The notes under the pieces were generated by a model. That model had not been told where the DNA came from. It worked only from the letters and a program-made list of their open reading frames with translations, and made no database searches. Positions 1 to 64,000 of a stretch of DNA of 64,000 bases are shown piece after piece. The stretch lies in the IMG/VR virus record IMGVR_UViG_3300049215_000771, positions 248,001-312,000 of that record; one strand, written 5' to 3'. The first letter of the stretch is position 1. The number at the start of each line of letters is the position of its first letter. The position numbers were made by a program, and so were the translations under genes.

Positions 1-123
1 GACGATCTGAAGGATATACCACCGACCCTCGATTTCCTTCAGGTCAGTGATACCCTTCGTCACGGGCTTGTTGCTGGAGCAGCCAACCAGGGCGAACAAG
101 ATGATGGGAAGTAACTTTCTCAC
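1..123 (-). CDS. Putative lipoprotein, N-terminal part (runs off window start)
   Basis: GTG start overlaps the lysS TGA (GTGA); translates MRKLLPIILFALVGCSSNK..., a basic N-terminus, hydrophobic core and LVGC lipobox. Confidence 0.6.
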   Translation of the reverse strand, partial: MRKLLPIILFALVGCSSNKPVTKGITDLKEIEGRWYILQIV

Positions 124-1673
124 TTTGGCCTCTGATGAGGGAAGGTGATGACATCCCTGATGGCGTCCGTCTCGGCGTAGAGCATGGCGAGGCGGTCGAT
201 GCCAATGCCCAACCCTCCTGCGGGCGGCATCCCGACAATCAAGGCGTCAAGGAAGTCGTAGTCGATCCTTGGATCGTGTTGTCCCGGCTGGAGGCCCAAC
301 TGCTTCTCGAAGTTGGCCTGTTGCACGTCGGGGTTGTTGAGTTCAGTGTAAGCGTTGGCGATCTCCATACCGTTGACGAACAACTCCCAGCGGTCACAAA
401 TCCAGCCCTGCCACTGTTCGTCGTCACGAGGCTTCGCCAGTGGACAAAGGACGGATGGGTAGCCGAACACGAAGGTTGGCTCGGTCAACTGCGGCTGGAT
501 GATCTTGTCGAACACAGCCTCCAGACGATCAACCAGCGGCGTCAACAGGGGCAGACCGGACTTGTGCGCCAGTTCTGCGTCCAGGTCGTGGTGCCACTGA
601 ATGACGTACCTTGGGTCGCCCTGCATCAAACTAGGGCTGTTTGGATCGTACTGCCATTCCGGGGCAAGGACGTGTTCCAACAAGGTGATGTTGCAATACT
701 CCTGAAAAAGATCGCCGTAGGTCGTCGTCCTGGCATTGGCGATGTTGTTTAGGCCGAGAGCGCCGGCGATCTGGCGAGTGATGTAGGCCATCGACTCGAC
801 ATCACCGTAGGCTTCGTACAATTCGAGCATCGTAAACTCAGGATTGTGGGTCCGATCCACGCCCTCGTTCCTGAAGTTCTTGCCGATCTCGTAAATCTTC
901 TCCATACCGCCAACGAGCAACTTCTTCAGGTACAACTCCGGGGCAATGCGAAGGTACAAGTTGGCGTTGTAGGCGTTGTGATGGGTTTGGAACGGACGAG
1001 CAGCGGCCCCACCTGCAATGGGTTGTAGGATTGGGGTTTCTACTTCCGTGAAGCCGTGCTTGTTGAGACACTGCCTGATCTTCCAGACCATCTCGCTCCG
1101 CTTCTGGAGAGTTTTCACCGCCCCTTCCCGGTAGATCAGTTCCAGGTGTCGGTTGCGGGAAAAGACTTCAGGATCGGTAATTCCGTGGAACTTGTCGGGA
1201 GGCGTAGCCAGGCTTTTGCAAAGCATGGTGATCTCGTTAATGCGAAGGCTGATCTCGCCGGTCCTGGTGGCCGTGAGGTAGCCTTGAACGCCAACGATGT
1301 CGCCCGGCAAGAGATTCTGGACGATGTACCAGGGCATCGGGTAATCGGTGCCATTGATGCTGCAAGAACTTACGCCGTCCCACAGGTCGCCCTTGGAAGC
1401 CCAAATCTGAATGGTTTCCGTGGAGTCCCGGAGATGGAAAAATACCAGCTTGCCGAAGTCATTCTTGGACATGACCCGGCCAGCAGCCTTGAATGTGACT
1501 TCCTTGTTGTCCTTGTGCGTCTCGAATTGCCGGCGAATGGTGTCGATGGGCGTGATGCCCTCGAACTTCTGGCCGTAGGGGTCCAGATCGCCGTGCATGA
1601 TGCCGGTCGAGAGTTGTGACAGGATTTCCCGCCTGCGGAGGCGGTCTTGGTAGAGTTGATCTGCGGTGTGCAT
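120..1673 (-). CDS. lysS: Class II lysyl-tRNA synthetase (phage auxiliary gene)
   Basis: OB-fold N-domain (AGRVMSK..FGKLVFFHL), motif 1 GFTEVETPIL, motif 2 FRNEGVDRTHNPEFT, ELFVNGMEIANAYTELN, motif 3 GGLGIGIDRL. Confidence 0.95.
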   Translation of the reverse strand: MHTADQLYQDRLRRREILSQLSTGIMHGDLDPYGQKFEGITPIDTIRRQFETHKDNKEVTFKAAGRVMSKNDFGKLVFFHLRDSTETIQIWASKGDLWDGVSSCSINGTDYPMPWYIVQNLLPGDIVGVQGYLTATRTGEISLRINEITMLCKSLATPPDKFHGITDPEVFSRNRHLELIYREGAVKTLQKRSEMVWKIRQCLNKHGFTEVETPILQPIAGGAAARPFQTHHNAYNANLYLRIAPELYLKKLLVGGMEKIYEIGKNFRNEGVDRTHNPEFTMLELYEAYGDVESMAYITRQIAGALGLNNIANARTTTYGDLFQEYCNITLLEHVLAPEWQYDPNSPSLMQGDPRYVIQWHHDLDAELAHKSGLPLLTPLVDRLEAVFDKIIQPQLTEPTFVFGYPSVLCPLAKPRDDEQWQGWICDRWELFVNGMEIANAYTELNNPDVQQANFEKQLGLQPGQHDPRIDYDFLDALIVGMPPAGGLGIGIDRLAMLYAETDAIRDVITFPHQRPK

Positions 1674-1676
1674 TGA

Positions 1677-1738
1677 TTGATCCTTTACAAACAGCCTTGG
1701 AGATGATACCCCGTTTCCGGCTGTTTGTAAAGGATCAA
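1677..1738. repeat. Perfect 20-bp inverted repeat with 22-bp spacer upstream of lysS
   Basis: ttgatcctttacaaacagcc (1677-1696) and ggctgtttgtaaaggatcaa (1719-1738). Confidence 0.95.
1703..1731 (-). promoter_or_regulatory. Sigma70-type promoter for lysS
   Basis: Minus strand TTTACA-17 bp-TATCAT; the same hexamers recur at 13902-13929. Confidence 0.7.
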
Positions 1739-1744
1739 CGGGGA

Positions 1745-2347
1745 TTACTCGAACGTGTATGTCACGCCAACGTCGTACTTGAGTTCAGGGATGCCGATGT
1801 GGGTGCAAAGGTTATGTTTTTTCGCCTCCTTCGCCGTCAGATACCACTCGGCGTGGCCCTTGTCATGGATGATCTCGGTGAAATAGTTGTCGGGTTTGCC
1901 AACATTCTTCGAGATGATGGAGAAGATCAATTTATGCAATCTTTCCGTCTCCTTGGTGTCGGCTTTAACTTCTTCGACCTTTCCCCAGGAGGCGCTGGAA
2001 ACATCATGAAGCATCAGGGTGGCGTGTTTAGCCATGTAGCGTTGTTGGCCCATTGCGAACAACATGGCCCCGCAGGACATACCCTTTCCTTCAAGTACAG
2101 TAACAACAGGAAGGCTGGCCGACTGGATTTGGGCGATCATGTCGAGAAGGGAGTAGACCTGTCCGCCGTAGGAGTCGATGACGACGGGAATGACGGGTTG
2201 ATGGGTCTGGTGGGCCTTCTCCATTTCTTCGGTGAAGGCTTTGGCCCCATCTTGATCGAACTTGGTGACACGAACGATGACGGGTTGTGGCAGGAGTTCT
2301 TCGATCTTACCACGAATGCGAGGATCAACAGTAAGCGTGCGCCGCAT
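1745..2347 (-). CDS. clpP: ClpP-like serine protease
   Basis: IDSYGG, GMSCG (Ser), LMLHD (His), EWYLTAKEA matching the ClpP D-x-F-L-S-A-x-E-A segment. Confidence 0.85.
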   Translation of the reverse strand: MRRTLTVDPRIRGKIEELLPQPVIVRVTKFDQDGAKAFTEEMEKAHQTHQPVIPVVIDSYGGQVYSLLDMIAQIQSASLPVVTVLEGKGMSCGAMLFAMGQQRYMAKHATLMLHDVSSASWGKVEEVKADTKETERLHKLIFSIISKNVGKPDNYFTEIIHDKGHAEWYLTAKEAKKHNLCTHIGIPELKYDVGVTYTFE

Positions 2348-2579
2348 GGGATGCTCCGATTATTTCTTGTTCGACAATCATTCGGTCGATACAGTCACGG
2401 ACCATATCGGCCAAGGCCGTGTAGTAGAAGAAACTTTTCTCCGTTCCACATTTGTCACGATAGTTGATTATACGCTTCAGTTCAATACGAGCCGAGCGAA
2501 TATCTTCGCATATTTTGGTGTGGGTCCGATATTGGACAGTGAGAATACCATGCTCGTAGCTTACCCTAGTTTTCTTCAT
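2325..2579 (-). CDS. Hypothetical protein
   Basis: 84-aa ORF overlapping the clpP start, with a GTATATA motif just upstream. Confidence 0.55.
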   Translation of the reverse strand: MKKTRVSYEHGILTVQYRTHTKICEDIRSARIELKRIINYRDKCGTEKSFFYYTALADMVRDCIDRMIVEQEIIGASHAAHAYC

Positions 2580-2584
2580 GACAA

Positions 2585-2592
2585 CTATATAC
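2585..2592. promoter_or_regulatory. Putative bidirectional late-promoter motif (C/G)TAnATA
   Basis: CTATATA (+) and GTATATA (-) overlap in the 17-bp gap between divergent ATGs 2579 and 2597. Confidence 0.5.
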
Positions 2593-2596
2593 CTTC

Positions 2597-3199
2597 ATGT
2601 TAGACGGCTTCCGACAATACTTTGAGAGTTTGGCCCACTACACGCCTCGTGAGAACGGGCTTGCTGAACTTGCTCGGCTGGAGAAAGGTCACTACTTGAT
2701 CGTCCAGCCAGCAGACATCGAGACTGCCCATCAATACCTTAATGGGGCAGATGGACTACGGCACATATCGAAGGATATGGTTGTGACGGCTCAGGACATT
2801 GACTTCATGTCCCGAACCACCAAGGAAGCGATAGTTATCATGCCCATCCCGAAACGATGGTTCCGACGACCGCAGCTTGAGCAGAAGGGTGTAACAGGTG
2901 TGATTGGCGAGTTGTTGCCCCTGGGGGATGGCTGGCACTTGCCGGCCAACTATGTGTGGGGCTACTTCTCCAAATGGAACGAGGACCAGGAGAAGATGGT
3001 AGAACCGGGCCAGTTCTATCGCAATCAGAACTACCACGGGCACGACGGCTTGTACGAACTTTGGAAGCGGCAGCATCCCCAGCAGGAGAGGCCACAGACG
3101 CTAGACCGCCCTACGCCGAGAGTAGTTGCACCGTATAACCCGACCATCAATCGGTCATTCCACGGTTACAACACATTCGACTTCGATTCTTCACAATAA
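2597..3199 (+). CDS. Hypothetical protein, possible head-internal protein
   Basis: 200-aa ORF; N-terminus MLDGFRQYFES resembles a T4 capsid-targeting leader. Confidence 0.6.
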   Translation: MLDGFRQYFESLAHYTPRENGLAELARLEKGHYLIVQPADIETAHQYLNGADGLRHISKDMVVTAQDIDFMSRTTKEAIVIMPIPKRWFRRPQLEQKGVTGVIGELLPLGDGWHLPANYVWGYFSKWNEDQEKMVEPGQFYRNQNYHGHDGLYELWKRQHPQQERPQTLDRPTPRVVAPYNPTINRSFHGYNTFDFDSSQ

Positions 3200-3813
3200 C
3201 ATACCTTGCCGCAGTAGACAAGTCGTCTCGCATCAATAAGCGTGATGCCGCCACCTGGCATACAGTCACAGTCCGTGACTCGATGTCCGATGGCTTGTTC
3301 TGTGAAATTCAAAATGAAATCAGAATGGGAAATGAAAACAGCTTTGGCTGGTGAGCGGGCCAGCACTTCATGGACACGCTGAAGAAACTCCTTCGGCGTT
3401 TCTTTGCCCATGCGACCCAGGTGCGGGTCTACAGAAAACTTCAGCCCTGTTACTTCCTCAATGATCCTGGCTGAGTGCCGGCATCGGACGTAAGGGCTGG
3501 TGAAGGCTTCAAAATCCGCCAGATCAAACTCGTGGGCCAGGAACTCGGCGGTCCTATATACCTGGCGCACTCCAACAGGTGTGAGGTTTGCCGGCAGCCT
3601 TTGCCCTGTTGCCTCCCCGTGTCGGATCAGAAAAATCTGCTTGAGATAGAAGTCGTATTCTTCCGTGAAAAACCTACCCGTTTCCGGGTCGAAGAATCCG
3701 CTTTCGATTGCACCATCTTGTTCAGCACAAGAAAGTTTCGAGAACGCATCTCCGTGGTTGCAGCCTGTAACTACCCTTCCGTTGGAGTACAAGGCGGCGA
3801 TATAACTCGACAT
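3166..3813 (-). CDS. Histidine phosphatase (phosphoglycerate-mutase-like) family protein
   Basis: LIRHG, SPYVRCRHSA and distal ISH motifs; about 55-aa extra N-terminal segment; GGAGG RBS. Confidence 0.85.
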   Translation of the reverse strand: MSSYIAALYSNGRVVTGCNHGDAFSKLSCAEQDGAIESGFFDPETGRFFTEEYDFYLKQIFLIRHGEATGQRLPANLTPVGVRQVYRTAEFLAHEFDLADFEAFTSPYVRCRHSARIIEEVTGLKFSVDPHLGRMGKETPKEFLQRVHEVLARSPAKAVFISHSDFILNFTEQAIGHRVTDCDCMPGGGITLIDARRLVYCGKVCYCEESKSNVL

Positions 3814-3834
3814 CGGCCCCTCCTATGATGAGGG

Positions 3835-3841
3835 TATTTAG
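3835..3841 (-). promoter_or_regulatory. Putative late-promoter motif CTAAATA
   Basis: About 22 nt upstream of the 3813 start; close to T4 TATAAATA. Confidence 0.45.
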
Positions 3842-4050
3842 TCGCCCATCTCGCATGTTTCTTGTTCTTCTTCTTGCTTCGCATCCAAAGCAGCCAAACC
3901 CGAACTAACGGCGGCTGAGATCAAGAAGGAAAACACGCCGGCTCCCAAAAAATACCCCCAAATATCCTTGTTATTCAGGGCTAACCAAAACCCTGCAAAC
4001 AACAAGAACCCGGTCAACGAGAACAAACCAACAGAAACAAGAATCTTCAT
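3838..4050 (-). CDS. Small two-TM membrane protein
   Basis: Two hydrophobic stretches, acidic C-tail, GAGGAGGG RBS. Confidence 0.6.
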   Translation of the reverse strand: MKILVSVGLFSLTGFLLFAGFWLALNNKDIWGYFLGAGVFSFLISAAVSSGLAALDAKQEEEQETCEMGD

Positions 4051-4077
4051 ATTCCCTCCTCAGTGGGATTCTCCATT

Positions 4078-4941
4078 CTAGGCAGCTTCTTTACGGGCGT
4101 CGAGACATATTTTTGCTAAACCAGCAACATATTGAGCAGAAGTGGTTCCAAGTTGGGTCGGCAACTTAGCAAGGGCATCGAGTGGGTCGCCTCCCAGCGA
4201 TAACATTGTCGGCGGCGAATACGCAAACAAAGACTTCGAGAAGTAGGGGAAAGCGCCACGACCACCATAGTTGATGAAATTGTTGTTCACTTGATGGTCG
4301 GAGAGAGACATATCGAACGTGTATTGTCCTTCCAGGGCCGCACGTCCTACCAGTTCGGATATACCAATCGACAGCGCCACCCTATCGGTGTGTCGCCAGA
4401 TTTCCTTGCCAGCCATGACTTGCTCGTATGCCAGCATCTCAGTGAGATAGATGGTTCGGTCAAAAAACTCGACGGGCAGGTGGTCGAAATACACGGTGTT
4501 GCCGAGAGCCACCCAATCCCCTGATAGATGCTTGCCAAGGCTAGGGATATTTTCCTCAGCAAGTTCCTTCGTGAAGAAAGGATCGACCTGGAAGACAATG
4601 TGTGGTACATCTTTCCTGGGGATAGTGACGGGCCTGTTGAGAACGGAATCCGGTTCCAACATTACGAAAGGTTGTTTGACAGCTTCTCCTCGCAGTAGAT
4701 TGGCTATTGAGTACAACCCAGCGAGGCGGTCATAGCCACGCACTTCTCCCATGTTGTTGCTACCAAGGGTGCGTGGGTGCGAGAACAGATTGCGGCAGAA
4801 TTCAATTTTGGGAGCCAGTGATGTGAACGACAGCCCTACGGCTAGATTTTCCTCTAGCTTGTGTTGCTTGAAACTTTCGATCAGCAACTCAATCTGCCAC
4901 TGGTAGTAGGGCGTGTGTTCAATGTTGACGAAGTAATCCAT
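4078..4941 (-). CDS. GT-A fold protein resembling plant hydroxyproline O-arabinosyltransferase / peptidyl-serine galactosyltransferase (GT95/GT96-like)
   Basis: Collinear motifs YYQWQIELLIESFK, GYDRL, FVMLEPDSVLNRPV, LGN, FINY, FSK match remembered HPAT motifs YNTWQ, GYVVL, ILMxEPDHIIVKP, IGN, IIHY, FDK; start moved to MDYFVN. Confidence 0.55.
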   Translation of the reverse strand: MDYFVNIEHTPYYQWQIELLIESFKQHKLEENLAVGLSFTSLAPKIEFCRNLFSHPRTLGSNNMGEVRGYDRLAGLYSIANLLRGEAVKQPFVMLEPDSVLNRPVTIPRKDVPHIVFQVDPFFTKELAEENIPSLGKHLSGDWVALGNTVYFDHLPVEFFDRTIYLTEMLAYEQVMAGKEIWRHTDRVALSIGISELVGRAALEGQYTFDMSLSDHQVNNNFINYGGRGAFPYFSKSLFAYSPPTMLSLGGDPLDALAKLPTQLGTTSAQYVAGLAKICLDARKEAA

Positions 4942-4954
4942 GAACCTATAGGAG

Positions 4955-5326
4955 TTACTTCGGTCGATACTTGGAACATTTTTTATCCGTGACGATTGGC
5001 AGGAAGCATTGTTCATAGATGCGGTACACTTCGCTGTACGCTACACCCCATGATGCGTCATGCGACCGTTCTTCAAATTCGTCACAGGTCAAGGCATCAT
5101 GCAAGTGACTCCATGCCCTTGCGTGCGCCCACTCGTGGAGAAGTGTTTCAATGGCCGATGTTTCAGGTAGCTCTCTGTTGATGCGAATACAAAACTTATT
5201 CTCATTCAACGAACAGTCGCCGTCCCTGTGACACGTCATTTTTACTCGCCGCACCTTGATCGGATAGGCAGGCGAGCATTTTCTCTTCAACACGAGAACC
5301 AACTTCTTGTAGGATTCATATGCCAT
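4955..5326 (-). CDS. HEXXH zinc metallopeptidase-like protein (SprT/ImmA-like)
   Basis: IRIN...ETLLHEWAHA and distal H (RSHDASW); start MAYESY with GGAGGGG RBS. Confidence 0.7.
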   Translation of the reverse strand: MAYESYKKLVLVLKRKCSPAYPIKVRRVKMTCHRDGDCSLNENKFCIRINRELPETSAIETLLHEWAHARAWSHLHDALTCDEFEERSHDASWGVAYSEVYRIYEQCFLPIVTDKKCSKYRPK

Positions 5327-5337
5327 ATCCCCTCCAG

Positions 5338-5374
5338 GCAAACAAAAAACCCACGAGGAAATCCTCGTGGGTTT
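5338..5374 (-). terminator. Rho-independent terminator after the cREC gene
   Basis: 12-bp stem AAACCCACGAGG/CCTCGTGGGTTT, 4-nt loop, followed by a U-tract on the minus strand. Confidence 0.8.
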
Positions 5375-5380
5375 ATATAC
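5374..5380 (-). promoter_or_regulatory. Putative late-promoter motif GTATATA abutting the terminator 5' arm
   Basis: A transcript started here would begin inside the hairpin arm and could read into the HEXXH and GT genes. Confidence 0.4.
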
Positions 5381-5399
5381 TGCGTCAGAAACCAACATT

Positions 5400-5783
5400 T
5401 CATCGACGGATTTCTTCCAAAATACTGTCGATGCGGGCGGGAAGTTGGGTAAATGGCACCTGAATCACGTTGACGCCGCCCTGTTTGAGATACGAAACCA
5501 TGTTGCTGGCCCCGGCTGGGTTACAGCTATGGACCACAACAAGGTCAACGATGATCTCGTTATCGGCGATTAGTTTGGCAACTTCCATACCCGTGTCGCC
5601 ACGGTCGGAATTTACCATTTCTTCGCCGCCCAGGTCATGATCGAGAAACACCACATCGTACTTCTTCTTGAGAAGAAGATCGAAGGCTTCCGCCACGGTG
5701 TACGCCTCGTCATGCAACAGGATCGGCTTCATCTTCTGATGCCGATACTTGTTGTCGTCGAGGAACAAGATTCTAAATGCCAT
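5400..5783 (-). CDS. Cyclic-phosphate processing receiver domain (cREC_REC-like)
   Basis: ILFLDD, FLDHDLG, TG and VHSCNPAG motifs; no effector domain. Confidence 0.8.
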   Translation of the reverse strand: MAFRILFLDDNKYRHQKMKPILLHDEAYTVAEAFDLLLKKKYDVVFLDHDLGGEEMVNSDRGDTGMEVAKLIADNEIIVDLVVVHSCNPAGASNMVSYLKQGGVNVIQVPFTQLPARIDSILEEIRR

Positions 5784-6940
5784 TACTCCCCTTTCCTGGA
5801 AATCCGTTTCCGAAGACTCTCGTAGATGAAAGCCGCCCGCTCATCGACGGTATCACCGTCGTTGTTCCAAAGAGAGTTGATCGTTGCGCCGAGGCGTGTG
5901 CTGCCGCAGAAGTGGGCCAGACGCTCGGCGCACTGTTTTGCAGGTGGCAGCTTGCCAAAAACCACTCGATCATAGATGTAGAAGGTGAAAAACCCCGTCT
6001 GCTTCATGATCTTGCGCAGAACTTTGACGTTCACCTGGGCTGCGGCTTGCTGGGCGATCTGATTCCTGAGTTCAGAGTGGAAAACCAGGTAATCCTCGAT
6101 GGCGAGAGCAATCTCCTGGAGAGTCTCGTCGCTGACCTTGAACAGCGATTCCGCTTCTTCTTCGTGATTCTTGTAAGGCAACTTCGCCAATTTCCCGGCG
6201 TAGCGGCGACAGTTGTAGATCGTGTAGTGGGACTTCTGCAAATCTCGGCCCGCCATCTTGCCAGACTTGATGACCTTCTCTGTTCGGGCGTACACAAGTG
6301 CGGCGAGCGGTTGCAGAAAGCCACTCTTGCCGCCGATCAGGTTGCGGGCAGGGGCGCTAATCATGTTGGCGAGCCGCCCATTGAGTTTTGGGTCATACGG
6401 GTCGCAAGAGATGATATGTCCCAAAACCATGTCCGGGTTCTTCAGGAACCCGTCCTTGCTTTGGGGACGACAGTTTTCGAGGTTGCAATACAGTTCCGTG
6501 ATCTTGTCGGCGTCAAAAACCCGGCAAGAAACGATCTCTTTCTTGACCGAGTTCCACATTTCGTCCGAGGCCATCCAGTAAAGATAGAGGAGGAAACAGC
6601 AGCGATGGTGGTGCGAGGCCAGGGTCATGGCGTCCGTGTTTTCGGACTCGCCGATTGGGAATTCCCCAAGGGCTTCGATGCACAACCCTTTCTCGAACCA
6701 GCGAAGAATTTGCCCCATGTCGATGGGCTGACCACCACGATTGCGACCGTAGCCGCCGCAAAGCTGCTGAAGCAGCATGTGAACCACGACCTCGACCGTC
6801 AGAAGAGCAACAACCGAGTTGCTGTAGTTACCTCGCTTCATGGATTTGAAGTCGGGCATCGGCAGGAACTTCTTCGGCAATTCCCGCTTGCGGTTCTTGA
6901 ATTTCTCAGGGTTTGTGAAATCGGCGAGATACATTCCCAT
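5783..6940 (-). CDS. Hypothetical protein
   Basis: 385-aa ORF coupled to the downstream gene (TAATG); no recognised motif. Confidence 0.7.
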   Translation of the reverse strand: MGMYLADFTNPEKFKNRKRELPKKFLPMPDFKSMKRGNYSNSVVALLTVEVVVHMLLQQLCGGYGRNRGGQPIDMGQILRWFEKGLCIEALGEFPIGESENTDAMTLASHHHRCCFLLYLYWMASDEMWNSVKKEIVSCRVFDADKITELYCNLENCRPQSKDGFLKNPDMVLGHIISCDPYDPKLNGRLANMISAPARNLIGGKSGFLQPLAALVYARTEKVIKSGKMAGRDLQKSHYTIYNCRRYAGKLAKLPYKNHEEEAESLFKVSDETLQEIALAIEDYLVFHSELRNQIAQQAAAQVNVKVLRKIMKQTGFFTFYIYDRVVFGKLPPAKQCAERLAHFCGSTRLGATINSLWNNDGDTVDERAAFIYESLRKRISRKGE

Positions 6941-6965
6941 TTTTGGCTCCGAGGTTGGTATCCAG

Positions 6966-7011
6966 ACAGTCGAGCGTCAAAAACAGTCGAGCGTCAAATG
7001 ACGCTCGACTG
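6966..7011. repeat. Three copies of a 13-bp box (two direct, one inverted)
   Basis: cagtcgagcgtca at 6967-6979 and 6984-6996; reverse complement at 6999-7011. Confidence 0.9.
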
Positions 7012-7061
7012 CAACCGAAATGAGATGCTACCACGGAAATCGAGGTTTGTAAACCTCAATT

Positions 7062-7685
7062 CTAAAATTCGTTGTGCTTCTGGAAGAGTACGTCGTGGAC
7101 GATCACCTTCTTCAAGTGATTCCCATACCGGCCCTTCCAGCGCTTTGCCATCATGCAGAACCGGCTGGTGTGTTCCGGGCGGTCCTCCCAAATTTCCAGA
7201 ACTTCCAGGTCTGAGTGAACGATCTCCCGCTCGATGAGTTCGATCTTGATCTCGAAAGTATCTCCGTGCTGCGGGTATCCCTTCATGCCACGGAAGTAAT
7301 ACTCGTCGAAGATCAGTTCCTTCACCGCCAGGATTTCCTTCACTCGATGCCGAATCTTGGCCGGACGACCCGTCATCAAGTAGCAGTTGGTGTCTTCCCT
7401 CGCCCGGTCAGCCTTGTAAGCAGCCAGCGTTTCAGAAATCCACATTTCCTCCGGGATCGGGTCCGGCACGAGCGGCGGCTGGAGCGTTTCGATCCGGCCC
7501 CACCAACCAGAAAACGGCCACAAGTTCCCCGTTTTCTCCAAGTACAGAACTTCTCCTTCGGGCCGATCCGGGGAGCGGAACAGCGTGCCGTCGAAGTCGT
7601 AAATGGAGGCACGGGAACGCTTTCGGACGTTCCGTGGAGCTTCAGCCCCAGGCAGCCACTTCGATAAGGTTTGTTCTTTGCTCAT
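7062..7685 (-). CDS. HAD phosphatase, Swiss-Army-Knife RNA-repair type (HAD_SAK_1-like)
   Basis: IYDFDGTLFRSP, WWG, LMTGR and IWEDR motifs; GGAGG RBS. Confidence 0.8.
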   Translation of the reverse strand: MSKEQTLSKWLPGAEAPRNVRKRSRASIYDFDGTLFRSPDRPEGEVLYLEKTGNLWPFSGWWGRIETLQPPLVPDPIPEEMWISETLAAYKADRAREDTNCYLMTGRPAKIRHRVKEILAVKELIFDEYYFRGMKGYPQHGDTFEIKIELIEREIVHSDLEVLEIWEDRPEHTSRFCMMAKRWKGRYGNHLKKVIVHDVLFQKHNEF

Positions 7686-7745
7686 AATCCTCCCGCAACC
7701 ACGACTACGAGAGGAAGACCCCGTTTTATGGTTCCAGGTTCGGAA

Positions 7746-7773
7746 ATTGTACCAAGATTCTTGGGATTGTAAA
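7746..7773 (-). promoter_or_regulatory. Sigma70-type promoter with a palindrome in the spacer
   Basis: TTTACA-16 bp-TACAAT with extended -10 TG; spacer holds ccaaga-t-tcttgg (7752-7764). Confidence 0.6.
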
Positions 7774-7775
7774 GG

Positions 7776-8330
7776 TTACTTGCCGGCGTATCGAACCGTG
7801 ATGTCCATGCCTTCGTCGGTCGGGGTGATCTGGACCTGGAAACCATCGGGTCGGCGGGCGCTCATTTCGTTCATGGCGATAGCCCTAGCCTGTTTGATGG
7901 CCGAGTTCGGCTCGATATGACCGTGGACGTGGAAAACCCATGTGTTGGCCAGTGGGCGTTCTAGTGTGGCTTTGACGGTAGCATAACCACTACGGCCACC
8001 CTTCATCATGATGGTTTTACCTATTTTTTCCTTGACAGGTTCGGCTGGTGCGTCGGCGACATCGCTTTTGGGCATCTCTCCGACTGGCACACGAGGAGAT
8101 GTCCCATATGGCGTGTGAGTCGTGGCTGGATCGGCTGAGGCGACCATAGCGGGCCGGTCGGCGGCAGGAGAAGCAGGACGATTCATCAGTTTGTTCGCAC
8201 CCCAGGCGCTTGCGGCAAGTCCACCAAGGAGGCCCATTGTTTGTAGAAACTTGTTGTCCTTCAACGCCTCTACCAATTCAACATCCCTAACTTCCAACCA
8301 CTCGTTGAATGTTGGAAGTTTATTCTTCAT
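7776..8330 (-). CDS. Hypothetical protein with capsid-targeting-like leader and hydrophobic segment
   Basis: Start moved to MKNKLPTFNEWLEVRD; the longer ORF merely overlaps the upstream low-complexity tail. Confidence 0.6.
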   Translation of the reverse strand: MKNKLPTFNEWLEVRDVELVEALKDNKFLQTMGLLGGLAASAWGANKLMNRPASPAADRPAMVASADPATTHTPYGTSPRVPVGEMPKSDVADAPAEPVKEKIGKTIMMKGGRSGYATVKATLERPLANTWVFHVHGHIEPNSAIKQARAIAMNEMSARRPDGFQVQITPTDEGMDITVRYAGK

Positions 8331-10047
8331 CGCCGCCATCGTCATCTCCCTTGTCATCGCCAAATCCGTGGTGCTTCGGTTTATCGAATCCGTGCTTCGG
8401 TTTATCGCCGCCGAAGTGGTGCTTGTTTTCTTCGTGATCGTCATCGCCCCCGAAGCCTGGTCGCTTCTCGTTCCTGCCGAAAGCTGGCTTCTTCGTATCT
8501 TCTTCATCCGGGCCGCTGTGTTTGCTTCCCTTCAGCTTGCCGACATTATCCTTCCAGCGGTTGGTAGAAAGATGGCGTTTGACATGATCGAACTCATGGC
8601 CGTGCGGTGCCCGACCCAAATGCTTGGTGTATGCAGGGTTGACAGACTTCTTGCCATCTTCGCCCTGGGTGTACGGAGACAAATCTTTGTCATCGTGACT
8701 CAAGAAGGCATCCGTCTCCGGGCCGACTTGCTTCGCCATTTGCAGCCACTCACGAATCTTGCTTTTGGTCAAGCCCGTGTGGGTGTTCTTCATGTCGTAG
8801 AACTGGTCAGGGTCATATTTGTTCTTTGCGCCCCAACTGTAGAGTTTCACCAGGTAAGCAATATCGCTGGCTTCTTGCTTGCTCCAGCCACCACCAATGA
8901 GCATGTTTTTTACATCTTCAGGCTCGTTATTGCGCAGTACCCAGGCCGGGGCGAGCCAACGGTCGCCACGAAAATCTTCTGGCATATCTTCTTCGTCAAA
9001 ATCAACGCCTGGAAAAACGGCGCTGAGAAGTCCAGTCTGCTTGAAAGACTTCATGTACTTGCGTGGGTCACTGTCCGGGTGTTCCAACCCATCCAGGAAC
9101 TCCTTGCGAACGTGGTCCTTCGGCACATCCTGAAGATCACGATGTCGTTCAAGGGCTTGTTTGTATTTGTCAGGAATCTTATCGGGGTTGCCGTAACGAT
9201 TTAGTTGCTTCATATAGCGCAGGGCCGTTGCCGGGTCTTCGCCTAGACGCTTGTTGAAATCACCAACAGCCACGACCTCGCCGTTCTTCAAGTGGTGAGC
9301 GCCGCCGTGAGGGTCCGTCAGTTCCGAGTTGTCGCCGTCTGCCGTGGTCAACGGAATGTACATAGCGTTCATCGTGAAGTCACGGTTCTGCGAATCATCT
9401 TCAATCGTGGATGCCGCTTCGCCTTTTTCTGCTTGTACTCGTCGGCTTTTTGGGTGTTTGCTGAGGGTGGCCAAGTCGAACTTTTCGCCGTTGATCTCGG
9501 CAGTCATTTCTATTTCCTTACCGGCTTTGTCCCAACGAGAAGCGTAGAAAATCTTGTTCTTTGTACCTGGGGCGGGGAGTTTGGCGTAGCGTTCATCCGA
9601 GGCATATTCGCCGCACCGTGGTTTTGTTTCGGTGAAGCCTGCATCGGGTTGAACGAGGATCATGCGCATTTCAGAAGGGGTGGCATCCGTCACCAGGTCG
9701 TAGTTCCTGGGGGTCTTTCCCTTCAGGTGGTCACGAACAGCACCACCTGTTAGCCACAGGTTCTTCTTCTTCAACTGTGGTTCTACTTCACCCTTGGTCT
9801 TCTCAATAGTCGTATAGCCAACGCCGACTTTATCGCTGTCGGTGAAGGCTTTGATGAGAAGTCGTAGGTTCGGGTGAGTCGTTCTGTTCACAGTGAACGG
9901 AGCGAACTCCTTGGAACCTTCAGTCTTCTGAAGTTTGATCTTGGACGTGATCTGAGGACGCTTCGGGCCTTCGCTGCCGCCACTGCTGCTGCTTCCGCCT
10001 TCCGCCTCTTCACGCAATGTGAAATACTTACCAAATAGGGTTTTCAT
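8320..10047 (-). CDS. Class II tRNA nucleotidyltransferase (CCA/poly(A) polymerase) homologue with altered catalytic motifs
   Basis: GGAVRD..NYDLVTDA, NRDFTMNAMY, EDPATALR; no HD domain; low-complexity acidic/His/Gly C-tail. Confidence 0.85.
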   Translation of the reverse strand: MKTLFGKYFTLREEAEGGSSSSGGSEGPKRPQITSKIKLQKTEGSKEFAPFTVNRTTHPNLRLLIKAFTDSDKVGVGYTTIEKTKGEVEPQLKKKNLWLTGGAVRDHLKGKTPRNYDLVTDATPSEMRMILVQPDAGFTETKPRCGEYASDERYAKLPAPGTKNKIFYASRWDKAGKEIEMTAEINGEKFDLATLSKHPKSRRVQAEKGEAASTIEDDSQNRDFTMNAMYIPLTTADGDNSELTDPHGGAHHLKNGEVVAVGDFNKRLGEDPATALRYMKQLNRYGNPDKIPDKYKQALERHRDLQDVPKDHVRKEFLDGLEHPDSDPRKYMKSFKQTGLLSAVFPGVDFDEEDMPEDFRGDRWLAPAWVLRNNEPEDVKNMLIGGGWSKQEASDIAYLVKLYSWGAKNKYDPDQFYDMKNTHTGLTKSKIREWLQMAKQVGPETDAFLSHDDKDLSPYTQGEDGKKSVNPAYTKHLGRAPHGHEFDHVKRHLSTNRWKDNVGKLKGSKHSGPDEEDTKKPAFGRNEKRPGFGGDDDHEENKHHFGGDKPKHGFDKPKHHGFGDDKGDDDGGDEE

Positions 10048-10081
10048 GTATCCTTCCCAATCGAGATAACAGCGTCTATGT

Positions 10082-10088
10082 TATTTAC
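10082..10088 (-). promoter_or_regulatory. Putative late-promoter motif GTAAATA
   Basis: About 35 nt upstream of the CCA-like start. Confidence 0.45.
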
Positions 10089-10127
10089 TCTTTGCCAGAC
10101 TTTTTTCCCGAACGACCTGGGAAAATG

Positions 10128-10592
10128 TCATGGTGTTGGCGGCGCTTGCCAGCCAAACTTGTAGAGTAGATAGCCGCCCAAAATCATGAACAAGACCTTC
10201 AAGACCCAATCGAAGATTTGATTCATGCGTGTGTCGTGGTGAGATGTCTTGAGTTGGATTCCTTCCAGCTTCAATTCCATCACTTGCAACTTACCTTTCA
10301 ATTCTTCTACCTTGTTTTGGAGGAGATCAAGTTCTTTCTTGGTTTCGCCTGTGACATCTTTCGTTTCGAGGATGGTAAGTCGTTGGGTTACGGAGTGTTG
10401 TAGTTCCATGAATTTATCCAATCGCTCGTCGAGAGCATTCTGTCTTTCTACTAGCATCTTGACCCGTTCATCTATCCTTGACGTAAGATCGAACACCAAC
10501 TTAATGGATTCAGACACCTGGGTATAAAACTGCTCTGCAATCAAGGCTTTTTCTTCCGTGCTTGTGCTTCGAGTGGGCATATTTCCATCCAT
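10128..10592 (-). CDS. Coiled-coil protein with C-terminal TM helix (XhlA/holin-like architecture)
   Basis: Long heptad pattern followed by WVLKVLFMILGGYLLYKFGW. Confidence 0.6.
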   Translation of the reverse strand: MDGNMPTRSTSTEEKALIAEQFYTQVSESIKLVFDLTSRIDERVKMLVERQNALDERLDKFMELQHSVTQRLTILETKDVTGETKKELDLLQNKVEELKGKLQVMELKLEGIQLKTSHHDTRMNQIFDWVLKVLFMILGGYLLYKFGWQAPPTP

Positions 10593-10608
10593 TCTTCTGA
10601 GGTAGCGA

Positions 10609-10620
10609 CTACATATCTAC
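10609..10620. promoter_or_regulatory. Putative bidirectional late-promoter motif
   Basis: CTACATA (+, 10609-10615) and GTAGATA (-, 10614-10620) in the 31-bp gap between divergent genes. Confidence 0.5.
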
Positions 10621-10623
10621 ACC

Positions 10624-11142
10624 ATGAACGATGAACTTAAAACCGCCCAGGCTGAAGAATCGTCTCCTTTGGAAGAAATACCAACCACCAAAGGCGAACT
10701 TATCGAAGATGATCTCGATGACATTGAAAGCCTCATGCCCACCATGAATGTTGCTGTGCCCCAAGGAATGGTTCAAAAAGCTGAGATCATTTCAGACACT
10801 CAGCTTACCGGCATCTACGACGAAATCCTCACAATGCTTCGTAAGGAACACGAACAAGTAACAGATTACATTGACAACTTTGCCGAAATGGTTATCAACG
10901 GCGGCGATCCCAGCACATCTAGCAAAGAAGCACTGGTCAACCTCGTGAAGATCAGGACTGACATCCCCGACAAGATGGTGAAGGTTGCTGACTTGATGAC
11001 CCGGCTCAAGATGAAAGACCCCAACACCTACAAGCCATACTTAAACGCCCATCAGACCAACAACGTAGTGATTGGCGACACGACTGGCGAGCGGCGAGCC
11101 ATTTTGGACCATATCAAGAAGGCGAAGAAGAAGAATAAATAA
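10624..11142 (+). CDS. Hypothetical protein, weakly reminiscent of T4-type small terminase
   Basis: Acidic N-terminus, two helices, then TNNVVIG and a basic tail; resemblance only. Confidence 0.35.
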   Translation: MNDELKTAQAEESSPLEEIPTTKGELIEDDLDDIESLMPTMNVAVPQGMVQKAEIISDTQLTGIYDEILTMLRKEHEQVTDYIDNFAEMVINGGDPSTSSKEALVNLVKIRTDIPDKMVKVADLMTRLKMKDPNTYKPYLNAHQTNNVVIGDTTGERRAILDHIKKAKKKNK

Positions 11143-11224
11143 CGGCTACTAACATATCATGTCATCAATTTGAAAGGGGTATGACATGAAACCAGTGTGG
11201 CCTCCTCAGCCAAAGGTAAGGAAA

Positions 11225-12565
11225 ATGAAGTTCAATACTAATAGTTGGTTCAAGCGAAAACTTCTCGAAGCTGGCGATCCTGCCGGCAACGCAGATGGCA
11301 ACCCGCCAATGGGCAACATGGGCGGCGGTCCAGGTGGGTTTGGTGCTGCGCAACCGCCACAGCCAGGACAAGACCCGAACGTAGCAAATCCAGCGATGGC
11401 GAAAACCCCCGACGCCGGCCAAGGTCCAAACGATCCATCCAAATCAGGCCAACAACCCGATGTTTCCGGTGATCCTGCGGCTCCTGACATGCCGGATGAA
11501 GGCGACGAGATGGACTTTGAGCAGTGGAAGGACTCGTACTTCAAAGAATCCGTCAAGGGCGATGTCAACAAACTGATTGACATGATCCATCAAGTTCGTG
11601 ATCTCGAACTCGACCCATATCCACGGAAGTTTGTTGAGGACAATTTGCAGATCGTTTTCTTGCGCCAGAACGCCAACATTGACAAGGCCAGCAAGGAAAT
11701 CCGCAAACTCATCAAGCAGGAACTCGATCAGAACAACCCATCTACAACCCTGGTCAACCATATCACCACTGTTCTCCAGCAGATGCCAGAACTTAGTAAT
11801 GTGTTCATCAAGTTGAAAGGGTTGCTGGGCATGAAGGGCGATTTGCATCGTAAATACATTGCCGCTTTGATTGGTGGTGTTCAGGTCGGCACGGGCGGCA
11901 ACGCCGAAGATGTAATCTACAACGAGAAAGACTACTCGATCCGTGTCTCCACCAGGTACAACGACCGCTGGGGCCGAGTTGACATCGGCAAATGGGCGTT
12001 GCGTGAAGACGACCCGGAGCGTTACCTGTCCGAGCCTGAGTTGAAGCGATTGGAAGGTGAAGGTTCGCCGGGTGAGAAGGAAGAACTGCGCAAGCGCATC
12101 GTTGTGGAATCCATCGCCGAGCAGTTCAAGCAAAGGGCGTTCATTGTGAACGTCGTTGGCAAGAACGGAACTGTCTACACCCTGGGCTGGGACTTGGCTG
12201 GCAGTTTGAAGGCCGCTTACACGGCGGGCAAGCTGGTAGTGAGAACCATTCAGGCCGAGAACTCGGACTCCATGATTACGGATGACGGAGAGATCATTCC
12301 GTATGTTGACATCAAAGTTCGCTATATGAAGGAAACAGGCGGACAGGATGAGGATGGCAAGCCTGAGAAGGAAGAACACGATTTCCTGGAAAGGATTGAC
12401 GGCACCTTGTTCCTTACTTCTCGATTCAACATTTTGCGTGAGGCGGCATCCAGCTTCCAGGGTATTGTGTTGAAAGAAACCCCCTACACCGGCAACCCTT
12501 CTGACTTGAGGGTATTGCAGCGGTGTGTGCCGAGCGCTCCTGAAATTTTACTGAGGCAGTGCTAA
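11225..12565 (+). CDS. Hypothetical virion/prohead-associated protein
   Basis: MKFNTNSWFKRKLLEA leader, Pro/Gly/Asp-rich linker, then a globular region; upstream ATG 11186 also possible. Confidence 0.65.
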   Translation: MKFNTNSWFKRKLLEAGDPAGNADGNPPMGNMGGGPGGFGAAQPPQPGQDPNVANPAMAKTPDAGQGPNDPSKSGQQPDVSGDPAAPDMPDEGDEMDFEQWKDSYFKESVKGDVNKLIDMIHQVRDLELDPYPRKFVEDNLQIVFLRQNANIDKASKEIRKLIKQELDQNNPSTTLVNHITTVLQQMPELSNVFIKLKGLLGMKGDLHRKYIAALIGGVQVGTGGNAEDVIYNEKDYSIRVSTRYNDRWGRVDIGKWALREDDPERYLSEPELKRLEGEGSPGEKEELRKRIVVESIAEQFKQRAFIVNVVGKNGTVYTLGWDLAGSLKAAYTAGKLVVRTIQAENSDSMITDDGEIIPYVDIKVRYMKETGGQDEDGKPEKEEHDFLERIDGTLFLTSRFNILREAASSFQGIVLKETPYTGNPSDLRVLQRCVPSAPEILLRQC

Positions 12566-12780
12566 TGTGTTGCTGTTTTGGTGGCTGTTTGAGTTCCGGC
12601 AGGGAGAAGTACCATGAAGGATGGGTTGTTTTGTACAACAAAGGCAACCCCGTTCCTTACTTGACGAGTACATGGTCAGACTACCCGCCGAAGTATTTCA
12701 AAACGAAGGAAGAAGCCGAGGCAGTGTGCCAGGCTTTGAGATTCGGCGGCTGGGCCGCAAAAGGAGGAGTATGCCAGTAA
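12565..12780 (+). CDS. Small hypothetical protein
   Basis: TAATG coupling to the upstream gene and overlap with the downstream start. Confidence 0.4.
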   Translation: MCCCFGGCLSSGREKYHEGWVVLYNKGNPVPYLTSTWSDYPPKYFKTKEEAEAVCQALRFGGWAAKGGVCQ

Positions 12781-13256
12781 CAATGTTCATGGAATTCGTT
12801 GACCGCCAACAACGGGAATCGAGAAGGCATCTCAAGATCATGGAGAAACTTCTCAAAAGCCAAGGTATGCAGGTGAAGTCCCATCTTGAAGACGAAGACC
12901 CCTACATTTTCGTCAAAACAACTACACCAAGGCTGAGTTTTGACGGCATCAGAATCTACGAGATAGGCGAAGCCCTTGCCTATCGGGTCGTGAAAGAAGA
13001 AAAAACTGAACCTTACGGCAAGGCGTACTCATTGAATCTTGAACAAATGTTCAACGATTTCATGAGTGAAAACAAGATGGAATCGGAGCAAGCGGGCAAG
13101 AAGGTAATCGAGAGTGTTTTGAACGAGTTGAAGAAATTCTTCGACAAAAGTGCAACAGCCGAGAAGGAATTGAAAGCTGGCGACTTGGATGGGACTGGCA
13201 TCATCCTGAGAACAGGTGGTACGGATTACTCCAGCCTGGTCTTCAACAAGCCATAA
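12771..13256 (+). CDS. Hypothetical protein
   Basis: AGGAGGAG RBS before ATG 12771; followed by a terminator. Confidence 0.7.
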   Translation: MPVTMFMEFVDRQQRESRRHLKIMEKLLKSQGMQVKSHLEDEDPYIFVKTTTPRLSFDGIRIYEIGEALAYRVVKEEKTEPYGKAYSLNLEQMFNDFMSENKMESEQAGKKVIESVLNELKKFFDKSATAEKELKAGDLDGTGIILRTGGTDYSSLVFNKP

Positions 13257-13261
13257 AGCTG

Positions 13262-13325
13262 ACCGGGGCTGAGACTAGCTGAAGGCATTTTTGTGCCTCT
13301 TAATGCTGTCTCAGCCCCGGTTTTT
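13262..13325 (+). terminator. Terminator-like long stem-loop
   Basis: 14-bp stem accggggctgagac/gtctcagccccggt around a 32-nt structured loop, followed by TTTT. Confidence 0.7.
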
Positions 13326-13366
13326 CGTGTTTCTAGGGCTTCCTATTGAAGATTAGTCAGCCCCGT

Positions 13367-13831
13367 TCAGCCCCCACCGCCCCGTCGAACCGCCTGCTGA
13401 ACCATCTGCTTCAGTTGGCCCACTTCAACAGGGCTAAACTCCGAAGAAAGCGACTCAATTCTTTGAAGAAGTTCGTTGCCCTTGGCAACTGAACAAGAAT
13501 ACCCATTCAAGGTCCGAGCCACCATCTCGTAGTTAGTTTCCCACTCGGTCCCAGGAAATCGGTCAGGTCGCCTGGGCAGTTTGCGACAACAAGAGTAGCA
13601 CCGCTGCGGCCCGATGTAGCCACCACGATCCCCACCTGAACGAAGTTCCAGTGGCGTCCAGCAATACAAGCACCCGGTCATCATGAATTCCAGGCCGACC
13701 ACCGACCAGAATCCAACTTCGGCCTCCAAACCCATGAAGGTGTGATTGCACTTCCGGCAGGTAAATTCCCGAAAGCGGCTTGCGCCGCCTATCTTTACGC
13801 CTGCCTTGCACTTCGGACAAATCAGTTTCAT
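13367..13831 (-). CDS. Zinc-ribbon protein in an oppositely oriented insert
   Basis: CPKC, CRKC, CLYC and CYSC pairs; AAGGGGAG RBS before MKLICPKC; own promoter. Confidence 0.7.
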   Translation of the reverse strand: MKLICPKCKAGVKIGGASRFREFTCRKCNHTFMGLEAEVGFWSVVGLEFMMTGCLYCWTPLELRSGGDRGGYIGPQRCYSCCRKLPRRPDRFPGTEWETNYEMVARTLNGYSCSVAKGNELLQRIESLSSEFSPVEVGQLKQMVQQAVRRGGGG

Positions 13832-13901
13832 GGTCCGTTCTCCCTTTCGCAAGGAAGACCGTGGGAACTTCCCAGGGTTCGGAATTTTTCTCCCTCCTTC
13901 G

Positions 13902-13929
13902 ATGATACGCCGTTTTTGCCAGTTGTAAA
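13902..13929 (-). promoter_or_regulatory. Sigma70-type promoter for the zinc-ribbon gene
   Basis: TTTACA-16 bp-TATCAT; shares aaacggNg-tatcat with the lysS promoter. Confidence 0.65.
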
Positions 13930-13931
13930 GC

Positions 13932-13938
13932 CTAGATA
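13932..13938 (+). promoter_or_regulatory. Putative late-promoter motif CTAGATA
   Basis: 5 nt before ATG 13944, with no SD. Confidence 0.45.
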
Positions 13939-13943
13939 ACGCA

Positions 13944-14474
13944 ATGAACCCGAATCTTTTCCAGACGCTCGAACAGTGCTTGAAGAACAACAACGCCCTG
14001 GCCGGGCCGACAACTCCCGTCATCCAGAAGGGAAGTCTGGTGAAGTTTGGCTACCTGTACGCAAAGCCAGGTCACGATCAAACACCGATGGTTTTGATTA
14101 CCGACATCTGGCCGGCGTACATCAGGGGGTTGAATCTGAACTACTTGACGTTTCCGATTATCAAAGGGTTGTTGCAACAGTTCGGGGAGAAGCCGACGTT
14201 CTCGTATCAGAACATCAAAGGTCAGGACTACATAGTATCAGCATTTCGCCAATACAAACGTCCTGGCATCAGCGCCATCCAGAAGCTAAACAGCCCTTTC
14301 TTACTGAACGCACTCGCTTGTGCCCGCTCCACTGATCCAAGCGAAGTCGAACAGATGAGAAAAGTCATTCGTGACCAGCTTCGTCAGCAGACTAACCCTT
14401 CTGCGGCTCCTTCTGCCGAGATGCCTGTTGGTGGAAATCCCACCCAACAACAGCCTCCAGCGCCAGGAGTTTGA
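13944..14474 (+). CDS. T4 gp2-like DNA end protector protein
   Basis: VKFGY..DQTPMVL..IRGLNLNYL..SYQNIKG..AFRQYK resembles the gp2 family pattern D-x-x-P-L...GLNLHY. Confidence 0.6.
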   Translation: MNPNLFQTLEQCLKNNNALAGPTTPVIQKGSLVKFGYLYAKPGHDQTPMVLITDIWPAYIRGLNLNYLTFPIIKGLLQQFGEKPTFSYQNIKGQDYIVSAFRQYKRPGISAIQKLNSPFLLNALACARSTDPSEVEQMRKVIRDQLRQQTNPSAAPSAEMPVGGNPTQQQPPAPGV

Positions 14475-14498
14475 AAATGCGAACTAATTTAGGTAGAC

Positions 14499-17400
14499 AT
14501 GGCACAAGTTCTTGACAGTTTTGGGCGTGCTGCTGAAGACGCAACAATGAGTCTGAAGCAGCTTCGTGAGTTAATCAAGTCGTTGGCTCAGGGCAAAGTT
14601 GGCCCGCCAACGTCTCCTGGACAGGCTGCGCAAGATGCTGGCGTAAAGATGCCGATGCCGACCCCGGATGTCAAGCCCGATCCAAACAGTGTCGATCCCA
14701 AAGTCATTGAAGAAATGCGTGACATTTTGAAGGAGTACAAGAAGGATTGGGACAAGGAAACAGATGATGCCAAGAAGCACGTCGAGGACACTGTTGATCT
14801 CCTGAAAAACATCGACCAGGCCAAAGAAGCAAAAAGCAAGCAACCCAAGGGTGTGGGGAAAGACAAACCGAGCAAAGAAGATGTCTCGATGGAGCATTCT
14901 CTTGCTCAGTTGGCGCATCATGGACTGAAGAAAGGTTCGATCCAGACGGCAGATTGGAAGATGTTCTCGCACGTTGTCAAGGCGGACGGCATCACACAGT
15001 CAAAGCTGGAACAAATCGTGCAGCTACTTGACAAGAGCGCCAAAGTTTCCAAGGGTATCAAGCCCGGCACATTCAAGGTTGAAACCGACTTGAACCTGTC
15101 TACAGTGAAAAAGCAAGTCGAGAAGGAAGCCCCCGGTGCTTACAAGGCTGGCAAGACAAAACGAGACGACAGCTACTCGGCTCACCCAGCGCACAAAGCC
15201 CTGGCCGAGATGCGACTTGAACCATTGGTGCGTGAACTTTCCTTCATGAAGGAAGTCCTCACGAGTATAACTGGCGTGCTGGATAAGATGCAGGATGCCT
15301 TCTTTGGCTTCAAGGTCGGCGAGACGTTGTTCAAGGGTATTGTCAAAGAAGAAACCAAGTTCATCCGTGATGCCCGTGCTGCCGCCTACGAGACAGCCGG
15401 AATCACTAAGGAAACTCGTGCCCTGCAACGAGCCTACGAAGACATCGGCACAACTGCCGCCATCACGGGCTTCAATCGTACCGAGTACCAGAAAGCCTAC
15501 CTGAAGACCTTGAAGCGTGGCATCAAGGATTTGGGCACGGTCAACAAGATCACCCAGGCTCAACTCAACACCGAAAGCCAGATCGGTGTCGAGGCCGGTA
15601 CTTTGAGCGATGAGTTCGCCAACTGGCACACGCAGATGAGGTTCAACGCTGGCCAGGTTGCCGAAATGGGACGTGGAGTTCGTGATGTTGCCAAGTTCAC
15701 TGGCATCACTGGCGAGAAGCTGGCACAAGCCGTCAAGAGCAGTGAGCAGTTCATGACGACGATGCGCAACGCCGCCACATTGACAGCTTCCGCAGCGAAG
15801 AACATCATCGAGATTCAGGCTGTTTCTCAGAAGATGGGTACTGCTGACACAATGGCCCCGCTCATGAAGGCCATGACCAGTACCAACAATTTGATCCGAG
15901 AGGCATCCAACCAGACTCGTGCCTTGTTGATTAACGCCGCCGCCAAGGTTGGTCGTGTTCGTGAATTGATGATGGGCACCATCCTCCAGTCCAAGGCCGG
16001 TATCAAGGACATGGCGAAGGGTTTGGAGGCTAACCTCCGCATGTTCGGCGTCAATAGCATCGAAGAAATCGACAACCTGAGCGACGAGGCCAAGCAGCGG
16101 CTTAACCTCCAGTTGAAGGCTGCTTTTGGCATTGAACTTGGAGAGATGCGTCAAACCATCGAAACCCTGAAGGAAGCTGGCAAGGGTTTGGGCGACCGCA
16201 TCGCCGACATCAACAAGAAACTACAACAAAACGTCACCATCGAGGAGCGTAAGGCTTTGGAAGAACAGAAGCGGGCTATGACCGCTTCTGCCAGCTTGTC
16301 GGTTTTGAACGCCCTGGACGAAGCAGCCAAGGGTGCCCAGGACATGAACCAGGCTCTCGCCAAGTTTGGCACTCGCCGCAAGCAGTTCCAGGATGACCTG
16401 AACGCAATGGGTATCACCGCTACGGACAACGCTGATGTTGCCCGTCAAGCCATCGGTACGGCCCTCGCCAACATCAACCAGTCTTTGAAGGCTGGCGGTA
16501 AGCAGGAACTCAAGATCGACTCGTCGCAGATTGAGAAGGCACTGCAAGACCCGGTTGCGTTCCGTGAGCTACAAGCACAACTGACCAAGGCTGAACAACA
16601 AGCAGCAACGGCTGCCAAGGCCCAGCTTGATCCGGTGTCGGAGATCAGACAGAAAGTCAACGAGATCAACGACAACATCAGGAATATGAGCCAGAACGTC
16701 ATCAGCAAGCTGATGAATAGTATGTTGGGCAAGTTGGCCTTCATCGCCATTGCCATCATGTCTGTCGTGTCAACGGTTGGATTGTTCCTGATCGGGTTGT
16801 ATATGCTCAAGAGGGAACTTGGCACCATGTTGCAGTTCGTCGGGCCGTCCCTGATGAAGATATTCGATCTATTCAAGTCAAAGTTGTTCGGAGGCGGTCC
16901 AACGACCCCGGCTCCTAAAGGACCGACCACACCTGATGCCGCACTCGATATTGTGGATAAGAGGAAGAAGGAAGGAAAAGAAAAAACAACTGAAGCAGAG
17001 AAAAAAACCAAAACTCCTTGCGATCCATGTCCACTGCTCACAGAAATAGTCAAATTGTTGAGTGCTATCAAGGATTGTGTTTGCCAGGGTAAGGAACCGA
17101 CCATCAAAACTGCTGTTGTTGATTCCAAGGGCAAGATCATTCCTGAAGAAAAACGGGCCGAGGCTGCTGCTGGGATGAACAAGTACCAGGGCATGACACA
17201 AGAGCAAAAAGCGACAGAAAAACTGAAGGAACGCAAGGGAGTCACGACCCCAACTGCGGCTCTGCCGACTCCGCAGACGCTACCGAAAGCTACAGAAACA
17301 ACGGCTGCAATGCCCAAGAAGGCGGAAGCTGCTGCTGGCGCTGCGGCCACGGCGGTCAAAGAAAAAACAACTTGTGACACCTGCCCAATCCTGAAAGAAA

Positions 17401-20400
17401 TCGCCGGCAGCATCAAGGCTTTGGACCCAACCATGAAGGAAATGGCTGGCAAAGTTGCTGCATTGGAACCAGTCGTCAAAGCTATTGATCCTTCTTTGAA
17501 GGCAATTGCTTCGGCTTTGGCCCCGCTTGCCGACATCAAAACACTTCTCGATGCCATCAAGCAATGTGTGTGTCAGCCAAAAACCGAACAAGCTACCCAG
17601 GCTGCACAACCAGAAGCCAAGAAAACAACAACCACGCCAGCGGCAACAGCACAGGCAACGGCTACGGCTGCTGCGACTGCTCCTGCGAAGAAGATTGAGG
17701 GGTTGGAAGACCCAGCGGTTGTCAAGGCCAAGCTGAAACAGATCAACAACGACAGCAAGCTCACGACTGTCGAGAAGAAGATGCAGACGAAGGAACTCGT
17801 CATGCAGCGCAAAGAAATCATCATGCAGAAGAAGGCGATTCCTTTGCAAAAGCGTGAGATTGCAACAGAAAAAGCACGGGAGGGTTTGGTCAAGGGCCAG
17901 AAGAAGGAAATGGCTAAGGCCGAGCCAGCAGAACCACCACCAACTGCACCTTCTGGTGGGTGGGACTTGGAATCCCTGAAGAAGTCTGGACCGGAGATGG
18001 CTAAGACAGCCGCCGCCATTTTGATTATGGCCGTGGGTGTTGTAGCCCTTGGTGCGGCTATTGTCTTCCTGTCGCACAAGGTCATCAAAGCCTTCAACCT
18101 TGACATGAAAACTGTGCTGGAGACTGCGGGCATAGTTGCAGCTTTGGCAGGAGCCGGCGCAGCCATCGCCGTCGCAGCTTATGGTGTCATCGAGGCATTG
18201 GAAAGCAAAGAAGTCCAAGACTTTGTTGGCAAGGCGAAGAAGGGTTGGAAAGACCTGGCTAAAACCGCCGCTGCCATCCTCATCATCGGACCAGCCGTTG
18301 TGCTACTTGGTGCTGCCGTTGTTGGAGCTACTGCCGCCATCCTGAAGGCTTTCAACCTGAATCTTACCACCGTAATTGAAACGGCGGCGGTTGTAACTGC
18401 TGTTGCTGGCGCTGCTACTGCTATTATTGTGGCCGCAAGTAAGGCATTGGAGTGCATGGAAGAAATGAACTCCCTGCCGGGTGCGAAGAAACTGATGCAG
18501 AATCCTGTCAAGATGGCATGGACGATGGCGAAGGCTGGCCTGGCGATGCTTATCCTAGCCCCGGCCATTGTATTCCTGGGTGCTGCTGTCATCAAGATGG
18601 CTCAGTGGATATTGGGAATCTTCAACCTCGATGCTAGGACGGCGATGGAAGTTGGGGCCACAGTCGCCGCCGTCATCCTGTCTGCCGGTCTAATTGCTGG
18701 TGCCATCATTGGTGCCATGTTCGGGTTGTATGGCCTGGGCTTGCTGGTTGACTGGATGTACTCCGATCCGACTTTCATTCCGCATATCACCCAGGGCGCA
18801 ATCGCCTTGTTGATTCTGGCCCCGCTCGTTTTGCTACTGGCAGCCGCCGTCACCAAGTTCGCTCAGTGGATTCTTGGAGCCTTCAAACTATCTGCCAAGG
18901 ACGCCCTTGACACCGGCATGACTGTAGCCGCCGTCATAGTCGGGGCCGGTTTGATTGCCGGTGCCATCATTGGTGCGATGTACGGATTGTACGGCCTGGG
19001 CTTGCTGGCGAAATACGCCATGAAGTACGCCTGGACGATAGCGATGGGCGCTTTGGCTTTGCTCATCTTGACGCCAGTGATGATTAAATTGGCCTTGGTA
19101 ATCATCGACATGGCGAACTCCCTGATCGACCTGTCGCCGAAGGATGTTGAAAACATTGTCAACAAGGTCACAGCTTTGTTTGAAGGAGCCGGCAAGATAG
19201 CCTTGGCTGTATTGTTGGCATCCGGTGCCCTGGCCTTGCTCGGCATGGCTGTAGCATCTGGCTATATTCTTTATGCCGCCCTCATGATGGGTCTTGGCGC
19301 TTTGGCATTGCTGGTTTTGACTCCTGCCATGATAAAGATGGCGCTCGCCATCCTCAACATGGGCAAGGAGCTAACCGAAAGTATCTCCCTAGAAGAAGCC
19401 AAGAAGATCGCCGAAGGTGTGAAGACAATCTTCACTGCCGCTGGTGATGTTGCAGGTGCCGTGGTAGACATGAGCGGTTATCTGTTGAAGATGGGTTTCC
19501 TGTCCTTCTTGAATTTGTTTGGATTTGTTACAGGTTTGTTGAACAAGGGCGCAGCGTTCTTCTTCGAGATTGCGAAGCCAATCGGCAACTTCGTGATGGG
19601 GTTGATGGCAATGGGCAAGGCCATGACTCAAACGATGCCGATGGATCAGGCAAAGAAAACAGCCGAGGGCGTCAAAACGATCTTCGAGTCTGCTGGTGTC
19701 ATTTCCGACAATGTTCAGTCCTCCGTGTGGTCGTTGATTAAGATGGGATTCCTTAGCATCCTCAACAGGGGTGGTTGGATTACCAGCTTGATGGATGCCG
19801 GCGCAGGCTTCTTCATGGATTTGGCTAAACCAGTTGCCAAGTTCACCTTGTCGATTTTGGCGTTGGGCAAGGCTATGTCGCAAGCTATCGACCCGGCCAA
19901 GGCACGAGAAATTGCCAAGGGCGTGAAGGACATTTTCGATGCAGCGGCAGCCGTCAACCAGTCGCTAACCAGCCAGATGAGTACCCTCATCAAGCTGGGA
20001 ATGCTTTCCTGGTTCTCGTTCCTGATTCCTGACCTGGACAAAGCAACCGAATTCTTCATGTCGCTGGCGAAGCCGGCTATGAAGTTCACCCTCATTCTGA
20101 TTGCCCTGGGCCGTGCCCTTGTTGCTGCTGCTGGTGGTCCGAAGAAGATTAAGCCGTTGATTGAAGGAATCAAGGGTATTGGCGAGATCATTGAGGCAGT
20201 CAGCAAGATCATGGACATTCTCATCAAGAAGATCGTGCCGATGACTCAGGCGAAATGGTTCGGCTTGTTCGGCTCGTCTCAGCTTGAAGATTTGGCTGAC
20301 GCTGTGCCGAAGTTCCGGGCGTCGTTCGAGTCAATCACGACCTTCATCAGAGATGGCATCATTATGCCGATCAGGAGAACTTTCAGGAACACGGCGCAGA

Positions 20401-23400
20401 TTCAGAAAACCCTCGCCATCGCCAAGGGTCTGGCCGACGCTATGCAGGCGGCAGCCAAGATCATGGATACAGTCATCAAGTCCGTCCTGCCGTTGACTCG
20501 TCCGTGGTTCCTGGGTTGGTGGGGTAACAGTCGCCTCGACGATCTGGCAGATGCGATTCCGAAGTTCCAGAAGTCGTTCGAGAAGATTGTTGATTTCATC
20601 AAGAACGCAATCATTGAACCGATCAGGAGTGCTTTCCGAAACACCAAGAAGATCGCAGCGGTCATTGGTGTTGCCAAGGCGATTGCGCAAGCAATGCAAG
20701 CCGTTCTGCCGATGGTCAACAGCGTCCAGAAAGCGGTTTCGGACTTGACGCAGGCCAGGGGCTTCTTCAGCTTCATTGGCATTGGCGACTCCAAGATGGA
20801 ACAGCTTGAGAAAGCAATACCAGGATTCCAGGGAACCTTCCAGAAGATTGTCGATTTCGTCAAGAATGGCATCATCGAACCAATCCGCCGTGCATTCCCG
20901 CACCTGAAGAAAGTGCAGCCGATCATTGCCATCGCCAAGGGCATTGGCGATACGGTGCTTTCTATCGTCAACATGGTTGACACAGTTGCGAACAAGTTAG
21001 TGCCAATGACAGAACGTGGTGGTATTTGGGCCAGCATGTTCGGTGACGCCCGCTCGCAAATGGAGAAGATCGACGCCTTGCTCACAGGAAGTTTCCAGAA
21101 AATCTTCTCCAGCATGGTGAACTTCTTGAAGAACGGCCTTATTGGACCAATCACCAGTGCGTTCCCGAACCTGCAACAAGTCAACACGATTCTTCCAGTT
21201 GTCAACGGAGTCGGCAATGCCGTCACTGCCATTGCAAACATGGTGGACGCCCTAATCAACAAGTTGATGCCGCTGGCTGAGAAGCCTGGTTTTTGGGGAA
21301 GGATATTCGGCGAAACAAAATCCAAGTTCGAGCAGTTGGAAGAAGTCATCCCGACCATCGGGGCGATGTGGAGCAGTATTGTTTACTTCGTCCGTGACGG
21401 ATTGATTGGTCCAGTTGTGCGTGCTTTCCCATGCCTGAAAGAAGCCGAATCGCAAATCAAAACTGTTGAATTGGTTGGCAAGTCCATAAAAACAGTTGCC
21501 GATGTCATGGAAACAGTAAAGGAGATACAGCAAAACATCGACCCGCTGGCCGGTATAAGGTCTATCTTTGGCGACATCTTCCCCAAGGTGAACCCGCTGG
21601 AGAAAGCGATCCCGATGATCCAGGCTACCTTCATCGCCATCACCAAGTTCGTGAAGGAAGGTATTATCGAGCCAGTTCAGTCAATGGATGCCAATGGCTT
21701 GAAACAGTCCGTCACAAAACTGGAACAAATGAACAAGGCGTTCCAACTCATGCAAGACCTGGTGGATAGTCTCCAGGGCATGATGGGCATGACAGAAGGG
21801 GGCACCGTAAGCAAAACCACCGGCCCTTGGTACTGGCGGACCACGGTTGTCGAGAAGGTTGATCCAATGACGGACAAGCTGCAAGCCGCCATCAAGCCGA
21901 TTTCCGATACCTTCAAGAAGATCACTCAGTTTGTGCAAGATGGCATCGTGGTCCCTGTTTCCAAACTTGATGCTGGCGACCTGAAGAAAACCGTCAAGAT
22001 TTTGATGTGGATGGCATTGGCGCTAGAGAAAGTTCCAGAAGTAATGGAGAACCTGGGCGACGTTCTGAAGATGTTGAGTCCTGATGGCAACGCACTGCAA
22101 AGCCACCTTGCAACTCAAATGATTAACGAAATGCAGGGTCGCTGGAAGGGTTGGTACAAGTGGGTCTTCACGGGTATGGCAACATTCATCAAGGACGGCA
22201 TCATGGACCCGATCTTGAAGAATCTTACCGATGTGAAGAAAGTCAAAACCGTCGCCAAGATTATCATGGCAGCGGCTATAATGCTCGACAAACTTCCAGA
22301 CATGATGGAGAACTTGGGAGATGCGCTCAGGCTGTTGAGTCCTGATGGTAACGCACTACAAAGCCACCTTGCAACTCAAATGATTAACGAGATGCAGGGT
22401 CGCTGGAAGGGTTGGTACAAGTGGGTCTTCACGGGCATGGCAACATTCATCAGGGAAGGCATCATAGACCCAATCTCCAAGGAACTCACGGACGTTAAGA
22501 AGGTCAAAACCGTCGCCAAGATCGTTGTCGCCGCCGCAATGATGCTTGAAAAACTTCCAACGATGATGGAAGGACTTGGCAACGCTCTCAGGCTGTTGAG
22601 TCCTGATGGCAACGTACTGCAAAGCGCTCTCGCAACACAGATCATTAACGAGATGCAGGGTCGATGGAAGGGCTGGTACAAGTGGGTCTTCACTGGCATG
22701 GCAGCATTCATCAGGGAAGGCATCATGGACCCAATCTCGAAGAACCTTACCGAAGTGGATAAAGTCCAAACCGTAGCTAAGATTCTGGTCGCTGCCGCCA
22801 CCATGATGACCAAGCTCCCGCCTGTCATGCAGAACCTTGGTGATGCACTCAGGCTGTTGAGTCCTGATGGTAATGTACTCCAGACCGCCCTCGTGTCGCA
22901 GATTCAAGGAGAAATGAACGGACGCTGGAAAGGCTGGTACGCCAAGACCTTCACCGACATCGCCAAGTTCATCAGGGAAGGCATCGTCAACCCGGTGTTG
23001 GGAGAACTCTACGACGCCAAGACAATCATGACCGCCGCCAAGATTCTGGTCGCTGCGGCGCAGATATTGACCGTTCTGCCAGTAGTCATGCAGAAACTCG
23101 GCGATGCACTCAGGTTGTTGAGTCCTGACGGAAACGTACTGCAAAGCGCTTTGACAACGCAAATGCAGAACGAAATGGCCGGACGTTGGAAGGGCTGGTA
23201 CGAGAAGACCTTCAGATCAATCGCCATTTTCATGCGGGAAGGTATCGTCAACCCAATACTGCAAGAACTGCCGAATGTCAAGGACATTGTGATGGCAGCC
23301 CGCTTGATGCGTGCGATGTCGGTTATCCTCACGTCACTACCGAGGGTTATCACTGCCTTGGCAAGTGCTATGGGCCTGATGTCCAACCCGGATTCGCTGC

Positions 23401-26400
23401 GTGATGCTCCGGGCGAAAAAATCATGGAACACAAAGAAGAGTTCAGGGTGTGGTTCAAAAACATCGCCATCTTCATGCGTGACGCCATTGTGAACCCAAT
23501 CTTGGACGAACTGCCGGATGTCAAGTCGGTATTGATGGCTGCTCGTTTGATGCGTGCCATGAGTGTTGTGATCTCGTCGATCCCTCGTGTCATCCTGGGT
23601 ATGGCCAATGGCCTGATGCCGTTGGTTGATAGTGGTATGACCTTGAGAGACACGCCTGCTGACAAGATCAACGACAGCAAGGATGAGTTCAAAGAATGGT
23701 TCCGCCAGGTTGCCATTTTCATGCGTGATGGCATTGTGGCTCCAATCTTGGAAGAACTGCCGGATGTTAAAAGCATCTTGATGGCGGCTAGGATTCTGCG
23801 TGCCATGAGCATCGTCGTCAGTGGCGTTGCTGCAATCATCAAGAATATCTCCAAGGTATTTGGAACCCTGAAGCCAAGCGAGTGCATCAATGACTCCCCT
23901 ATGAGCATGATAGCCGCAGCCGCACCGATCTTCGCTGATTGGTTCATGACTTTGACCGACTTCTTGGTTGGCGGAATCATTGATCCGATTTTGCTCTACT
24001 TCCCAAACAAGGAAGAAGTAGCTGTCGTTGTGGATGCGTTGCGACAGATGATTAACGTCATTCGGTTGCTGCCTGCATTCCTTAACGAACTGTCGGCTGA
24101 AATTGCACCAATGATTGACGGAAGCTGGATGCGGGCCTCACCGATCTCCCGAATTGCATCAGGAGTCATCATCTTTGGCGCTTGGTTCGGTGCGCTCGCC
24201 AATGCCCTGATTGTGGGAATCATCAACCCGATCAAGAATGAGTTCCCGAAGCCTGAAGAAATTGGGCAGATGTTTAACTCCATGCAGACCATGAATGGCT
24301 TGCTGGCAAGTATGCCGGAATTCCTGGAAGACCTGGGCGACCAGATGTCGAAGATTTACGACTCCCCAATATGGGATGAAGGCATGAAGATGCAGGTCAC
24401 TGTTTTCTCAGCCTACTTCAAACACATCTCAGATGCGTTGGTGAAGGGTATCGTAACTCCGGTCGAGGCGTGGCCGAAGAGCGCTATGCTCCAGGAAATG
24501 GTTGCCCGACTGCGTGCAATGTCTGATGCTGTGAAAGCTGTCGCTGAAGTCCTCGAAACCTTCTCCAACAAGTTGGGACCGTTGGTTAATGGATATTGGT
24601 GGTACAGCCCGGAATTGTCAGACCTGAGCCGTAGGGTTGGAAGATTCTCCACCTACTTCACAGGCATTGCTCTATCTTTGCGTGATGGTATCATCAAGCC
24701 GATCCAAGATAACTTCCCAGCAGCGACCGAGTTGCAGGAAATTGTAACAAGGGTAACTGCCCTGAACGATGTCATCCACAACCTCAGCGGTGCTATGACG
24801 GAATTGGCGGCAACAATCGCAGAATTGAATGCCATCAATATGCCAGACCTGGACCCGGAAGTGCTGGGAAGAATTGCTGGTATATTGAACAGACTTGCCC
24901 TCCCGCCAGCAATGGCTCCAGTACAAACTGTTTCGTTCTCGAACCCTGAAGTTTCTTTTGATCCGAACCAGTTCGCACCACCTGAAATTCAACTGGCAGC
25001 ACCAGAAGTTCAGCCTGCATCCTTCCAGATGCCGGATGCACAAGTATTAACACCACCTGCTGCACCACAAGTACAAATGCCAACGCCACAAGCGTTGACG
25101 CCCCCGGCTGCACCACAGTTGCAAATGCCGATGCCACAAGTTCAGCCTGCATCCTTCCAGGTGCCGGGAAGTTCCTTCCAGATGCCAGCACCACAGGTGT
25201 TGACACCACCTGCTGCACCACAAGTACAGATGCCAGCACCACAGGTGTTGACACCACCTGCTGCACCACAAGTACAGATGCCAGCACCGCAGGCACAAAT
25301 ACCGGCTGCACCACAGTTGCAAATGCCAACGCCGCAGGTTCGGCCAGCATCTTTCCAGATGCCAGCACCACAAGCATTGACACCACCCGCAGCCCCACAG
25401 TTGCAAATGCCAACGCCGCAGGTTCGGCCAGCATCTTTCCAGATGCCAGCACCACAAGCATTGACACCACCCGCAGCCCCACAGTTGCAAATGCCGACTC
25501 CACAGGTGCGGCCAGCAGCACCACTACAGTTGCCGAGGCCACAAGCCCAGCAGCCGCAGATGCCGCAGCAAGTGCAGAACTTGCAGATTCCGCAGGTACA
25601 ACAGGTAACAATGCCACAAGTGCAGCAGTTGCAGATTCCGCAGCTTCAAAACTTGCAGATTCCGCAAGTACAACAGTTGCAGATTCCACAGGCACAACAA
25701 GTGCAAGTTCCTCCTGTCCCAGCAATACCTTCACCGGCGCAGTTGCAACAAGCTGGAGCCACGGTTCGTCCGCCAACCATCACCCAGGCAAACATCGGAG
25801 CAAATGCTGGTGCGGCTGGCGCTGGTGCGCTGGGCGGAACTCCGACACCAACACCGGCAGCCCCAGCAACGCCGGCAACCCCAACACCACCGACACCAAG
25901 GGCACCAGCACAAGGAAGACCAGCAACAGGAAGACCAGCAACAGGAAGACCAGCAGCGATGCCGGGTATGCCAATGCCTCCTGCGCCTGCTGCCCCTGCG
26001 ACCCCAGCCCCGACAGGCAACTGGTTCTCTCGCTTGATGCCAAGTTGGATGGGTGGAACGCCGACGCCAGCACCAGCAGCAACGCCGGCAACCCCAACAC
26101 CACCGACACCAAGGGCACCAACTCCAGGAAGACCAGCACAAGGAAGGCCGGCAACAGGAAGACCAGCAACACCAGCAGCGATGCCGGGTATGCCAATGCC
26201 TCCTGCGCCTGCTGCCCCAGCAACCCCAGCCCCAACAGGCAACTGGTTCTCTCGTATGTTGCCTAGTTGGATGGGTGGAACGCCAACACCTACAACGCCA
26301 GCAGCGATGCCGGCAACACCAAGACCGCCTGTAAGACCGCCTGTAACAAGGCCGGCTCCCGTACAAGGTACGGCCACACTACAACAAGGACAGATCACCG

Positions 26401-28160
26401 GAACTACCGGAAACATTACACCACCTGCCGTCACAGACGCCCGTGCAAGGTTGAATGAAGCAAATGCTCCGCTCCAAGAAAGGTTGCGTGCAGCACGGGA
26501 AAGAATGTCGAGAAGAATGACCGAGCGTAGGGCACAACGGGGATTGCCTGCAATTCCAACTGCTCCGACAACGCCCGCCACAACAATGCCTGCAATCCCG
26601 GCGACAACGCCCGCCACAACAATGCCTGTTGTTCCAACAGCGCCAGGTGTGGCTCCTGGTGCGCCGCCGACAACCCCAGCCCCGGCTGGCAACTGGCTTA
26701 CTCGTATGTTGCCTAGCTGGATGGGTGGAACGCCGACGCCAGCACCAGCAACCCCAGCAGGCCCAGCAGCGATGCCGGGTATGCCAATGCCTCCTGCCCC
26801 GCCTGCCCCAGCAACCCCAGCCCCGACAGGCAACTGGCTTACTCGTATGTTGCCTAGCTGGATGGGTGGAACGCCGACGCCAGCAGCGCCGCAAGTAACC
26901 CCTGGAATTACTCCTCAACCGACAGATATTCCGGGGCCGGCTGTTCCACAAACGCCGACTGCTCCGACAAACTTGACACCACCAACTATGCCGGGTGCAA
27001 CAAGACCGCCAAGGACAGTGTTGCCGCCAGTTCAAAGGAACACAACACGTCCACCAAGGACGGTATTGCCGCCAGTCCAGCGGGATATGACACGACCGCC
27101 ACAAACTGTATTGCCCCCTGTAGAAAGGGATGCAACACGACCACCAAGGACGGTATTGCCGCCAGTCCAGCGGGATATAACACGACCGCCACAAACTGTA
27201 TTGCCGCCAGTGGAAAGGGATGCAACACGACCACCAGCCACGGTGTTGCCGCCAGTGGAAAGGAACACAGTACGTCCACCAAGGACTGTACTACCTCCTG
27301 TAGAGAGGGATGCAACACGTCCACCAAGGACTGTACTACCTCCTGTAGAGAGGGACATGACAAGACCACCAAGGACAGTAGTGCCGCCAGTGGAAAGGAA
27401 CACAGTACGTCCGCCAAGGACTGTACTGCCTCCTGTAGAGAGGGATGCAACACGTCCACCAAGGACTGTACTGCCTCCTGTAGAGAGGGATGCAACACGT
27501 CCACCAAGGACTGTACTGCCGCCAGTCCAGCGGGATGCAACACGACCACCAAGGACGGTATTGCCGCCAGTGGAAAGGAACACAGTACGTCCGCCAAGGA
27601 CTGTACTGCCTCCTGTTGGCTCGTTGACTCAGCCACCGATGTCGGCTGTTGCTCCTCCTGGATTGAGGCCACCGACACAACAATTCAACAACTTGTCAAT
27701 GCCGATGCCGATGCCGATGAGGAATTTGGCGAGCGGCGACTCTACTACTTCTACCGTCGAGGGACAAAGCGGACAAACCGCTGCAACCCCAACGGCCCCG
27801 CAAGTACGACCGCTCCCGCCTGCTCAGGCCAATATGGACACGCAGCGTAGGGTGGAGCAAGATCGTGCTTCGTCCCAACCGCCAGTGGCAAGCATTTCGT
27901 CGCCGGAACTTGGTCAGATTGCTGCAAGTTCTCAACAGACCAACAGCAGCATGACGCAGTTGGTGACTTTGATCCAGACGCTCGTGAACTACATGAAGCC
28001 GCAAAACGGAACAGTTGGAAACAGTGACAGTAGCGGGCAGGGAAGGGGTGGTACGAACATGGTGGTAAGTTCCCCACCTAAGTATTACAAGTGGAACACA
28101 GGCAAGCACAATCAAATCGCAGGCAAAGCTGTGACCAACATTAGTGCAAGCAATTACTAA
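14499..28160 (+). CDS. Tail tape measure protein (4553 aa)
   Basis: Very long Ala/Ile/Lys/Met-rich helical ORF with hydrophobic middle and Trp/Phe-periodic repeats, directly upstream of tube-initiator, LysM and hub genes. Confidence 0.85.
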   Translation: MAQVLDSFGRAAEDATMSLKQLRELIKSLAQGKVGPPTSPGQAAQDAGVKMPMPTPDVKPDPNSVDPKVIEEMRDILKEYKKDWDKETDDAKKHVEDTVDLLKNIDQAKEAKSKQPKGVGKDKPSKEDVSMEHSLAQLAHHGLKKGSIQTADWKMFSHVVKADGITQSKLEQIVQLLDKSAKVSKGIKPGTFKVETDLNLSTVKKQVEKEAPGAYKAGKTKRDDSYSAHPAHKALAEMRLEPLVRELSFMKEVLTSITGVLDKMQDAFFGFKVGETLFKGIVKEETKFIRDARAAAYETAGITKETRALQRAYEDIGTTAAITGFNRTEYQKAYLKTLKRGIKDLGTVNKITQAQLNTESQIGVEAGTLSDEFANWHTQMRFNAGQVAEMGRGVRDVAKFTGITGEKLAQAVKSSEQFMTTMRNAATLTASAAKNIIEIQAVSQKMGTADTMAPLMKAMTSTNNLIREASNQTRALLINAAAKVGRVRELMMGTILQSKAGIKDMAKGLEANLRMFGVNSIEEIDNLSDEAKQRLNLQLKAAFGIELGEMRQTIETLKEAGKGLGDRIADINKKLQQNVTIEERKALEEQKRAMTASASLSVLNALDEAAKGAQDMNQALAKFGTRRKQFQDDLNAMGITATDNADVARQAIGTALANINQSLKAGGKQELKIDSSQIEKALQDPVAFRELQAQLTKAEQQAATAAKAQLDPVSEIRQKVNEINDNIRNMSQNVISKLMNSMLGKLAFIAIAIMSVVSTVGLFLIGLYMLKRELGTMLQFVGPSLMKIFDLFKSKLFGGGPTTPAPKGPTTPDAALDIVDKRKKEGKEKTTEAEKKTKTPCDPCPLLTEIVKLLSAIKDCVCQGKEPTIKTAVVDSKGKIIPEEKRAEAAAGMNKYQGMTQEQKATEKLKERKGVTTPTAALPTPQTLPKATETTAAMPKKAEAAAGAAATAVKEKTTCDTCPILKEIAGSIKALDPTMKEMAGKVAALEPVVKAIDPSLKAIASALAPLADIKTLLDAIKQCVCQPKTEQATQAAQPEAKKTTTTPAATAQATATAAATAPAKKIEGLEDPAVVKAKLKQINNDSKLTTVEKKMQTKELVMQRKEIIMQKKAIPLQKREIATEKAREGLVKGQKKEMAKAEPAEPPPTAPSGGWDLESLKKSGPEMAKTAAAILIMAVGVVALGAAIVFLSHKVIKAFNLDMKTVLETAGIVAALAGAGAAIAVAAYGVIEALESKEVQDFVGKAKKGWKDLAKTAAAILIIGPAVVLLGAAVVGATAAILKAFNLNLTTVIETAAVVTAVAGAATAIIVAASKALECMEEMNSLPGAKKLMQNPVKMAWTMAKAGLAMLILAPAIVFLGAAVIKMAQWILGIFNLDARTAMEVGATVAAVILSAGLIAGAIIGAMFGLYGLGLLVDWMYSDPTFIPHITQGAIALLILAPLVLLLAAAVTKFAQWILGAFKLSAKDALDTGMTVAAVIVGAGLIAGAIIGAMYGLYGLGLLAKYAMKYAWTIAMGALALLILTPVMIKLALVIIDMANSLIDLSPKDVENIVNKVTALFEGAGKIALAVLLASGALALLGMAVASGYILYAALMMGLGALALLVLTPAMIKMALAILNMGKELTESISLEEAKKIAEGVKTIFTAAGDVAGAVVDMSGYLLKMGFLSFLNLFGFVTGLLNKGAAFFFEIAKPIGNFVMGLMAMGKAMTQTMPMDQAKKTAEGVKTIFESAGVISDNVQSSVWSLIKMGFLSILNRGGWITSLMDAGAGFFMDLAKPVAKFTLSILALGKAMSQAIDPAKAREIAKGVKDIFDAAAAVNQSLTSQMSTLIKLGMLSWFSFLIPDLDKATEFFMSLAKPAMKFTLILIALGRALVAAAGGPKKIKPLIEGIKGIGEIIEAVSKIMDILIKKIVPMTQAKWFGLFGSSQLEDLADAVPKFRASFESITTFIRDGIIMPIRRTFRNTAQIQKTLAIAKGLADAMQAAAKIMDTVIKSVLPLTRPWFLGWWGNSRLDDLADAIPKFQKSFEKIVDFIKNAIIEPIRSAFRNTKKIAAVIGVAKAIAQAMQAVLPMVNSVQKAVSDLTQARGFFSFIGIGDSKMEQLEKAIPGFQGTFQKIVDFVKNGIIEPIRRAFPHLKKVQPIIAIAKGIGDTVLSIVNMVDTVANKLVPMTERGGIWASMFGDARSQMEKIDALLTGSFQKIFSSMVNFLKNGLIGPITSAFPNLQQVNTILPVVNGVGNAVTAIANMVDALINKLMPLAEKPGFWGRIFGETKSKFEQLEEVIPTIGAMWSSIVYFVRDGLIGPVVRAFPCLKEAESQIKTVELVGKSIKTVADVMETVKEIQQNIDPLAGIRSIFGDIFPKVNPLEKAIPMIQATFIAITKFVKEGIIEPVQSMDANGLKQSVTKLEQMNKAFQLMQDLVDSLQGMMGMTEGGTVSKTTGPWYWRTTVVEKVDPMTDKLQAAIKPISDTFKKITQFVQDGIVVPVSKLDAGDLKKTVKILMWMALALEKVPEVMENLGDVLKMLSPDGNALQSHLATQMINEMQGRWKGWYKWVFTGMATFIKDGIMDPILKNLTDVKKVKTVAKIIMAAAIMLDKLPDMMENLGDALRLLSPDGNALQSHLATQMINEMQGRWKGWYKWVFTGMATFIREGIIDPISKELTDVKKVKTVAKIVVAAAMMLEKLPTMMEGLGNALRLLSPDGNVLQSALATQIINEMQGRWKGWYKWVFTGMAAFIREGIMDPISKNLTEVDKVQTVAKILVAAATMMTKLPPVMQNLGDALRLLSPDGNVLQTALVSQIQGEMNGRWKGWYAKTFTDIAKFIREGIVNPVLGELYDAKTIMTAAKILVAAAQILTVLPVVMQKLGDALRLLSPDGNVLQSALTTQMQNEMAGRWKGWYEKTFRSIAIFMREGIVNPILQELPNVKDIVMAARLMRAMSVILTSLPRVITALASAMGLMSNPDSLRDAPGEKIMEHKEEFRVWFKNIAIFMRDAIVNPILDELPDVKSVLMAARLMRAMSVVISSIPRVILGMANGLMPLVDSGMTLRDTPADKINDSKDEFKEWFRQVAIFMRDGIVAPILEELPDVKSILMAARILRAMSIVVSGVAAIIKNISKVFGTLKPSECINDSPMSMIAAAAPIFADWFMTLTDFLVGGIIDPILLYFPNKEEVAVVVDALRQMINVIRLLPAFLNELSAEIAPMIDGSWMRASPISRIASGVIIFGAWFGALANALIVGIINPIKNEFPKPEEIGQMFNSMQTMNGLLASMPEFLEDLGDQMSKIYDSPIWDEGMKMQVTVFSAYFKHISDALVKGIVTPVEAWPKSAMLQEMVARLRAMSDAVKAVAEVLETFSNKLGPLVNGYWWYSPELSDLSRRVGRFSTYFTGIALSLRDGIIKPIQDNFPAATELQEIVTRVTALNDVIHNLSGAMTELAATIAELNAINMPDLDPEVLGRIAGILNRLALPPAMAPVQTVSFSNPEVSFDPNQFAPPEIQLAAPEVQPASFQMPDAQVLTPPAAPQVQMPTPQALTPPAAPQLQMPMPQVQPASFQVPGSSFQMPAPQVLTPPAAPQVQMPAPQVLTPPAAPQVQMPAPQAQIPAAPQLQMPTPQVRPASFQMPAPQALTPPAAPQLQMPTPQVRPASFQMPAPQALTPPAAPQLQMPTPQVRPAAPLQLPRPQAQQPQMPQQVQNLQIPQVQQVTMPQVQQLQIPQLQNLQIPQVQQLQIPQAQQVQVPPVPAIPSPAQLQQAGATVRPPTITQANIGANAGAAGAGALGGTPTPTPAAPATPATPTPPTPRAPAQGRPATGRPATGRPAAMPGMPMPPAPAAPATPAPTGNWFSRLMPSWMGGTPTPAPAATPATPTPPTPRAPTPGRPAQGRPATGRPATPAAMPGMPMPPAPAAPATPAPTGNWFSRMLPSWMGGTPTPTTPAAMPATPRPPVRPPVTRPAPVQGTATLQQGQITGTTGNITPPAVTDARARLNEANAPLQERLRAARERMSRRMTERRAQRGLPAIPTAPTTPATTMPAIPATTPATTMPVVPTAPGVAPGAPPTTPAPAGNWLTRMLPSWMGGTPTPAPATPAGPAAMPGMPMPPAPPAPATPAPTGNWLTRMLPSWMGGTPTPAAPQVTPGITPQPTDIPGPAVPQTPTAPTNLTPPTMPGATRPPRTVLPPVQRNTTRPPRTVLPPVQRDMTRPPQTVLPPVERDATRPPRTVLPPVQRDITRPPQTVLPPVERDATRPPATVLPPVERNTVRPPRTVLPPVERDATRPPRTVLPPVERDMTRPPRTVVPPVERNTVRPPRTVLPPVERDATRPPRTVLPPVERDATRPPRTVLPPVQRDATRPPRTVLPPVERNTVRPPRTVLPPVGSLTQPPMSAVAPPGLRPPTQQFNNLSMPMPMPMRNLASGDSTTSTVEGQSGQTAATPTAPQVRPLPPAQANMDTQRRVEQDRASSQPPVASISSPELGQIAASSQQTNSSMTQLVTLIQTLVNYMKPQNGTVGNSDSSGQGRGGTNMVVSSPPKYYKWNTGKHNQIAGKAVTNISASNY
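22030..23330 (+). repeat. Five 261-bp (87-aa) tandem repeats within the TMP
   Basis: LSPDGN anchor (Ser codon) at 22077, 22338, 22599, 22860, 23121; core GRWKGWY. Confidence 0.9.
25010..25720 (+). repeat. Pro/Gln-rich repeats in the TMP C-terminal region
   Basis: LTPPAAPQ(V/L)QMP units followed by LQIPQ units. Confidence 0.85.
25850..26900 (+). repeat. Pro/Ala/Thr repeats with four NW(F/L)(S/T)RxxPSWMGG motifs
   Basis: Motif starts at 26019, 26241, 26691, 26832. Confidence 0.85.
27000..27629 (+). repeat. Fourteen 45-bp (15-aa) tandem repeats in the TMP
   Basis: Unit TRPPRTVLPPV(E/Q)R(D/N)x. Confidence 0.9.
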
Positions 28161-28168
28161 GGAGAAAA

Positions 28169-28699
28169 ATGGCACAAGCTACATCACCAGGCGGCAATTT
28201 AATTGAGATTGACGATTGTTACATTGACATCAATGGAACGCTTCTTACTCAAAGAATGCTGCCTGATATTACAGACGCCAAGGGAGCCAGTTACCCGGAA
28301 GAACCTTTGATGGGTCGGTCTACTCCGCTGAAAACTTACTCCCACTCGGAAACACGCACTATTTCTTGGACCATGCACTTCATCGTGTGCAAAGAAGAAG
28401 ACATCCAGGAGAACCTGGCAAACCTTCGGGCCATCGAAAGTGCCGTGTATCCGGTTGATAACGCATCAAACGCCCCGTACCAGCCGCCAAACCTTTGTCG
28501 CATCAAGTGCGGCCAGATGCTTGGCGATAACGAGTTGTGTGCGGCCATGAAAAGCTATTCAGTGAAATTCCCGCCAGATGTTGCGTGGGATGAAGAAACT
28601 TTGTTGCCCTACAAGTTCGATGTCGATATGTCGTTCGACGTGGTTTACGACAGCAGCGATCTGCCGGGGGCAGACAGGATTTTTGCTACTGGAGAGTAA
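28169..28699 (+). CDS. Contractile tail tube-initiator / CIS tube-like protein
   Basis: MGRSTPL.TY..SETRTISWTMHF, PP..CRI..G, and LPYKFDVDMSF pattern; follows the TMP. Confidence 0.7.
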   Translation: MAQATSPGGNLIEIDDCYIDINGTLLTQRMLPDITDAKGASYPEEPLMGRSTPLKTYSHSETRTISWTMHFIVCKEEDIQENLANLRAIESAVYPVDNASNAPYQPPNLCRIKCGQMLGDNELCAAMKSYSVKFPPDVAWDEETLLPYKFDVDMSFDVVYDSSDLPGADRIFATGE

Positions 28700-28701
28700 C
28701 A

Positions 28702-29028
28702 ATGGCGAATTACTACGAAGAAACATTGATTAACGCACGAAGGTTTGTGCCGGTGACGAGCCGGTACGCCAACGAAACGGTGATCTATTACACGGATAGA
28801 AAACTGTTGGCCTACAAAACATACATCAGGCCAGAATACAAAAAAGACGCCAAGGACAAGTTCACTGTCGTCACGAAACGGTATGAATACAGGCCCGATC
28901 TTACATCCTACGACGCTTACGGAACGCCAGATTTCTGGTGGAAAATCATGGAAGCAAATGGGATTTGGGATGTGTTCGATTTCAAAGCCGGCCTCAACAT
29001 CAGATTGCCGGGCAACATTTTCCTATAA
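28702..29028 (+). CDS. LysM-like baseplate wedge protein (gp53/gpX-like)
   Basis: RPDLTSYDAYGTPDFWWKIMEANGI...GLNIRLP. Confidence 0.8.
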   Translation: MANYYEETLINARRFVPVTSRYANETVIYYTDRKLLAYKTYIRPEYKKDAKDKFTVVTKRYEYRPDLTSYDAYGTPDFWWKIMEANGIWDVFDFKAGLNIRLPGNIFL

Positions 29029-29036
29029 GGAGATAA

Positions 29037-30530
29037 ATGTCATCTTGCGAATTTGATTGTCTTGCACAATACCAATGCGGCCAAGTAGAGCAATTGCCGC
29101 CTGGTGCTATTTATGGTCCCTGGGTTCAGATCGGACTTTCAGGAGAAGGTACAAACATCACGGTCGGTAATCATTCCTCCCCACCAGACAACCACGCCTG
29201 CATCAAATCCTTCGAGTACGGATTCTCCGAGGGCGCTGGCATGAAGGTGGAAATTTACGACGAGGAAGGTAGCCGGCTTTCCACCTTCGTCAACCGCATC
29301 AGCAAAACTGTTTGCCAAGCACCAAATGACTACAAGCTGACGGTAAATTTTGGGTGGATCACTGTAGATTGCAATGGAAACACCAACATTATCAGCACCC
29401 AAAATTTCGGCAACACGTTGTACTTCCTCCCACTGAAAATCGAAGTGGCGTTCGAGAACGGCAAGATCAAATACACTATTGAAGGTACAGACCTTCAGGA
29501 CCGCATCTCGGAAACTCGTGTTGAAAACGCCCGTGGGACGGAAGACGCACGAGTGGATTTGAAAACAGCCATTCGTGAACTATTTGCCGATAGCTGTCCA
29601 AAAATTGACGACATTCGATTTACTGACGCCGAACATCCAGATGCGCCAGATGGATGGCACTTCAAAAACAGTGACGGCGGACCAAATGGACCGAGGGCAG
29701 TGTGGACTACAGACCAGCAGAATGCGATGGCGACAACGAGGAAATGGATTTCTCCTTTGCTCACGGAAAACGACAAAGGTGTAATCCTTCAGTGGAAACA
29801 AGATGAGGACCATCCGGTTCTGGTTTTGTTGGAAGACCCAAACCCGGCCCCGGACGAAAACGAAAGCTGCTGCGAGAACAGCATTGGCACCTACATCGTA
29901 AATGGAGGCAACTGCACTCCCGTTCTCGGATTCACACCACAGATCAATTGGGCATTGAGTTCCAACGCCGGCTCCGGTGGTCAGCAGGCGGGTGGCGCAT
30001 CTGCCAACAACCAGCAACAGGTCGGTAGGCCAGACTCCAACATTGAACGTGTTGGTACGCAAACACAATGGCCTGTGAATCAGAACGATAATATGTGGCG
30101 TCCACAAGACTTGATCGTTCACCGGGCACAAGAAGCTAACGCCGCTCACGAAGCCGCCAACCGCTTCCGTGAAGTTCCGCAAAGCATCAACGCCGAGTTG
30201 AAATTGATGGGTGATCCATCCCTAGCCTTCCCATTGGGCGGGTCTGGTTTGGTGGGCAAATCTGTCTCACTCGTCGTCATCAACCCTTTCTACATTCAGG
30301 AATGTGAATGGATCGCTCAACCTCCCTGTAACGAAATGTTGAGCAACAAAAGATGGATGATTATGGGAGCTAATCACCAAATTAGAGAAGGTTCTTACAC
30401 CACAACACTGAAGTTGTTCCTTGCTGTGCCGAACGTGGACCTGGAACCTGGTACGCCGCTTGGTGGACCTGGCTGTGGAAGATTGACCTTCGACAACGAC
30501 CGCAGCGGCGGCAACGACGAGGACAGCTAA
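29037..30530 (+). CDS. Baseplate hub protein (gp27/gpD-like)
   Basis: Between LysM and spike genes; C-terminal AELKLMGDP..WMIMGANHQI..SYTTTLKL. Confidence 0.7.
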   Translation: MSSCEFDCLAQYQCGQVEQLPPGAIYGPWVQIGLSGEGTNITVGNHSSPPDNHACIKSFEYGFSEGAGMKVEIYDEEGSRLSTFVNRISKTVCQAPNDYKLTVNFGWITVDCNGNTNIISTQNFGNTLYFLPLKIEVAFENGKIKYTIEGTDLQDRISETRVENARGTEDARVDLKTAIRELFADSCPKIDDIRFTDAEHPDAPDGWHFKNSDGGPNGPRAVWTTDQQNAMATTRKWISPLLTENDKGVILQWKQDEDHPVLVLLEDPNPAPDENESCCENSIGTYIVNGGNCTPVLGFTPQINWALSSNAGSGGQQAGGASANNQQQVGRPDSNIERVGTQTQWPVNQNDNMWRPQDLIVHRAQEANAAHEAANRFREVPQSINAELKLMGDPSLAFPLGGSGLVGKSVSLVVINPFYIQECEWIAQPPCNEMLSNKRWMIMGANHQIREGSYTTTLKLFLAVPNVDLEPGTPLGGPGCGRLTFDNDRSGGNDEDS

Positions 30531-32731
30531 TGTCAGTAGTAAGCCAACAACAATTCGCCAAACTCGAACAACGACTCAAAGAAATCGAAGTGCGATTCGG
30601 CAACATGCTGTACGATACTCGTGGTGTTGTACAATCAGAATTGAAAGACCGAATGATTGTTCACAGTCAGTCGGAATCTCAATTTGGGTTGTACACCGCC
30701 CTGTGCATCGACACCATTGACATTTGGAAACAAAATCGCATCAGGTTTTTCTGTCCGGCCTTCCACAATCCGAAGCGTCCGATCAAGGAGATGCCCTGGG
30801 CTTACCCTGTTTCCAACATGGGTGGTTTTGACGATTGTGGTTTGACTTGGGTTCCACCTGCTGGTTCAACTGTCTGCATCTTGTTTGAAGCGGGCCAGCG
30901 GTCATCGCCGTTCTACATTGGTACGACCTGGCATCGTAACCGTGGGCCGGGCGGCAACTTGTTTGGCTTCAACATTGACGAATACTACCGAGTTTGGGCT
31001 GGGCATCGTGGCGGCTATTTGGTAGGGCCGGATGACGAATCTCAGGTTTTCCCGCCGTGGAACACAGAAAACTACAACGGATTTGATCTTTCCTCCATCG
31101 TAGATTTCTCCTCCAACCCGGAGGCACAAAAACTAATCACCTATCCAAATATCTACGGCTTCAAAACACCTGAGAAGCACATGATAAAAATGACGGATGG
31201 TGATCCCAAGTGTAATCGACGATGGAAACGATTCGAGATCATGTCCGGTTGTGGCAACTGGATCATGTTGAAAGACGACCACCTTCATTACGCCGGACAG
31301 TGGGCGCATCCACAGTGCGGCGTCAAAGATGGTGAGACTTCCTGCGTACAAGGTGCGTCCAATAGCAGCGAAACCGACATCACCAGACAGCAGGGTTTAT
31401 CTCCTGATGGAACTACTGCGCATGACGTTCCGACTACAAGCGATCCAATCTCGAAACAATTTGCCGATGTAACAAGTTCAACCTTCCAGTCGGCCCCAAA
31501 AACTGAGAATACACCGTGCCAGGGAACGCACAGCAACAGCAGTATCATTGGAGGACATCCAGCAACATCTGCTGATGATTCGCCGTATATAAACTCTCAA
31601 GCCGGCGCTAATCCATTCTTCAAACATCAAAGCGAGTGCCGACCCTATCAGGGACCGGGCACGCCCCAAAACAACAGAATCGACTTACCGCAGTCTGGCA
31701 TTCAGATTATGTCGATTTCCGGCCACACCATTGTTATGGATGATTCAGTAGAAGAACCTTCCGGCGATCCACGTTGGGAACGTGGAATACAACCATTTGA
31801 TTTCGGTTGCAACAATCACTATTCCGGGCGAACGTACTGGAAGTCTGCCACAGGCCACTGCATTGAGATGCGGGATGTAGAAGACCCTCCACACGTCCAA
31901 AACGCTATGTTGCGTGGTGAATTCAACTTCATCAGGCTGCTGACGGCGACTGGCAACAAAATCGAACTAAACGACCACACTGTAGGTGCGCCGAACTGTC
32001 CTGGCTGTCCGCCAAACGTAGCTGGAAACAAGCGTGGCATCATGCTTGCCAGCACAGCGGGTCACACCATCGAGATGCACGACGAACTAAACCAACAGTG
32101 CGGTCCTTGTCGCATGGAAGGTGGCGTACCTGCTCCGATGGCGAACCCAGGAAACGCTTATGTGAGGATTAGGACGGGGTACGGACTGGAGATGATGTAT
32201 CACGACGACAACCGCCAAGACAAAACAGTTCAACAATACATTCAGATTTTCTGTCCGCAGAAAGACAACAAGGTTCGTGGGCCGCACATCATGAGGTTCC
32301 AGGAAGCACCATCTGGACCTGGATTGATTTTCTTGAGGGCTGGCGGAAACTACATCATCATGACCTACGATAACATGATTGAAATCGTAGGAGACATCAA
32401 GAAAAATCCTTCCGACAAGATCGAAATCATCAGCAAATTGAAGCTGGTGTACACCAAGGACTTCTATGTGAACGTAACTGAGAAGTCGCATGTATTTGTG
32501 GCGAAGAATGACATTCTCCTGTTGGCCGGATGTGATTGTTCATCACCGCAGTTCAACGAAATATGCGGTAGCAGTTGCGGCCCATGCGTTGGACCTGTGT
32601 TGGTTTATGTTGGCGGTTGCATCAGGTTGAGCGACCGCATATATGGTTCTTCTTCACTCAGCGCAACACCAGCTAACATCTTCATGTTGGAACCGCTGGT
32701 CAAGTGTCCGCAGGGTGGGGGCTGCGGCTAA
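30530..32731 (+). CDS. Baseplate central spike (gp5/VgrG OB-fold), Cys-rich
   Basis: RIRFFCP..PWAYP..G..WVPPAGSTVCILFEAGQRSSPFYIG OB-fold; repeated S/TGHxIxMxD beta-helix motifs. Confidence 0.8.
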   Translation: MSVVSQQQFAKLEQRLKEIEVRFGNMLYDTRGVVQSELKDRMIVHSQSESQFGLYTALCIDTIDIWKQNRIRFFCPAFHNPKRPIKEMPWAYPVSNMGGFDDCGLTWVPPAGSTVCILFEAGQRSSPFYIGTTWHRNRGPGGNLFGFNIDEYYRVWAGHRGGYLVGPDDESQVFPPWNTENYNGFDLSSIVDFSSNPEAQKLITYPNIYGFKTPEKHMIKMTDGDPKCNRRWKRFEIMSGCGNWIMLKDDHLHYAGQWAHPQCGVKDGETSCVQGASNSSETDITRQQGLSPDGTTAHDVPTTSDPISKQFADVTSSTFQSAPKTENTPCQGTHSNSSIIGGHPATSADDSPYINSQAGANPFFKHQSECRPYQGPGTPQNNRIDLPQSGIQIMSISGHTIVMDDSVEEPSGDPRWERGIQPFDFGCNNHYSGRTYWKSATGHCIEMRDVEDPPHVQNAMLRGEFNFIRLLTATGNKIELNDHTVGAPNCPGCPPNVAGNKRGIMLASTAGHTIEMHDELNQQCGPCRMEGGVPAPMANPGNAYVRIRTGYGLEMMYHDDNRQDKTVQQYIQIFCPQKDNKVRGPHIMRFQEAPSGPGLIFLRAGGNYIIMTYDNMIEIVGDIKKNPSDKIEIISKLKLVYTKDFYVNVTEKSHVFVAKNDILLLAGCDCSSPQFNEICGSSCGPCVGPVLVYVGGCIRLSDRIYGSSSLSATPANIFMLEPLVKCPQGGGCG

Positions 32732-32743
32732 TGGAGGTAACTG

Positions 32744-33166
32744 ATGCCTAAATTTCTCGGCGTACCTTACCCAATAATGCCGAATGCCCTGGGTTTCATG
32801 CACGCACAAGGCGGCGTTAGACAGATCAAAGCCGATTTGTTGCAATTGTTGCTAACGAATCCGGGCGAGAGAGTATTTTTGCCGACATTTGGTACTCCTT
32901 TAAGGAAGTTGCTGTTTGAACCAAACGACCCGACCATTGCGGCCACGGCGAGGACGATGATTATAAACTCCGTCAAAGCGTGGGAACCAAGGATCGCAGT
33001 ACAAAGCATCACAGTAACAAACTCAGGAATCGACACGGAGTTGAATCCTGCCGACACAAAAACAGAGTTTCAGGCCATCCTGAGCATCAACATCGTGTTT
33101 GTAGACCCGGATCAGATCAGCGATGTGCAATCACTGAGCCTAGAAATACCACTCGCTGGAGGATAA
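32744..33166 (+). CDS. Baseplate wedge protein gp25/GPW-like
   Basis: LLLTNPGERVFLPTFGTPLRKLLFEP..WEPRI. Confidence 0.9.
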   Translation: MPKFLGVPYPIMPNALGFMHAQGGVRQIKADLLQLLLTNPGERVFLPTFGTPLRKLLFEPNDPTIAATARTMIINSVKAWEPRIAVQSITVTNSGIDTELNPADTKTEFQAILSINIVFVDPDQISDVQSLSLEIPLAGG

Positions 33167-34744
33167 ATGGCAATTACCAACGGCTGCCCATTTGACATTG
33201 CACCATATGCACAATCGCAGGTCGTAAGTAGCCCAAACATCTTCAACCTGAACTACACCAACCAGGACTTCTGGTCGATGAAGACACGTTTGATCGACTT
33301 CATTCGGCAAAAGTTCACCACGGAGTTCTCGGACTTTGTTGAAGGTTCTTTGGCCATCATGTTGATCGAGAATTGGGCATTCCTGGCGGATACCCTTTCC
33401 TTCAAAATCGACCAAATCGCTAATGAAATCTTCATCGACACAGTAACAGAAATAGACAATGGTTTCAGGCTTTCTAAACTGGTTGGCTTCCAGCCACAAC
33501 CCCCGATTGCAGCTTCCTCCATGTGGACCGCTACGATCAATAACCCGATCCTAACAGACCTGACAATCCCTGCGCCACTCGACATCAAAACACAATCGGG
33601 CACAACAAGCATCACTATTGAGTTGTACCCAGCCGATCAGAACAACAATCCAATTTTCGATCAAGACATCATCATCCCGGCTGGAAACATTGTAAACGCC
33701 GCCATTGTTGGACTTGAGGGGCGAACCCGCACCCAAACAGTAACCAGCACAGGTGTTGTTGGACAAACTATCCAGTTGAACTACTTCCCTGTCATTTTCG
33801 ACTCGGTGTTGGTGGATGTAGATGGGGTACGCTGGACCCAGGTTGAATTCTTCACTGACTCGCAGCCTCGCCGGGAATTTAGAGTTGAGTTTGACGCCAC
33901 TTACACAGCCTATGTCATTTTTGGAGACAACACGGCTGGTTTGCTGCCTTCCAACGGTTCGCAAATTGTTGTGACCTATCGTCAGGGTGGCGGAACCATC
34001 GGCAACATCGTGACTGGCTCAGTGCAGACACAGACCATTGTGGATGTGCCTGGGCTGGGATATGCCGTACCCGTCAATTTCACCAATTACACCGCTGGCA
34101 CCAATGGCTACGACGGCGACACGCTGGATGACATTCGACACAAACTACCGGCCTGGACCACGACTCAGCTTCGGTGTGTCACTGGACTTGACTACAAGAA
34201 CACAGCAGACCTGTTTGCCACTCCCTACAACGGATTGATTGGAAAATCCACGGCGGTACTGAGGAATGCTGGATGCGCAGGAAACATCATTGACCTGTAC
34301 GTTCTTGCCGTAGCTGGGACTACGCAATCCTTGTCAACAACAGCCCTGGCCCCGGCATCGAATGAATTGAAAACGGCCCTGCAAGAATATCTGGCCGGTT
34401 TGCAAATGTTCACAGACTACGTTTGTATTCGAGATGGATTCGTGGTGACAGTTGACGTAACAATTGACGTGGTTTTGAACAAGTTCTACCAGAAGTTCCA
34501 GGATCAGATCAACGCACAGATACAACAAAAATTGACCCAATTCTTCTCGTTGAGCAATTGGGATTACGGGCAGACCTTGCAAGACAAAGACATCATCATG
34601 CTGCTTTCCAGCATCTCGGAGGTAAGCAGCTACGAAATCTCGTTCACGACGAACGATCCAAACAATGGCGGAACAACCGTTGTGACGGATTTCAACCAGA
34701 TTATCGTGCCTGATGTTGTGACAATTGCTTTTTCCTACGAGTAA
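33167..34744 (+). CDS. Baseplate J / gp6-like wedge protein
   Basis: NYTNQDFWSMK..SDFVEGSLAIMLIE, FGDN..G..P, G.DGDTLDDIR, RCVTGLDY. Confidence 0.85.
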   Translation: MAITNGCPFDIAPYAQSQVVSSPNIFNLNYTNQDFWSMKTRLIDFIRQKFTTEFSDFVEGSLAIMLIENWAFLADTLSFKIDQIANEIFIDTVTEIDNGFRLSKLVGFQPQPPIAASSMWTATINNPILTDLTIPAPLDIKTQSGTTSITIELYPADQNNNPIFDQDIIIPAGNIVNAAIVGLEGRTRTQTVTSTGVVGQTIQLNYFPVIFDSVLVDVDGVRWTQVEFFTDSQPRREFRVEFDATYTAYVIFGDNTAGLLPSNGSQIVVTYRQGGGTIGNIVTGSVQTQTIVDVPGLGYAVPVNFTNYTAGTNGYDGDTLDDIRHKLPAWTTTQLRCVTGLDYKNTADLFATPYNGLIGKSTAVLRNAGCAGNIIDLYVLAVAGTTQSLSTTALAPASNELKTALQEYLAGLQMFTDYVCIRDGFVVTVDVTIDVVLNKFYQKFQDQINAQIQQKLTQFFSLSNWDYGQTLQDKDIIMLLSSISEVSSYEISFTTNDPNNGGTTVVTDFNQIIVPDVVTIAFSYE

Positions 34745-34747
34745 AAT

Positions 34748-37700
34748 ATGGCAACAGTAGCGCCCGATCAAAACCCTCAAGTATTAGACACGGTTCTGTT
34801 CAACCTGCCGACGCCGGATGCCAATGGCTGCTTCCTGGCTGATCCATACATGGTGAACAGCGTTGTGGTCTATTTCGTTGAGAGAGATTTCGCTGATCTG
34901 AATGAAAACCAATATGACAATATCATTCAGGATGACGCCGCCAGTGCTGCCGCTGACGCAGCCGAGGCCGTGGCCTGCGCCAATCCGACTGCCGCCAACA
35001 TTCAACAAGCAAAAACACTTCGGTCACAAGCCAACAGTTTGGCATTCACAAGCCCATTCTACTACAACGATGCCAACCCTGTCACTGTTGTAGGCAATGC
35101 TGATTATCCTGCCTGGCTTACCACAGATCAAAGCAACGCCTTCATCACGCACACTGGCACCGGGCAGTTTCAATATGCCTGGAACAGTTATGGAATGCGT
35201 GAAGGCGACTACTTTGTTTGTTGGACCTGGACGCCCAACCCTGCCGGCGACACCATCTCCAACAGTTTCAAGTTCAATCTGGCTGGCAATTCAGTAGTAA
35301 CAACCAGCATTCCGACGCACTACACACAGCCGGACAAGTATTACACTCTACTGACAACCTACCTGCCGGAAACGTACAAAACACTGATTACTGACACCGA
35401 CCGAACACCAGATGTATTGGACAGGTTCAACCAGGCCGTAGCCCTTGGTTTTACTGCTGTAGAAAACCTAGCCAATCAGATTGTAGACCTTCAGGACGCC
35501 AACAGTACGGCAGAAGCATTCTTGCCCCTTCTGGCCCGTTACTTTGGCATTACCCTGAAAACACAAGACCCAGCACTGTGGAGGCGTCAGATCAAGCAAG
35601 CCATCCCATTGTTCAAGAAGAAGGGAACGATTGGAGGCTTGCAGGAGGCATTGGCTCAGGCTGGAATCAGGATGGCGAAAGTAACCAGGTTGTGGCAGAT
35701 TATTTCTTCATACACTTGGCAGGACGCTTTCACCTATGACGGAACCAATGACACCTGGGAACTTTCCAAGACGCCAGTGATGCCTATTGATCCAACCAAC
35801 TATGCTGTTTACTTGAGGCCAGAAGGACAACCTTCTTACATGCAATTGGGAACAGATTATGTTTCCTTTGGAACTGACATGGACGGCAACCCAACAGTAA
35901 CCTGGGCTGGCAGCGGCCTGATGATCGACCCTATTGACCTTGTTGCTGGCGACATCGTAAAGGTGTTGTATGTTTACAAGTCAGTGCCGGATAGCCCACA
36001 CCAGACCATTGAGAATTATGTGCGCAGCCTGCCATTGGCTGACCAGCGTGACGAAACAAAACAACAATACCCACTAAAAAACTGGAACGTGCGACTCATC
36101 GAGGAGGACGACCCGTTGTTCAATGTGGTCATTCCCGACAAGTTTCCATTCATGGACCCGCTGATCTACGGCAAGGTGCGCACTGAATTCCCGTACTCCG
36201 AGAATGCCTACAACGCCGATGAATACAACGGCAGCATCAGGAATTCCTACAATCCCTGCGACATCGACAAGGACTTCCTCGATCCATGTACGGCCTGCCT
36301 GGGAAGCAAGTTCAATATCGACCTGGAGATCGAGAACTTGTCCAACAATCGCATTCTGGAGGCCCAGGACGTGATATTGGAATTCGTGCCGTTCCACGCC
36401 CAGCTTCAGACCATGAACTTCACTGGCGGGATAACTGAATTTATAACGCCTCCCCTGGAAGAAATTGAGGTTTTGGTGAGTGTTTCGGGCGGTGATTTTG
36501 TGCTTTGCGGCGAGGGACAGATGTGGTTCAACCGTGCCATGAAGGGCGGCTTAACCACCCATATCATCGACCGCTCCATGTTGGCATCGTCGGACATCCC
36601 AATATCAAATCAGGCCGGCACAGCCTACAACGATTACATTACCATCTGGAGTTCCAGTGTTTTGTTCGACAACATAGCCATGTCCACAGATGGTTCGGCT
36701 TTATTGGAAGTTTTTGCACCATCACCAAATGCCGGAACCTACAACCTGAGCAACCCGTCCCGCAACACAGCAGTTGTAACTGGTGCTACGGAACCACTGA
36801 ACACTTCAGCATTTACGTTCAGGCTATCGAACGTCTTGACTTCAGGTACGCTGTGTAACATCTATCAGAACAACTCGGTGACGTTGCTTGATGCGAACAA
36901 TCCGTTCCCTAGTGTTTTGTCCTTGTTTGACGTGACATATAACGGGGCGACGGGACCATATACAGTTTTGATTCCTGCTTACAGCGCCACACATTATCAG
37001 GTGAACAGTGTTTTCCCGGACGGCTCCTTGGAGTTGTTGGATCACGGAGAAACGCTGCCAACATCCAATGTAACCAACGTGGCTTATACCTTGTACGATG
37101 AGAACGGAGCGGTGGTAAGCAGCAGTACGACAGGCGGGTTGACGATAGCAGTACGGGGTCGGGTGCAATCGTTGGATAGTAGCATTCAGGACATCCACAA
37201 CATGATTCGTGGCACCTGTTATGTTGTTACGGGCGGCAGTCAGTATTTGATTGATGGTTTTGTCAGTCCCACTGATGACGCCGAATTCTACATCGACGGG
37301 TACGCAGGCGGGGACATGGCTGGCACGACTTTGACGATTTACCAGCGAATTGTAGACAACGAAATTGGATATTTCAGCCATCGAGGACTGGAGTTGCAGG
37401 TTTCAGGCAACCTGGAAACAACTTTGAACATACAAAATGGTGCAAATCCACCTGCTACGCCGCTAGAAAATAACGACTTCATGGAGAACTACATTGTAAC
37501 AATTAACAGCCAAGATTACTTGATTAGCATGATAAATGGCAACAGCCCACCGGGATACACGACAATTACTTTGGCCGGGCCGGACAATTACTGGAAGACG
37601 TTGGGTGCAGGAGGTACGAGCGTGAATTTCACGGTAACACACTTCACCAAGGAAACGATCACAGTTCCAGGCCAGCAGTTCGATCTACCTGCTCACACCT

Positions 37701-37879
37701 TCCCGACCTATGACCGTGGAGGCCGTGAGGTTATTGACCAGCAAACCAACAACGATCCGCCTGTAGGTGTGTCGATGGTTGGCAAGGGTGCCGGTTTGAC
37801 AGAAGTTGTCGAGCAATCGGAGGGCATTAGTTTTGAAATCGAATGGGCCGATGGCTCGAAGGATCAGGGGAATATATGA
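34748..37879 (+). CDS. Baseplate wedge protein with Tail_P2_I-like domain (gp7-like)
   Basis: FLPLLARYFG..WRRQIKQAIPLFKKKGTIGGL..AL; follows the J gene. Confidence 0.75.
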   Translation: MATVAPDQNPQVLDTVLFNLPTPDANGCFLADPYMVNSVVVYFVERDFADLNENQYDNIIQDDAASAAADAAEAVACANPTAANIQQAKTLRSQANSLAFTSPFYYNDANPVTVVGNADYPAWLTTDQSNAFITHTGTGQFQYAWNSYGMREGDYFVCWTWTPNPAGDTISNSFKFNLAGNSVVTTSIPTHYTQPDKYYTLLTTYLPETYKTLITDTDRTPDVLDRFNQAVALGFTAVENLANQIVDLQDANSTAEAFLPLLARYFGITLKTQDPALWRRQIKQAIPLFKKKGTIGGLQEALAQAGIRMAKVTRLWQIISSYTWQDAFTYDGTNDTWELSKTPVMPIDPTNYAVYLRPEGQPSYMQLGTDYVSFGTDMDGNPTVTWAGSGLMIDPIDLVAGDIVKVLYVYKSVPDSPHQTIENYVRSLPLADQRDETKQQYPLKNWNVRLIEEDDPLFNVVIPDKFPFMDPLIYGKVRTEFPYSENAYNADEYNGSIRNSYNPCDIDKDFLDPCTACLGSKFNIDLEIENLSNNRILEAQDVILEFVPFHAQLQTMNFTGGITEFITPPLEEIEVLVSVSGGDFVLCGEGQMWFNRAMKGGLTTHIIDRSMLASSDIPISNQAGTAYNDYITIWSSSVLFDNIAMSTDGSALLEVFAPSPNAGTYNLSNPSRNTAVVTGATEPLNTSAFTFRLSNVLTSGTLCNIYQNNSVTLLDANNPFPSVLSLFDVTYNGATGPYTVLIPAYSATHYQVNSVFPDGSLELLDHGETLPTSNVTNVAYTLYDENGAVVSSSTTGGLTIAVRGRVQSLDSSIQDIHNMIRGTCYVVTGGSQYLIDGFVSPTDDAEFYIDGYAGGDMAGTTLTIYQRIVDNEIGYFSHRGLELQVSGNLETTLNIQNGANPPATPLENNDFMENYIVTINSQDYLISMINGNSPPGYTTITLAGPDNYWKTLGAGGTSVNFTVTHFTKETITVPGQQFDLPAHTFPTYDRGGREVIDQQTNNDPPVGVSMVGKGAGLTEVVEQSEGISFEIEWADGSKDQGNI

Positions 37880-38355
37880 GAGAAACACATAGCCCGTGTG
37901 AAGTGTACGGCCATGTCCAGGCGATCATCGACTACAAGTCTGGCGAGAGGGCCGTCATTGAGTTTCCGAACACCATTCTTCGCACGGGAAGGAATGCGTT
38001 GGCGGCTTCACTTGCCAATGATGTAGGAGGCCAGTTCAACTTCTATATCTCAAGGATGTTGTTCGGCGACGGCGGCACGGCGGGCGGCGTCGTTAAGTTC
38101 GTAGACACTGCCAGAAACGGGTTGTTTGGTATTACCCGTGCCAACAAGCCAGTTATTGCGCAGGTCGATCCGAACATTCCATCTCAGGTGATTTTCACTT
38201 CTGTCGTCGCCTACAGTGAGGCGAACGGTTACACTTTGAATGAGATGGCGTTGCAGATGAACACAGGGGATTTCTACAGTATGGTGACGTTCCCGGACCT
38301 AACCAAGACAGATCAGATGCAGATTACTTGGAATTGGAGGCTTTCCTTCGTATGA
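37876..38355 (+). CDS. Tail/baseplate fibre-attachment protein
   Basis: NTILRTGR..ISRMLFGDGG..EANG..LNEMAL..KT..ITWNWRL, typical of tail-collar/wedge proteins; ATGA coupling. Confidence 0.6.
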   Translation: MRETHSPCEVYGHVQAIIDYKSGERAVIEFPNTILRTGRNALAASLANDVGGQFNFYISRMLFGDGGTAGGVVKFVDTARNGLFGITRANKPVIAQVDPNIPSQVIFTSVVAYSEANGYTLNEMALQMNTGDFYSMVTFPDLTKTDQMQITWNWRLSFV

Positions 38356-38717
38356 AAAACTACTGGCTCGATAAGAAAAAGAACAACATTCCGACTTGCA
38401 AGGATTTGCAGGAAGCTACTGTTGATTTTCAGAACAACAGGACAACAAAAAACGCCGAGAGGCTATGCGAGATGTTCAAGGTTTTGGTGGAAACCATCTT
38501 GAAGTATTTCGGCGACAAGATCGACCTTGGGGACAGGAAGCAAGTTACTGTCGAGTGCATGGCGACGTGCTTTACCAAACTGAGGCGGTACAATCCACAG
38601 AAGGGGAAGGCGTTCAATTTCTTCACAACAATCATCCTGTCACACATGCGGCAGATATACAGAACGAGGAGGGCTTATGCGGAACTTTTGGCTCGACAAA
38701 ATAACAGAAAAAAGTAA
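38352..38717 (+). CDS. gp55-like sigma-factor region-2 protein with NYWLD leader
   Basis: CFTKLRRYNPQKGKAFNFFTTII matches the region 2.2-2.4 pattern of T4-type late sigma; starts MKNYWLDK. Confidence 0.65.
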   Translation: MKNYWLDKKKNNIPTCKDLQEATVDFQNNRTTKNAERLCEMFKVLVETILKYFGDKIDLGDRKQVTVECMATCFTKLRRYNPQKGKAFNFFTTIILSHMRQIYRTRRAYAELLARQNNRKK

Positions 38718-39084
38718 GGTGCAAACTTGGAACTTCGAGGAAGAACTGAAGAAAATGATGGACAAGGCAGCGATAACTTTGGAGATGCAGTCCGTGAAAG
38801 TCTTGCCGGAACCAAGCTCGACGGAAAACTTGGTGCGCCGTTGGAAGAGAATGGAAATCACTTCCCAATGCGGGCACAGTTGGTTCTTCGCCGACGAGAA
38901 TGCAAGCTGCGGCGCATGGGCGAAGCTGGTGGAGCGGCCCGATTATGGGGTTCCATTGCCGCAGGCATCCGTAAAGCAACAAGATGATGTGCTTCCACCC
39001 TGGAACACTGAAACCTACAACGGAATCGACCTGGAGAATACCGAAGAATTTACGCCGACAAACGGCTGGGAGTGCGATCTATGA
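38677..39084 (+). CDS. Mini-protein carrying spike-derived segments with NFWLD leader
   Basis: GAGGAGGG RBS; RRWKRMEITSQCG and PPWNTETYNGIDL match segments of the 30530 spike. Confidence 0.75.
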   Translation: MRNFWLDKITEKSKVQTWNFEEELKKMMDKAAITLEMQSVKVLPEPSSTENLVRRWKRMEITSQCGHSWFFADENASCGAWAKLVERPDYGVPLPQASVKQQDDVLPPWNTETYNGIDLENTEEFTPTNGWECDL

Positions 39085-39632
39085 AGAACTACTGGTTAGA
39101 CAGGAAAAAAAAGAAAGATTGCTACTGCGACAAATCCGACGAGGGAATGAGGAGGCGGGCAAAGTTGCAGACTGAGTACATGCGGCGTCGGATAGAACGC
39201 CTGCGAAACTTCACCAGGGCTTTGGCCACGGGCGGCTCGGTGGAGATCAATTGGGAAGCCATTGAGAAGGAGGAGCAGGAAGAAAAAATCAAGTTCGAGA
39301 TTCCTGAAATTCCGACCCCTGAAATTCCGCCAATCACAGTAATGTGGGACTTCAACACCCCGCCGCCTGAAATCAACATCCCGCCGATGGTATTCGGGAC
39401 CATCGACATCACTGGTACTGGAATAATGACTCAGATCGACATTTCGCCACCCGTCAATATACCGACTGAGATCAAACTGGTTGCTCCAGACCCGATGCCT
39501 GTCATCAAGGTGGAATGGGGTCTACCGCCTACCATTCCTTTGATAATCACGGATACGTCCGGGCCGATGGGGACCATGCCGTTGGACATTCCCAGCGTGA
39601 TTACGATAAACTCGCCGGAATACCGTATATAA
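39081..39632 (+). CDS. Mini-protein resembling the flanks of the 2048-aa fibre, with NYWLD leader
   Basis: ATGA coupling; NIPPMVF, PPVNIPTEI and VEWGLPPT match fibre NLPPIVF, PPINIPSEI and VNWGPAPT. Confidence 0.7.
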   Translation: MKNYWLDRKKKKDCYCDKSDEGMRRRAKLQTEYMRRRIERLRNFTRALATGGSVEINWEAIEKEEQEEKIKFEIPEIPTPEIPPITVMWDFNTPPPEINIPPMVFGTIDITGTGIMTQIDISPPVNIPTEIKLVAPDPMPVIKVEWGLPPTIPLIITDTSGPMGTMPLDIPSVITINSPEYRI

Positions 39633-39636
39633 CGAT

Positions 39637-40461
39637 ATGCCAGAACTTGATCTGTATCCAGTACCACTGTATAATCCACTGCACCCGTACCATTGGGAGT
39701 ACGACAACCTGCCGTTGCAGAATTTAATCCTTCGGGATGAAATCATCAACGGCCAGGTTGACTACAACTCAGGCATCTTGATGGATGCCGCTGGTACACA
39801 GGGCACATTGGCAAATCGGCTTGCGCAAAGCATCGACCCCAACGGCAGTCTCTTACTTGCCGCCGTCGATTCCGTGATGCACAACATAGCCGCTCACATT
39901 GACGGAACAGCCAATCTGTCTCCAACTGAGATTTCTTCTTTGGCGACACTTGGGTATGTTGTATCGAATCCAGTCCCGTATGTGAGAATGTTGAACGCAG
40001 AACGGGCCAAGCTATCCCTTATTGCTGATGAAGCAACGAACATGACGATTCAGGTGCAAACACCTTCTGTCACTGTTCTGTACACCCAGGGACCGATTAC
40101 CTTTGTTCCATCCGAAACAGTAACATGGTTCGTTTCAGGTAATCAGATACAGGCCAATTTGGGGTTCCCGATTGAAGCAGCACATCGTCACTACTACGAT
40201 CAGGAACCAGTAACGAGCGATTATCAGAACTATCAAACAACGTCGGTCAGCACACCATGTAGGGTGGGCACATTGCGAGTGTACATCAACGGCGTAAGAC
40301 TCAGTGAAACAGCAAACGTCTACGTTCCCTCAGCCATCATCTCGGCCCCGTGGACGCTGAACTCCTTCACGCCAAACGAAGAAGCTGGAACTTTCCAACT
40401 GGAAACTCCCATTACCGCCGCTGACATCATTCGCATCGACTTCGACATTGCTTTGACATAA
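39637..40461 (+). CDS. Tail/baseplate structural protein
   Basis: Beta-rich ORF in the tail operon; C-terminal LRVYINGVRL domain common in tail proteins. Confidence 0.6.
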   Translation: MPELDLYPVPLYNPLHPYHWEYDNLPLQNLILRDEIINGQVDYNSGILMDAAGTQGTLANRLAQSIDPNGSLLLAAVDSVMHNIAAHIDGTANLSPTEISSLATLGYVVSNPVPYVRMLNAERAKLSLIADEATNMTIQVQTPSVTVLYTQGPITFVPSETVTWFVSGNQIQANLGFPIEAAHRHYYDQEPVTSDYQNYQTTSVSTPCRVGTLRVYINGVRLSETANVYVPSAIISAPWTLNSFTPNEEAGTFQLETPITAADIIRIDFDIALT

Positions 40462-40479
40462 GGCAATGAGGCATAAAAC

Positions 40480-41019
40480 TTGAGCAATTTATTCACACAT
40501 AAGGACTTGAAGTGTGGGTTCATTATCTTGTGTTCGGAACACAACCCTGATCTTTTACGATACACAGTCCGATCAATTCAGATGCGCTACGGCGAAGCAC
40601 CCATCATCGCCGTAACTGACGCCGGGACAACAGATAACGAGATGAGGGAAATGAAAACATTTTGCCCTGTGTTTAAGGGCAAGAAAACTTTCACTTCCCT
40701 CATCAATGTTGGTTTCCAGCACACCCTGGCCGGTTGGAACTTCGTCGTCATGGCCGGCACAACCATGCGGGCCAGCCTGGATCGCAAAATGTCCTACTTT
40801 GTCAACAGCGAGAAGGACATTTTGTTTCCAATTGCCAACAACAAGTGGAATTTCGTGGAGGCGACCCTGAACGGCCTCCTAATTCACAAGAAAACCTTCA
40901 AGGAGGTCGGCGACATGCCAAACGAAGGCTCCCTGGAGATGGCAAAGGCAGAATGGGCACTGAACGCTGCTGACCGTGGCTGCACTTTCAAAGCCATCAT
41001 AGGAGCCAAACTTTGCTAG
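40480..41019 (+). CDS. Short GT-A (GT2-like) fold protein lacking an obvious DxD
   Basis: GFIIL..LRYTVRSI..IIAVTDA..SLINVGF..WNFVVMAG..NGLLIHKKTFKEVG..EWA.NA..G..F; TTG start. Confidence 0.45.
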   Translation: MSNLFTHKDLKCGFIILCSEHNPDLLRYTVRSIQMRYGEAPIIAVTDAGTTDNEMREMKTFCPVFKGKKTFTSLINVGFQHTLAGWNFVVMAGTTMRASLDRKMSYFVNSEKDILFPIANNKWNFVEATLNGLLIHKKTFKEVGDMPNEGSLEMAKAEWALNAADRGCTFKAIIGAKLC

Positions 41020-41567
41020 ACCAGGCCGTAGGTGAACGCCCAGCGGTCGTTATGGACATGCTTGCCCTTATTCACTTCGCATAGATATTCCCACAGCCCA
41101 TCCCAGCTACCGAACATGAACTCATGCGGGATGAAGCCATAATACCACAAGGGAATGAACTCCTTCCCCTGCGGACAAACCAGCATGGTCGGCTTCTTCG
41201 CATTGTTTGAGTTGATGATTTCGTGGTGCGTGCCGGTCGTCGGAACACCAGACGGCAGGTAGGCAATCGTGAAATCCGCCCGATCCACCATAGCCAAATC
41301 CTTCCGCACGAAGGCTTTGGCTATTTTCGTCATTGTTTCATAGTCCCTGTCGATCCTGGCTTGTTTCAGAACAGGAACCCACTGTTGCTTGGGATCGGCG
41401 AAAGGATCAAACAGCGTGATTTTGAAGGTTTCAACCAGCACCTTGCGAGGTTCATCCCGCCAGTTGTGCCCCTGGTTGTCGTTCTCAATAGGCCCGGAGA
41501 GGTAGCAGCGTTTTCCCTTCAATACCTTCTTGCGAGGCTTTGGCGGCATCAGGTCGATATTTTGCAT
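41016..41567 (-). CDS. Nucleoside 2-deoxyribosyltransferase / nucleotide N-hydrolase-like protein
   Basis: CYLSGPI..WR..LFDPF..DLAMVDRAD..YL..TTGTHHEI; start moved to MQNIDL (GAGGA RBS). Confidence 0.75.
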   Translation of the reverse strand: MQNIDLMPPKPRKKVLKGKRCYLSGPIENDNQGHNWRDEPRKVLVETFKITLFDPFADPKQQWVPVLKQARIDRDYETMTKIAKAFVRKDLAMVDRADFTIAYLPSGVPTTGTHHEIINSNNAKKPTMLVCPQGKEFIPLWYYGFIPHEFMFGSWDGLWEYLCEVNKGKHVHNDRWAFTYGLV

Positions 41568-41624
41568 GGCTTCCTCGTGATATAGAACTCTATTACAGGT
41601 AGGTTGTACCACACAGGAGAAAAT

Positions 41625-42305
41625 ATGTCAACACAACTCGAATCGGTGAATTTCATGTCGGATATTGACAAGGTACTGGAGGCAGAAGTCGCCCAGCGGC
41701 ACAGCTTCTTCCAACTCAAATACTTCGTCATTGGCAAAGAACCCACCCATCAGGCCCGCATGTGGCAGTGTATTCGTGAACTCAAAGCACGGCGGGAAGC
41801 CCTTGTTGCCCTTGAACTTGAGATCGAGGAGGGCAGGGATAACCTCGAACTGTCCGAGATGCAATTCGACGAGCATATCAATACGGACGATGTAGTGAAC
41901 AGGGACAAATATGCAGAACGACGGCGGCATATTATGGGCCGCAAACTGCTGCGTCAGGTGAATGCCGCCAAGAACAACCTGGCCCAGCTTGAGGACAAGA
42001 AGAAGTGGTTGTTACAGGAAGCGCAGTTCTTCCTGGAGTCGTTCAAGAACCTTGAGAAGATCGAGAAAATGAAGCCATTCGACGACTTGGATGCTCAGAA
42101 AGCATATTGGGGCGAGAAACTGGCGAACAAAATAAACCTCAAAATGTTGATGCAGAACCCTGTAGATACTGAACTGATCGAAACGGTCATCGCTTTGCCG
42201 GATGATATTCCCGTCAAACAAACGATGGTGAAGCGTCTGAACTCAATCCAGAACCAAATGCTTCTGCTCAAGGAAGAATATAAGAAGAAACTTGGGGCTG
42301 CATAA
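41625..42305 (+). CDS. Coiled-coil hypothetical protein
   Basis: AGGAG RBS; long heptad pattern. Confidence 0.65.
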   Translation: MSTQLESVNFMSDIDKVLEAEVAQRHSFFQLKYFVIGKEPTHQARMWQCIRELKARREALVALELEIEEGRDNLELSEMQFDEHINTDDVVNRDKYAERRRHIMGRKLLRQVNAAKNNLAQLEDKKKWLLQEAQFFLESFKNLEKIEKMKPFDDLDAQKAYWGEKLANKINLKMLMQNPVDTELIETVIALPDDIPVKQTMVKRLNSIQNQMLLLKEEYKKKLGAA

Positions 42306-42314
42306 AGGAGGAAT

Positions 42315-43367
42315 ATGGCTGTACAAAGGATTTCTTCCCTGGACCTGGGGTACTCGTCAGGTCAATTGTCGCTTTTTCCTTCAGCCTTGGACTCGGCATA
42401 TCAACTGTACAAAGCAGCCAACAACGCCGTAACCAAACTGAAGCAAACGATGACGTACAACGCAAAATACATCGTCGTTGAAGATACAACAGGCTTCCCG
42501 CCGAACGGCCTCATCAGAATCGGCCCACCACCCGGCCAACCGGGAAATTCCGAACTGATCTATTACGATCAGGTCACAACGGGTGTATTCCGTAATCTGA
42601 TCCGTGGTTTCGCCGGCTCCATCCAAGGCCAGTGGACTGTAGGAAGCTACGTCACCAACTCGGTGATGGCAGAACACCACAACTCCGTCAAGGATGCAGT
42701 CCTTCAGATGGAGGCCGATCTCGGTACGGAGGTTGATCCAACAGCCACGAGCCTGAATGGAATCCTGAAGTCGCAAGAAACTCGGTTCTTGTCACCCCAG
42801 GCTATCTTCAGGGCGTGGCCCCAAGCTGGTCCGCCTCCATTGCGTGTTCGTTTCCAAAACTTCAGCACCGGGCCAGTTATTCGATCCCTTTGGGATTTTG
42901 GTGATGGAACAACTTCTGTCGAGAAGTCGCCCATTCATACCTACTTAGCCGATGGTGTGTATACCGTCAGCTTAAACATCATTACTTTGCTTGGAGCGCA
43001 AGGGATCGTAACGAAAACAAACTACATAACCGTAGACCCAGGAGACAGACAACCTTTCTTCTATGTTACGCCTCAAACTGGTCTATCCGCTGCTACTGCG
43101 GCCAAGTTGAACGTACAACCAACAACATTCCAGTTTGTCGATCAAACAGATGGCGACATCTCCCAGCGCTACTGGATTTTCGACGGCAACGGAAAAATCA
43201 ATGGCGTAGAAGTAGCGAACCAAAGCCTCCCTGAAAACGATCCAAACATACACACGGCAACCTACGTTTATGACCTGCCTGGCAGCTACACCCCTTCGTT
43301 GTTGGTTTTGTTTGCCAACCAGGAGCTAAAAAGAGCCTACTTGTCAAGTACAATCACGGTGCAGTAA
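42315..43367 (+). CDS. PKD-domain tail fibre/baseplate protein
   Basis: SLWDFGDG..PIHTY..GVYTVSL PKD; HHN motif shared with the next two genes. Confidence 0.75.
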   Translation: MAVQRISSLDLGYSSGQLSLFPSALDSAYQLYKAANNAVTKLKQTMTYNAKYIVVEDTTGFPPNGLIRIGPPPGQPGNSELIYYDQVTTGVFRNLIRGFAGSIQGQWTVGSYVTNSVMAEHHNSVKDAVLQMEADLGTEVDPTATSLNGILKSQETRFLSPQAIFRAWPQAGPPPLRVRFQNFSTGPVIRSLWDFGDGTTSVEKSPIHTYLADGVYTVSLNIITLLGAQGIVTKTNYITVDPGDRQPFFYVTPQTGLSAATAAKLNVQPTTFQFVDQTDGDISQRYWIFDGNGKINGVEVANQSLPENDPNIHTATYVYDLPGSYTPSLLVLFANQELKRAYLSSTITVQ

Positions 43368-45628
43368 TGACAATCCCAAATGGAAGCAACTATCCAGCGG
43401 CATTGGACACAGACGACAATATGTTCCTTGTCCATGACTCGCTTCGTGTAACCCTTGCGCAAGATTACAACCCTGGCGACACATCCATTACTGTTTCCGG
43501 TGACTTGGAAACTATGTCCAGATTTCCGCCCACCGGCCTCATTACCCTTACCGAACAATGCAGCGACCCCAAACTACGGGCTATTTCTTTCTACTACAAA
43601 GCAACCGACAATCTTTCTACGTTTAGCGGCCTGGAATTGCTGGAAGGTTTCACGGATAATCCAAAACCTGCCCTTATCACAGACGTAACCCAAAACGTCA
43701 TGGATAAACATCACAACAGCATCAAAGATGCTGTAATAGCCATCCAGCAGTTCGCCGGCAAGAAAGGTGAAGTTGGCACTATTCCACTTGAAGGAACAAT
43801 GGAAGCCAGGATCAATTATCTGCGCAACCTCGTGCTGATTCCCAAGGCGTGGATGTCCGCCAACACAACAATCGGGCTGGTTCCATTCACTGTTGAGTTT
43901 ACCGACCAATCTTTCCGACTAGGAACGGATGGAACCTCCCATTCCATCACCCGAACCTGGGACTTCGGTGATAACAACGGACCATCGGAAATTACCATCT
44001 CGCAGACGGCCACTGGCCTCCCCTGCCCGTCACCAGACATTACGCCACCTGAAACGATCTCTCACACCTACACAACGCCCGGAATCTACGATGTGACGCT
44101 GACGATAACCAACGACTTCGGCTCAGATACAGTCGTATTTCCCAGCCTCATTAACGCCCGTGTGCCTGCTCCTGATTTTGCTGTGATAAATTTCACGCCA
44201 AGGTCGGGACAGATTTTCACGCCAGGCAGCCCAATTGGTGGGCCGTATATAACAACGCCAATCATTCGATCCCCTACCAACACCATCATCACACTCGACG
44301 TGCCACAGGGCATCAACGGAAACACAGGCGAGTCTTATGCTGGAGAAACATTGGATGGGGCTGGACATCCTATCGACCCGATTACAGCCTACACCTGGTC
44401 GCTGGCTGATGATTTGCAGCACAACAACTCCATGATGGCTAATGCCTCCTACAGCGTGGGCGGATTGTACGATCTAATCCTGCGTGTAGACACGGAATTC
44501 GGCGCATATCGCATCACAAAGTACCCGGCAGCCCTGGACATCGTTGAACGAGACAACTTATGGTTCTGGAGTTTCAGCAACATTCAGCAAGTGTACAGTT
44601 TTGAGTTTGGATTGTTCTCTGAGACGTTCAAAAACCGCTCTCAGGCAGCCCTGAACGTCAATTATAACGATTCCTTCCTGTCAGGAGCCGTCAACAGTGC
44701 CCAGCAGCTTCGGGAATTCCATCGCAACAATGGCTTCGCTCAACGTGGGTCTATCCAGTCTGGATTGGGCGGAACGGGTCTTTTGTATTGGGCGAGCGGC
44801 AGAAACGCCACAGATAGCCCCGCTTTGGAAACTATTCAGTTCAGCGAGTTCAACGGTTTCGCTGATACCTACACTGCTCGCTCCCCCATCAACCGCCCGT
44901 GGAATTGGGTGTCACTGGTATCGCAAAGCAAGATTTACTTTCTGCTAGGCGGGGTAACAACCCCTTCTTTGCCAAATACCTCGCCGACAAATCAGCGGCA
45001 AGACGCCCTCCTGCTATCGAACCTCAGCGTAGCTTCTGTCTCCTTTGGTAATTCAAACTACAAAAACGGAGCCAACGAGTTGATGCAGAACGAGGTAACT
45101 TACGACATCAGCGGCAATCCACTCCAGGGAAACATGAGCGTGTACAGGTCATGTTGGAAAGATAGCGCCGGCTATTTCCTTCGGAATGAAGGTACTGGTG
45201 CGTTCTTCAGGATGGCCGCTTTCTACAAAACAAACGGGAACACAACCGAGCCGTTCCAGTTTCTCTACAAACTGCCAGATATGGCAGGACCGGCAAAAGT
45301 GGAAGGTCAACTGGTAACACTGAGCCAAGGGGTGTTCTTCTTCAATAACTCCGGGTCGGTGTCGGCATACAACCCTACATCGGCAGTATGGGAAGTCGGT
45401 GGCCCTGGTGCAAACTCGGCGGCGTTTCGCTCCTTCCAGGATACGAATGTGCTTGATTTCGACGATCCAGCGAACACACTGCTGGCAACGTCTGACAACC
45501 AACAAGTAGCATATTTGAGCTACGACTACAGCACCAATGCTTTCATCAAATTCAATGCTGCGGACTTGACATTCAGCAGCGTGGTTGCGAGGCCAAGCGG
45601 GACGCAATGGCAGATGACAATCTTCTGA
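43367..45628 (+). CDS. PKD-domain tail fibre / putative receptor-binding protein
   Basis: HHN anchor, TWDFGD..SHTYTTPGIYDVTL PKD, C-terminal beta-propeller-like region. Confidence 0.75.
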   Translation: MTIPNGSNYPAALDTDDNMFLVHDSLRVTLAQDYNPGDTSITVSGDLETMSRFPPTGLITLTEQCSDPKLRAISFYYKATDNLSTFSGLELLEGFTDNPKPALITDVTQNVMDKHHNSIKDAVIAIQQFAGKKGEVGTIPLEGTMEARINYLRNLVLIPKAWMSANTTIGLVPFTVEFTDQSFRLGTDGTSHSITRTWDFGDNNGPSEITISQTATGLPCPSPDITPPETISHTYTTPGIYDVTLTITNDFGSDTVVFPSLINARVPAPDFAVINFTPRSGQIFTPGSPIGGPYITTPIIRSPTNTIITLDVPQGINGNTGESYAGETLDGAGHPIDPITAYTWSLADDLQHNNSMMANASYSVGGLYDLILRVDTEFGAYRITKYPAALDIVERDNLWFWSFSNIQQVYSFEFGLFSETFKNRSQAALNVNYNDSFLSGAVNSAQQLREFHRNNGFAQRGSIQSGLGGTGLLYWASGRNATDSPALETIQFSEFNGFADTYTARSPINRPWNWVSLVSQSKIYFLLGGVTTPSLPNTSPTNQRQDALLLSNLSVASVSFGNSNYKNGANELMQNEVTYDISGNPLQGNMSVYRSCWKDSAGYFLRNEGTGAFFRMAAFYKTNGNTTEPFQFLYKLPDMAGPAKVEGQLVTLSQGVFFFNNSGSVSAYNPTSAVWEVGGPGANSAAFRSFQDTNVLDFDDPANTLLATSDNQQVAYLSYDYSTNAFIKFNAADLTFSSVVARPSGTQWQMTIF

Positions 45629-45637
45629 GAAATAGGG

Positions 45638-45644
45638 CTAGATA
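45638..45644 (+). promoter_or_regulatory. Putative late-promoter motif CTAGATA
   Basis: 4 nt before ATG 45649. Confidence 0.45.
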
Positions 45645-45648
45645 GGGC

Positions 45649-48600
45649 ATGGCTAATGGCTTTCCTCCAGTTCCGGTTTACCCTGCGGGGTACGATAGTG
45701 ACAAAACTCTGTATTTGGTTTACAACACAGCAGAAACAGTCACCACCCGTGATAATGCGCCCTGGTCTGAATTCATTCACATCAAACCAGTTGATTCCGA
45801 TGCAGATGAAATTTGGGCCAGCAATGGCTTCGCCAATATCGAAGGCGAACTGTTCTACTACGACGCCGTAGGTTACGACGAATTTGGCAAAGTAAACGTC
45901 CTGAAGCGATGCGCCAGGAACCTGGGCGGCTCGCACACTGTATGGAACCCGCAAGGCTCCGACGTTCGTGGTTTCGTCATTGCCGAACACCACAACCAAC
46001 TCGTGGAGGCCATTCTAAACACCCAGGGCTTCATTGGCTACAACTTCACGAATGACTGCTCCACACTTGACTGGAGGATTCGCCATCTCCAGGCTTTGCC
46101 GATCATCGACGATGATTCCAACTGCCCCACAATCGTTCTTGATGTACAAGTCATTAGCCAAGACCCAGCCCAGGGCACCGTCATCCAGTATGCCATTCTC
46201 ATCAATGGCCCATACACTGGATTCCGCCTGGATTTCGGTGACGGAGATTTTACAACCACAGCTACCAACGGATACCACCAATACGCCGCCAATGCGACCA
46301 TCGACCCAATCGTAACCATCGTCAACTCCAACTGCTCGGTAGTAACTTCGCCAATTCAGCGTACTATCGCCACTGAACCTGCGGTCGGGTCTGCTTTGAC
46401 GCCATTTGAAGTTACAATCCCAACGATACCTTCACTACCCCCAATTATTTTCCCGAACGTAATTCCACCATCGAACGCTTTCAACCTGCCGCCAATTGTG
46501 TTCCCGTGCTTGAACATTGGACCTATTGGCCCAATCAACATACCTTCTATCATCACTGTTGAACCACCGATCAACATACCTTCGGAGATTTTCATCACGC
46601 CGGTCACAATCCCGACCGAGATCACGATCACCCCAATCACGATCCCGACCGAGGTTGTCATCACCCCGATCACGATCCCAACACACATAACGATCTCGCC
46701 GGTTACGATCCCGACGCTGATTACTATCACGCCGGTTACGATCAGCCCAATTGACATTCCGACGTTAATCGTCATCACGCCGGTCAGCATCCCGACCGAA
46801 ATCGTCATCACGCCGGTCAGCATCCCGACCGAAATCGTCATCACGCCGGTCAGCATCCCGACATTGATTACGATTACGCCGGTCAACATCCCGAACGTCA
46901 TTACGATCACTCCGATCACAATCCCGAACATCAGGATCACACCGATCTCGATCCCGAACATCACGATCTCGCCGGTCAGCATCCCGACCGTTATCACGAT
47001 CACGCCGGTAACGATCCCGACTCAGATCACGTTCGGGCCAGTGACGATTCCGACTGCGATCACAATTACACCAGTGACGATTCCGACTGCAATCACAATT
47101 ACACCAGTCACAATCCCGACGACAATTACCATCACGCCGGTCAATATCCCGACGAACATTACCATTACGCCGGTCAATATCCCGACACAGATCACGTTCG
47201 GGCCAGTAACGATCCCGACACAGATCACGTTCGGGCCAGTAACGATCCCGACACAGATCACGTTCGGGCCAGTGACGATCCCGACTCAGATCACGATCAC
47301 TCCGATCACGATCCCGAACATCAGGATCACGCCGATCTCGATCCCGAACATCACGATCTCGCCGGTCAGCATCCCGACAACAATCACCATTACGCCGGTC
47401 AACATCCCGACAGTGATAACGATCACGCCGTTCCCGTGCAAAATTCCATCGCAGATCACGATCACTCCGGTCACGATCCCGACGAACATCACTATTACAC
47501 CAATTTCGATACCGAACATCAACATTTCACCGATTTCGATACCGACAAAGATCACAATTACACCAGTCACGATCCCGACGACAATTACCATCACGCCGGT
47601 CAATATCCCGACGAACATCACCATCACGCCGGTTGATATTCCGACGAACATCACCATCACGCCGGTCGCAATCCCGACGAACATCACGATTACGCCGGTC
47701 AACATCCCGACGTTGATTACCATTACGCCGGTCAACATCCCGACAACAATCACCATTACACCAGTGACGATCCCGACTCAGATCACGTTCGGGCCAGTGA
47801 CGATCCCGACTCAGATCACGATCACTCCGATCACGATCCCGAACATCAGGATCACGCCGATCTCGATCCCGAACATCACGATCTCGCCGGTCAGCATCCC
47901 GACAACAATCACCATTACGCCGGTCAACATCCCGACAGTGATAACGATCTCGCCGGTCAACATCCCGACAAACATAACGATCTCGCCGGTTACAATACCG
48001 ACTAACATCACCATTACACCTGTCACGATACCGACGAAGATCACCATTACGCCGGTTGACATCCCGACGAACATCACGATTACGCCGGTCAACATCCCGA
48101 CGTTGATTACCATTACGCCGGTCAACATCCCGACTCAGATCACGTTCGGGCCAGTGACAATCCCGACTCAGATCACGTTCGGACCAGTGACGATCCCGAC
48201 TCAGATCACGATCACTCCGATCACGATCCCGAACATCAGGATCACTCCGATCACGATCCCGAACATCACGATTACGCCGGTCAACATCCCGACGTTGATT
48301 ACCATCACGCCTGCCAACATCCCGACGAACATCACCATCACGCCGGTCAACATCCCGACAAACATCACCATTACGCCGGTTACAATACCGACTAACATCA
48401 CCATTACGCCGGTTACAATACCGACGAAGATCACCATCACTCCGGTCACGATCCCGACAGTGATAACGATCACTCCGGTCACGATCCCGACAGTGATAAC
48501 GATCACTCCGGTCACGATCCCGACAGTGATAACGATCACACCAGTTGACATCCCGACTGCAATCACGATCACTCCGGTTACAATCCCGACGAACATCACC

Positions 48601-51600
48601 ATTACGCCGGTAACGATTCCGACAACGATTACGATTACTCCAGTCACGATTCCGACAAAAATCACCATTACGCCGGTCAACATCCCGACGAACATCACCA
48701 TTACGCCGGTTACAATACCGACGAACATCACTATTACGCCGGTCAACATCCCGACGTTGATTACCATTACGCCGGTCACGATCCCGACGACAATTACCAT
48801 CACGCCGGTCACGATCCCGACAACAATCACCATTACGCCGGTCAACATCCCGACGTTGATTACCATTACGCCGGTCAACATCCCGACGTTGATTACCATT
48901 ACGCCGGTCACGATCCCGACTCAGATCACGTTCGGGCCAGTAACGATCCCGACTCAGATCACGTTCGGGCCAGTGACGATTCCGACTAAGATCACGATTA
49001 CACCGATCACGATTCCGGCAATCAGGATCACGCCGATCTCGATCCCGAATATCACGATTTCACCTGTAAACATCCCGACGACAATTACCATCACGCCGGT
49101 CAACATCCCGACAGCGATCACGATCACGCCAGTTGATATTCCGACAGCGATCACGATCACGCCAGTTGATATTCCGACAGCGATCACGATCACGCCAGTC
49201 AACATCCCAACGAACATCACCATTACGCCGGTCACGATACCGACAGCGATTACCATTACGCCGGTCACGATACCGACAAAGATTACCATTACGCCGGTCA
49301 ACATCCCGACGTTGATTGCGATCACGCCGGTCAACATCCCGACAAACATCACCATCACACCAGTTACGATCCCGACACGAATCACAATCACGCCGGTCAC
49401 GATCCCAACAGCGATCACGATCACGCCGGTCACGATCCCGACGACAATTACCATCACGCCGGTCAACATCCCAACAGCAATCACGATCACGCCGGTCAAC
49501 ATCCCGACTCAGATCACGTTCGGGCCAGTGACGATCCCGACTCAGATCACGTTCGGGCCGGTTACAATTCCGACCAAGATCACGATCACTCCGGTAACGA
49601 TCCCAAACATCAGGATCACACCGATCTCGATCCCGAACATCACGATTACTCCAGTTGATATTCCGACAGCGATCACGATCACGCCGGTCAACATCCCGAC
49701 AGCGATCACCATCACTCCAGTTGATATTCCAACAGCGATCACCATCACGCCGGTCAACATCCCGACAGCGATCACCATCACGCCGGTCAACATCCCGACA
49801 GCGATCACCATCACGCCGGTCACGATCCCGACGTTGATTACCATTACCCCTGTGATAATCCCGACGTTAATTACAATTACGCCGGTCACGATACCGACAA
49901 AAATCACCATCACGCCGGTCGCAATCCCGACGAACATCACCATTACACCGATCACGATCCCGACAGCGATCACTATTACGCCGGTTGATATTCCGACAGC
50001 GATCACTATTACGCCGGTCAACATCCCGACAGCGATCACTATTACGCCGGTCAACATCCCGACAGCGATCACGATCACGCCGGTCACGATCCCAACAGCG
50101 ATCACGATCACGCCGGTCAACATCCCGACAACAATCACCATTACGCCGGTCAACATCCCGACGTTGATTACCATTACACCAATTACAATCCCAACACAAA
50201 TTACGTTCGGACCAGTGACGATCCCGACTCAAATTACGTTCGGGCCAGTGACGATTCCGACTAAGATCACGATCACACCGATCACGATTCCGGCAATCAG
50301 GATCACGCCGATCTCGATCCCAAACATCATGATCTCGCCGATCTCGATACCGACAGTGATTACGATCTCGCCGGTCAATATCCCGACAGCGATCACGATC
50401 ACTCCAGTTGATATTCCGACAGCGATCACGATCACGCCAGTTGATATTCCGACAGCGATCACGATCACGCCGGTCACGATCCCAACAGCGATTACCATTA
50501 CGCCGGTCACGATCCCGACAGCGATTACCATTACGCCGGTCACGATACCGACAGCAATCACCATTACGCCGGTCAACATCCCGACGAGTATCACGATCAC
50601 GCCGATCACGATTCCTGCAATCACGATCACGCCGATCTCAATCCCGAATATCAACATTACGCCGATCTCGATCCCAGCGATCACGATCACACCGATCTCG
50701 ATCCCAGCGATCACGATCACACCGATCTCGATCCCAGCGATCACGATCACACCGATCTCGATTCCGAATGTGAACATCACGCCGATCACGATCCCAAATG
50801 TGAACATCACACCGATCTCGATCCCGGACATTAACATCACGCCGATCACGATCCCAAATGTGAACATCACACCGATCTCGATCCCGGACATTAACATCAC
50901 GCCGATCACGATTCCTGCAATCACGATCACGCCGATCTCGATTCCAGCAATCACGATCACACCGATCTCGATTCCGAATGTGAACATCACGCCGATCTCG
51001 ATACCGGACATCAATATCACGCCGATCACGATTCCTGCAATCACGATCACGCCGATCACGATCCCGGACATCAACATCACGCCGGTCACAATCCCGGACA
51101 TCAACGTGAATTGGGGACCAGCGCCAACAGTTACCTGCACGGTAACGGTGTCGTGTCCTTCTTCGCCGTCAACGACGCCATCTATGGGGTTCCTGGCGGG
51201 TGGGGTAGCTTTGCCGAGCGACTTCCAGGATGGCTTCTCACCGATTGAGGGAACGGTAGAGACAAGTGACATTGGCATTCCAACTGAAATTCAGTTGGTT
51301 GTGCCTGAAATCCCGGACATCCGAGTGATTCACGACATCCCGGCCATGATTGAGGTTGTGGCCCCGAAGATTCCGCCGATTGAGATCACGGGCTGGCAGA
51401 ACATCCCGAAGACCATCGAGGTCATTGCCACGGACATCCCGAAGACCATCGAGGTTGTGGGAGCGCACGCTATTCCGAAGTCGATCTCGATTGAGGGGGC
51501 GTCGAACATCCCAACCGTCATCAGGCTAGAAGTGCCTGTGGACTTCCCGAAGACGATTGTGCTGGACGCCAGCGGCATCCCGGACAAGATTCAAGTTGTC

Positions 51601-51795
51601 GGCATTCCGCCAGTCATTGAATTGATTGGCAACATCCCAACGGAAATCAAACTAACGATGCCTGAGAAACCGGAAGTAGAAATGGTATACAGGGGCGCTC
51701 CTATAGAGATGAAGATCAGCCTGGACACGAGCCGGCTGACAGGCGAGGATCAAAACGCCAACTGTGTAGCGATTGTCCCGTGCAAACCGAGCTAA
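45649..51795 (+). CDS. 2048-aa tail fibre-like protein with Ile/Pro/Thr repeat shaft
   Basis: HHN anchor plus PKD-like LDFGDG, about 1500 aa of 10-11-aa repeats, then a non-repetitive C-domain. Confidence 0.75.
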   Translation: MANGFPPVPVYPAGYDSDKTLYLVYNTAETVTTRDNAPWSEFIHIKPVDSDADEIWASNGFANIEGELFYYDAVGYDEFGKVNVLKRCARNLGGSHTVWNPQGSDVRGFVIAEHHNQLVEAILNTQGFIGYNFTNDCSTLDWRIRHLQALPIIDDDSNCPTIVLDVQVISQDPAQGTVIQYAILINGPYTGFRLDFGDGDFTTTATNGYHQYAANATIDPIVTIVNSNCSVVTSPIQRTIATEPAVGSALTPFEVTIPTIPSLPPIIFPNVIPPSNAFNLPPIVFPCLNIGPIGPINIPSIITVEPPINIPSEIFITPVTIPTEITITPITIPTEVVITPITIPTHITISPVTIPTLITITPVTISPIDIPTLIVITPVSIPTEIVITPVSIPTEIVITPVSIPTLITITPVNIPNVITITPITIPNIRITPISIPNITISPVSIPTVITITPVTIPTQITFGPVTIPTAITITPVTIPTAITITPVTIPTTITITPVNIPTNITITPVNIPTQITFGPVTIPTQITFGPVTIPTQITFGPVTIPTQITITPITIPNIRITPISIPNITISPVSIPTTITITPVNIPTVITITPFPCKIPSQITITPVTIPTNITITPISIPNINISPISIPTKITITPVTIPTTITITPVNIPTNITITPVDIPTNITITPVAIPTNITITPVNIPTLITITPVNIPTTITITPVTIPTQITFGPVTIPTQITITPITIPNIRITPISIPNITISPVSIPTTITITPVNIPTVITISPVNIPTNITISPVTIPTNITITPVTIPTKITITPVDIPTNITITPVNIPTLITITPVNIPTQITFGPVTIPTQITFGPVTIPTQITITPITIPNIRITPITIPNITITPVNIPTLITITPANIPTNITITPVNIPTNITITPVTIPTNITITPVTIPTKITITPVTIPTVITITPVTIPTVITITPVTIPTVITITPVDIPTAITITPVTIPTNITITPVTIPTTITITPVTIPTKITITPVNIPTNITITPVTIPTNITITPVNIPTLITITPVTIPTTITITPVTIPTTITITPVNIPTLITITPVNIPTLITITPVTIPTQITFGPVTIPTQITFGPVTIPTKITITPITIPAIRITPISIPNITISPVNIPTTITITPVNIPTAITITPVDIPTAITITPVDIPTAITITPVNIPTNITITPVTIPTAITITPVTIPTKITITPVNIPTLIAITPVNIPTNITITPVTIPTRITITPVTIPTAITITPVTIPTTITITPVNIPTAITITPVNIPTQITFGPVTIPTQITFGPVTIPTKITITPVTIPNIRITPISIPNITITPVDIPTAITITPVNIPTAITITPVDIPTAITITPVNIPTAITITPVNIPTAITITPVTIPTLITITPVIIPTLITITPVTIPTKITITPVAIPTNITITPITIPTAITITPVDIPTAITITPVNIPTAITITPVNIPTAITITPVTIPTAITITPVNIPTTITITPVNIPTLITITPITIPTQITFGPVTIPTQITFGPVTIPTKITITPITIPAIRITPISIPNIMISPISIPTVITISPVNIPTAITITPVDIPTAITITPVDIPTAITITPVTIPTAITITPVTIPTAITITPVTIPTAITITPVNIPTSITITPITIPAITITPISIPNINITPISIPAITITPISIPAITITPISIPAITITPISIPNVNITPITIPNVNITPISIPDINITPITIPNVNITPISIPDINITPITIPAITITPISIPAITITPISIPNVNITPISIPDINITPITIPAITITPITIPDINITPVTIPDINVNWGPAPTVTCTVTVSCPSSPSTTPSMGFLAGGVALPSDFQDGFSPIEGTVETSDIGIPTEIQLVVPEIPDIRVIHDIPAMIEVVAPKIPPIEITGWQNIPKTIEVIATDIPKTIEVVGAHAIPKSISIEGASNIPTVIRLEVPVDFPKTIVLDASGIPDKIQVVGIPPVIELIGNIPTEIKLTMPEKPEVEMVYRGAPIEMKISLDTSRLTGEDQNANCVAIVPCKPS
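46570..51110 (+). repeat. Tandem 33/30-bp repeat array
   Basis: Units IPTxITITPV(T/N/D), IPTQITFGPVT and IPxIxITPI(S/T); roughly 140 units from span divided by unit length. Confidence 0.95.
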
Positions 51796-51796
51796 G

Positions 51797-52663
51797 ATGA
51801 GAATCAAAAAAACCAAAGACAAAAACGAGTACCTGCTGACCAAGCAGGGTATGTGGGTTCGCAACTTCACCAAGAACCTGGTTCCGTTTGTTGATTTGAA
51901 CGAATCAGTAGACAAGAAAGATCATTTCATGCTACTGAAGAATGAAATAAACAACAATCGAGCCAGGTACACTTGGATTGACTCGGAGAAATTTTATCAC
52001 ACCAAGATGGTAATTGTTTCTGACGGATATGGATTCCAGGAGAAGCACAAACTGCTAGAGGATTTGCCCAAGGACGTGGCAATCATTGCCGTCCACGGGG
52101 CGCTCGCAAAATGGAACATCAACAGAAATCCAACCTACTACGTTGTCAACAACCCATATGAATTGTGCATGATGTACTTGCCACGCCGTCTGAGAAGTTT
52201 GCCAAAATGTATAGCTTCAACCAGAACAAATTACGAGTTCCTTGCTAACTACCGTGGCACCAGGTATCGGTACTTTCCTGTGAGTGGAAAGAATTATGCA
52301 GGGTCAAAAACCAGCGAAGCCCAATGGCAAATTGATGATTATCGCAATCCGATTTGTGCCGCCATAGGGCTTGCCTACCGCTTTGGGGTGGACAGGTTAG
52401 CGCTGCTGTGTTGCGATGATGTATTCAAAGATGAAAGGGTAGGATCGGAACAAATACACAACGGCATGTGGATTTACCCGCCTCAGTTGACGGCCCACGG
52501 GCTAATTGACGGTTGTTTGTACTGGCTAAGAAACACGCCATATCGAGATATGAAAGTTGTAGATCACAGTTCTGGCCCACTTTACGAGAATGCTGTGTAT
52601 ATAGAGAAGGACAATCTAGTGTCTTTCCTACAGGATGGAGTGTCTGATGACAAAAAGGAATGA
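51797..52663 (+). CDS. Maf/DUF115 (MptE-like) fold protein
   Basis: MVIVSDGYG..IIAVHGAL..PTYYVVNNP and NPICAAIGLAYRFGVDRLALLCCD; starts 1 nt after the fibre stop. Confidence 0.55.
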   Translation: MRIKKTKDKNEYLLTKQGMWVRNFTKNLVPFVDLNESVDKKDHFMLLKNEINNNRARYTWIDSEKFYHTKMVIVSDGYGFQEKHKLLEDLPKDVAIIAVHGALAKWNINRNPTYYVVNNPYELCMMYLPRRLRSLPKCIASTRTNYEFLANYRGTRYRYFPVSGKNYAGSKTSEAQWQIDDYRNPICAAIGLAYRFGVDRLALLCCDDVFKDERVGSEQIHNGMWIYPPQLTAHGLIDGCLYWLRNTPYRDMKVVDHSSGPLYENAVYIEKDNLVSFLQDGVSDDKKE

Positions 52664-52967
52664 CCACCAAGGGGATGAAAGGTTAAACCCTGCTTCATTT
52701 TCTTTGAGTGACTTCAAAAAATGGATGGAGAGCCAGCAGAAAGAAGAAGCCCCGAAGCCCAACCTAGTCGGCACCACGGTCGAATCCAGGATCAGCGTGC
52801 GCAAGCTCGTTGACCGGATGGACAGTGACGATGACTTGGAGGAACTAGCTAAAGACTTCAAGAAAAACGGCGGCGTAATCGCCGAAGTAGATGGTCACAG
52901 ATTGATGATCGAAGTGGATTCAGGAACTTTCATTATCCACCGAATGTTCGTCAAGCGTTGTGGCTAA
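52647..52967 (+). CDS. Hypothetical protein
   Basis: GGAG RBS; overlaps the upstream stop. Confidence 0.6.
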   Translation: MTKRNDHQGDERLNPASFSLSDFKKWMESQQKEEAPKPNLVGTTVESRISVRKLVDRMDSDDDLEELAKDFKKNGGVIAEVDGHRLMIEVDSGTFIIHRMFVKRCG

Positions 52968-53353
52968 TCTTTCCGCCTAACCATCGTTTGCACTTTTGGC
53001 AAATTACTTTGGACAGCCCGCTGGGGGTTAGAAAACAACCCGCCAAACAATTCAGGCTGCCCACTCACAGGCAGGCCAGAATACCCTCGCCGCTTCAAGC
53101 TGGTTTTCAAAGCATCATAAGTCGGGGCTGATTCAATCCAAGGTTCCCACATCATCCTGTCATCGGCGATGATTTTTGCAACCTGTGTGTACAAATTAGC
53201 TGGCAACTGAAGCACCTTCAAATCACTCACTCGTACCGGCGCTTGCTGCTGCCCGGTAAAAGTTGAAATCAGTCGCACGCCAGATTTATCTCGGCGGGCC
53301 AGGTAGAGGTACAAAGTCGCAGCCTGTGTTATTTTCTTCTTCATGTTTTTCAT
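52964..53353 (-). CDS. Hypothetical protein
   Basis: 129-aa ORF convergent with the 52647 gene. Confidence 0.55.
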   Translation of the reverse strand: MKNMKKKITQAATLYLYLARRDKSGVRLISTFTGQQQAPVRVSDLKVLQLPANLYTQVAKIIADDRMMWEPWIESAPTYDALKTSLKRRGYSGLPVSGQPELFGGLFSNPQRAVQSNLPKVQTMVRRKD

Positions 53354-53478
53354 CAGAGTTCATGCCATACAACTCTTCCAACAATACTTCCCAAAACACT
53401 CTTGTATAGATGTCATCCAAAGGCCCGAATTGATTGAAAAAATCACCAAGAGCTTCTATTCCTTTTTGAGAGTCTGTC

Positions 53479-54087
53479 ATGAGTGTACCTTTGCCCGAAT
53501 ATGTCAAAGTAAAAGACAAGTATTGCATCGCTTATTTTGGTCATTGCGATGATTACCTGGTTCAGTTGAAACTACTGCGTCCCATCATGGAAAAATCCTT
53601 CCCAGGAATCCATGTGTATATAGCCTGCAAAACCTCAGCTATGGAACACATGGAGGGTGAAGATAACGTAGTCAACATTGCCAACCCCAAAGACTATGGC
53701 TACTTCCGGGAGTTGCGGTGCGATATGGCCTCTCATCCCGTAGAAGCATTCATGAAAGAATCCGGCCTCCCATGCGGACCAGTTCGCATTAAACCATTTG
53801 CCACCAATTCCAAGAAGCGAGGAGTCATTGTACAAAATGGAATGCTTCCAACTCGGTCCCTCAGCATGGAACAAATCATCGCCGCCCGGAAATTCTTGTT
53901 CACCAAAGGCTGCTACAACATAGAAATGGACGGAAACATCAACGAGGCAGATGTAGTTTTGGGAGTCGAGTCGGCCAAATTGTTCCAAGCAGGAGCCAAC
54001 GGCGCTCAAGTGTTTTTGGTGCCAACGGGGTTTGGTGAAAATATCTTCAAATGTATGTACCCCAAAGGAACCATCATCAAATTATAG
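53479..54087 (+). CDS. Degenerate GT-B (GT9-like) fold protein
   Basis: YCIAYFGHCDDYL..LRPIMEKSFPGIHVYIAC and ADVVLGVESAKLFQA parallel the intact GT9 at 54857. Confidence 0.4.
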   Translation: MSVPLPEYVKVKDKYCIAYFGHCDDYLVQLKLLRPIMEKSFPGIHVYIACKTSAMEHMEGEDNVVNIANPKDYGYFRELRCDMASHPVEAFMKESGLPCGPVRIKPFATNSKKRGVIVQNGMLPTRSLSMEQIIAARKFLFTKGCYNIEMDGNINEADVVLGVESAKLFQAGANGAQVFLVPTGFGENIFKCMYPKGTIIKL

Positions 54088-54142
54088 CAGGTGGTGCATA
54101 TCTACTCCTGAAGACCAAAGATCGGCACCATCAAGGAGCATA

Positions 54143-54784
54143 ATGAGCGTATTTCAAGTCACTTTGAACAACATCGCCCAGGGTTACATGGATTTGAACC
54201 CTGCAACGGCGACCATGTACCAGGCTGACCTTTACAGCAACCTGGGCGCTGAAATGCAGCCATCTATCCAGAGGACGATTTACGTTGCTGGTCCGAACAG
54301 GACTTACCGTAAGTTGTACGACGGCCAGACTTTCACGGACTGCAACTACTGGAAGCGTTTCGCTTACCCACAAGTTCCTCTCGACCAGGCTTTCATCACC
54401 GTCATCACTGACGATGGTTCTGTTTGGAGCGATGTGGAGTCTGAGAACACTTACCCGAAGGTTTACAACGTCGCAGTCGCCAACGGCTCGACCTACACCA
54501 CGGGTTACAATGGTTCTACTTCTTCGGGTAACACCGTCAACATCCTGGGCGACACGGGTGGTTACGCCATCTTCGTTCAGATTGCCAACCAGTCTTCCAC
54601 GGCTGTCAAGGTTCAGTTGAATGGCATGTCCACCGCCATCTTCGACCTGGGCGCTGGCGAGACTCAGGTGTTCAACTCTGGCGAACTGTCGGTAACGATG
54701 ATTCAGTTCGCAAACACGGTATCTGGTGGCTCGACCGCCAACATCCAGGTACTCGTTTCCGTCAAGAGCGTCTGCAACAGCTAA
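54143..54784 (+). CDS. Probable abundant virion structural protein
   Basis: AAGGAG RBS, codons biased to GGT/AAC/TCT, beta-rich composition, own terminator. Confidence 0.6.
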   Translation: MSVFQVTLNNIAQGYMDLNPATATMYQADLYSNLGAEMQPSIQRTIYVAGPNRTYRKLYDGQTFTDCNYWKRFAYPQVPLDQAFITVITDDGSVWSDVESENTYPKVYNVAVANGSTYTTGYNGSTSSGNTVNILGDTGGYAIFVQIANQSSTAVKVQLNGMSTAIFDLGAGETQVFNSGELSVTMIQFANTVSGGSTANIQVLVSVKSVCNS

Positions 54785-54807
54785 AACTAGCTGGGCCTAA
54801 ACAAGAG

Positions 54808-54830
54808 AGCCGGGAGCAATCCCGGCTTTT
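54808..54830 (+). terminator. Rho-independent terminator
   Basis: agccggga-GCAA-tcccggct followed by TTT. Confidence 0.8.
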
Positions 54831-54856
54831 CTCGTTTCTGCATACTCCTTCAAGGT

Positions 54857-55840
54857 ATGCCAAAACTAATCAAACCCAAGGCTTACGCCGCAGTCCCGCT
54901 GGGCCTTTCTGACTTTTACAAAAAGCGCAACAAAGTGCTGATCTGGCATGAGAAAGGAGGGCTGGGCGATGTTTTCATGCAACGAATGATGTTCGACGAC
55001 TTGAAAGAAATAGCTCCGAACTGCGACCTAATTTTCGCTTGCCTGCCGGAATACTTTGATGCGGCCAGGGACCATCCAGCCATTTCTGAAGTAATCGACT
55101 CACGCTCAGTGAATCCGAAAGATTACGTCGCCTGCTACAACACATGCGTTACCATCGCCGACCGCTGTGAGAATTTCTACGCCCCAAACTGCAACGAACA
55201 TAGGGCTGACATATGGGCCAAGGTGCTGGGAGTTGAGTTAAAAACCCACGAGATGAACTTCCGACTCAATCCGAGGTTGGTTGCGACAGGTAAAACAAAA
55301 ATGGAGACGTTCAGGAGGTCGGGGCAACCATTGGTGGCTTTGGCCCCTGTAAGCAAAATGTCAACCAAGTCGTTGCTGCCAGAACAATTGGAAGCAATTG
55401 TAGAAGCTACGAGGGATTGCAGTCTGGTTGGGATACATAACCAGGAGGTCAGAGAACTTACGGCGTTGGGAGTGCCGGGTTTGTACAAATCGACCATTCA
55501 GGAATGGATGAGTTACATCAATGCTGCTGATTACGTCATCTCAGTTGATACAGCGGCTTTCCACTTGGCAGGCGGGTTGAAAAAACCATTGATGGGAATT
55601 TTTACTTTCGCTGACGGGAAAGTGTACGGCAAGTATTTTGACTTCATCCTGGTGCAGAAACACCGGGACAACGGAGATTGGGACTGCGGCCCCTGTTTCA
55701 AGTTCATCGACTGTCCTAAATGCAAATCTCTACCGAAACCTTGTTTGACTGAAATTACAGGCGAGATGCTGAGGGGTGGTGTGGAGAAAATGTTCCAGCG
55801 ATGGCCTCGTTACAGAACAGCCTTGCCAATACTCGTTTAG
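54857..55840 (+). CDS. Glycosyltransferase family 9 (heptosyltransferase-like)
   Basis: GGLGDV, HPAISEVI, ADYVISVDTAAFHLAGGLKKPLMGIF; Cys-rich C-terminal loop. Confidence 0.85.
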   Translation: MPKLIKPKAYAAVPLGLSDFYKKRNKVLIWHEKGGLGDVFMQRMMFDDLKEIAPNCDLIFACLPEYFDAARDHPAISEVIDSRSVNPKDYVACYNTCVTIADRCENFYAPNCNEHRADIWAKVLGVELKTHEMNFRLNPRLVATGKTKMETFRRSGQPLVALAPVSKMSTKSLLPEQLEAIVEATRDCSLVGIHNQEVRELTALGVPGLYKSTIQEWMSYINAADYVISVDTAAFHLAGGLKKPLMGIFTFADGKVYGKYFDFILVQKHRDNGDWDCGPCFKFIDCPKCKSLPKPCLTEITGEMLRGGVEKMFQRWPRYRTALPILV

Positions 55841-55867
55841 TTTCTGGAGAAAATCACAAGAAATGGA

Positions 55868-55874
55868 GTACATA
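55868..55874 (+). promoter_or_regulatory. Putative late-promoter motif GTACATA
   Basis: 4 nt before ATG 55879. Confidence 0.4.
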
Positions 55875-55878
55875 GGGT

Positions 55879-56088
55879 ATGCCAGCGCTCATCAAACCAC
55901 ATGAAGTGAAAGTAACTACCAAAGATGGCGAGGTTCAGGTAGCGATTACATTGGACTTGAACATCAACTTGAATGCGGCTGGACTGCATGTTACGGCAAA
56001 AGTAGCCGGCGAACAGAAAGAAGAGACACAGTGGGAAATTCCCGACTTTGAACCTTCACCAAAAATCAACTTCGGAAAGAAGGAGTAA
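55879..56088 (+). CDS. Small hypothetical protein
   Basis: 69-aa ORF ending 2 nt before the actin-like gene; its end carries the AAGGAG RBS of that gene. Confidence 0.6.
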   Translation: MPALIKPHEVKVTTKDGEVQVAITLDLNINLNAAGLHVTAKVAGEQKEETQWEIPDFEPSPKINFGKKE

Positions 56089-56090
56089 CT

Positions 56091-57095
56091 ATGCCAATCG
56101 GATTTGACTGTGGAACGTACAACTTAGTCGCTTGCACCAGGGATGACAAAGGAAACTTCGTCCACAAGCGAGAAGTAAATGCTTTCCTCGAACTCCCGCT
56201 GGAGAATCGCTTTGTATTCAACATGATGAAGAATGCGGGCGTGCCCTTGATTGAAAGGGAGAAAGTCGGCTATGCCTTGGGCGAGGCGGCTGTCAACATG
56301 GCCTACACAATGAGCCAGTTGGAACTTAAAAGGCCCATGACGGCGGGATGCGTCAACCCGAAAGAAAGAGACGCTTTTCAGATTTTGTCCATCATGATTC
56401 ACAGCTTGCTGGACGATGTTAGGAAGGATGGAGAAGTGTTGTACTACTCCGTCCCAGCCAATGCCATCAATGAGGAGACAGATGCAGACTACCACGCCAA
56501 AATCCTTGAAGCCATCTTCAAAGCCTACAAATCCGACAAAGGGTACAAAGTTGACCCACGCCCGATCAATGAAGGTTTGGCCTTGGTGTATGCGGAACTC
56601 GGCAAGAAAGCATTCACTGGTATCGGCGTTTCCTTCGGCGCTGGTATGGTAAACCTATGCTATGCAATGTACGGCAATCCAGTTTTCCAGTTCTCGATTG
56701 TGAATTCTGGCGACTGGATCGACAAGCAAGCAGCGAAGGCAACCGGCGAATCGGTTTCCTTCATCAACAAGCAGAAGACAAAGATCGACCTGACCAAACA
56801 ACCGACAACCCTTGTGGATCGGGCTATATGCACACAATATAACCTGATGATTGAGAAAACAGTTCAGGAGATCAAGAAGGGACTCACCAATGCTTCAAAG
56901 GTCGTTCACTCGGACGCCCCTGTAGACATTGTTATCGCTGGTGGTACATCGTCGCCATATGGTTTTGCGTCGGTGTTCAAGGATACCATCAAAGTAGCCA
57001 ATCTGCCTATTCAGGTTGGCGAAGTCGTTAAGCCAACGGACCCGCTATACAGCGTGGCTCGTGGCTGTTTGATTGCTGCGGAAGCAGCGAAGTAA
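56091..57095 (+). CDS. Actin-like ATPase (ParM/MreB/MamK superfamily)
   Basis: Phosphate 1 IGFDCGTYN, connect INEG, phosphate 2 GVSFGAGMVN, adenosine IAGGTS, connect 2 PLYSVARG. Confidence 0.85.
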   Translation: MPIGFDCGTYNLVACTRDDKGNFVHKREVNAFLELPLENRFVFNMMKNAGVPLIEREKVGYALGEAAVNMAYTMSQLELKRPMTAGCVNPKERDAFQILSIMIHSLLDDVRKDGEVLYYSVPANAINEETDADYHAKILEAIFKAYKSDKGYKVDPRPINEGLALVYAELGKKAFTGIGVSFGAGMVNLCYAMYGNPVFQFSIVNSGDWIDKQAAKATGESVSFINKQKTKIDLTKQPTTLVDRAICTQYNLMIEKTVQEIKKGLTNASKVVHSDAPVDIVIAGGTSSPYGFASVFKDTIKVANLPIQVGEVVKPTDPLYSVARGCLIAAEAAK

Positions 57096-57115
57096 CTTTT
57101 CAGAAAGGATGAGTA

Positions 57116-57979
57116 ATGAACGATACAACACAGAAAGTGGAAGACCGCTTCCACGCAACTCCCCCAAGCTACAAACGGATCGCCGACAATTGGCCGGCTG
57201 CCCCAAAAGCACCGACCACCCCATTGGCAATGGCCTACTGTCCCCAGGGAAATCAAGCCCTTGAAGCGACGAAGGCCGGCTACAAGTTCACCGAGGACAA
57301 GAACTACCATGTTCTTGAACGGAAAGACTACAAGATCAAGGTGGTCGATGACAGCGGAACCGAGCGCTGGGTGAAGGAAGATTACTTCACTCTAGCGAAT
57401 CAGGCTCTCATGCACGACAAGGACTGCGGCTTCACAACCAAGAAGCCCCAAGACACTTTGCTTTGGGGTGGACTGGAACTTGACCCAGGCGTACCCGACG
57501 TGCGCAAGGTGAAGTTGAATAAGCCGGAAGACGACCCACAGTTGGTCGAGAACAAGATCACCCTGGATCGGTTCTCTGACAACAACACCAAGGCGCTGGC
57601 AGGTGTGGATGGCAAAAGCTACCACGACTACCAACGCACACACGAGAAAACAAAGCTGGGACCAAACCAGGAATTCATTGACCTGAAGTCTCCAAAGACC
57701 ATGAACGACATCGACAAGCTGTGGGAGAAGATGGGAAACGTCTTCCCTGAGTACCGCAAGGTCAACTCGGACGGCTTGATGGATTACATCAAGAGCAAGT
57801 TCCCAAGTCGTGGCATTAGTTGGAAGTGCGGCGTATTGATGGTTGATGGCTGCGCTACCAACATCAATAAGGCAGATGTGAATGCGGTGTTCGACGGCTT
57901 GAAAAAACTGACAACACCAAAGATGGCCGATAAGCTGGTAGGCAAGGTCATCGTGAGCAAGTTGAAGAAACTATTCTAA
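57116..57979 (+). CDS. Hypothetical protein with possible SH3-like segment
   Basis: YHVL..IKVVDDSGTERWVKEDYF; directly after the actin gene. Confidence 0.6.
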   Translation: MNDTTQKVEDRFHATPPSYKRIADNWPAAPKAPTTPLAMAYCPQGNQALEATKAGYKFTEDKNYHVLERKDYKIKVVDDSGTERWVKEDYFTLANQALMHDKDCGFTTKKPQDTLLWGGLELDPGVPDVRKVKLNKPEDDPQLVENKITLDRFSDNNTKALAGVDGKSYHDYQRTHEKTKLGPNQEFIDLKSPKTMNDIDKLWEKMGNVFPEYRKVNSDGLMDYIKSKFPSRGISWKCGVLMVDGCATNINKADVNAVFDGLKKLTTPKMADKLVGKVIVSKLKKLF

Positions 57980-57994
57980 ACAGTAGCGGAGGGA

Positions 57995-58037
57995 CCACGC
58001 CTCAATTTGAGGCGTGGCACCCCTTTGAAAGAAAGGG
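57995..58037 (+). promoter_or_regulatory. 23-bp palindrome plus an SD-occluding hairpin
   Basis: ccacgcctcaa-t-ttgaggcgtgg (57995-58017); cccttt-gaaag-aaaggg (58021-58037) overlaps the RBS of ATG 58042. Confidence 0.6.
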
Positions 58038-58041
58038 AGAA

Positions 58042-58506
58042 ATGAAGAAGAATCAAAAATGCGTCAGCGACCTTGGTGCCGCTGCATACATCCTCATGCA
58101 CGAATACAAAGTCATAGGTCGCCGTGGAAAGGAAATTTTTTTCCTCGTCGATGATGACGAACACAACAACGAGAAGTTTGACGAGTTGACACTCGACTAC
58201 CTCTCCAGTGAGTTCCATCGCTTCGACTCGTGTATCATGTCGTTAAAAAAAATCGGCGAGTACCCATTCGACCAGAAAAAACACCGATTTGTAACAGACC
58301 TGGGAGCCGCCGCATACATCCTCATGCACGGTTACAGGGTTGTTGGGAAGAAAGGCAAAGCAATTTACTTCGAGGTTGTTGAAGAAGAAACTGCCGACAA
58401 GTTTGATGAAGTTGCGCTGGAATACCTGTCCAGCGATTTCCACAGATTCGATTCCTGCCTGATGTCTCTCAAAAAGATCGGTGAATATATCAGCGAGCAG
58501 AACTAA
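58042..58506 (+). CDS. Protein with two tandem DUF5659-like domains
   Basis: Two copies of DLGAAAYILMH..FDE..L.YLSS.FHRFDSC.MSLKKIGEY. Confidence 0.6.
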   Translation: MKKNQKCVSDLGAAAYILMHEYKVIGRRGKEIFFLVDDDEHNNEKFDELTLDYLSSEFHRFDSCIMSLKKIGEYPFDQKKHRFVTDLGAAAYILMHGYRVVGKKGKAIYFEVVEEETADKFDEVALEYLSSDFHRFDSCLMSLKKIGEYISEQN

Positions 58507-58517
58507 CCCATCTCTTC

Positions 58518-58524
58518 CTATATA
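58518..58524 (+). promoter_or_regulatory. Putative late-promoter motif CTATATA
   Basis: CTATATACC identical to the 2585 copy; 15 nt before ATG 58540. Confidence 0.5.
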
Positions 58525-58539
58525 CCGGCAGGTGAAACT

Positions 58540-60477
58540 ATGCGAACATTTGCTGAATTCAGGAAGAGAATGGTTGTTGAATCTGGAGATAGAGAACATC
58601 TTACTCCTGACGAGGAAACTGCGCCCGCAGCGGAAAAACCTGCTGCTCCAGTGGCAGAAAAACCAACAACTCCTGCCGCTCCAATGCCCGACCACCTTGC
58701 GGCTGACCTAGAGAGAACTGTTGACCAGTTTGTTAGCCAACTAAAACAACAGCTTGTCAACCCGACCACGCCACCAGATGCCCGCCGAGGCGTTTGGGAT
58801 CGGATGAAAAACTGGTGGTCCAATATGTGGCACGGTCGCTACAATCAAACCAACCCTTATTTCTGGCAGAACAAACTAGGCGATGACCTGGGCCGGCAAG
58901 CCTCCCCCATGCCGACAGAAAGCGTCCTGGCTCCCATGCCGCTCGAACACTACATGGTTCTGCATGAACAAGCCAACATGCTTGAATTGGCCCTACCTCC
59001 TGGGGCCGAGGGGCTTCAAGTTGTGCGAGTTGTTGACCAGTGGGCCGGGCAATTCAAGAACGCCCTCATGAATCTTGTTTCTCGACATCACGCCGCCCAT
59101 CCAGTGCCTTCTGCTCCTGCTCCTGCTGGTGGGGAAGTACATCACGAAGAAGAACCAGAATTCCATGATGAAGAAGGTTTTGAAGATGATGATGCTGCTC
59201 ACGAAGAAGAACCTGCTCACGAAGAAGAACCGGAAGCCGAGGAGCCAGGACATCCATCGCTCGACGATTTGGAAAAAGATAACCCTTCAGCCGACCCACT
59301 AGAAGCCAGCAGAAAGAAACTCCTGGATGAACTAGATGCAATGAAAGATAAAATGCCTCGTGCTACCTACGAAGCATTCAAACATCACATCACAGTTGGA
59401 TCAGAAGAACACCTGAACCGCATCAGCCTGTTGATGCAAAAAAGGCGTACTGCCCCAATGAAGAATCCAGAAGAAGTCGGCAAAGCAACAGCCCCGCCAG
59501 AACGGGTGCCGGCCTCCTCCACTGCGGCTGCGGCTACAAGCGAGGAAGATGATGTTGCGCCGCCAAAACCAGACAAGCGACAGTGGAAAGAACTTTCCGT
59601 ACATGAAAGGGAACAATGGGATCAGGCTGGTGGAGGGAGTGCTGGCGATGCTTCGTTTTATGCACGACACCACCACGATATTCGTACCCTGCCGTGGATA
59701 TTGCGTATTGGCGACCCACGCCTAACTGCAATAGAAAGCATCCCTGGGCGCAGTTTGTACAAAAGATTGGTCCGGCAGAAGCGAATTGAAACTCCTGCCC
59801 ACCCGATCAAAAACAGGATTCAACTCGAAAAAGCTGTCGAGGAAGCACAAAGGCTACATGGCGACGAACGATCTAACGTATCGTCGGACAGAAAGGAACG
59901 GCACAAGAGAAGAATGCTCAGAAACAACATCACGGCCAGACTTGAAGGACAGCCAGAAGATGAAGGAGGCGAAGAAGAAACTACTGGAGGCGGGGATGGA
60001 CGTACTGCGCCTTTGAATACAAGCCAGCCAAGCGAACCTGCGGCCAGTACCGCCAGCGGAAAACCACGTCCGCCACGCACGGCCCCGCTGAAAACAGGTG
60101 GGGCAGTGGAAGATATTGATCCCAAGGCTTTGACCGCCGATCTCGAAAGTTTGAAGGGCGAAATTGACGATGAAATCTACGCCAAACTACACAATTGGAT
60201 CGAGAGGGGCGAGCCAGAATATCTGAAAAGCGTTCAGGAGAAGCTAAAATTCCTCAAGGAACTGATTGCCAAGAAGAAAACTGAAAAACCACCAGAAGCC
60301 GAATCTGACGAGATGCCGGAAGAAGGTAGCGGTCACGGCCTCGACAAAATCGAGTCTACAGTTCGTGACCGCACGGCCTTTGTGGTTTCAAATTTCAGAA
60401 ACCTTGTCAACGAAACCAACAAGGATTGTAGCATCATAGGCGAGAAGAAACGGGTCCGGCGACAGAAGGTTTCCTGA
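58540..60477 (+). CDS. Probable head-internal/ejection protein
   Basis: MRTFAEFRKRMVVES leader, amphipathic WDRMKNWWSNMW, acidic low-complexity stretches. Confidence 0.6.
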   Translation: MRTFAEFRKRMVVESGDREHLTPDEETAPAAEKPAAPVAEKPTTPAAPMPDHLAADLERTVDQFVSQLKQQLVNPTTPPDARRGVWDRMKNWWSNMWHGRYNQTNPYFWQNKLGDDLGRQASPMPTESVLAPMPLEHYMVLHEQANMLELALPPGAEGLQVVRVVDQWAGQFKNALMNLVSRHHAAHPVPSAPAPAGGEVHHEEEPEFHDEEGFEDDDAAHEEEPAHEEEPEAEEPGHPSLDDLEKDNPSADPLEASRKKLLDELDAMKDKMPRATYEAFKHHITVGSEEHLNRISLLMQKRRTAPMKNPEEVGKATAPPERVPASSTAAAATSEEDDVAPPKPDKRQWKELSVHEREQWDQAGGGSAGDASFYARHHHDIRTLPWILRIGDPRLTAIESIPGRSLYKRLVRQKRIETPAHPIKNRIQLEKAVEEAQRLHGDERSNVSSDRKERHKRRMLRNNITARLEGQPEDEGGEEETTGGGDGRTAPLNTSQPSEPAASTASGKPRPPRTAPLKTGGAVEDIDPKALTADLESLKGEIDDEIYAKLHNWIERGEPEYLKSVQEKLKFLKELIAKKKTEKPPEAESDEMPEEGSGHGLDKIESTVRDRTAFVVSNFRNLVNETNKDCSIIGEKKRVRRQKVS

Positions 60478-60682
60478 CGACGTAAACAGTGTCTTCGGGA
60501 TGCTTGGCAAAGTTATTCCAGGTTTCGATGATTTCATGGAACGGTACACCATTGCGGTATCGTTCCGTGAAAAAATCTACAAACCGAGCCAACTTCCACG
60601 AACCAAACAAGCCTGTGCCCAGGTGTTGGCAGTGAATGATGTAAGTCCCATGTTCCGTTGTATATTCAGTGTCAATTCCCAT
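60434..60682 (-). CDS. Small hypothetical protein
   Basis: Start overlaps the glpX stop. Confidence 0.45.
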   Translation of the reverse strand: MGIDTEYTTEHGTYIIHCQHLGTGLFGSWKLARFVDFFTERYRNGVPFHEIIETWNNFAKHPEDTVYVVRKPSVAGPVSSRL

Positions 60683-61589
60683 GATTTGTTGTCAACCACC
60701 TAATCGTGCCACTTTCTGAGCGCATGAACACGGAATTCGTGATAGGTCCACGGCTATCAAACCGCACACCCTTCAACAAACTGCCGTTGGTGATCCCGGT
60801 AGCAGCGAAGGCACATTCACCTTTCACCAGGTCTTCAATCACCATCATACCGCCGTCCACTTTGCCATCTTTCCAGATAGCACCCATGAAGAAACCTCCG
60901 AGGCACTTCATGGCAGCCGCCGTAATGACGGCTTCAGGTGCGCCACCCACGCCGAACTGCATATCAATCTCCCCGTCAGGAAGACAAGTTGCAATCGCCG
61001 CCGAGATGTCACAGTCCTGAATCAACTTGATCCGAACCCCCAACTCCCTCATCTCGTCAATGTACTGCTGATGTCGTGGTCGATTCAAAATACACACCAG
61101 CAACCTGTGCAGCGGCTTGTTCAATGCCGTCGCTACTTGTTGGCACAAAATAGGGAGAGGAGTTGTAAGGTAGAGATTTGTTTTCTTTGCCACTTTGCCG
61201 CTGACAGCCAGCTTGAGCATGTAGTGTTCTTCGGTGTCGAACATTGTATCTTTGTTCGAGATGGCAATGACACTCATGGCTTCCGGGCCGGAATTCACAG
61301 TGGGAGTGGTGCCGTCAATCGGGTCAACAGCAATGTCGTATTCCTCCAAACAACGGTCATAGTGAGGAGCCGAAATCACATCTCCTTTGAACAAGCCATA
61401 GCTTTGGTCCTTCTTGCCTTCACCAATTTTGATGTGACCGCAGAAGTTTGTGATTCTTCCCAGGCGCTCCTGCATAGCAGTCGTAGCCGCCCTATCCGCC
61501 TCCAGTTTATTGCCACTCCCAACCCACGCCGACGCCGAGATTGCTGCGGCTTCCGTTACCCGAACCAAGTCGAAACTCATGTTCTTCAT
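60672..61589 (-). CDS. glpX: Class II fructose-1,6-bisphosphatase
   Basis: LVRVTEAAA, AD.AA..AM, IGEG, DIAVDPIDGT, YMLKL, RPRH, GVGGAPEAVI, FAATGIT. Confidence 0.9.
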   Translation of the reverse strand: MKNMSFDLVRVTEAAAISASAWVGSGNKLEADRAATTAMQERLGRITNFCGHIKIGEGKKDQSYGLFKGDVISAPHYDRCLEEYDIAVDPIDGTTPTVNSGPEAMSVIAISNKDTMFDTEEHYMLKLAVSGKVAKKTNLYLTTPLPILCQQVATALNKPLHRLLVCILNRPRHQQYIDEMRELGVRIKLIQDCDISAAIATCLPDGEIDMQFGVGGAPEAVITAAAMKCLGGFFMGAIWKDGKVDGGMMVIEDLVKGECAFAATGITNGSLLKGVRFDSRGPITNSVFMRSESGTIRWLTTNHGN

Positions 61590-61972
61590 TTTTTCTTCTC
61601 CATCTCCTTGGCTTGTCGTGCAAGGTCTGCCATGATGTCTATATCTGCGAATTGTGACTCGTCAACCTTCATCTCCATTGACGGTTGAATCCCCTTCTCC
61701 TTGATTTCCTTGATGAGTTCTGCGTCGGCTGGTTTTGATGGATCAAGCATTTGTTCTTCCGAGATACCAACAATATGGGAATACGGGAAGAAGTTCTTGC
61801 AACCAGTAACGGGATGAATCGTCACAACACCATCCAGATCAATTGACTCCACCAAACCAACGAAGTAATCGTTGAACTGTTGGTGAGTAAAATGCTTCGG
61901 CATGTCCGTGACAAAAATCGTGCAGACCCGCTTAACGAAGTATTCTAGGCTCTTGAGGGTTCCGTGTTTCAT
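61586..61972 (-). CDS. Hypothetical protein, possibly Sm/SH3-like beta barrel
   Basis: YFVGLVESIDLDGVVT..FFPYSHIVGI; ATGA coupling to glpX. Confidence 0.55.
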   Translation of the reverse strand: MKHGTLKSLEYFVKRVCTIFVTDMPKHFTHQQFNDYFVGLVESIDLDGVVTIHPVTGCKNFFPYSHIVGISEEQMLDPSKPADAELIKEIKEKGIQPSMEMKVDESQFADIDIMADLARQAKEMEKKK

Positions 61973-62001
61973 TTTTTAACTCCAATTTCATTTATACCTA
62001 C

Positions 62002-62244
62002 ATGAGTAACATCAATGAAGTTTCGCCGCCTGGCTGGGCCGGCACCGTCAAGGCCATGAAGAAACACAAGGACATCGACAATCCTTTCGCCCTTGCGTGG
62101 AGCATGAAGAACAAGGGTGACACTGCGCATTATAAGGACAAGAAGAAAGGAAAACCCGAAAAGAAAACCAAATACAAGCATGAAGAAATTGAGAGGAAAA
62201 CCTTCAAACAATTCCTCGAAGAAAAGGGCTGGAAGCCTCAGTAA
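62002..62244 (+). CDS. Small basic protein, possibly head-associated
   Basis: DNPFALAWSMKNKG motif; Lys-rich; C-terminal KTFKQFLEE. Confidence 0.55.
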   Translation: MSNINEVSPPGWAGTVKAMKKHKDIDNPFALAWSMKNKGDTAHYKDKKKGKPEKKTKYKHEEIERKTFKQFLEEKGWKPQ

Positions 62245-63287
62245 CCAAAAAAATTCGTCCAGTCCGCCCCTGCCTGGTACGGGAACTGGTAGGAAATTGG
62301 TTTAGCAAACTTCTTGATGAACCCGTGGACGATAACCGGGCCTTCCTTGACGTACATCTCATTCCAGTCCTTGTAGGGTTTCGGGGGACGTACAACAAAC
62401 AACTTGTCCTTGTGCTTGGAAGTCGTCTGCACCAGCGACAAAGCATCACTCATGACCGTAGTTCCTACCTTTCCCGCTTTGTCACGGTCGAGACACAACA
62501 CCAACCTGTAGTCCGCCAGCATGATGGCCTGCTTATCATTCATGTTCTTACCACCACACGCAGCAGCGTTCAAGTCAGAAAACGCCAGACTCATGGCGTT
62601 GAACTCACCTTCGCACAAATGCACGAGTTCGCCAGCCCTGGGCCACTTGCCTCCCGGCATGTAAATGACATCACCTTTGCCGACCCCTACCTCCTTGGGC
62701 GGGCCGAGGTAGCGAATCTTTGCCTGGGGAAAGATATGTCGCCCGTTCCAGTAAATCAACTTCCCGGTCCTGTCGTAATACGGGATGATGATGCGTGACT
62801 TGTAGGGGTGTTCCGTGCAGATGTACAAACCCGTTGTCGGAATCTTACGCCCTTCCAGGTACTCTTCCGCCTTCTGCTTCCACCACTTATTCTTCAGTTC
62901 GTCGATCAAGTAGGTGCCATAAGGCAGCAACAGATCAGGCGGGGGCGGCTCGACTTCTTCGGGTTGTTGTTTGGCGAAGAACTCTTCCAGGGCCACTTCC
63001 AGGTCACGAACTGTTGGCTCGCCCTTCAAAATGGCGAGAGCGTCTTCACGGTCGCAGTGGTCGATGAGTTGGACGAAGTTGATGAGGCTGCCCTTGCGGT
63101 CAGTCTTGAAGCAGTGGAATACCCCATACTTGCGGCGTTTCTTTCCACCAACAGGTGACAACCATAGATGATGGCCGTCATCGTCCGGCTCGAAGATGCT
63201 GTTGATGCGGATTTCCGTACCTTTCACGATCACGTCGTCGAAGCGTCGTTCTACCCAGCGTCGGAATCGGTCGAAATCTACAGCCAT
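62238..63287 (-). CDS. DNA primase (T4 gp61/DnaG-like)
   Basis: RIIIPYYD..GKLIYWNGR, KIRYL, TOPRIM LCEGEFNA and LCLDRDKAG; start moved to MAVDFDRF. Confidence 0.85.
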   Translation of the reverse strand: MAVDFDRFRRWVERRFDDVIVKGTEIRINSIFEPDDDGHHLWLSPVGGKKRRKYGVFHCFKTDRKGSLINFVQLIDHCDREDALAILKGEPTVRDLEVALEEFFAKQQPEEVEPPPPDLLLPYGTYLIDELKNKWWKQKAEEYLEGRKIPTTGLYICTEHPYKSRIIIPYYDRTGKLIYWNGRHIFPQAKIRYLGPPKEVGVGKGDVIYMPGGKWPRAGELVHLCEGEFNAMSLAFSDLNAAACGGKNMNDKQAIMLADYRLVLCLDRDKAGKVGTTVMSDALSLVQTTSKHKDKLFVVRPPKPYKDWNEMYVKEGPVIVHGFIKKFAKPISYQFPYQAGADWTNFFGY

Positions 63288-63362
63288 GCTCTGTTCTATA
63301 TATTGGACTGGCTTATCATTGAATATCGGGTTAAAATACCCAACGATATTGGAGACTACACA

Positions 63363-64000
63363 ATGGACATCGAACACATCAGCGTATCACGAAAACAAAC
63401 CTGGGACACCTGCCAGCAACAATATAAATACCGTTACCATTTGAAGATGTACCCGGAAGGCCCACAACCCATCTACCTTTCCTACGGAAAAACCGTCCAC
63501 AAGGTCGCCGAGGAATACGTCCGGGCACAGGGCAAACGCAAAATCGAGGATATTGCCAAGGACGTTCTCTCCGGGCATATTCTACTCGAACATGGCGTTG
63601 CTGCACCACCCCTGGATCGGGAATACAAGAAAAAATTCCCGCAGCACTGCCGGCATATCAAAGAACTGACCGACAAGATCGGCTACGACGGCGAACTGGA
63701 GTACCAGTTCCACTACGACCTGGACCCGCCGCACGGACGCTTCGTCACAGGCTTCATCGACCGTCTCATCGTCCGGGGCGACAAGTATTTCATCCTCGAC
63801 TACAAGACCACCAAGAAAGGCTTCTGGCGCAAGAACTCAAACACCATCAAGAAAGACCTCCAGTTGGCTGCTTACGGTCGGGTTGTACAACGCACATTCA
63901 ATGCGAAGGCTGAAAACATCCGGGCAGCCTTGTTCTATCTGGAAGGAAACGAACTCGTGTCGGTTCGTTTCAACGACGAGATGTTGTTGAAGGCCGAGCA
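63363..64000 (+). CDS. PD-(D/E)xK RecB-like nuclease (partial, runs off window end)
   Basis: ISVS..TWDTC..QYKYRY, GKTVH, GFIDRL, ILDYKT, QLAAY; GGAG RBS; below the ATG-to-stop rule so absent from the ORF track. Confidence 0.85.
   Translation, partial: MDIEHISVSRKQTWDTCQQQYKYRYHLKMYPEGPQPIYLSYGKTVHKVAEEYVRAQGKRKIEDIAKDVLSGHILLEHGVAAPPLDREYKKKFPQHCRHIKELTDKIGYDGELEYQFHYDLDPPHGRFVTGFIDRLIVRGDKYFILDYKTTKKGFWRKNSNTIKKDLQLAAYGRVVQRTFNAKAENIRAALFYLEGNELVSVRFNDEMLLKAE

What the first reader, a model, noticed from the sequence alone, without database searches (positions are those of the whole stretch)
40480..55840. Candidate virion O-glycosylation system: four GT-like genes around a Thr/Pro-rich giant fibre
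Seen: a GT-A-like gene (40480), a Maf/DUF115-like gene starting 1 nt after the fibre stop (51797), a GT9-like gene (53479) and an intact GT9 (54857) all lie within the structural module, plus the HPAT-like gene at 4078. The fibre has hundreds of Thr in IPTxITITP units and the TMP has about 870 aa of Pro/Thr/Ala repeats. Established: Maf proteins glycosylate flagellin Ser/Thr, and some mycobacteriophages glycosylate virion proteins with their own GTs. Inference: a multi-step glycan is built on the fibre, which would also solubilise an otherwise almost charge-free shaft.
Basis: inference. Interest (0 to 1): 0.74.

Follow-up and report, generated by a model that had tools for sequence, protein, structure and literature searches.

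The report
Huge-phage tail fibre with coupled Maf-like glycosyltransferase
An uncultured 533-kb phage from a moss metagenome encodes a 2,048-residue tail fibre built from about 137 short beta-strand repeats. The fibre gene is always followed by a stripped-down relative of the enzymes that put sugars on bacterial flagellin, so the virion may be glycosylated, but the threonine-rich repeats are not shown to be the sugar acceptors.

Summary
All five genes flagged as glycosyltransferase-like (GT-like) have GT folds.
- 40480: GT-A fold, but the DxD motif is absent.
- 51797: matches the central domain of Maf (Z 21.6 to PDB 5MU5).
- 53479: compact GT9-like fold.
- 54857: true GT9, over the Pfam cut-off, Z 20-25 to GT9 structures, catalytic motifs kept.
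- 4078: HPAT-like fold, but it lies among non-structural genes.

The fibre has 457 Thr in about 137 units of 11 or 10 residues (IPTxITITPV[T/N]).

- Across related uncultured huge phages, the Maf-like gene followed the fibre gene in 42 of 42 complete loci, usually within 200 nt.
- Those fibres are 614-1,352 aa with only 5-13% Thr and different 11-mer repeats.
- The two GT9-like genes are missing from about a third of loci, with no relation to fibre length or Ser/Thr content.
- The repeat alternates Ile and Thr (Ile+Val+Thr = 55%), which marks a beta-structured shaft, not a mucin-like acceptor domain.
- The phage encodes no NeuB, CMP-sugar synthetase or GmhA, so any donors would have to come from the host.

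Most likely (about 0.4) the Maf-like enzyme O-glycosylates the fibre or a neighbouring virion protein. A fixed four-enzyme pathway tied to the Thr repeats is not supported. No glycan has been shown.

The parts
4078..5016 (-). HPAT-like GT-A-fold protein (312 aa); not in the structural module
   Evidence: Atlas TM 0.69-0.78 to PF23452 HPAT clusters. No Pfam hit. Neighbours are non-structural.
14499..28160 (+). Giant tape-measure-like ORF (4,553 aa) with a Pro/Thr/Ala-rich tail at about residues 3450-4500
   Evidence: Composition scan. Weak hits to phrog_305 (tape measure) and phrog_788 (tail protein).
28169..40461 (+). Contractile-tail baseplate genes (V/OB 30530, gp25 32744, gp6-like 33167, P2-I 34748, tail-collar-like 37843)
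40480..41019 (+). Small GT-A (GT2-like) fold protein, 179 aa, TTG start, without a DxD motif
   Evidence: Atlas feature score 0.96, TM 0.70-0.81. No Pfam hit. The DxD position reads xAG with Gly93 invariant; the only invariant acidic residue is Asp113. Present upstream of the fibre gene in 66 of 74 related loci.
41016..41612 (-). Nucleoside 2-deoxyribosyltransferase-like protein, convergent with the GT-A-like gene
   Evidence: PF05014 at 24 bits, below the cut-off. 57-69% identical in relatives.
42315..43367 (+). PKD-domain tail protein sharing its N-terminal domain with the next two genes
   Evidence: PKD_4 at 1.2e-14. Cross-hits among the three paralogues.
43367..45628 (+). PKD-domain tail protein (753 aa)
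   Evidence: PKD at 3.2e-11. Synteny.
45649..51795 (+). Tail fibre, 2,048 aa: conserved N-domain (about 1-290), about 137 repeats of 11 or 10 residues, a Ser/Thr/Pro linker, and a conserved C-domain with IPxxIxV repeats
   Evidence: Orthologues are 614-1,352 aa.
46774..51103 (+). 33-nt tandem array encoding the shaft repeats
   Evidence: TRF: period 33, 117-131 copies, 74-77% matches. GC skew about -0.33.
51797..52663 (+). Minimal Maf-type (DUF115/MptE-like, sialyltransferase-like GT-A variant) protein, 288 aa, 1 nt after the fibre stop
   Evidence: Follows the fibre gene in 42 of 42 loci.
52635..52967 (+). Conserved small protein of unknown function (about 100 aa)
   Evidence: Orthologues in L004-L006. 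No family hit.
52964..53353 (-). Conserved small reverse-strand gene of unknown function
53479..54087 (+). Compact GT9-like fold protein (202 aa)
   Evidence: Atlas TM 0.64-0.70 to PF01075 clusters. Invariant G21, H86-P87 and E164. Found in 15 of 22 loci; truncated in LR756511.1.
54146..54784 (+). Conserved beta-rich 212-aa protein with no known family; it gave the deepest metatranscriptome contigs in this stretch
54805..54830 (+). Terminator-like hairpin (11-bp stem followed by a T run) right after the 54146 gene
54857..55840 (+). GT9-family GT-B glycosyltransferase (327 aa) with a conserved C-terminal four-Cys cluster

Best explanation
Positions 40480-55840 hold the distal tail-fibre module of an uncultured 533-kb contractile-tailed phage.

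Structure of the module. Three consecutive proteins share an N-terminal domain. The last is a 2,048-aa fibre whose shaft is about 137 repeats of an amphipathic beta-strand unit. In that unit Ile and Val point inward, Thr points outward, and there are two Pro per unit. The number and sequence of these repeats vary freely between relatives. This suggests the repeats set fibre length and are not a dedicated sugar-acceptor array.

The coupled enzyme. The gene placed 1 nt after the fibre stop encodes a minimal Maf-type transferase. It corresponds to the central catalytic domain of the flagellin O-glycosyltransferase Maf, without Maf's flanking domains.

Most likely mechanism (inferred, not shown). 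This enzyme O-glycosylates Ser/Thr of a virion protein in the cytoplasm before assembly. The fibre is the most probable target because of the conserved adjacency. The phage lacks NeuB, a CMP-sugar synthetase and GmhA, so the enzyme would use a host-made CMP-activated ulosonic or nonulosonic acid. The GT9 enzyme and the compact GT9-like protein are accessory. They may extend that glycan or modify another target. One candidate target is the well-transcribed beta-rich protein encoded between them.

Shown here: the folds, the motifs, the gene order and its conservation, and the absence of donor-synthesis genes. Inferred: the substrate, the donor and the catalytic activity.
For: - Maf fold: model pLDDT 91; 5MU5 is the top match with Foldseek E 4.9e-7 and VIA Z 21.6 over Maf residues 192-517; the next match, MptE HPPK, scores Z 14.8. 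PF01973 is the only Pfam family hit, in 17 of 30 members.
- Enzyme-like conservation: invariant polar residues D76, N118, N119, S141, R143, T144, D180, D181, R183 and N184 across 30 sequences of 43-73% identity.
- Coupling to the fibre: a 1-nt gap and no + strand terminator-like site between the genes. The Maf-like gene follows the fibre gene in 42 of 42 complete related loci, within 200 nt in 34. The same order is seen on contigs of 109-670 kb and in LR756511.1.
- GT9: above the Pfam cut-off. The GD and VDT motifs align with WaaC D13 and D261-T262 and are invariant in 23 orthologues. Z 20-25 to GT9 structures, including the protein heptosyltransferase TibC.
- Precedents: Maf enzymes O-glycosylate flagellin Ser/Thr and can use CMP-Kdo or CMP-Neu5Ac (bioRxiv 10.1101/2020.06.03.131540). 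TibC heptosylates a beta-helical autotransporter encoded next to it (PMC4358343). Mycobacteriophage virions are glycosylated (Freeman 2023, as cited in PMC12619734).
- The phage is rich in glyco-genes elsewhere: seven GT2 hits, a GT2+GT9 fusion, an epimerase/dehydratase and a sugar-1-phosphate nucleotidyltransferase.
Against: - No glycan has been observed, and no cultured relative exists.
- The predicted complex of the Maf-like protein with fibre residues 1690-2048 gave no answer (score 0.00).
- The Maf-like protein scores below the Pfam cut-off and lacks Maf's N- and C-terminal domains.
- The fold is shared with pyrophosphokinases (MptE, thiamin pyrophosphokinase) and with SteA.
- No NeuB, CTP_transf_3 or GmhA gene is present in the genome.
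- The whole module is syntenic in this clade, so adjacency alone may reflect inherited gene order. Eight loci carry 830-1,025 nt between the two genes.
- A gene just downstream of a fibre gene is classically an assembly chaperone.
- Non-structural genes (a deoxyribosyltransferase-like gene, an actin-like gene) are interleaved with the module, so position does not prove a virion target.
Confidence: 0.4

Rival explanations
1. The GT-fold enzymes are active, but the fibre is not their substrate. They may remodel host envelope glycans during infection (LPS core or capsule; GT9 enzymes are classically LPS heptosyltransferases). They may modify another phage product, such as the well-transcribed 54146-54784 protein. 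The GT-A-like gene, paired with the deoxyribosyltransferase-like gene, may act on nucleotides or DNA. On this reading the Thr-rich shaft is purely structural.
For: - The GT9 and small GT9-like genes are absent from 7-8 of 22 loci, with no relation to fibre length or Ser/Thr content.
- They flank the 54146 gene, not the fibre gene.
- That gene gave the deepest metatranscriptome contigs in the stretch (depth 6-14, against 0-4 for most of the rest) and has its own terminator-like hairpin.
- The closest solved GT9 structures include the LPS enzymes WaaC and WaaF at about the same Z as TibC.
- The GT-A-like gene is convergent with a strongly conserved Nuc_deoxyrib_tr-like gene.
- Many further GT genes lie elsewhere in the genome.
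Against: - The Maf fold is known only from protein (flagellin) glycosyltransferases and from small-molecule kinases, not from LPS or DNA enzymes.
- The Maf-like gene is linked to the fibre gene in 42 of 42 loci.
- None of these proteins is a known DNA glycosyltransferase family.
Confidence: 0.33
2. The Maf-like protein is a catalytically dead scaffold that serves as a fibre-specific assembly or folding factor. This is the usual role of the gene just after a tail-fibre gene. No glycosylation takes place.
For: - Its position and apparent translational coupling.
- It lacks Maf's flanking domains and scores below the Pfam cut-off.
- No donor-synthesis genes are present.
Against: - Ten invariant polar residues are conserved across 43-73% identical homologues, which is more typical of an active site.
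- The complex prediction did not support binding, although that result is not evidence either way.
Confidence: 0.12
3. The Maf-like protein is an MptE/thiamin-pyrophosphokinase-type small-molecule kinase that has nothing to do with the virion.
For: The second-best structural matches are the archaeal HPPK MptE (Z 14.8) and thiamin pyrophosphokinases (Z 8-9). The Pfam family is named after MptE.
Against: - Maf scores clearly higher (Z 21.6, with 246 residues aligned against 194).
- There is no folate or thiamin gene context.
- The gene is strictly linked to a fibre gene.
Confidence: 0.05

Closest known systems
Maf (motility accessory factor) flagellin O-glycosyltransferases; structure 5MU5 from Magnetospirillum magneticum; PF01973
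   Same: The central GT-A-variant, sialyltransferase-like domain matches (Z 21.6, 246 residues, Maf 192-517). The gene lies next to the gene of a filamentous, self-assembling surface protein.
   Different: The protein is 288 aa against about 630 aa, with neither flanking domain. It scores below the Pfam cut-off. The genome has no nonulosonic-acid synthesis or CMP-activation genes. The neighbour is a phage fibre, not flagellin. The catalytic residues were not mapped.
GT9 heptosyltransferases: WaaC and WaaF (LPS core) and the autotransporter heptosyltransferase TibC (BAHT family)
   Same: 54857 is above the Pfam GT9 cut-off. It has a GT-B fold with Z 20-25. The GD and DT motifs are conserved. 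Like TibC, it has four conserved Cys late in the C-lobe, and it is encoded near a long beta-repeat protein.
   Different: It has no N-terminal beta-barrel. The Cys spacing is CxxC-x5-C-x9-C, against C339, C342, C358 and C370 in TibC (PMC4358343). It is not adjacent to the fibre gene. It is absent from about a third of related loci. The donor is unknown, and the phage has no ADP-heptose genes.
Mycobacteriophage virion glycosylation (Freeman et al. 2023, as summarised in PMC12619734)
   Same: Phage-encoded glycosyltransferases lie beside structural genes, and a virion protein is the proposed target.
   Different: Those systems modify C-terminal extensions of capsid and tail-tube subunits in siphophages of Gram-positive-type hosts. 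Here the enzymes are of Maf and GT9 type, the candidate target is a fibre, and nothing has been shown experimentally.
Triple-stranded beta-helix or beta-solenoid fibre shafts, and TxT-faced beta-helices (general structural knowledge, not tested here)
   Same: A short repeat with alternating inward hydrophobic and outward Thr residues, an almost uncharged surface, and a variable copy number that sets length.

Membership tests
Maf / DUF115 (PF01973) protein glycosyltransferases | Central Maf_flag10/MptE-like domain | tested here: met
   Fold: 5MU5 is the top match (Z 21.6; Foldseek E 4.9e-7). Sequence: PF01973 at E 7.8e-5 but 23 bits, below the 34.6-bit cut-off; 17 of 30 members hit it. The feature is met at fold level and is sub-threshold at sequence level.
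Maf / DUF115 (PF01973) protein glycosyltransferases | Three-domain architecture (about 600+ aa) with N- and C-terminal domains flanking the catalytic domain | tested here: not met
   The protein is 288 aa, and the model aligns only to Maf residues 192-517.
Maf / DUF115 (PF01973) protein glycosyltransferases | Catalytic acidic residues (E324 and D415 of M. magneticum Maf) and a conserved Ser | tested here: inconclusive
   D76, D180, D181 and S141 are invariant. No residue-level superposition on 5MU5 was available.
Maf / DUF115 (PF01973) protein glycosyltransferases | Genomic association with nonulosonic-acid synthesis and CMP activation | tested here: not met
   No NeuB (PF03102) and no CTP_transf_3 (PF02348) in the 533-kb genome.
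CAZy GT9 (gene 54857) | PF01075 at or above the gathering score, and a GT-B fold closest to GT9 structures | tested here: met
   26.6 bits against a 22-bit cut-off. Z 20.5-24.6 to 3TOV, 4RAP, 1PSW and 2H1H; other GT-B folds score 12.4 or less.
CAZy GT9 (gene 54857) | N-terminal GD (WaaC D13) and C-lobe D-T (WaaC D261-T262) motifs | tested here: met
   The profile alignment to WaaC pairs the motifs. G37-D38 and D231-T232 are invariant in 23 orthologues.
CAZy GT9 (gene 54857) | Use of ADP-heptose as donor | not testable with these tools
   The phage has no GmhA, so any such donor would have to come from the host.
BAHT autotransporter heptosyltransferases (TibC/Aah) | N-terminal beta-barrel domain | tested here: not met
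   The protein is 327 aa. In the model the Rossmann strand starts at residue 26 after a single helix. The TibC barrel spans residues 1-97 (PMC4358343).
BAHT autotransporter heptosyltransferases (TibC/Aah) | Four-Cys iron finger inserted in the C-lobe | tested here: inconclusive
   C280, C286 and C296 are invariant and C277 is conserved in at least 90% of orthologues. The spacing differs from TibC, and model confidence is lower there (pLDDT 69-75).
CAZy GT9 (gene 53479) | Pfam GT9 match, and a full two-lobe GT-B fold | tested here: inconclusive
   No Pfam hit. Atlas TM is 0.64-0.70 to GT9 clusters over 178-196 of 202 residues. The protein is too short for a complete GT-B. A GVE motif stands in place of the GT9 D-T/S motif.
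GT-A / GT2 (gene 40480) | GT-A fold | tested here: met
   Atlas features score 0.96, and all ten best hits that carry a Pfam family belong to the GT2 clan. TM is 0.70-0.81.
GT-A / GT2 (gene 40480) | DxD metal and nucleotide-sugar binding motif | tested here: not met
   The position reads MAG, AKG or AGG, with G93 invariant. D113 is the only invariant acidic residue among 25 orthologues.
HPAT / GT95 (gene 4078) | HPAT fold and Pfam PF23452 | tested here: inconclusive
   TM 0.69-0.78 to HPAT clusters, but no Pfam hit at E up to 0.1.
Mucin-like Pro/Thr/Ser O-glycosylation domain | Low-complexity, disordered, hydrophobic-poor Pro/Thr/Ser composition | tested here: not met
   The fibre is 25% Ile and 8% Val, in strict alternation with Thr (I-T-I-T).

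The most novel reading that the evidence does not exclude
A clade of huge phages uses a minimal Maf-type transferase, helped in some lineages by GT9 heptosyltransferases, to build an O-linked glycan resembling the LPS inner core (Kdo, then heptose) on its tail fibre. It would do this entirely from host CMP-Kdo and ADP-heptose pools. This would be the first Maf-type glycosylation of a virus particle and a form of surface mimicry. A second layer is possible. The HPAT-like gene, together with a prolyl-hydroxylase-like gene elsewhere in the genome, could add plant-style hydroxyproline glycans to the Pro-rich tail of the 4,553-aa tape-measure-like protein.
Probability: 0.07. Interest if true: 0.85.

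Novelty: new variant of a known kind. Interest (0 to 1): 0.55.

Why it matters
Virion glycosylation by phage-encoded enzymes has been shown experimentally only in a few mycobacteriophages. Maf-type enzymes are known only from flagellar systems.

A Maf-core enzyme tied to the tail-fibre gene across a widespread, uncultured clade of 0.5-0.7 Mb phages would extend both fields. It would also offer a compact 288-aa protein O-glycosyltransferase for glyco-engineering. Fibre glycans would bear on host recognition and on how such large particles behave in their environment.

Independently of glycosylation, the fibre is a clean natural example of length variation through copy number of an 11-residue beta repeat (614 to more than 2,048 aa). 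About 45% of related contigs break inside this gene, so long-fibre variants are systematically under-assembled in short-read metagenomes.

Tried and rejected
Searches that found nothing:
- Sequence searches of the PDB with the Maf-like protein, alone and as 5- and 30-sequence profiles. Only structure comparison found Maf.
- Pfam, PHROGs and NCBIfam on the fibre N-domain, a repeat piece and the C-domain, and on 40480, 53479, 54146 and 4078.
- A PDB profile search for the 54146 protein.
- Megablast of 20 kb against cultured and deposited phages. In protein mode only LR756511.1, an unannotated 595-kb uncultured phage, matched.
- The first locus search with a single sequence; an alignment was needed.

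Predictions that failed or could not be run:
- The predicted complex of the Maf-like protein with the fibre C-terminal 359 residues scored 0.00 with the fibre part at pLDDT 42. The tool states this is no evidence either way.
It was rebuilt without that row.

Ideas considered and rejected:
- A mucin-like reading of the repeat, rejected on composition and alternation.
- BAHT membership for the GT9 protein, rejected because it has no beta-barrel.
- Repeat collapse as an assembly artefact, rejected because the DNA units are only 71-77% identical and differ at synonymous sites.
- Reverse-strand ORFs inside the fibre gene (for example 50229-51278), which are by-products of a stop-free repeat.

Full report
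ORIGIN AND CONTEXT

The window is bases 248001-312000 of a single 532,729-bp virus record that is rated complete. DNA runs from moss metagenomes hold the stretch at 100% of sampled words. No cultured or annotated phage matches it. The only deposited relative is LR756511.1, an unannotated 595-kb 'uncultured phage'.

Upstream of the finding lie a 4,553-aa tape-measure-like ORF (14499-28160) and a contractile-tail baseplate. The giant ORF has weak PHROG tape-measure and tail hits, and its residues about 3450-4500 are Pro/Thr/Ala-rich. The baseplate includes V/OB, gp25, gp6-like, P2-I and a tail-collar-like protein.

THE FIBRE

ORF 45649-51795 encodes 2,048 aa with 457 Thr, 506 Ile, 340 Pro and 168 Val. 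It has four parts:
- an N-terminal domain of about 290 aa;
- a shaft;
- a short Ser/Thr/Pro linker;
- a C-terminal domain of about 230 aa with looser IPxxIxV repeats.

The N-terminal domain is also found, at 25-30% identity, at the start of the two preceding PKD-domain proteins 42315 and 43367.

In the shaft, 'IP' recurs every 11 residues 106 times and every 10 residues 30 times. The unit consensus is I-P-T-x-I-T-I-T-P-V-(T/N). Positions 4 and 11 are variable, and Thr is nearly fixed at positions 3, 6 and 8. Residues 291-1810 carry only 39 charged residues.

The DNA array has a 33-nt period and about 131 copies, and is only 74-77% self-similar. Units are 75% identical as protein and 71% as DNA, and identical residues share a codon only 53% of the time. 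The array is therefore genuine, old, and selected at the peptide level.

Strict Ile/Thr alternation, and 55% beta-branched residues, indicate amphipathic beta-strands broken by two Pro per unit. This fits a beta-helix or solenoid-type shaft whose outer face is a ladder of Thr hydroxyls. It is enough to reject a mucin-like, disordered acceptor domain. It also removes the need for glycans to keep an uncharged shaft soluble.

THE GT-LIKE GENES

- 40480 (179 aa) has no family hit. It sits among GT2 clusters in the ESM Atlas (feature score 0.96; TM 0.70-0.81). Its DxD position reads xAG with an invariant Gly, and only one acidic residue (D113) is invariant in 25 orthologues. A canonical metal-dependent GT2 mechanism is therefore doubtful.
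- 51797 (288 aa) hits PF01973 weakly (23 bits, below the cut-off), as do 17 of 30 homologues. Its model, built on a 30-sequence alignment, has pLDDT 91. The model's best solved match is the Maf glycosyltransferase 5MU5 (Foldseek E 4.9e-7; VIA Z 21.6 over Maf residues 192-517). That is well ahead of the MptE kinase (Z 14.8), SteA (about 11), thiamin pyrophosphokinases (8-9) and sialyltransferases (about 7-8). It is therefore the catalytic core of Maf without Maf's two flanking domains. Ten polar residues are invariant across homologues of 43-73% identity.
- 53479 (202 aa) has no Pfam hit but matches GT9 clusters structurally (TM 0.64-0.70). It is too short for a full GT-B fold.
- 54857 (327 aa) is a real GT9. 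It scores above the Pfam cut-off and WaaC is its best PDB profile hit. Its model has pLDDT 90.5, with Z 24.6 to 3TOV, 22.2 to TibC, 22.2 to WaaF and 21 to WaaC, against 12.4 or less for other GT-B folds. The WaaC-equivalent GD and D-T motifs are invariant. It also carries a conserved CxxC-x5-C-x9-C cluster. This recalls the TibC iron finger (C339, C342, C358, C370; PMC4358343). However, the protein lacks the TibC beta-barrel, so it is not a BAHT by architecture.
- 4078 (312 aa, reverse strand) resembles HPAT-type GT-A proteins (TM 0.69-0.78). It lies among a tRNA synthetase, a phosphatase, a SprT-like protein and a PolyA_pol/CCA-type enzyme, so it is not part of the structural module.

COMPARATIVE TEST OF THE INTERPRETATION

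The gene order is the same in LR756511.1 and in three IMG/VR contigs. It is also the same on contigs of 109-670 kb found through Maf-like homologues. The order runs: baseplate, GT-A-like, deoxyribosyltransferase-like (reverse strand), unknown, PKD, PKD, fibre, Maf-like, small, small (reverse strand), GT9-like, beta-rich protein, GT9, actin-like.

Seeding with the fibre N-domain gave 80 further loci.
- 76 of them carry the fibre gene.
- In 34 the contig ends inside the fibre, which marks assembly breaks in repeats.
- In 42 the fibre is complete, at 614-1,352 aa with 5-13% Thr.
- The Maf-like gene follows in 42 of 42, within 200 nt in 34 and after an insert of 830-1,025 nt in 8.
- Among 22 non-identical loci with at least 7.5 kb downstream, the counts are: Maf-like 22, beta-rich protein 20, small GT9-like 15, GT9 14.
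- Loci with and without GT9 have the same mean fibre length (693 against 723 aa) and Ser+Thr content (13% against 14%).
- These absences rest on tblastn at 1e-5, so very divergent copies could have been missed.
- In LR756511.1 the small GT9-like gene is reduced to 102 aa.

The shafts of relatives are also built of 10/11-residue units, but with other sequences: FDCISFCxPPS, IPTKIEFGPAP, TIPQITFGPAP, IPTMISFTPPN, IIIDPPIPPT and VVGLSNTTMQ. The only recurring hydroxyl is the Ser or Thr after 'IP', plus a 'CP(S/T)...TP' linker before the C-domain.

So the Maf-like enzyme is a core partner of the fibre gene whatever the shaft looks like. The GT9 pair is accessory. The Thr-rich unit is a lineage-specific shaft variant, shared with the 74%-identical relative L005.

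DONORS

The genome has no NeuB, no CMP-sugar synthetase and no GmhA. It does encode, 60-85 kb away, a GT2+GT9 fusion, an epimerase/dehydratase, a TPR protein whose reading frame also holds the weak GT9 match, and a sugar-1-phosphate nucleotidyltransferase. Six further GT2-like hits lie elsewhere in the genome.

A Maf-type enzyme would therefore depend on host CMP-activated sugars. Maf enzymes have been shown to accept CMP-Kdo and CMP-Neu5Ac (bioRxiv 10.1101/2020.06.03.131540).

EXPRESSION

In four metatranscriptome runs, the deepest and longest assembled contigs over 51100-56000 cover 54121-54795. This is the 212-aa beta-rich protein between the two GT9-like genes, at depth 6-14. Short, shallow contigs lie in the Maf-like gene, in the GT9-like gene and just upstream of the actin-like gene.

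A strong terminator-like hairpin follows that gene at 54805-54830. No + strand terminator-like site separates the fibre and Maf-like genes.

Contigs show presence, not absence, and DNA carry-over cannot be excluded. Even so, the uneven pattern suggests an abundant product, possibly a virion component and an alternative GT target. It matches no known family.

VERDICT

The best-supported reading is a tail-fibre module with a fibre-coupled minimal Maf-type transferase. This enzyme probably O-glycosylates the fibre or a neighbouring virion protein using host donors, and accessory GT9 enzymes are present in some lineages (confidence about 0.4).

The rivals are these:
- GTs acting on other targets such as the host envelope, the 54146 protein or nucleotides (0.33).
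- A non-catalytic chaperone role for the Maf-like protein (0.12).
- A kinase function for the Maf-like protein (0.05).

The direct test I could run, a predicted complex of the Maf-like protein with the fibre, gave no answer.

The specific proposal is not supported by the comparative data: a four- or five-enzyme pathway decorating hundreds of shaft threonines to solubilise the shaft. It is also not excluded.

Noticed in passing
window 54146-54784 (+), with the hairpin at 54805-54830: A conserved 212-aa beta-rich protein with no known family lies between the two GT9-like genes. It gave the deepest metatranscriptome contigs within 51100-56000 in four runs and is followed by a strong terminator-like hairpin. 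It may be an abundant virion protein and an alternative glycosylation target.
   Followed up: partly
window 56091-57095 (+): An actin-like protein of the Volactin family (PF25216, E 1e-72). It is 60-89% identical in relatives and always lies just downstream of the GT9 gene.
   Followed up: no
window 41016-41612 (-): A nucleoside 2-deoxyribosyltransferase-like gene (PF05014, 24 bits, below the cut-off) sits inside the tail module, convergent with the GT-A-like gene. At 57-69% identity across distant relatives, it is more conserved than the neighbouring tail proteins (27-51%).
   Followed up: partly
window 4078-5016 (-); G000:C1:460471-460707 (-); window 24850-28000: There is an HPAT-like GT-A protein in the window, a prolyl-hydroxylase-type 2OG-Fe(II) oxygenase elsewhere in the genome (PF13640, 44 bits), and a Pro-rich tail of about 1,000 aa on the giant tape-measure-like protein. 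Together these are the ingredients of hydroxyproline O-glycosylation, which is unusual for a phage.
   Followed up: partly
G000:C1:369000-396000 (loci L089, L090): A second cluster of glyco-genes: a GT2+GT9 fusion (673 aa), an epimerase/dehydratase, a TPR protein whose reading frame also holds the weak GT9 match, and a sugar-1-phosphate nucleotidyltransferase. A subtilase, a phiEco32-like COOH-NH2 ligase and NAMPT lie nearby.
   Followed up: partly
window 14499-28160 (+): A 4,553-aa tape-measure-like ORF with hydrophobic segments (about residues 1200-1800) and internal repeats of the GWYKWVFTGMA type. If it sets tail length in the usual way, the tail would be exceptionally long.
   Followed up: partly
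window 120-1673 (-) and 8320-10047 (-): A phage-encoded class II aminoacyl-tRNA synthetase (Asp/Lys/Asn type, E 1.9e-74) and a protein with a PolyA_pol/CCA-adding head domain.
   Followed up: no
loci L009-L088: 34 of 76 related contigs end inside the fibre repeat zone. Short-read assemblies break there, so fibres as long as this one are probably more common in the clade than complete loci suggest.
   Followed up: yes
window 58042-58506 (+): A 154-aa protein made of two tandem copies of a ~75-aa unit (internal duplication). It is conserved in relatives, some of which appear to hold a single copy.
   Followed up: no

What the first reader, a model, noticed from the sequence alone, without database searches (positions are those of the whole stretch)
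45649..51795. Fibre shaft of about 140 nearly charge-free Ile/Pro/Thr units with a higher-order pattern
Seen: about 1500 aa built mainly from I, P, T, V and N. Arg-containing IPxIRITP units occur seven times (about 46920, 47310, 47835, 48225, 49010, 49600, 50285), usually after QITFGPVT units, marking super-repeats of about 390-790 bp. The unit switches from 11 aa to 10 aa near 50600, and silent codon variation is dense. Inference: a beta-strand/proline-turn trimeric shaft unlike collagen or T4 gp34/37 repeats, with periodic kinks and a length tunable by recombination, perhaps to reach through a thick capsule or S-layer.
Basis: partly seen in the sequence, partly recalled or inferred. Interest (0 to 1): 0.6.

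Follow-up and report, generated by a model that had tools for sequence, protein, structure and literature searches.

The report
Giant repeat shaft in megaphage fibre
A 2,048-residue tail-fibre-like protein of a 533-kb uncultured phage carries about 141 tandem 10/11-residue Ile-Thr-Pro units, by far the longest known version of a variable-length shaft found in an unannotated family of phage fibre proteins whose fold is still unknown.

Summary
ORF 45649-51795 (+) encodes 2,048 aa. Residues 295-1822 are about 141 tandem units, 106 of 11 aa (PVxIPTxITIT) and 31 of 10 aa. They are 88% I/T/P/V/N and 2.7% charged. Seven Arg-marked blocks lie at the stated sites, and the unit switches to 10 aa at nt 50602. 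The scaffold positions are invariant in protein despite heavy synonymous divergence, and two positions per unit vary freely.

The gene lies in the baseplate/fibre module of a 533-kb virus record from moss metagenomes. It belongs to an unannotated family of at least 215 clusters at 50% identity. Members have an N-terminal anchor domain, a PKD-like domain, a variable IP[ST]xIx[IF] repeat shaft and a conserved Cys-bracketed C-terminal domain. Other members are 514-964 aa with a 26-630 aa shaft; this one has 1,558 aa. Near-identical relatives differ by whole-unit indels, which supports a tunable length.

The fold and oligomeric state are unresolved. AlphaFold folds the N-terminal domains confidently but not the shaft, and the trimer job gave no answer. 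Public short-read contigs confirm the local sequence, but none spans the array, so the copy number is unverified.

Verdict: a new variant of a known kind (phage fibre shaft), of moderate interest.

The parts
45649..51795 (+). Fibre gene, 2,048 aa (P0001), single copy in the 533-kb virus record
   Evidence: The start matches those of the homologues (MANGFPP...).
45649..46128 (+). N-terminal anchor-like domain (about aa 1-160; YPxxxDSDxTL...ELFYYD...AEHHNQ motif). It is paralogous to the N-termini of the two upstream genes.
   Evidence: BLASTP E 2e-08 and 3e-05 to the upstream genes. In homologue P0014 AlphaFold gives pLDDT about 90. VIA Z 10.1 to 8jov_1, 9.0 to 8rk3_o and 8.8 to 8vjh_A.
46129..46383 (+). 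PKD-like Ig domain (about aa 161-245, DFGDG...H.Y). It is not detected by Pfam in this protein.
   Evidence: Inferred by homology to P0014, where the fold has pLDDT 93-97 and Z 9.0 to PKD1 of PrtV 4l9d. Pfam found no hit in this protein.
46384..46566 (+). Pro-rich linker and first degenerate units (PPIVFPCLNIGPIGPINIPS...), conserved across the family
   Evidence: consensus PPIVFPC...IPS
46567..50601 (+). Main array: mostly 11-aa units PVxIPTxITIT, interrupted by the seven marker blocks
46912..46971 (+). Marker block 1 (PITIPNIRIT + PISIPNITIS, two 10-aa units), without QITFG units before it
47203..47361 (+). Marker block 2 (QITFG units, QITIT, IRIT unit, NITIS unit). It is part of a 171-nt exact duplicate of block 3.
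47761..47886 (+). Marker block 3
48118..48276 (+). Marker block 4
48904..49062 (+). Marker block 5
49492..49650 (+). Marker block 6
50179..50337 (+). Marker block 7
50602..51114 (+). Terminal zone of seventeen units: sixteen 10-aa units (PI[ST]IP[AND][IV][TN]IT), each two I-x-I-x-P pentads, plus a final 11-aa unit
51100..51792 (+). Conserved C-terminal domain (aa 1818-2048). It has looser, charged IPxxIx[LV] units bracketed by two C-x5-C motifs (C1830, C1836, C2039, C2045). It is the presumed distal or receptor-binding end.
   Evidence: Alignment A1. An HMM search gave 215 hits at E<=1e-3. Cys positions.
42315..43367 (+). Context: 350-aa paralogue (same N-terminal module plus a PKD domain)
   Evidence: The same gene order is seen in L006.
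43367..45628 (+). Context: 753-aa paralogue (same N-terminal module plus a PKD domain)
   Evidence: The same gene order is seen in L006/L009.

Best explanation
This is a baseplate-attached fibre protein of a myovirus-like megaphage (533-kb record, moss metagenomes). It belongs to an unannotated family with four parts: (i) an N-terminal anchor domain shared with two neighbouring paralogues, (ii) a PKD-like Ig domain, (iii) a shaft of 10/11-residue units with the core pattern IP[ST]xIx[IF], and (iv) a conserved C-terminal domain bracketed by Cys.

In this phage the shaft has grown to about 141 units through tandem duplication of single units and of 12-24-unit blocks. Each unit supplies two short beta strands (V-x-I and I-T-I) bracketed by invariant prolines. 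The aliphatic side chains are buried and the Thr side chains and two hypervariable positions are exposed. The result is a rigid, almost uncharged rod.

I infer that the rod is most likely a homotrimer in which units stack at about 4.8 A each, giving about 65-70 nm. Its job would be to act as a spacer that sets how far the C-terminal tip reaches from the baseplate. Whole-unit gains and losses by unequal recombination or slippage would change that reach without disturbing either end. The seven marker blocks (Phe-Gly units followed by two shortened units, one with Arg) are register breaks that mark the old block duplications and may act as hinges.

Shown: the anatomy, the selection pattern, family membership, synteny, and unit indels in relatives. 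Inferred: virion location, beta-rod geometry, trimer, hinge role and spacer function.
For: Context:
- Upstream genes are a gpV OB-fold spike (PF04717, 4e-08), a baseplate wedge (phrog_219, 1e-24), Tail_P2_I (5e-09) and a tail-collar fibre N domain.
- The N-terminal module is shared with two upstream PKD proteins.
- The same gene order occurs in LR756511.1, L005, L006 and L009.

Family:
- The C-terminal HMM finds 215 representatives (107 at E<=1e-30), and 96 have both end domains.
- All those examined have IP[ST]xIx[IF] shafts in many flavours.
- The Atlas look-alikes are viral clusters.

Selection:
- Positions 1, 4, 5, 6 and 8 have pN<=0.02 with pS 0.16-0.69.
- Positions 3 and 7 have pN 0.46 and 0.66.
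- This means an old, selected protein repeat.

Tunability:
- Shafts span 26-630 aa in other members and 1,558 aa here.
- Near-identical proteins differ by 10-aa or 33-aa whole-unit indels.
- Internal block duplicates exist: a 171-nt exact repeat, and 5-unit blocks up to 93% identical against a 75% background.

Structure:
- The N-terminal and PKD domains fold at pLDDT 90-97, while the shaft and C-terminal domain do not fold as a monomer even with 75 sequences. This is typical of intertwined oligomers.
- The N-terminal fold resembles phage tail and baseplate chains at Z 8.8-10.1.
- The shortest known solenoid coils (10-12 residues) hold only Cys or small residues inside (PMC13080227). That argues against one 10/11-residue unit closing on itself around four Ile/Val.
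Against: - There is no direct evidence that the protein is in virions.
- Single-sequence AlphaFold gave a monomeric two-sheet solenoid with one unit per coil, at pLDDT 60-72 in the repeats.
- No solved relative was found by sequence, and no significant fold match to the shaft model was found.
- The array's order and copy number are not spanned by any public contig examined.
- Residue identities at the variable positions show only lag-1 correlation, which does not discriminate between architectures.
- The host and receptor are unknown.
Confidence: 0.6

Rival explanations
1. The shaft is a monomeric beta-solenoid, not a trimer. One 10/11-residue unit forms one coil (about 68 nm), or two units form a pentapeptide-repeat-like square coil (about 34 nm), still serving as a fibre or spacer.
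For: - Single-sequence AlphaFold gave a regular EEEE--EE-- pattern per unit at pLDDT 60-72.
- The weak Foldseek rows are all beta-solenoids: RsaA, tapirin, GlmU, CsgA.
- The 10-aa unit is two I-x-I-x-P pentads, whose in/out pattern fits a quadrilateral helix.
- PKD domains are usually monomeric modules.
Against: - The confidence is low, and with a 75-sequence alignment the shaft is not folded at all.
- Known coils of 10-12 residues hold only disulfides or small residues inside (PMC13080227), whereas here four Ile/Val per unit must be buried.
- No 2-unit periodicity appears in the variable positions.
- Pfam pentapeptide models do not match.
Confidence: 0.3
2. The extreme length is an assembly artefact. 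The repeat type is real, but the assembler inflated or mis-ordered the array.
For: - In four public runs the k=31 contigs break at 46796 and 51028, and only 100-200-nt pieces lie inside. No record spans the array.
- Every relative with the same unit type (L004/L007, L006, L008, L009, L010) ends inside its array.
- No other member of 1,126-3,584 aa was found.
Against: - All 30 bins are covered, and 129 of 135 pieces are at least 99% alike in X1. The same holds in a second sample, X3.
- Unique internal pieces have depth 18-53 against a flank depth of 40.
- The longest exact internal repeat is 171 nt, the next is 80 nt, and only 342 of 4,801 positions lie in repeats of 99 nt or more. Large k-mers or read pairs can therefore order the array.
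- The reading frame stays open for 6.1 kb and joins both conserved end domains.
- The synonymous divergence pattern is biological.
Confidence: 0.1
3. It is not a reach-setting fibre. It could instead be a flexible, heavily O-glycosylated Thr/Pro tether, or a Thr-ladder surface that binds water, ice or polysaccharide, decorating the tail or the capsid.
For: - The array contains 414 Thr and has a T-x-T pattern (ITIT) in every unit.
- A GT9-like gene and an MptE/DUF115-like gene are conserved downstream in three phages.
- Long TxT solenoids organise water in ice-nucleation proteins (PMC9418140).
- The samples are moss metagenomes.
Against: - 29% Ile in strict alternation means buried strands, not a mucin-like coil.
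- Other family members have non-Thr units (DDIPDVITII, FDCISFCQPPS) with the same neighbouring genes, so Thr-richness is not a property of the family.
- The MptE-like hit is below Pfam's cut-off (23 against 34.6 bits).
- Nothing here was tested for glycans or ice.
Confidence: 0.1

Closest known systems
Unannotated 'PKD repeat protein' / hypothetical proteins of uncultured large phages (e.g. P0014, P0006, P0005; the orthologue in uncultured phage LR756511.1, L003:11986-14010)
   Same: - The same N-terminal domain, PKD-like domain and Pro-rich linker.
- A shaft of IP[ST]xIx[IF] units of 10-11 aa and the same C-terminal domain with four Cys.
- The same gene neighbourhood.
- P0014 even has PVDIPSEISIT units.
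   Different: Their shafts are 26-630 aa and their total lengths 514-964 aa. The window's shaft is 1,558 aa, almost charge-free, and organised in seven marked super-repeats.
Adenovirus fibre / reovirus sigma1 triple beta-spiral shaft
   Same: It is a tandem short repeat with alternating hydrophobic residues in two short strands and a conserved Pro/Gly turn. It is a rod whose length is set by the repeat number, and irregular repeats act as hinges (established knowledge, recalled from memory).
   Different: The period is 15 residues, not 10/11. There is no Pfam match and no structural evidence here. The viruses have eukaryotic hosts and there is no homology.
T4 gp5C / gp12-type triple-stranded beta-helix
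   Same: It is a phage tail component in which short units stack at about 4.8 A with hydrophobic residues pointing inward, and it is a trimer.
   Different: It has an 8-residue VxGxxxxx unit. Pfam/PHROG gave no match. An 11-residue face would make a wider prism than any known.
TxT beta-solenoids of insect antifreeze proteins and bacterial ice-nucleation proteins
   Same: They have very short tandem units (10-16 residues) and a T-x-T ladder on one face. Ice-nucleation proteins have long arrays of 65 coils (PMC13080227, PMC9418140).
   Different: Their cores are disulfides or small residues (10-12-residue coils) or they use 16-residue coils. This protein has no Cys in its units and has four aliphatic residues per unit, in a phage structural-gene context. 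No sequence match was found.
Pentapeptide repeat proteins (Rfr fold)
   Same: The 10-aa units are two pentads, I-x-I-x-P. Their i-2 / i inward pattern is that of a quadrilateral beta-helix.
   Different: The consensus A(D/N)LXX is absent. Ile at i-2 would overpack the core. Most units are 11 aa. There is no Pfam hit.

Membership tests
Huge-phage N-anchor/PKD/IPxxI-shaft/C-terminal-domain fibre family (unnamed; defined here) | Conserved C-terminal domain of about 230 aa with two C-x5-C motifs | tested here: met
   A1 alignment shows 72% and 43% identity to L004 and L005. The profile finds 215 representatives. Cys positions are 1830, 1836, 2039 and 2045.
Huge-phage N-anchor/PKD/IPxxI-shaft/C-terminal-domain fibre family (unnamed; defined here) | N-terminal YPxxxDSDxTL...AEHHNQ domain followed by a PKD-like DFGDG domain | tested here: met
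   phmmer with aa 1-260 hits 105 of the 154 collected proteins. There is 59% identity to L006 and 32.5% to LR756511.1.
Huge-phage N-anchor/PKD/IPxxI-shaft/C-terminal-domain fibre family (unnamed; defined here) | Central shaft of tandem 10-11-aa IP[ST]xIx[IF] units | tested here: met
Phage tail fibre (virion component attached to the baseplate) | Encoded in the tail/baseplate module | tested here: met
   The spike, wedge, Tail_P2_I and collar-fibre-like genes lie immediately upstream. The synteny is conserved in relatives.
Phage tail fibre (virion component attached to the baseplate) | Physically present in virions and homotrimeric | not testable with these tools
   There is no proteomics or structure. 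The one complex job returned no answer and is not evidence either way.
Triple beta-spiral (adenovirus-type shaft) | A 15-residue repeat with Pfam Adeno_shaft-like signature | tested here: not met
   The period is 10/11 residues. There is no Pfam hit at E<=0.01.
Triple-stranded beta-helix (gp5C-type) | An 8-residue VxGxxxxx repeat | tested here: not met
   The unit is 10/11 aa and Gly occurs only in the 13 FG units. There is no Pfam/PHROG hit.
Collagen-like phage fibre | G-X-Y triplets | tested here: not met
   Only 13 Gly occur in 1,528 aa.
Pentapeptide repeat family | The A(D/N)LXX consensus, detected by Pfam pentapeptide models | tested here: not met
   There is no Pfam hit. The pentads are I-x-I-x-P, and only in the 10-aa units.
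Short-coil TxT antifreeze solenoids (TmAFP / midge type) | A coil of 10-12 residues braced by internal disulfides | tested here: not met
   There is a single Cys in the whole array, at aa 597. The feature is taken from PMC13080227.
PKD domain (PF00801/PF18911) | Pfam model match above the gathering score | tested here: not met
   Pfam gives no hit for this protein, although both upstream paralogues match. The PKD-like fold is inferred from homologue P0014.

The most novel reading that the evidence does not exclude
The IP[ST]xIx[IF] unit defines a new class of fibrous beta architecture. It would be either the first solenoid with 10-11 residues per rung and a purely aliphatic core, or a new compact trimeric beta-spiral. 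Its length can be dialled in single-unit steps over more than a tenfold range (from a few units to 141), and in the ITIT subtype it carries a continuous Thr ladder about 70 nm long that could bind ordered water, ice or glycans.
Probability: 0.2. Interest if true: 0.75.

Novelty: new variant of a known kind. Interest (0 to 1): 0.5.

Why it matters
Huge phages are known almost only from metagenomes, and how they find their hosts is open. This locus identifies a widespread, unannotated fibre family (at least 215 clusters at 50% identity). The family has a modular design: fixed ends and a shaft whose length changes in whole units. The window holds its extreme case.

The shaft unit has no solved or confidently predicted structure. 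If it proves to be a new beta-rod architecture, it would be a naturally length-programmable, uncharged, rigid nanorod. The case also shows that short-read metagenome assemblies systematically lose such genes, because every relative with this unit type is cut inside its array.

Tried and rejected
- Pfam and PHROGs on the whole protein gave no family.
- A PDB sequence search with the C-terminal profile and with 317 aa of repeats gave nothing credible. The only rows were an SlrP LRR at E 0.002, which is probably compositional, and Mre11 at E 0.24.
- A Foldseek PDB search with the low-confidence solenoid model gave nothing at E<=1e-3.
- A Foldseek search with the whole P0014 model gave only PKD matches.
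- The homotrimer job (aa 1722-2048, three copies) returned 'no answer' (ipSAE 0.00, own fold uncertain, controls not run). It counts neither for nor against a trimer. A first attempt was over the size limit and was not run.
- The search for related loci with the N-terminal domain in viral contigs found no confirmed relative because the patterns were too strict.
- The search for homologous proteins restricted to candidates of 1,126-3,584 aa found none.
- A literature search for the unit strings found no paper.
- A search for a 2- or 3-unit periodicity in the variable positions found only lag-1 enrichment.
- PHROG/Pfam on the 4,553-aa upstream ORF gave no hits.
- The long minus-strand ORFs across the array (e.g. 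50229..51278) are rejected as by-products of the repeat's composition. Homology and the selection pattern support only the + frame.
- P0002 (from an annotated-record locus) was kept out of the alignments handed to fold and profile jobs, as the tools require.
Full report
**Observation**

The + strand ORF 45649..51795 encodes 2,048 aa. A scan for P..IP anchors finds 142 of them. Their spacing is 11 aa 106 times and 10 aa 31 times. The repeat region is aa 295-1822 (nt 46531-51114, 1,528 aa). It is 88% I/T/P/V/N and has 41 charged residues, or 2.7%.

Each is followed by a second 10-aa unit. Six of the seven are preceded by QITFG units plus a [QK]ITIT unit. The blocks are 390-786 nt apart (12-24 units). 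Pure 10-aa units start at nt 50602. Tandem Repeats Finder reports a 33-nt period with 117-131 copies.

**Is it a real, selected coding repeat?**

Units with identical amino acids average 91.3% DNA identity. Over 105 eleven-residue units pS is 0.55 and pN is 0.16. The split by position is sharp:
- P1, I4, P5, T6 and I8 are invariant in protein (pN<=0.02) while their codons differ (pS 0.16-0.69).
- Positions 3 (T/N/D/S) and 7 (A/Q/N/L/T/K) change about as fast as silent sites (pN 0.46 and 0.66).

That is the signature of an old array under purifying selection on a scaffold, with two exposed and free positions. The marker blocks are 79-92% identical to each other in DNA (blocks 2-7), against a 75% background for 5-unit blocks. 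One 171-nt exact duplicate joins blocks 2 and 3. The array therefore grew partly by duplication of multi-unit blocks.

**Assembly**

The window is part of a 532,729-bp virus record that IMG/VR classes as a provirus and CheckV rates 100% complete. Four moss-metagenome runs hold 67-87% of the sampled words.

Laid on 45900-51800, their k=31 contigs stop at 46796 and resume at 51028. Inside the array there are only 100-200-nt pieces. All 30 bins are covered, 129 of 135 pieces in X1 are at least 99% alike, and unique pieces have depth 18-53 against a flank depth of 40. No record spans the array and no joints were reported. The local sequence is therefore confirmed in at least two samples, but the order and copy number are not.

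The longest exact internal repeat is 171 nt and the next is 80 nt. Only 342 of 4,801 positions lie in exact repeats of 99 nt or more. An assembler using large k-mers or read pairs could therefore order the array. I put the artefact reading at about 0.1.

**Context**

Upstream on the same strand are:
- a gpV-type OB-fold spike (30530-32728);
- a gpJ-like baseplate wedge (33167-34741, phrog_219, 1e-24);
- a Tail_P2_I protein (34748-37876);
- a tail-collar-fibre-like protein (37843-38352).

Two PKD-domain proteins follow (42315-43364 and 43367-45625). Their first ~150 residues are paralogous to the N-terminus of this protein (E 2e-08 and 3e-05). Three consecutive genes thus share one anchor-like module, as expected for alternative fibres docking on one baseplate site.

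**Relatives**

Among 50,697 GenBank phage records, only the 595-kb uncultured phage LR756511.1 matches, to both the N- and C-terminal domains. Its orthologue is 674 aa and carries a short shaft of FDCISFCQPPS 11-aa units.

IMG/VR contig L005 encodes a 907-aa orthologue. L004 encodes the last ITITPVxIPTx units and a C-terminal domain about 70% identical, and the contig ends inside the array.

A profile of the C-terminal domain, searched against 1.84 billion representatives, finds 215 proteins at E<=1e-3 and 107 at E<=1e-30. The other 95 are 514-964 aa long and their central region is 26-630 aa, against 1,558 aa here. All those inspected have shafts of IP[ST]xIx[IF] units of 10-11 aa in many flavours: DDIPDVITII, PVDIPSEISIT, GPAPTLGPISF and Cys-rich forms.

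No candidate of 1,126-3,584 aa was found by the word search, and the own genome has a single copy. The sources call these proteins 'PKD repeat protein' or 'hypothetical protein'. The Atlas look-alike clusters are viral.

A degenerate DNA pattern for two ITIT units finds only five further stretches (one of them, L007, is the L004 contig), and every one of them ends inside its array. L009 has at least 31 units, and the identical N-terminal domain, read from L006, is 59% identical to the window's. Long arrays of this type are therefore probably under-represented in assemblies.

**Length variation**

Within 90% clusters:
- P0006 and P0157 are 99.9% identical and differ by one 10-aa unit.
- P0006 and P0155 are 97.8% identical and differ by another 10-aa unit.
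- P0016 and P0162 are identical over the aligned part and differ by a 33-aa block of three units.

This is direct evidence that shaft length changes in whole units between close relatives.

**Structure**

With a 75-sequence alignment, AlphaFold folds the N-terminal domain (pLDDT about 90) and a PKD-like domain (93-97) of family member P0014. It leaves the shaft and the C-terminal domain at 35-60.

The N-terminal domain resembles chains in phage tail assemblies: GP4 portal-tail 8jov_1 (Z 10.1, 104 residues), JBD30 baseplate 8rk3_o (Z 9.0) and Chi tail tip 8vjh_A (Z 8.8). The second domain resembles PKD1 of PrtV (Z 9.0).

Single-sequence AlphaFold of aa 1608-2048 gave a regular two-strand-per-unit solenoid at pLDDT 60-72 in the repeats. 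That model has no significant PDB match, only weak beta-solenoid rows. No solved relative exists by sequence. The fold is therefore open.

Two arguments favour an intertwined oligomer, but both are inference:
- The shortest solenoid coils described (10 residues in midge, modelled; 12 in Tenebrio) hold only disulfides or small residues inside (PMC13080227). Here four Ile/Val per unit must be buried.
- Failure of a monomer prediction despite a usable alignment is common for trimeric fibres.

Expected rod lengths:
- about 67 nm at 4.8 A per unit;
- about 34 nm if two units make one coil;
- about 130 nm for a beta-spiral-like rise.

**Mechanism proposed**

The N-terminus docks on the baseplate. 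The shaft is a rigid, uncharged spacer. The conserved C-terminal domain, bracketed by two C-x5-C motifs (C1830/1836 and C2039/2045), is the distal end. Unit number sets the reach and changes by unequal recombination. The marker blocks are register breaks, with F-G in place of I-T and two units shortened by one residue. They record ancient block duplications and may be hinges.

**Comparison and novelty**

The protein works like other repeat-number-tuned viral shafts, such as the adenovirus triple beta-spiral and gp5C-type triple beta-helices. It meets none of their defining sequence features: the period is 10/11 rather than 15 or 8, and no model matches. It is not collagen-like, not a pentapeptide-repeat protein, and not a disulfide-braced antifreeze solenoid.

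It is a member, and the most extreme one, of an unnamed family defined here. I rate it a new variant of a known kind, with interest 0.5. The most novel reading that remains open is a new beta-rod architecture, possibly with a functional Thr ladder. I give that a probability of 0.2.

Noticed in passing
window 56091-57092 (+); also L003:17534-18550: A full-length match to the Volactin family (PF25216, E 1e-72, model positions 1-321 of 321). Volactin is an actin-like protein, and here it is encoded by a 533-kb phage. It is conserved in LR756511.1 (E 3e-67) at the same position downstream of the fibre gene.
   Followed up: partly
window 14499-28160 (+): A 4,553-aa ORF lies just upstream of the baseplate genes. 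Its first ~3,000 aa are rich in Ala, Lys and Leu. Its last ~1,000 aa are Pro-rich repeats (PQ-rich units, and 14 copies of a 15-aa RPPxTVxPPV unit at nt 27003-27630). There are no Pfam or PHROG hits. By position and size it may be the tape measure protein, which would imply a very long tail. This is an inference only.
   Followed up: partly
window 51773-52660 and 54857-55837 (+); L003:14014-14841, 16287-17288; L005:14286-15248: An MptE/DUF115-like protein (23 bits, below Pfam's cut-off of 34.6, but seen in two phages) and a GT9-like glycosyltransferase (26.6 bits, cut-off 22) are conserved downstream of the fibre gene in three phages. They may glycosylate the fibre. This was not tested.
   Followed up: partly
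window 51136-51156 and 51763-51783 (aa 1830, 1836, 2039, 2045): Two C-x5-C motifs bracket the C-terminal domain. They are invariant in alignment A1 and nearly invariant across 75 family members. They could form a disulfide lock or a metal site.
   Followed up: no
window 46531-51114: Codon use inside the array differs strongly from that of the neighbouring structural genes. Pro CCG is 227 of 285 codons against 84 of 308, Thr ACG is 226 of 414 against 88 of 383, and Ile ATC is 317 of 445 against 151 of 290. This produces a GC skew of about -0.32 over 46-50 kb.
   Followed up: no
window 46356-51278 (- strand): A chain of long minus-strand ORFs (e.g. 48201..48911 of 236 aa and 50229..51278 of 349 aa) runs across the array. 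They are by-products of the repeat's composition and could be miscalled as genes.
   Followed up: yes
L004/L007, L006, L008, L009, L010: Every other contig carrying ITITPVxIPTx units, in IMG/VR and in the metagenome collection, ends inside its array. Short-read assemblies systematically truncate this gene, so long-shaft members are under-counted.
   Followed up: yes
P0024, P0126 and P0002 (relatives): Some family members have Cys-rich shaft units: CC doublets before IPS in P0024, and FDCISFCQPPS units with two Cys per 11 aa in P0002 and P0126. This hints at disulfide- or metal-braced versions of the same shaft.
   Followed up: no
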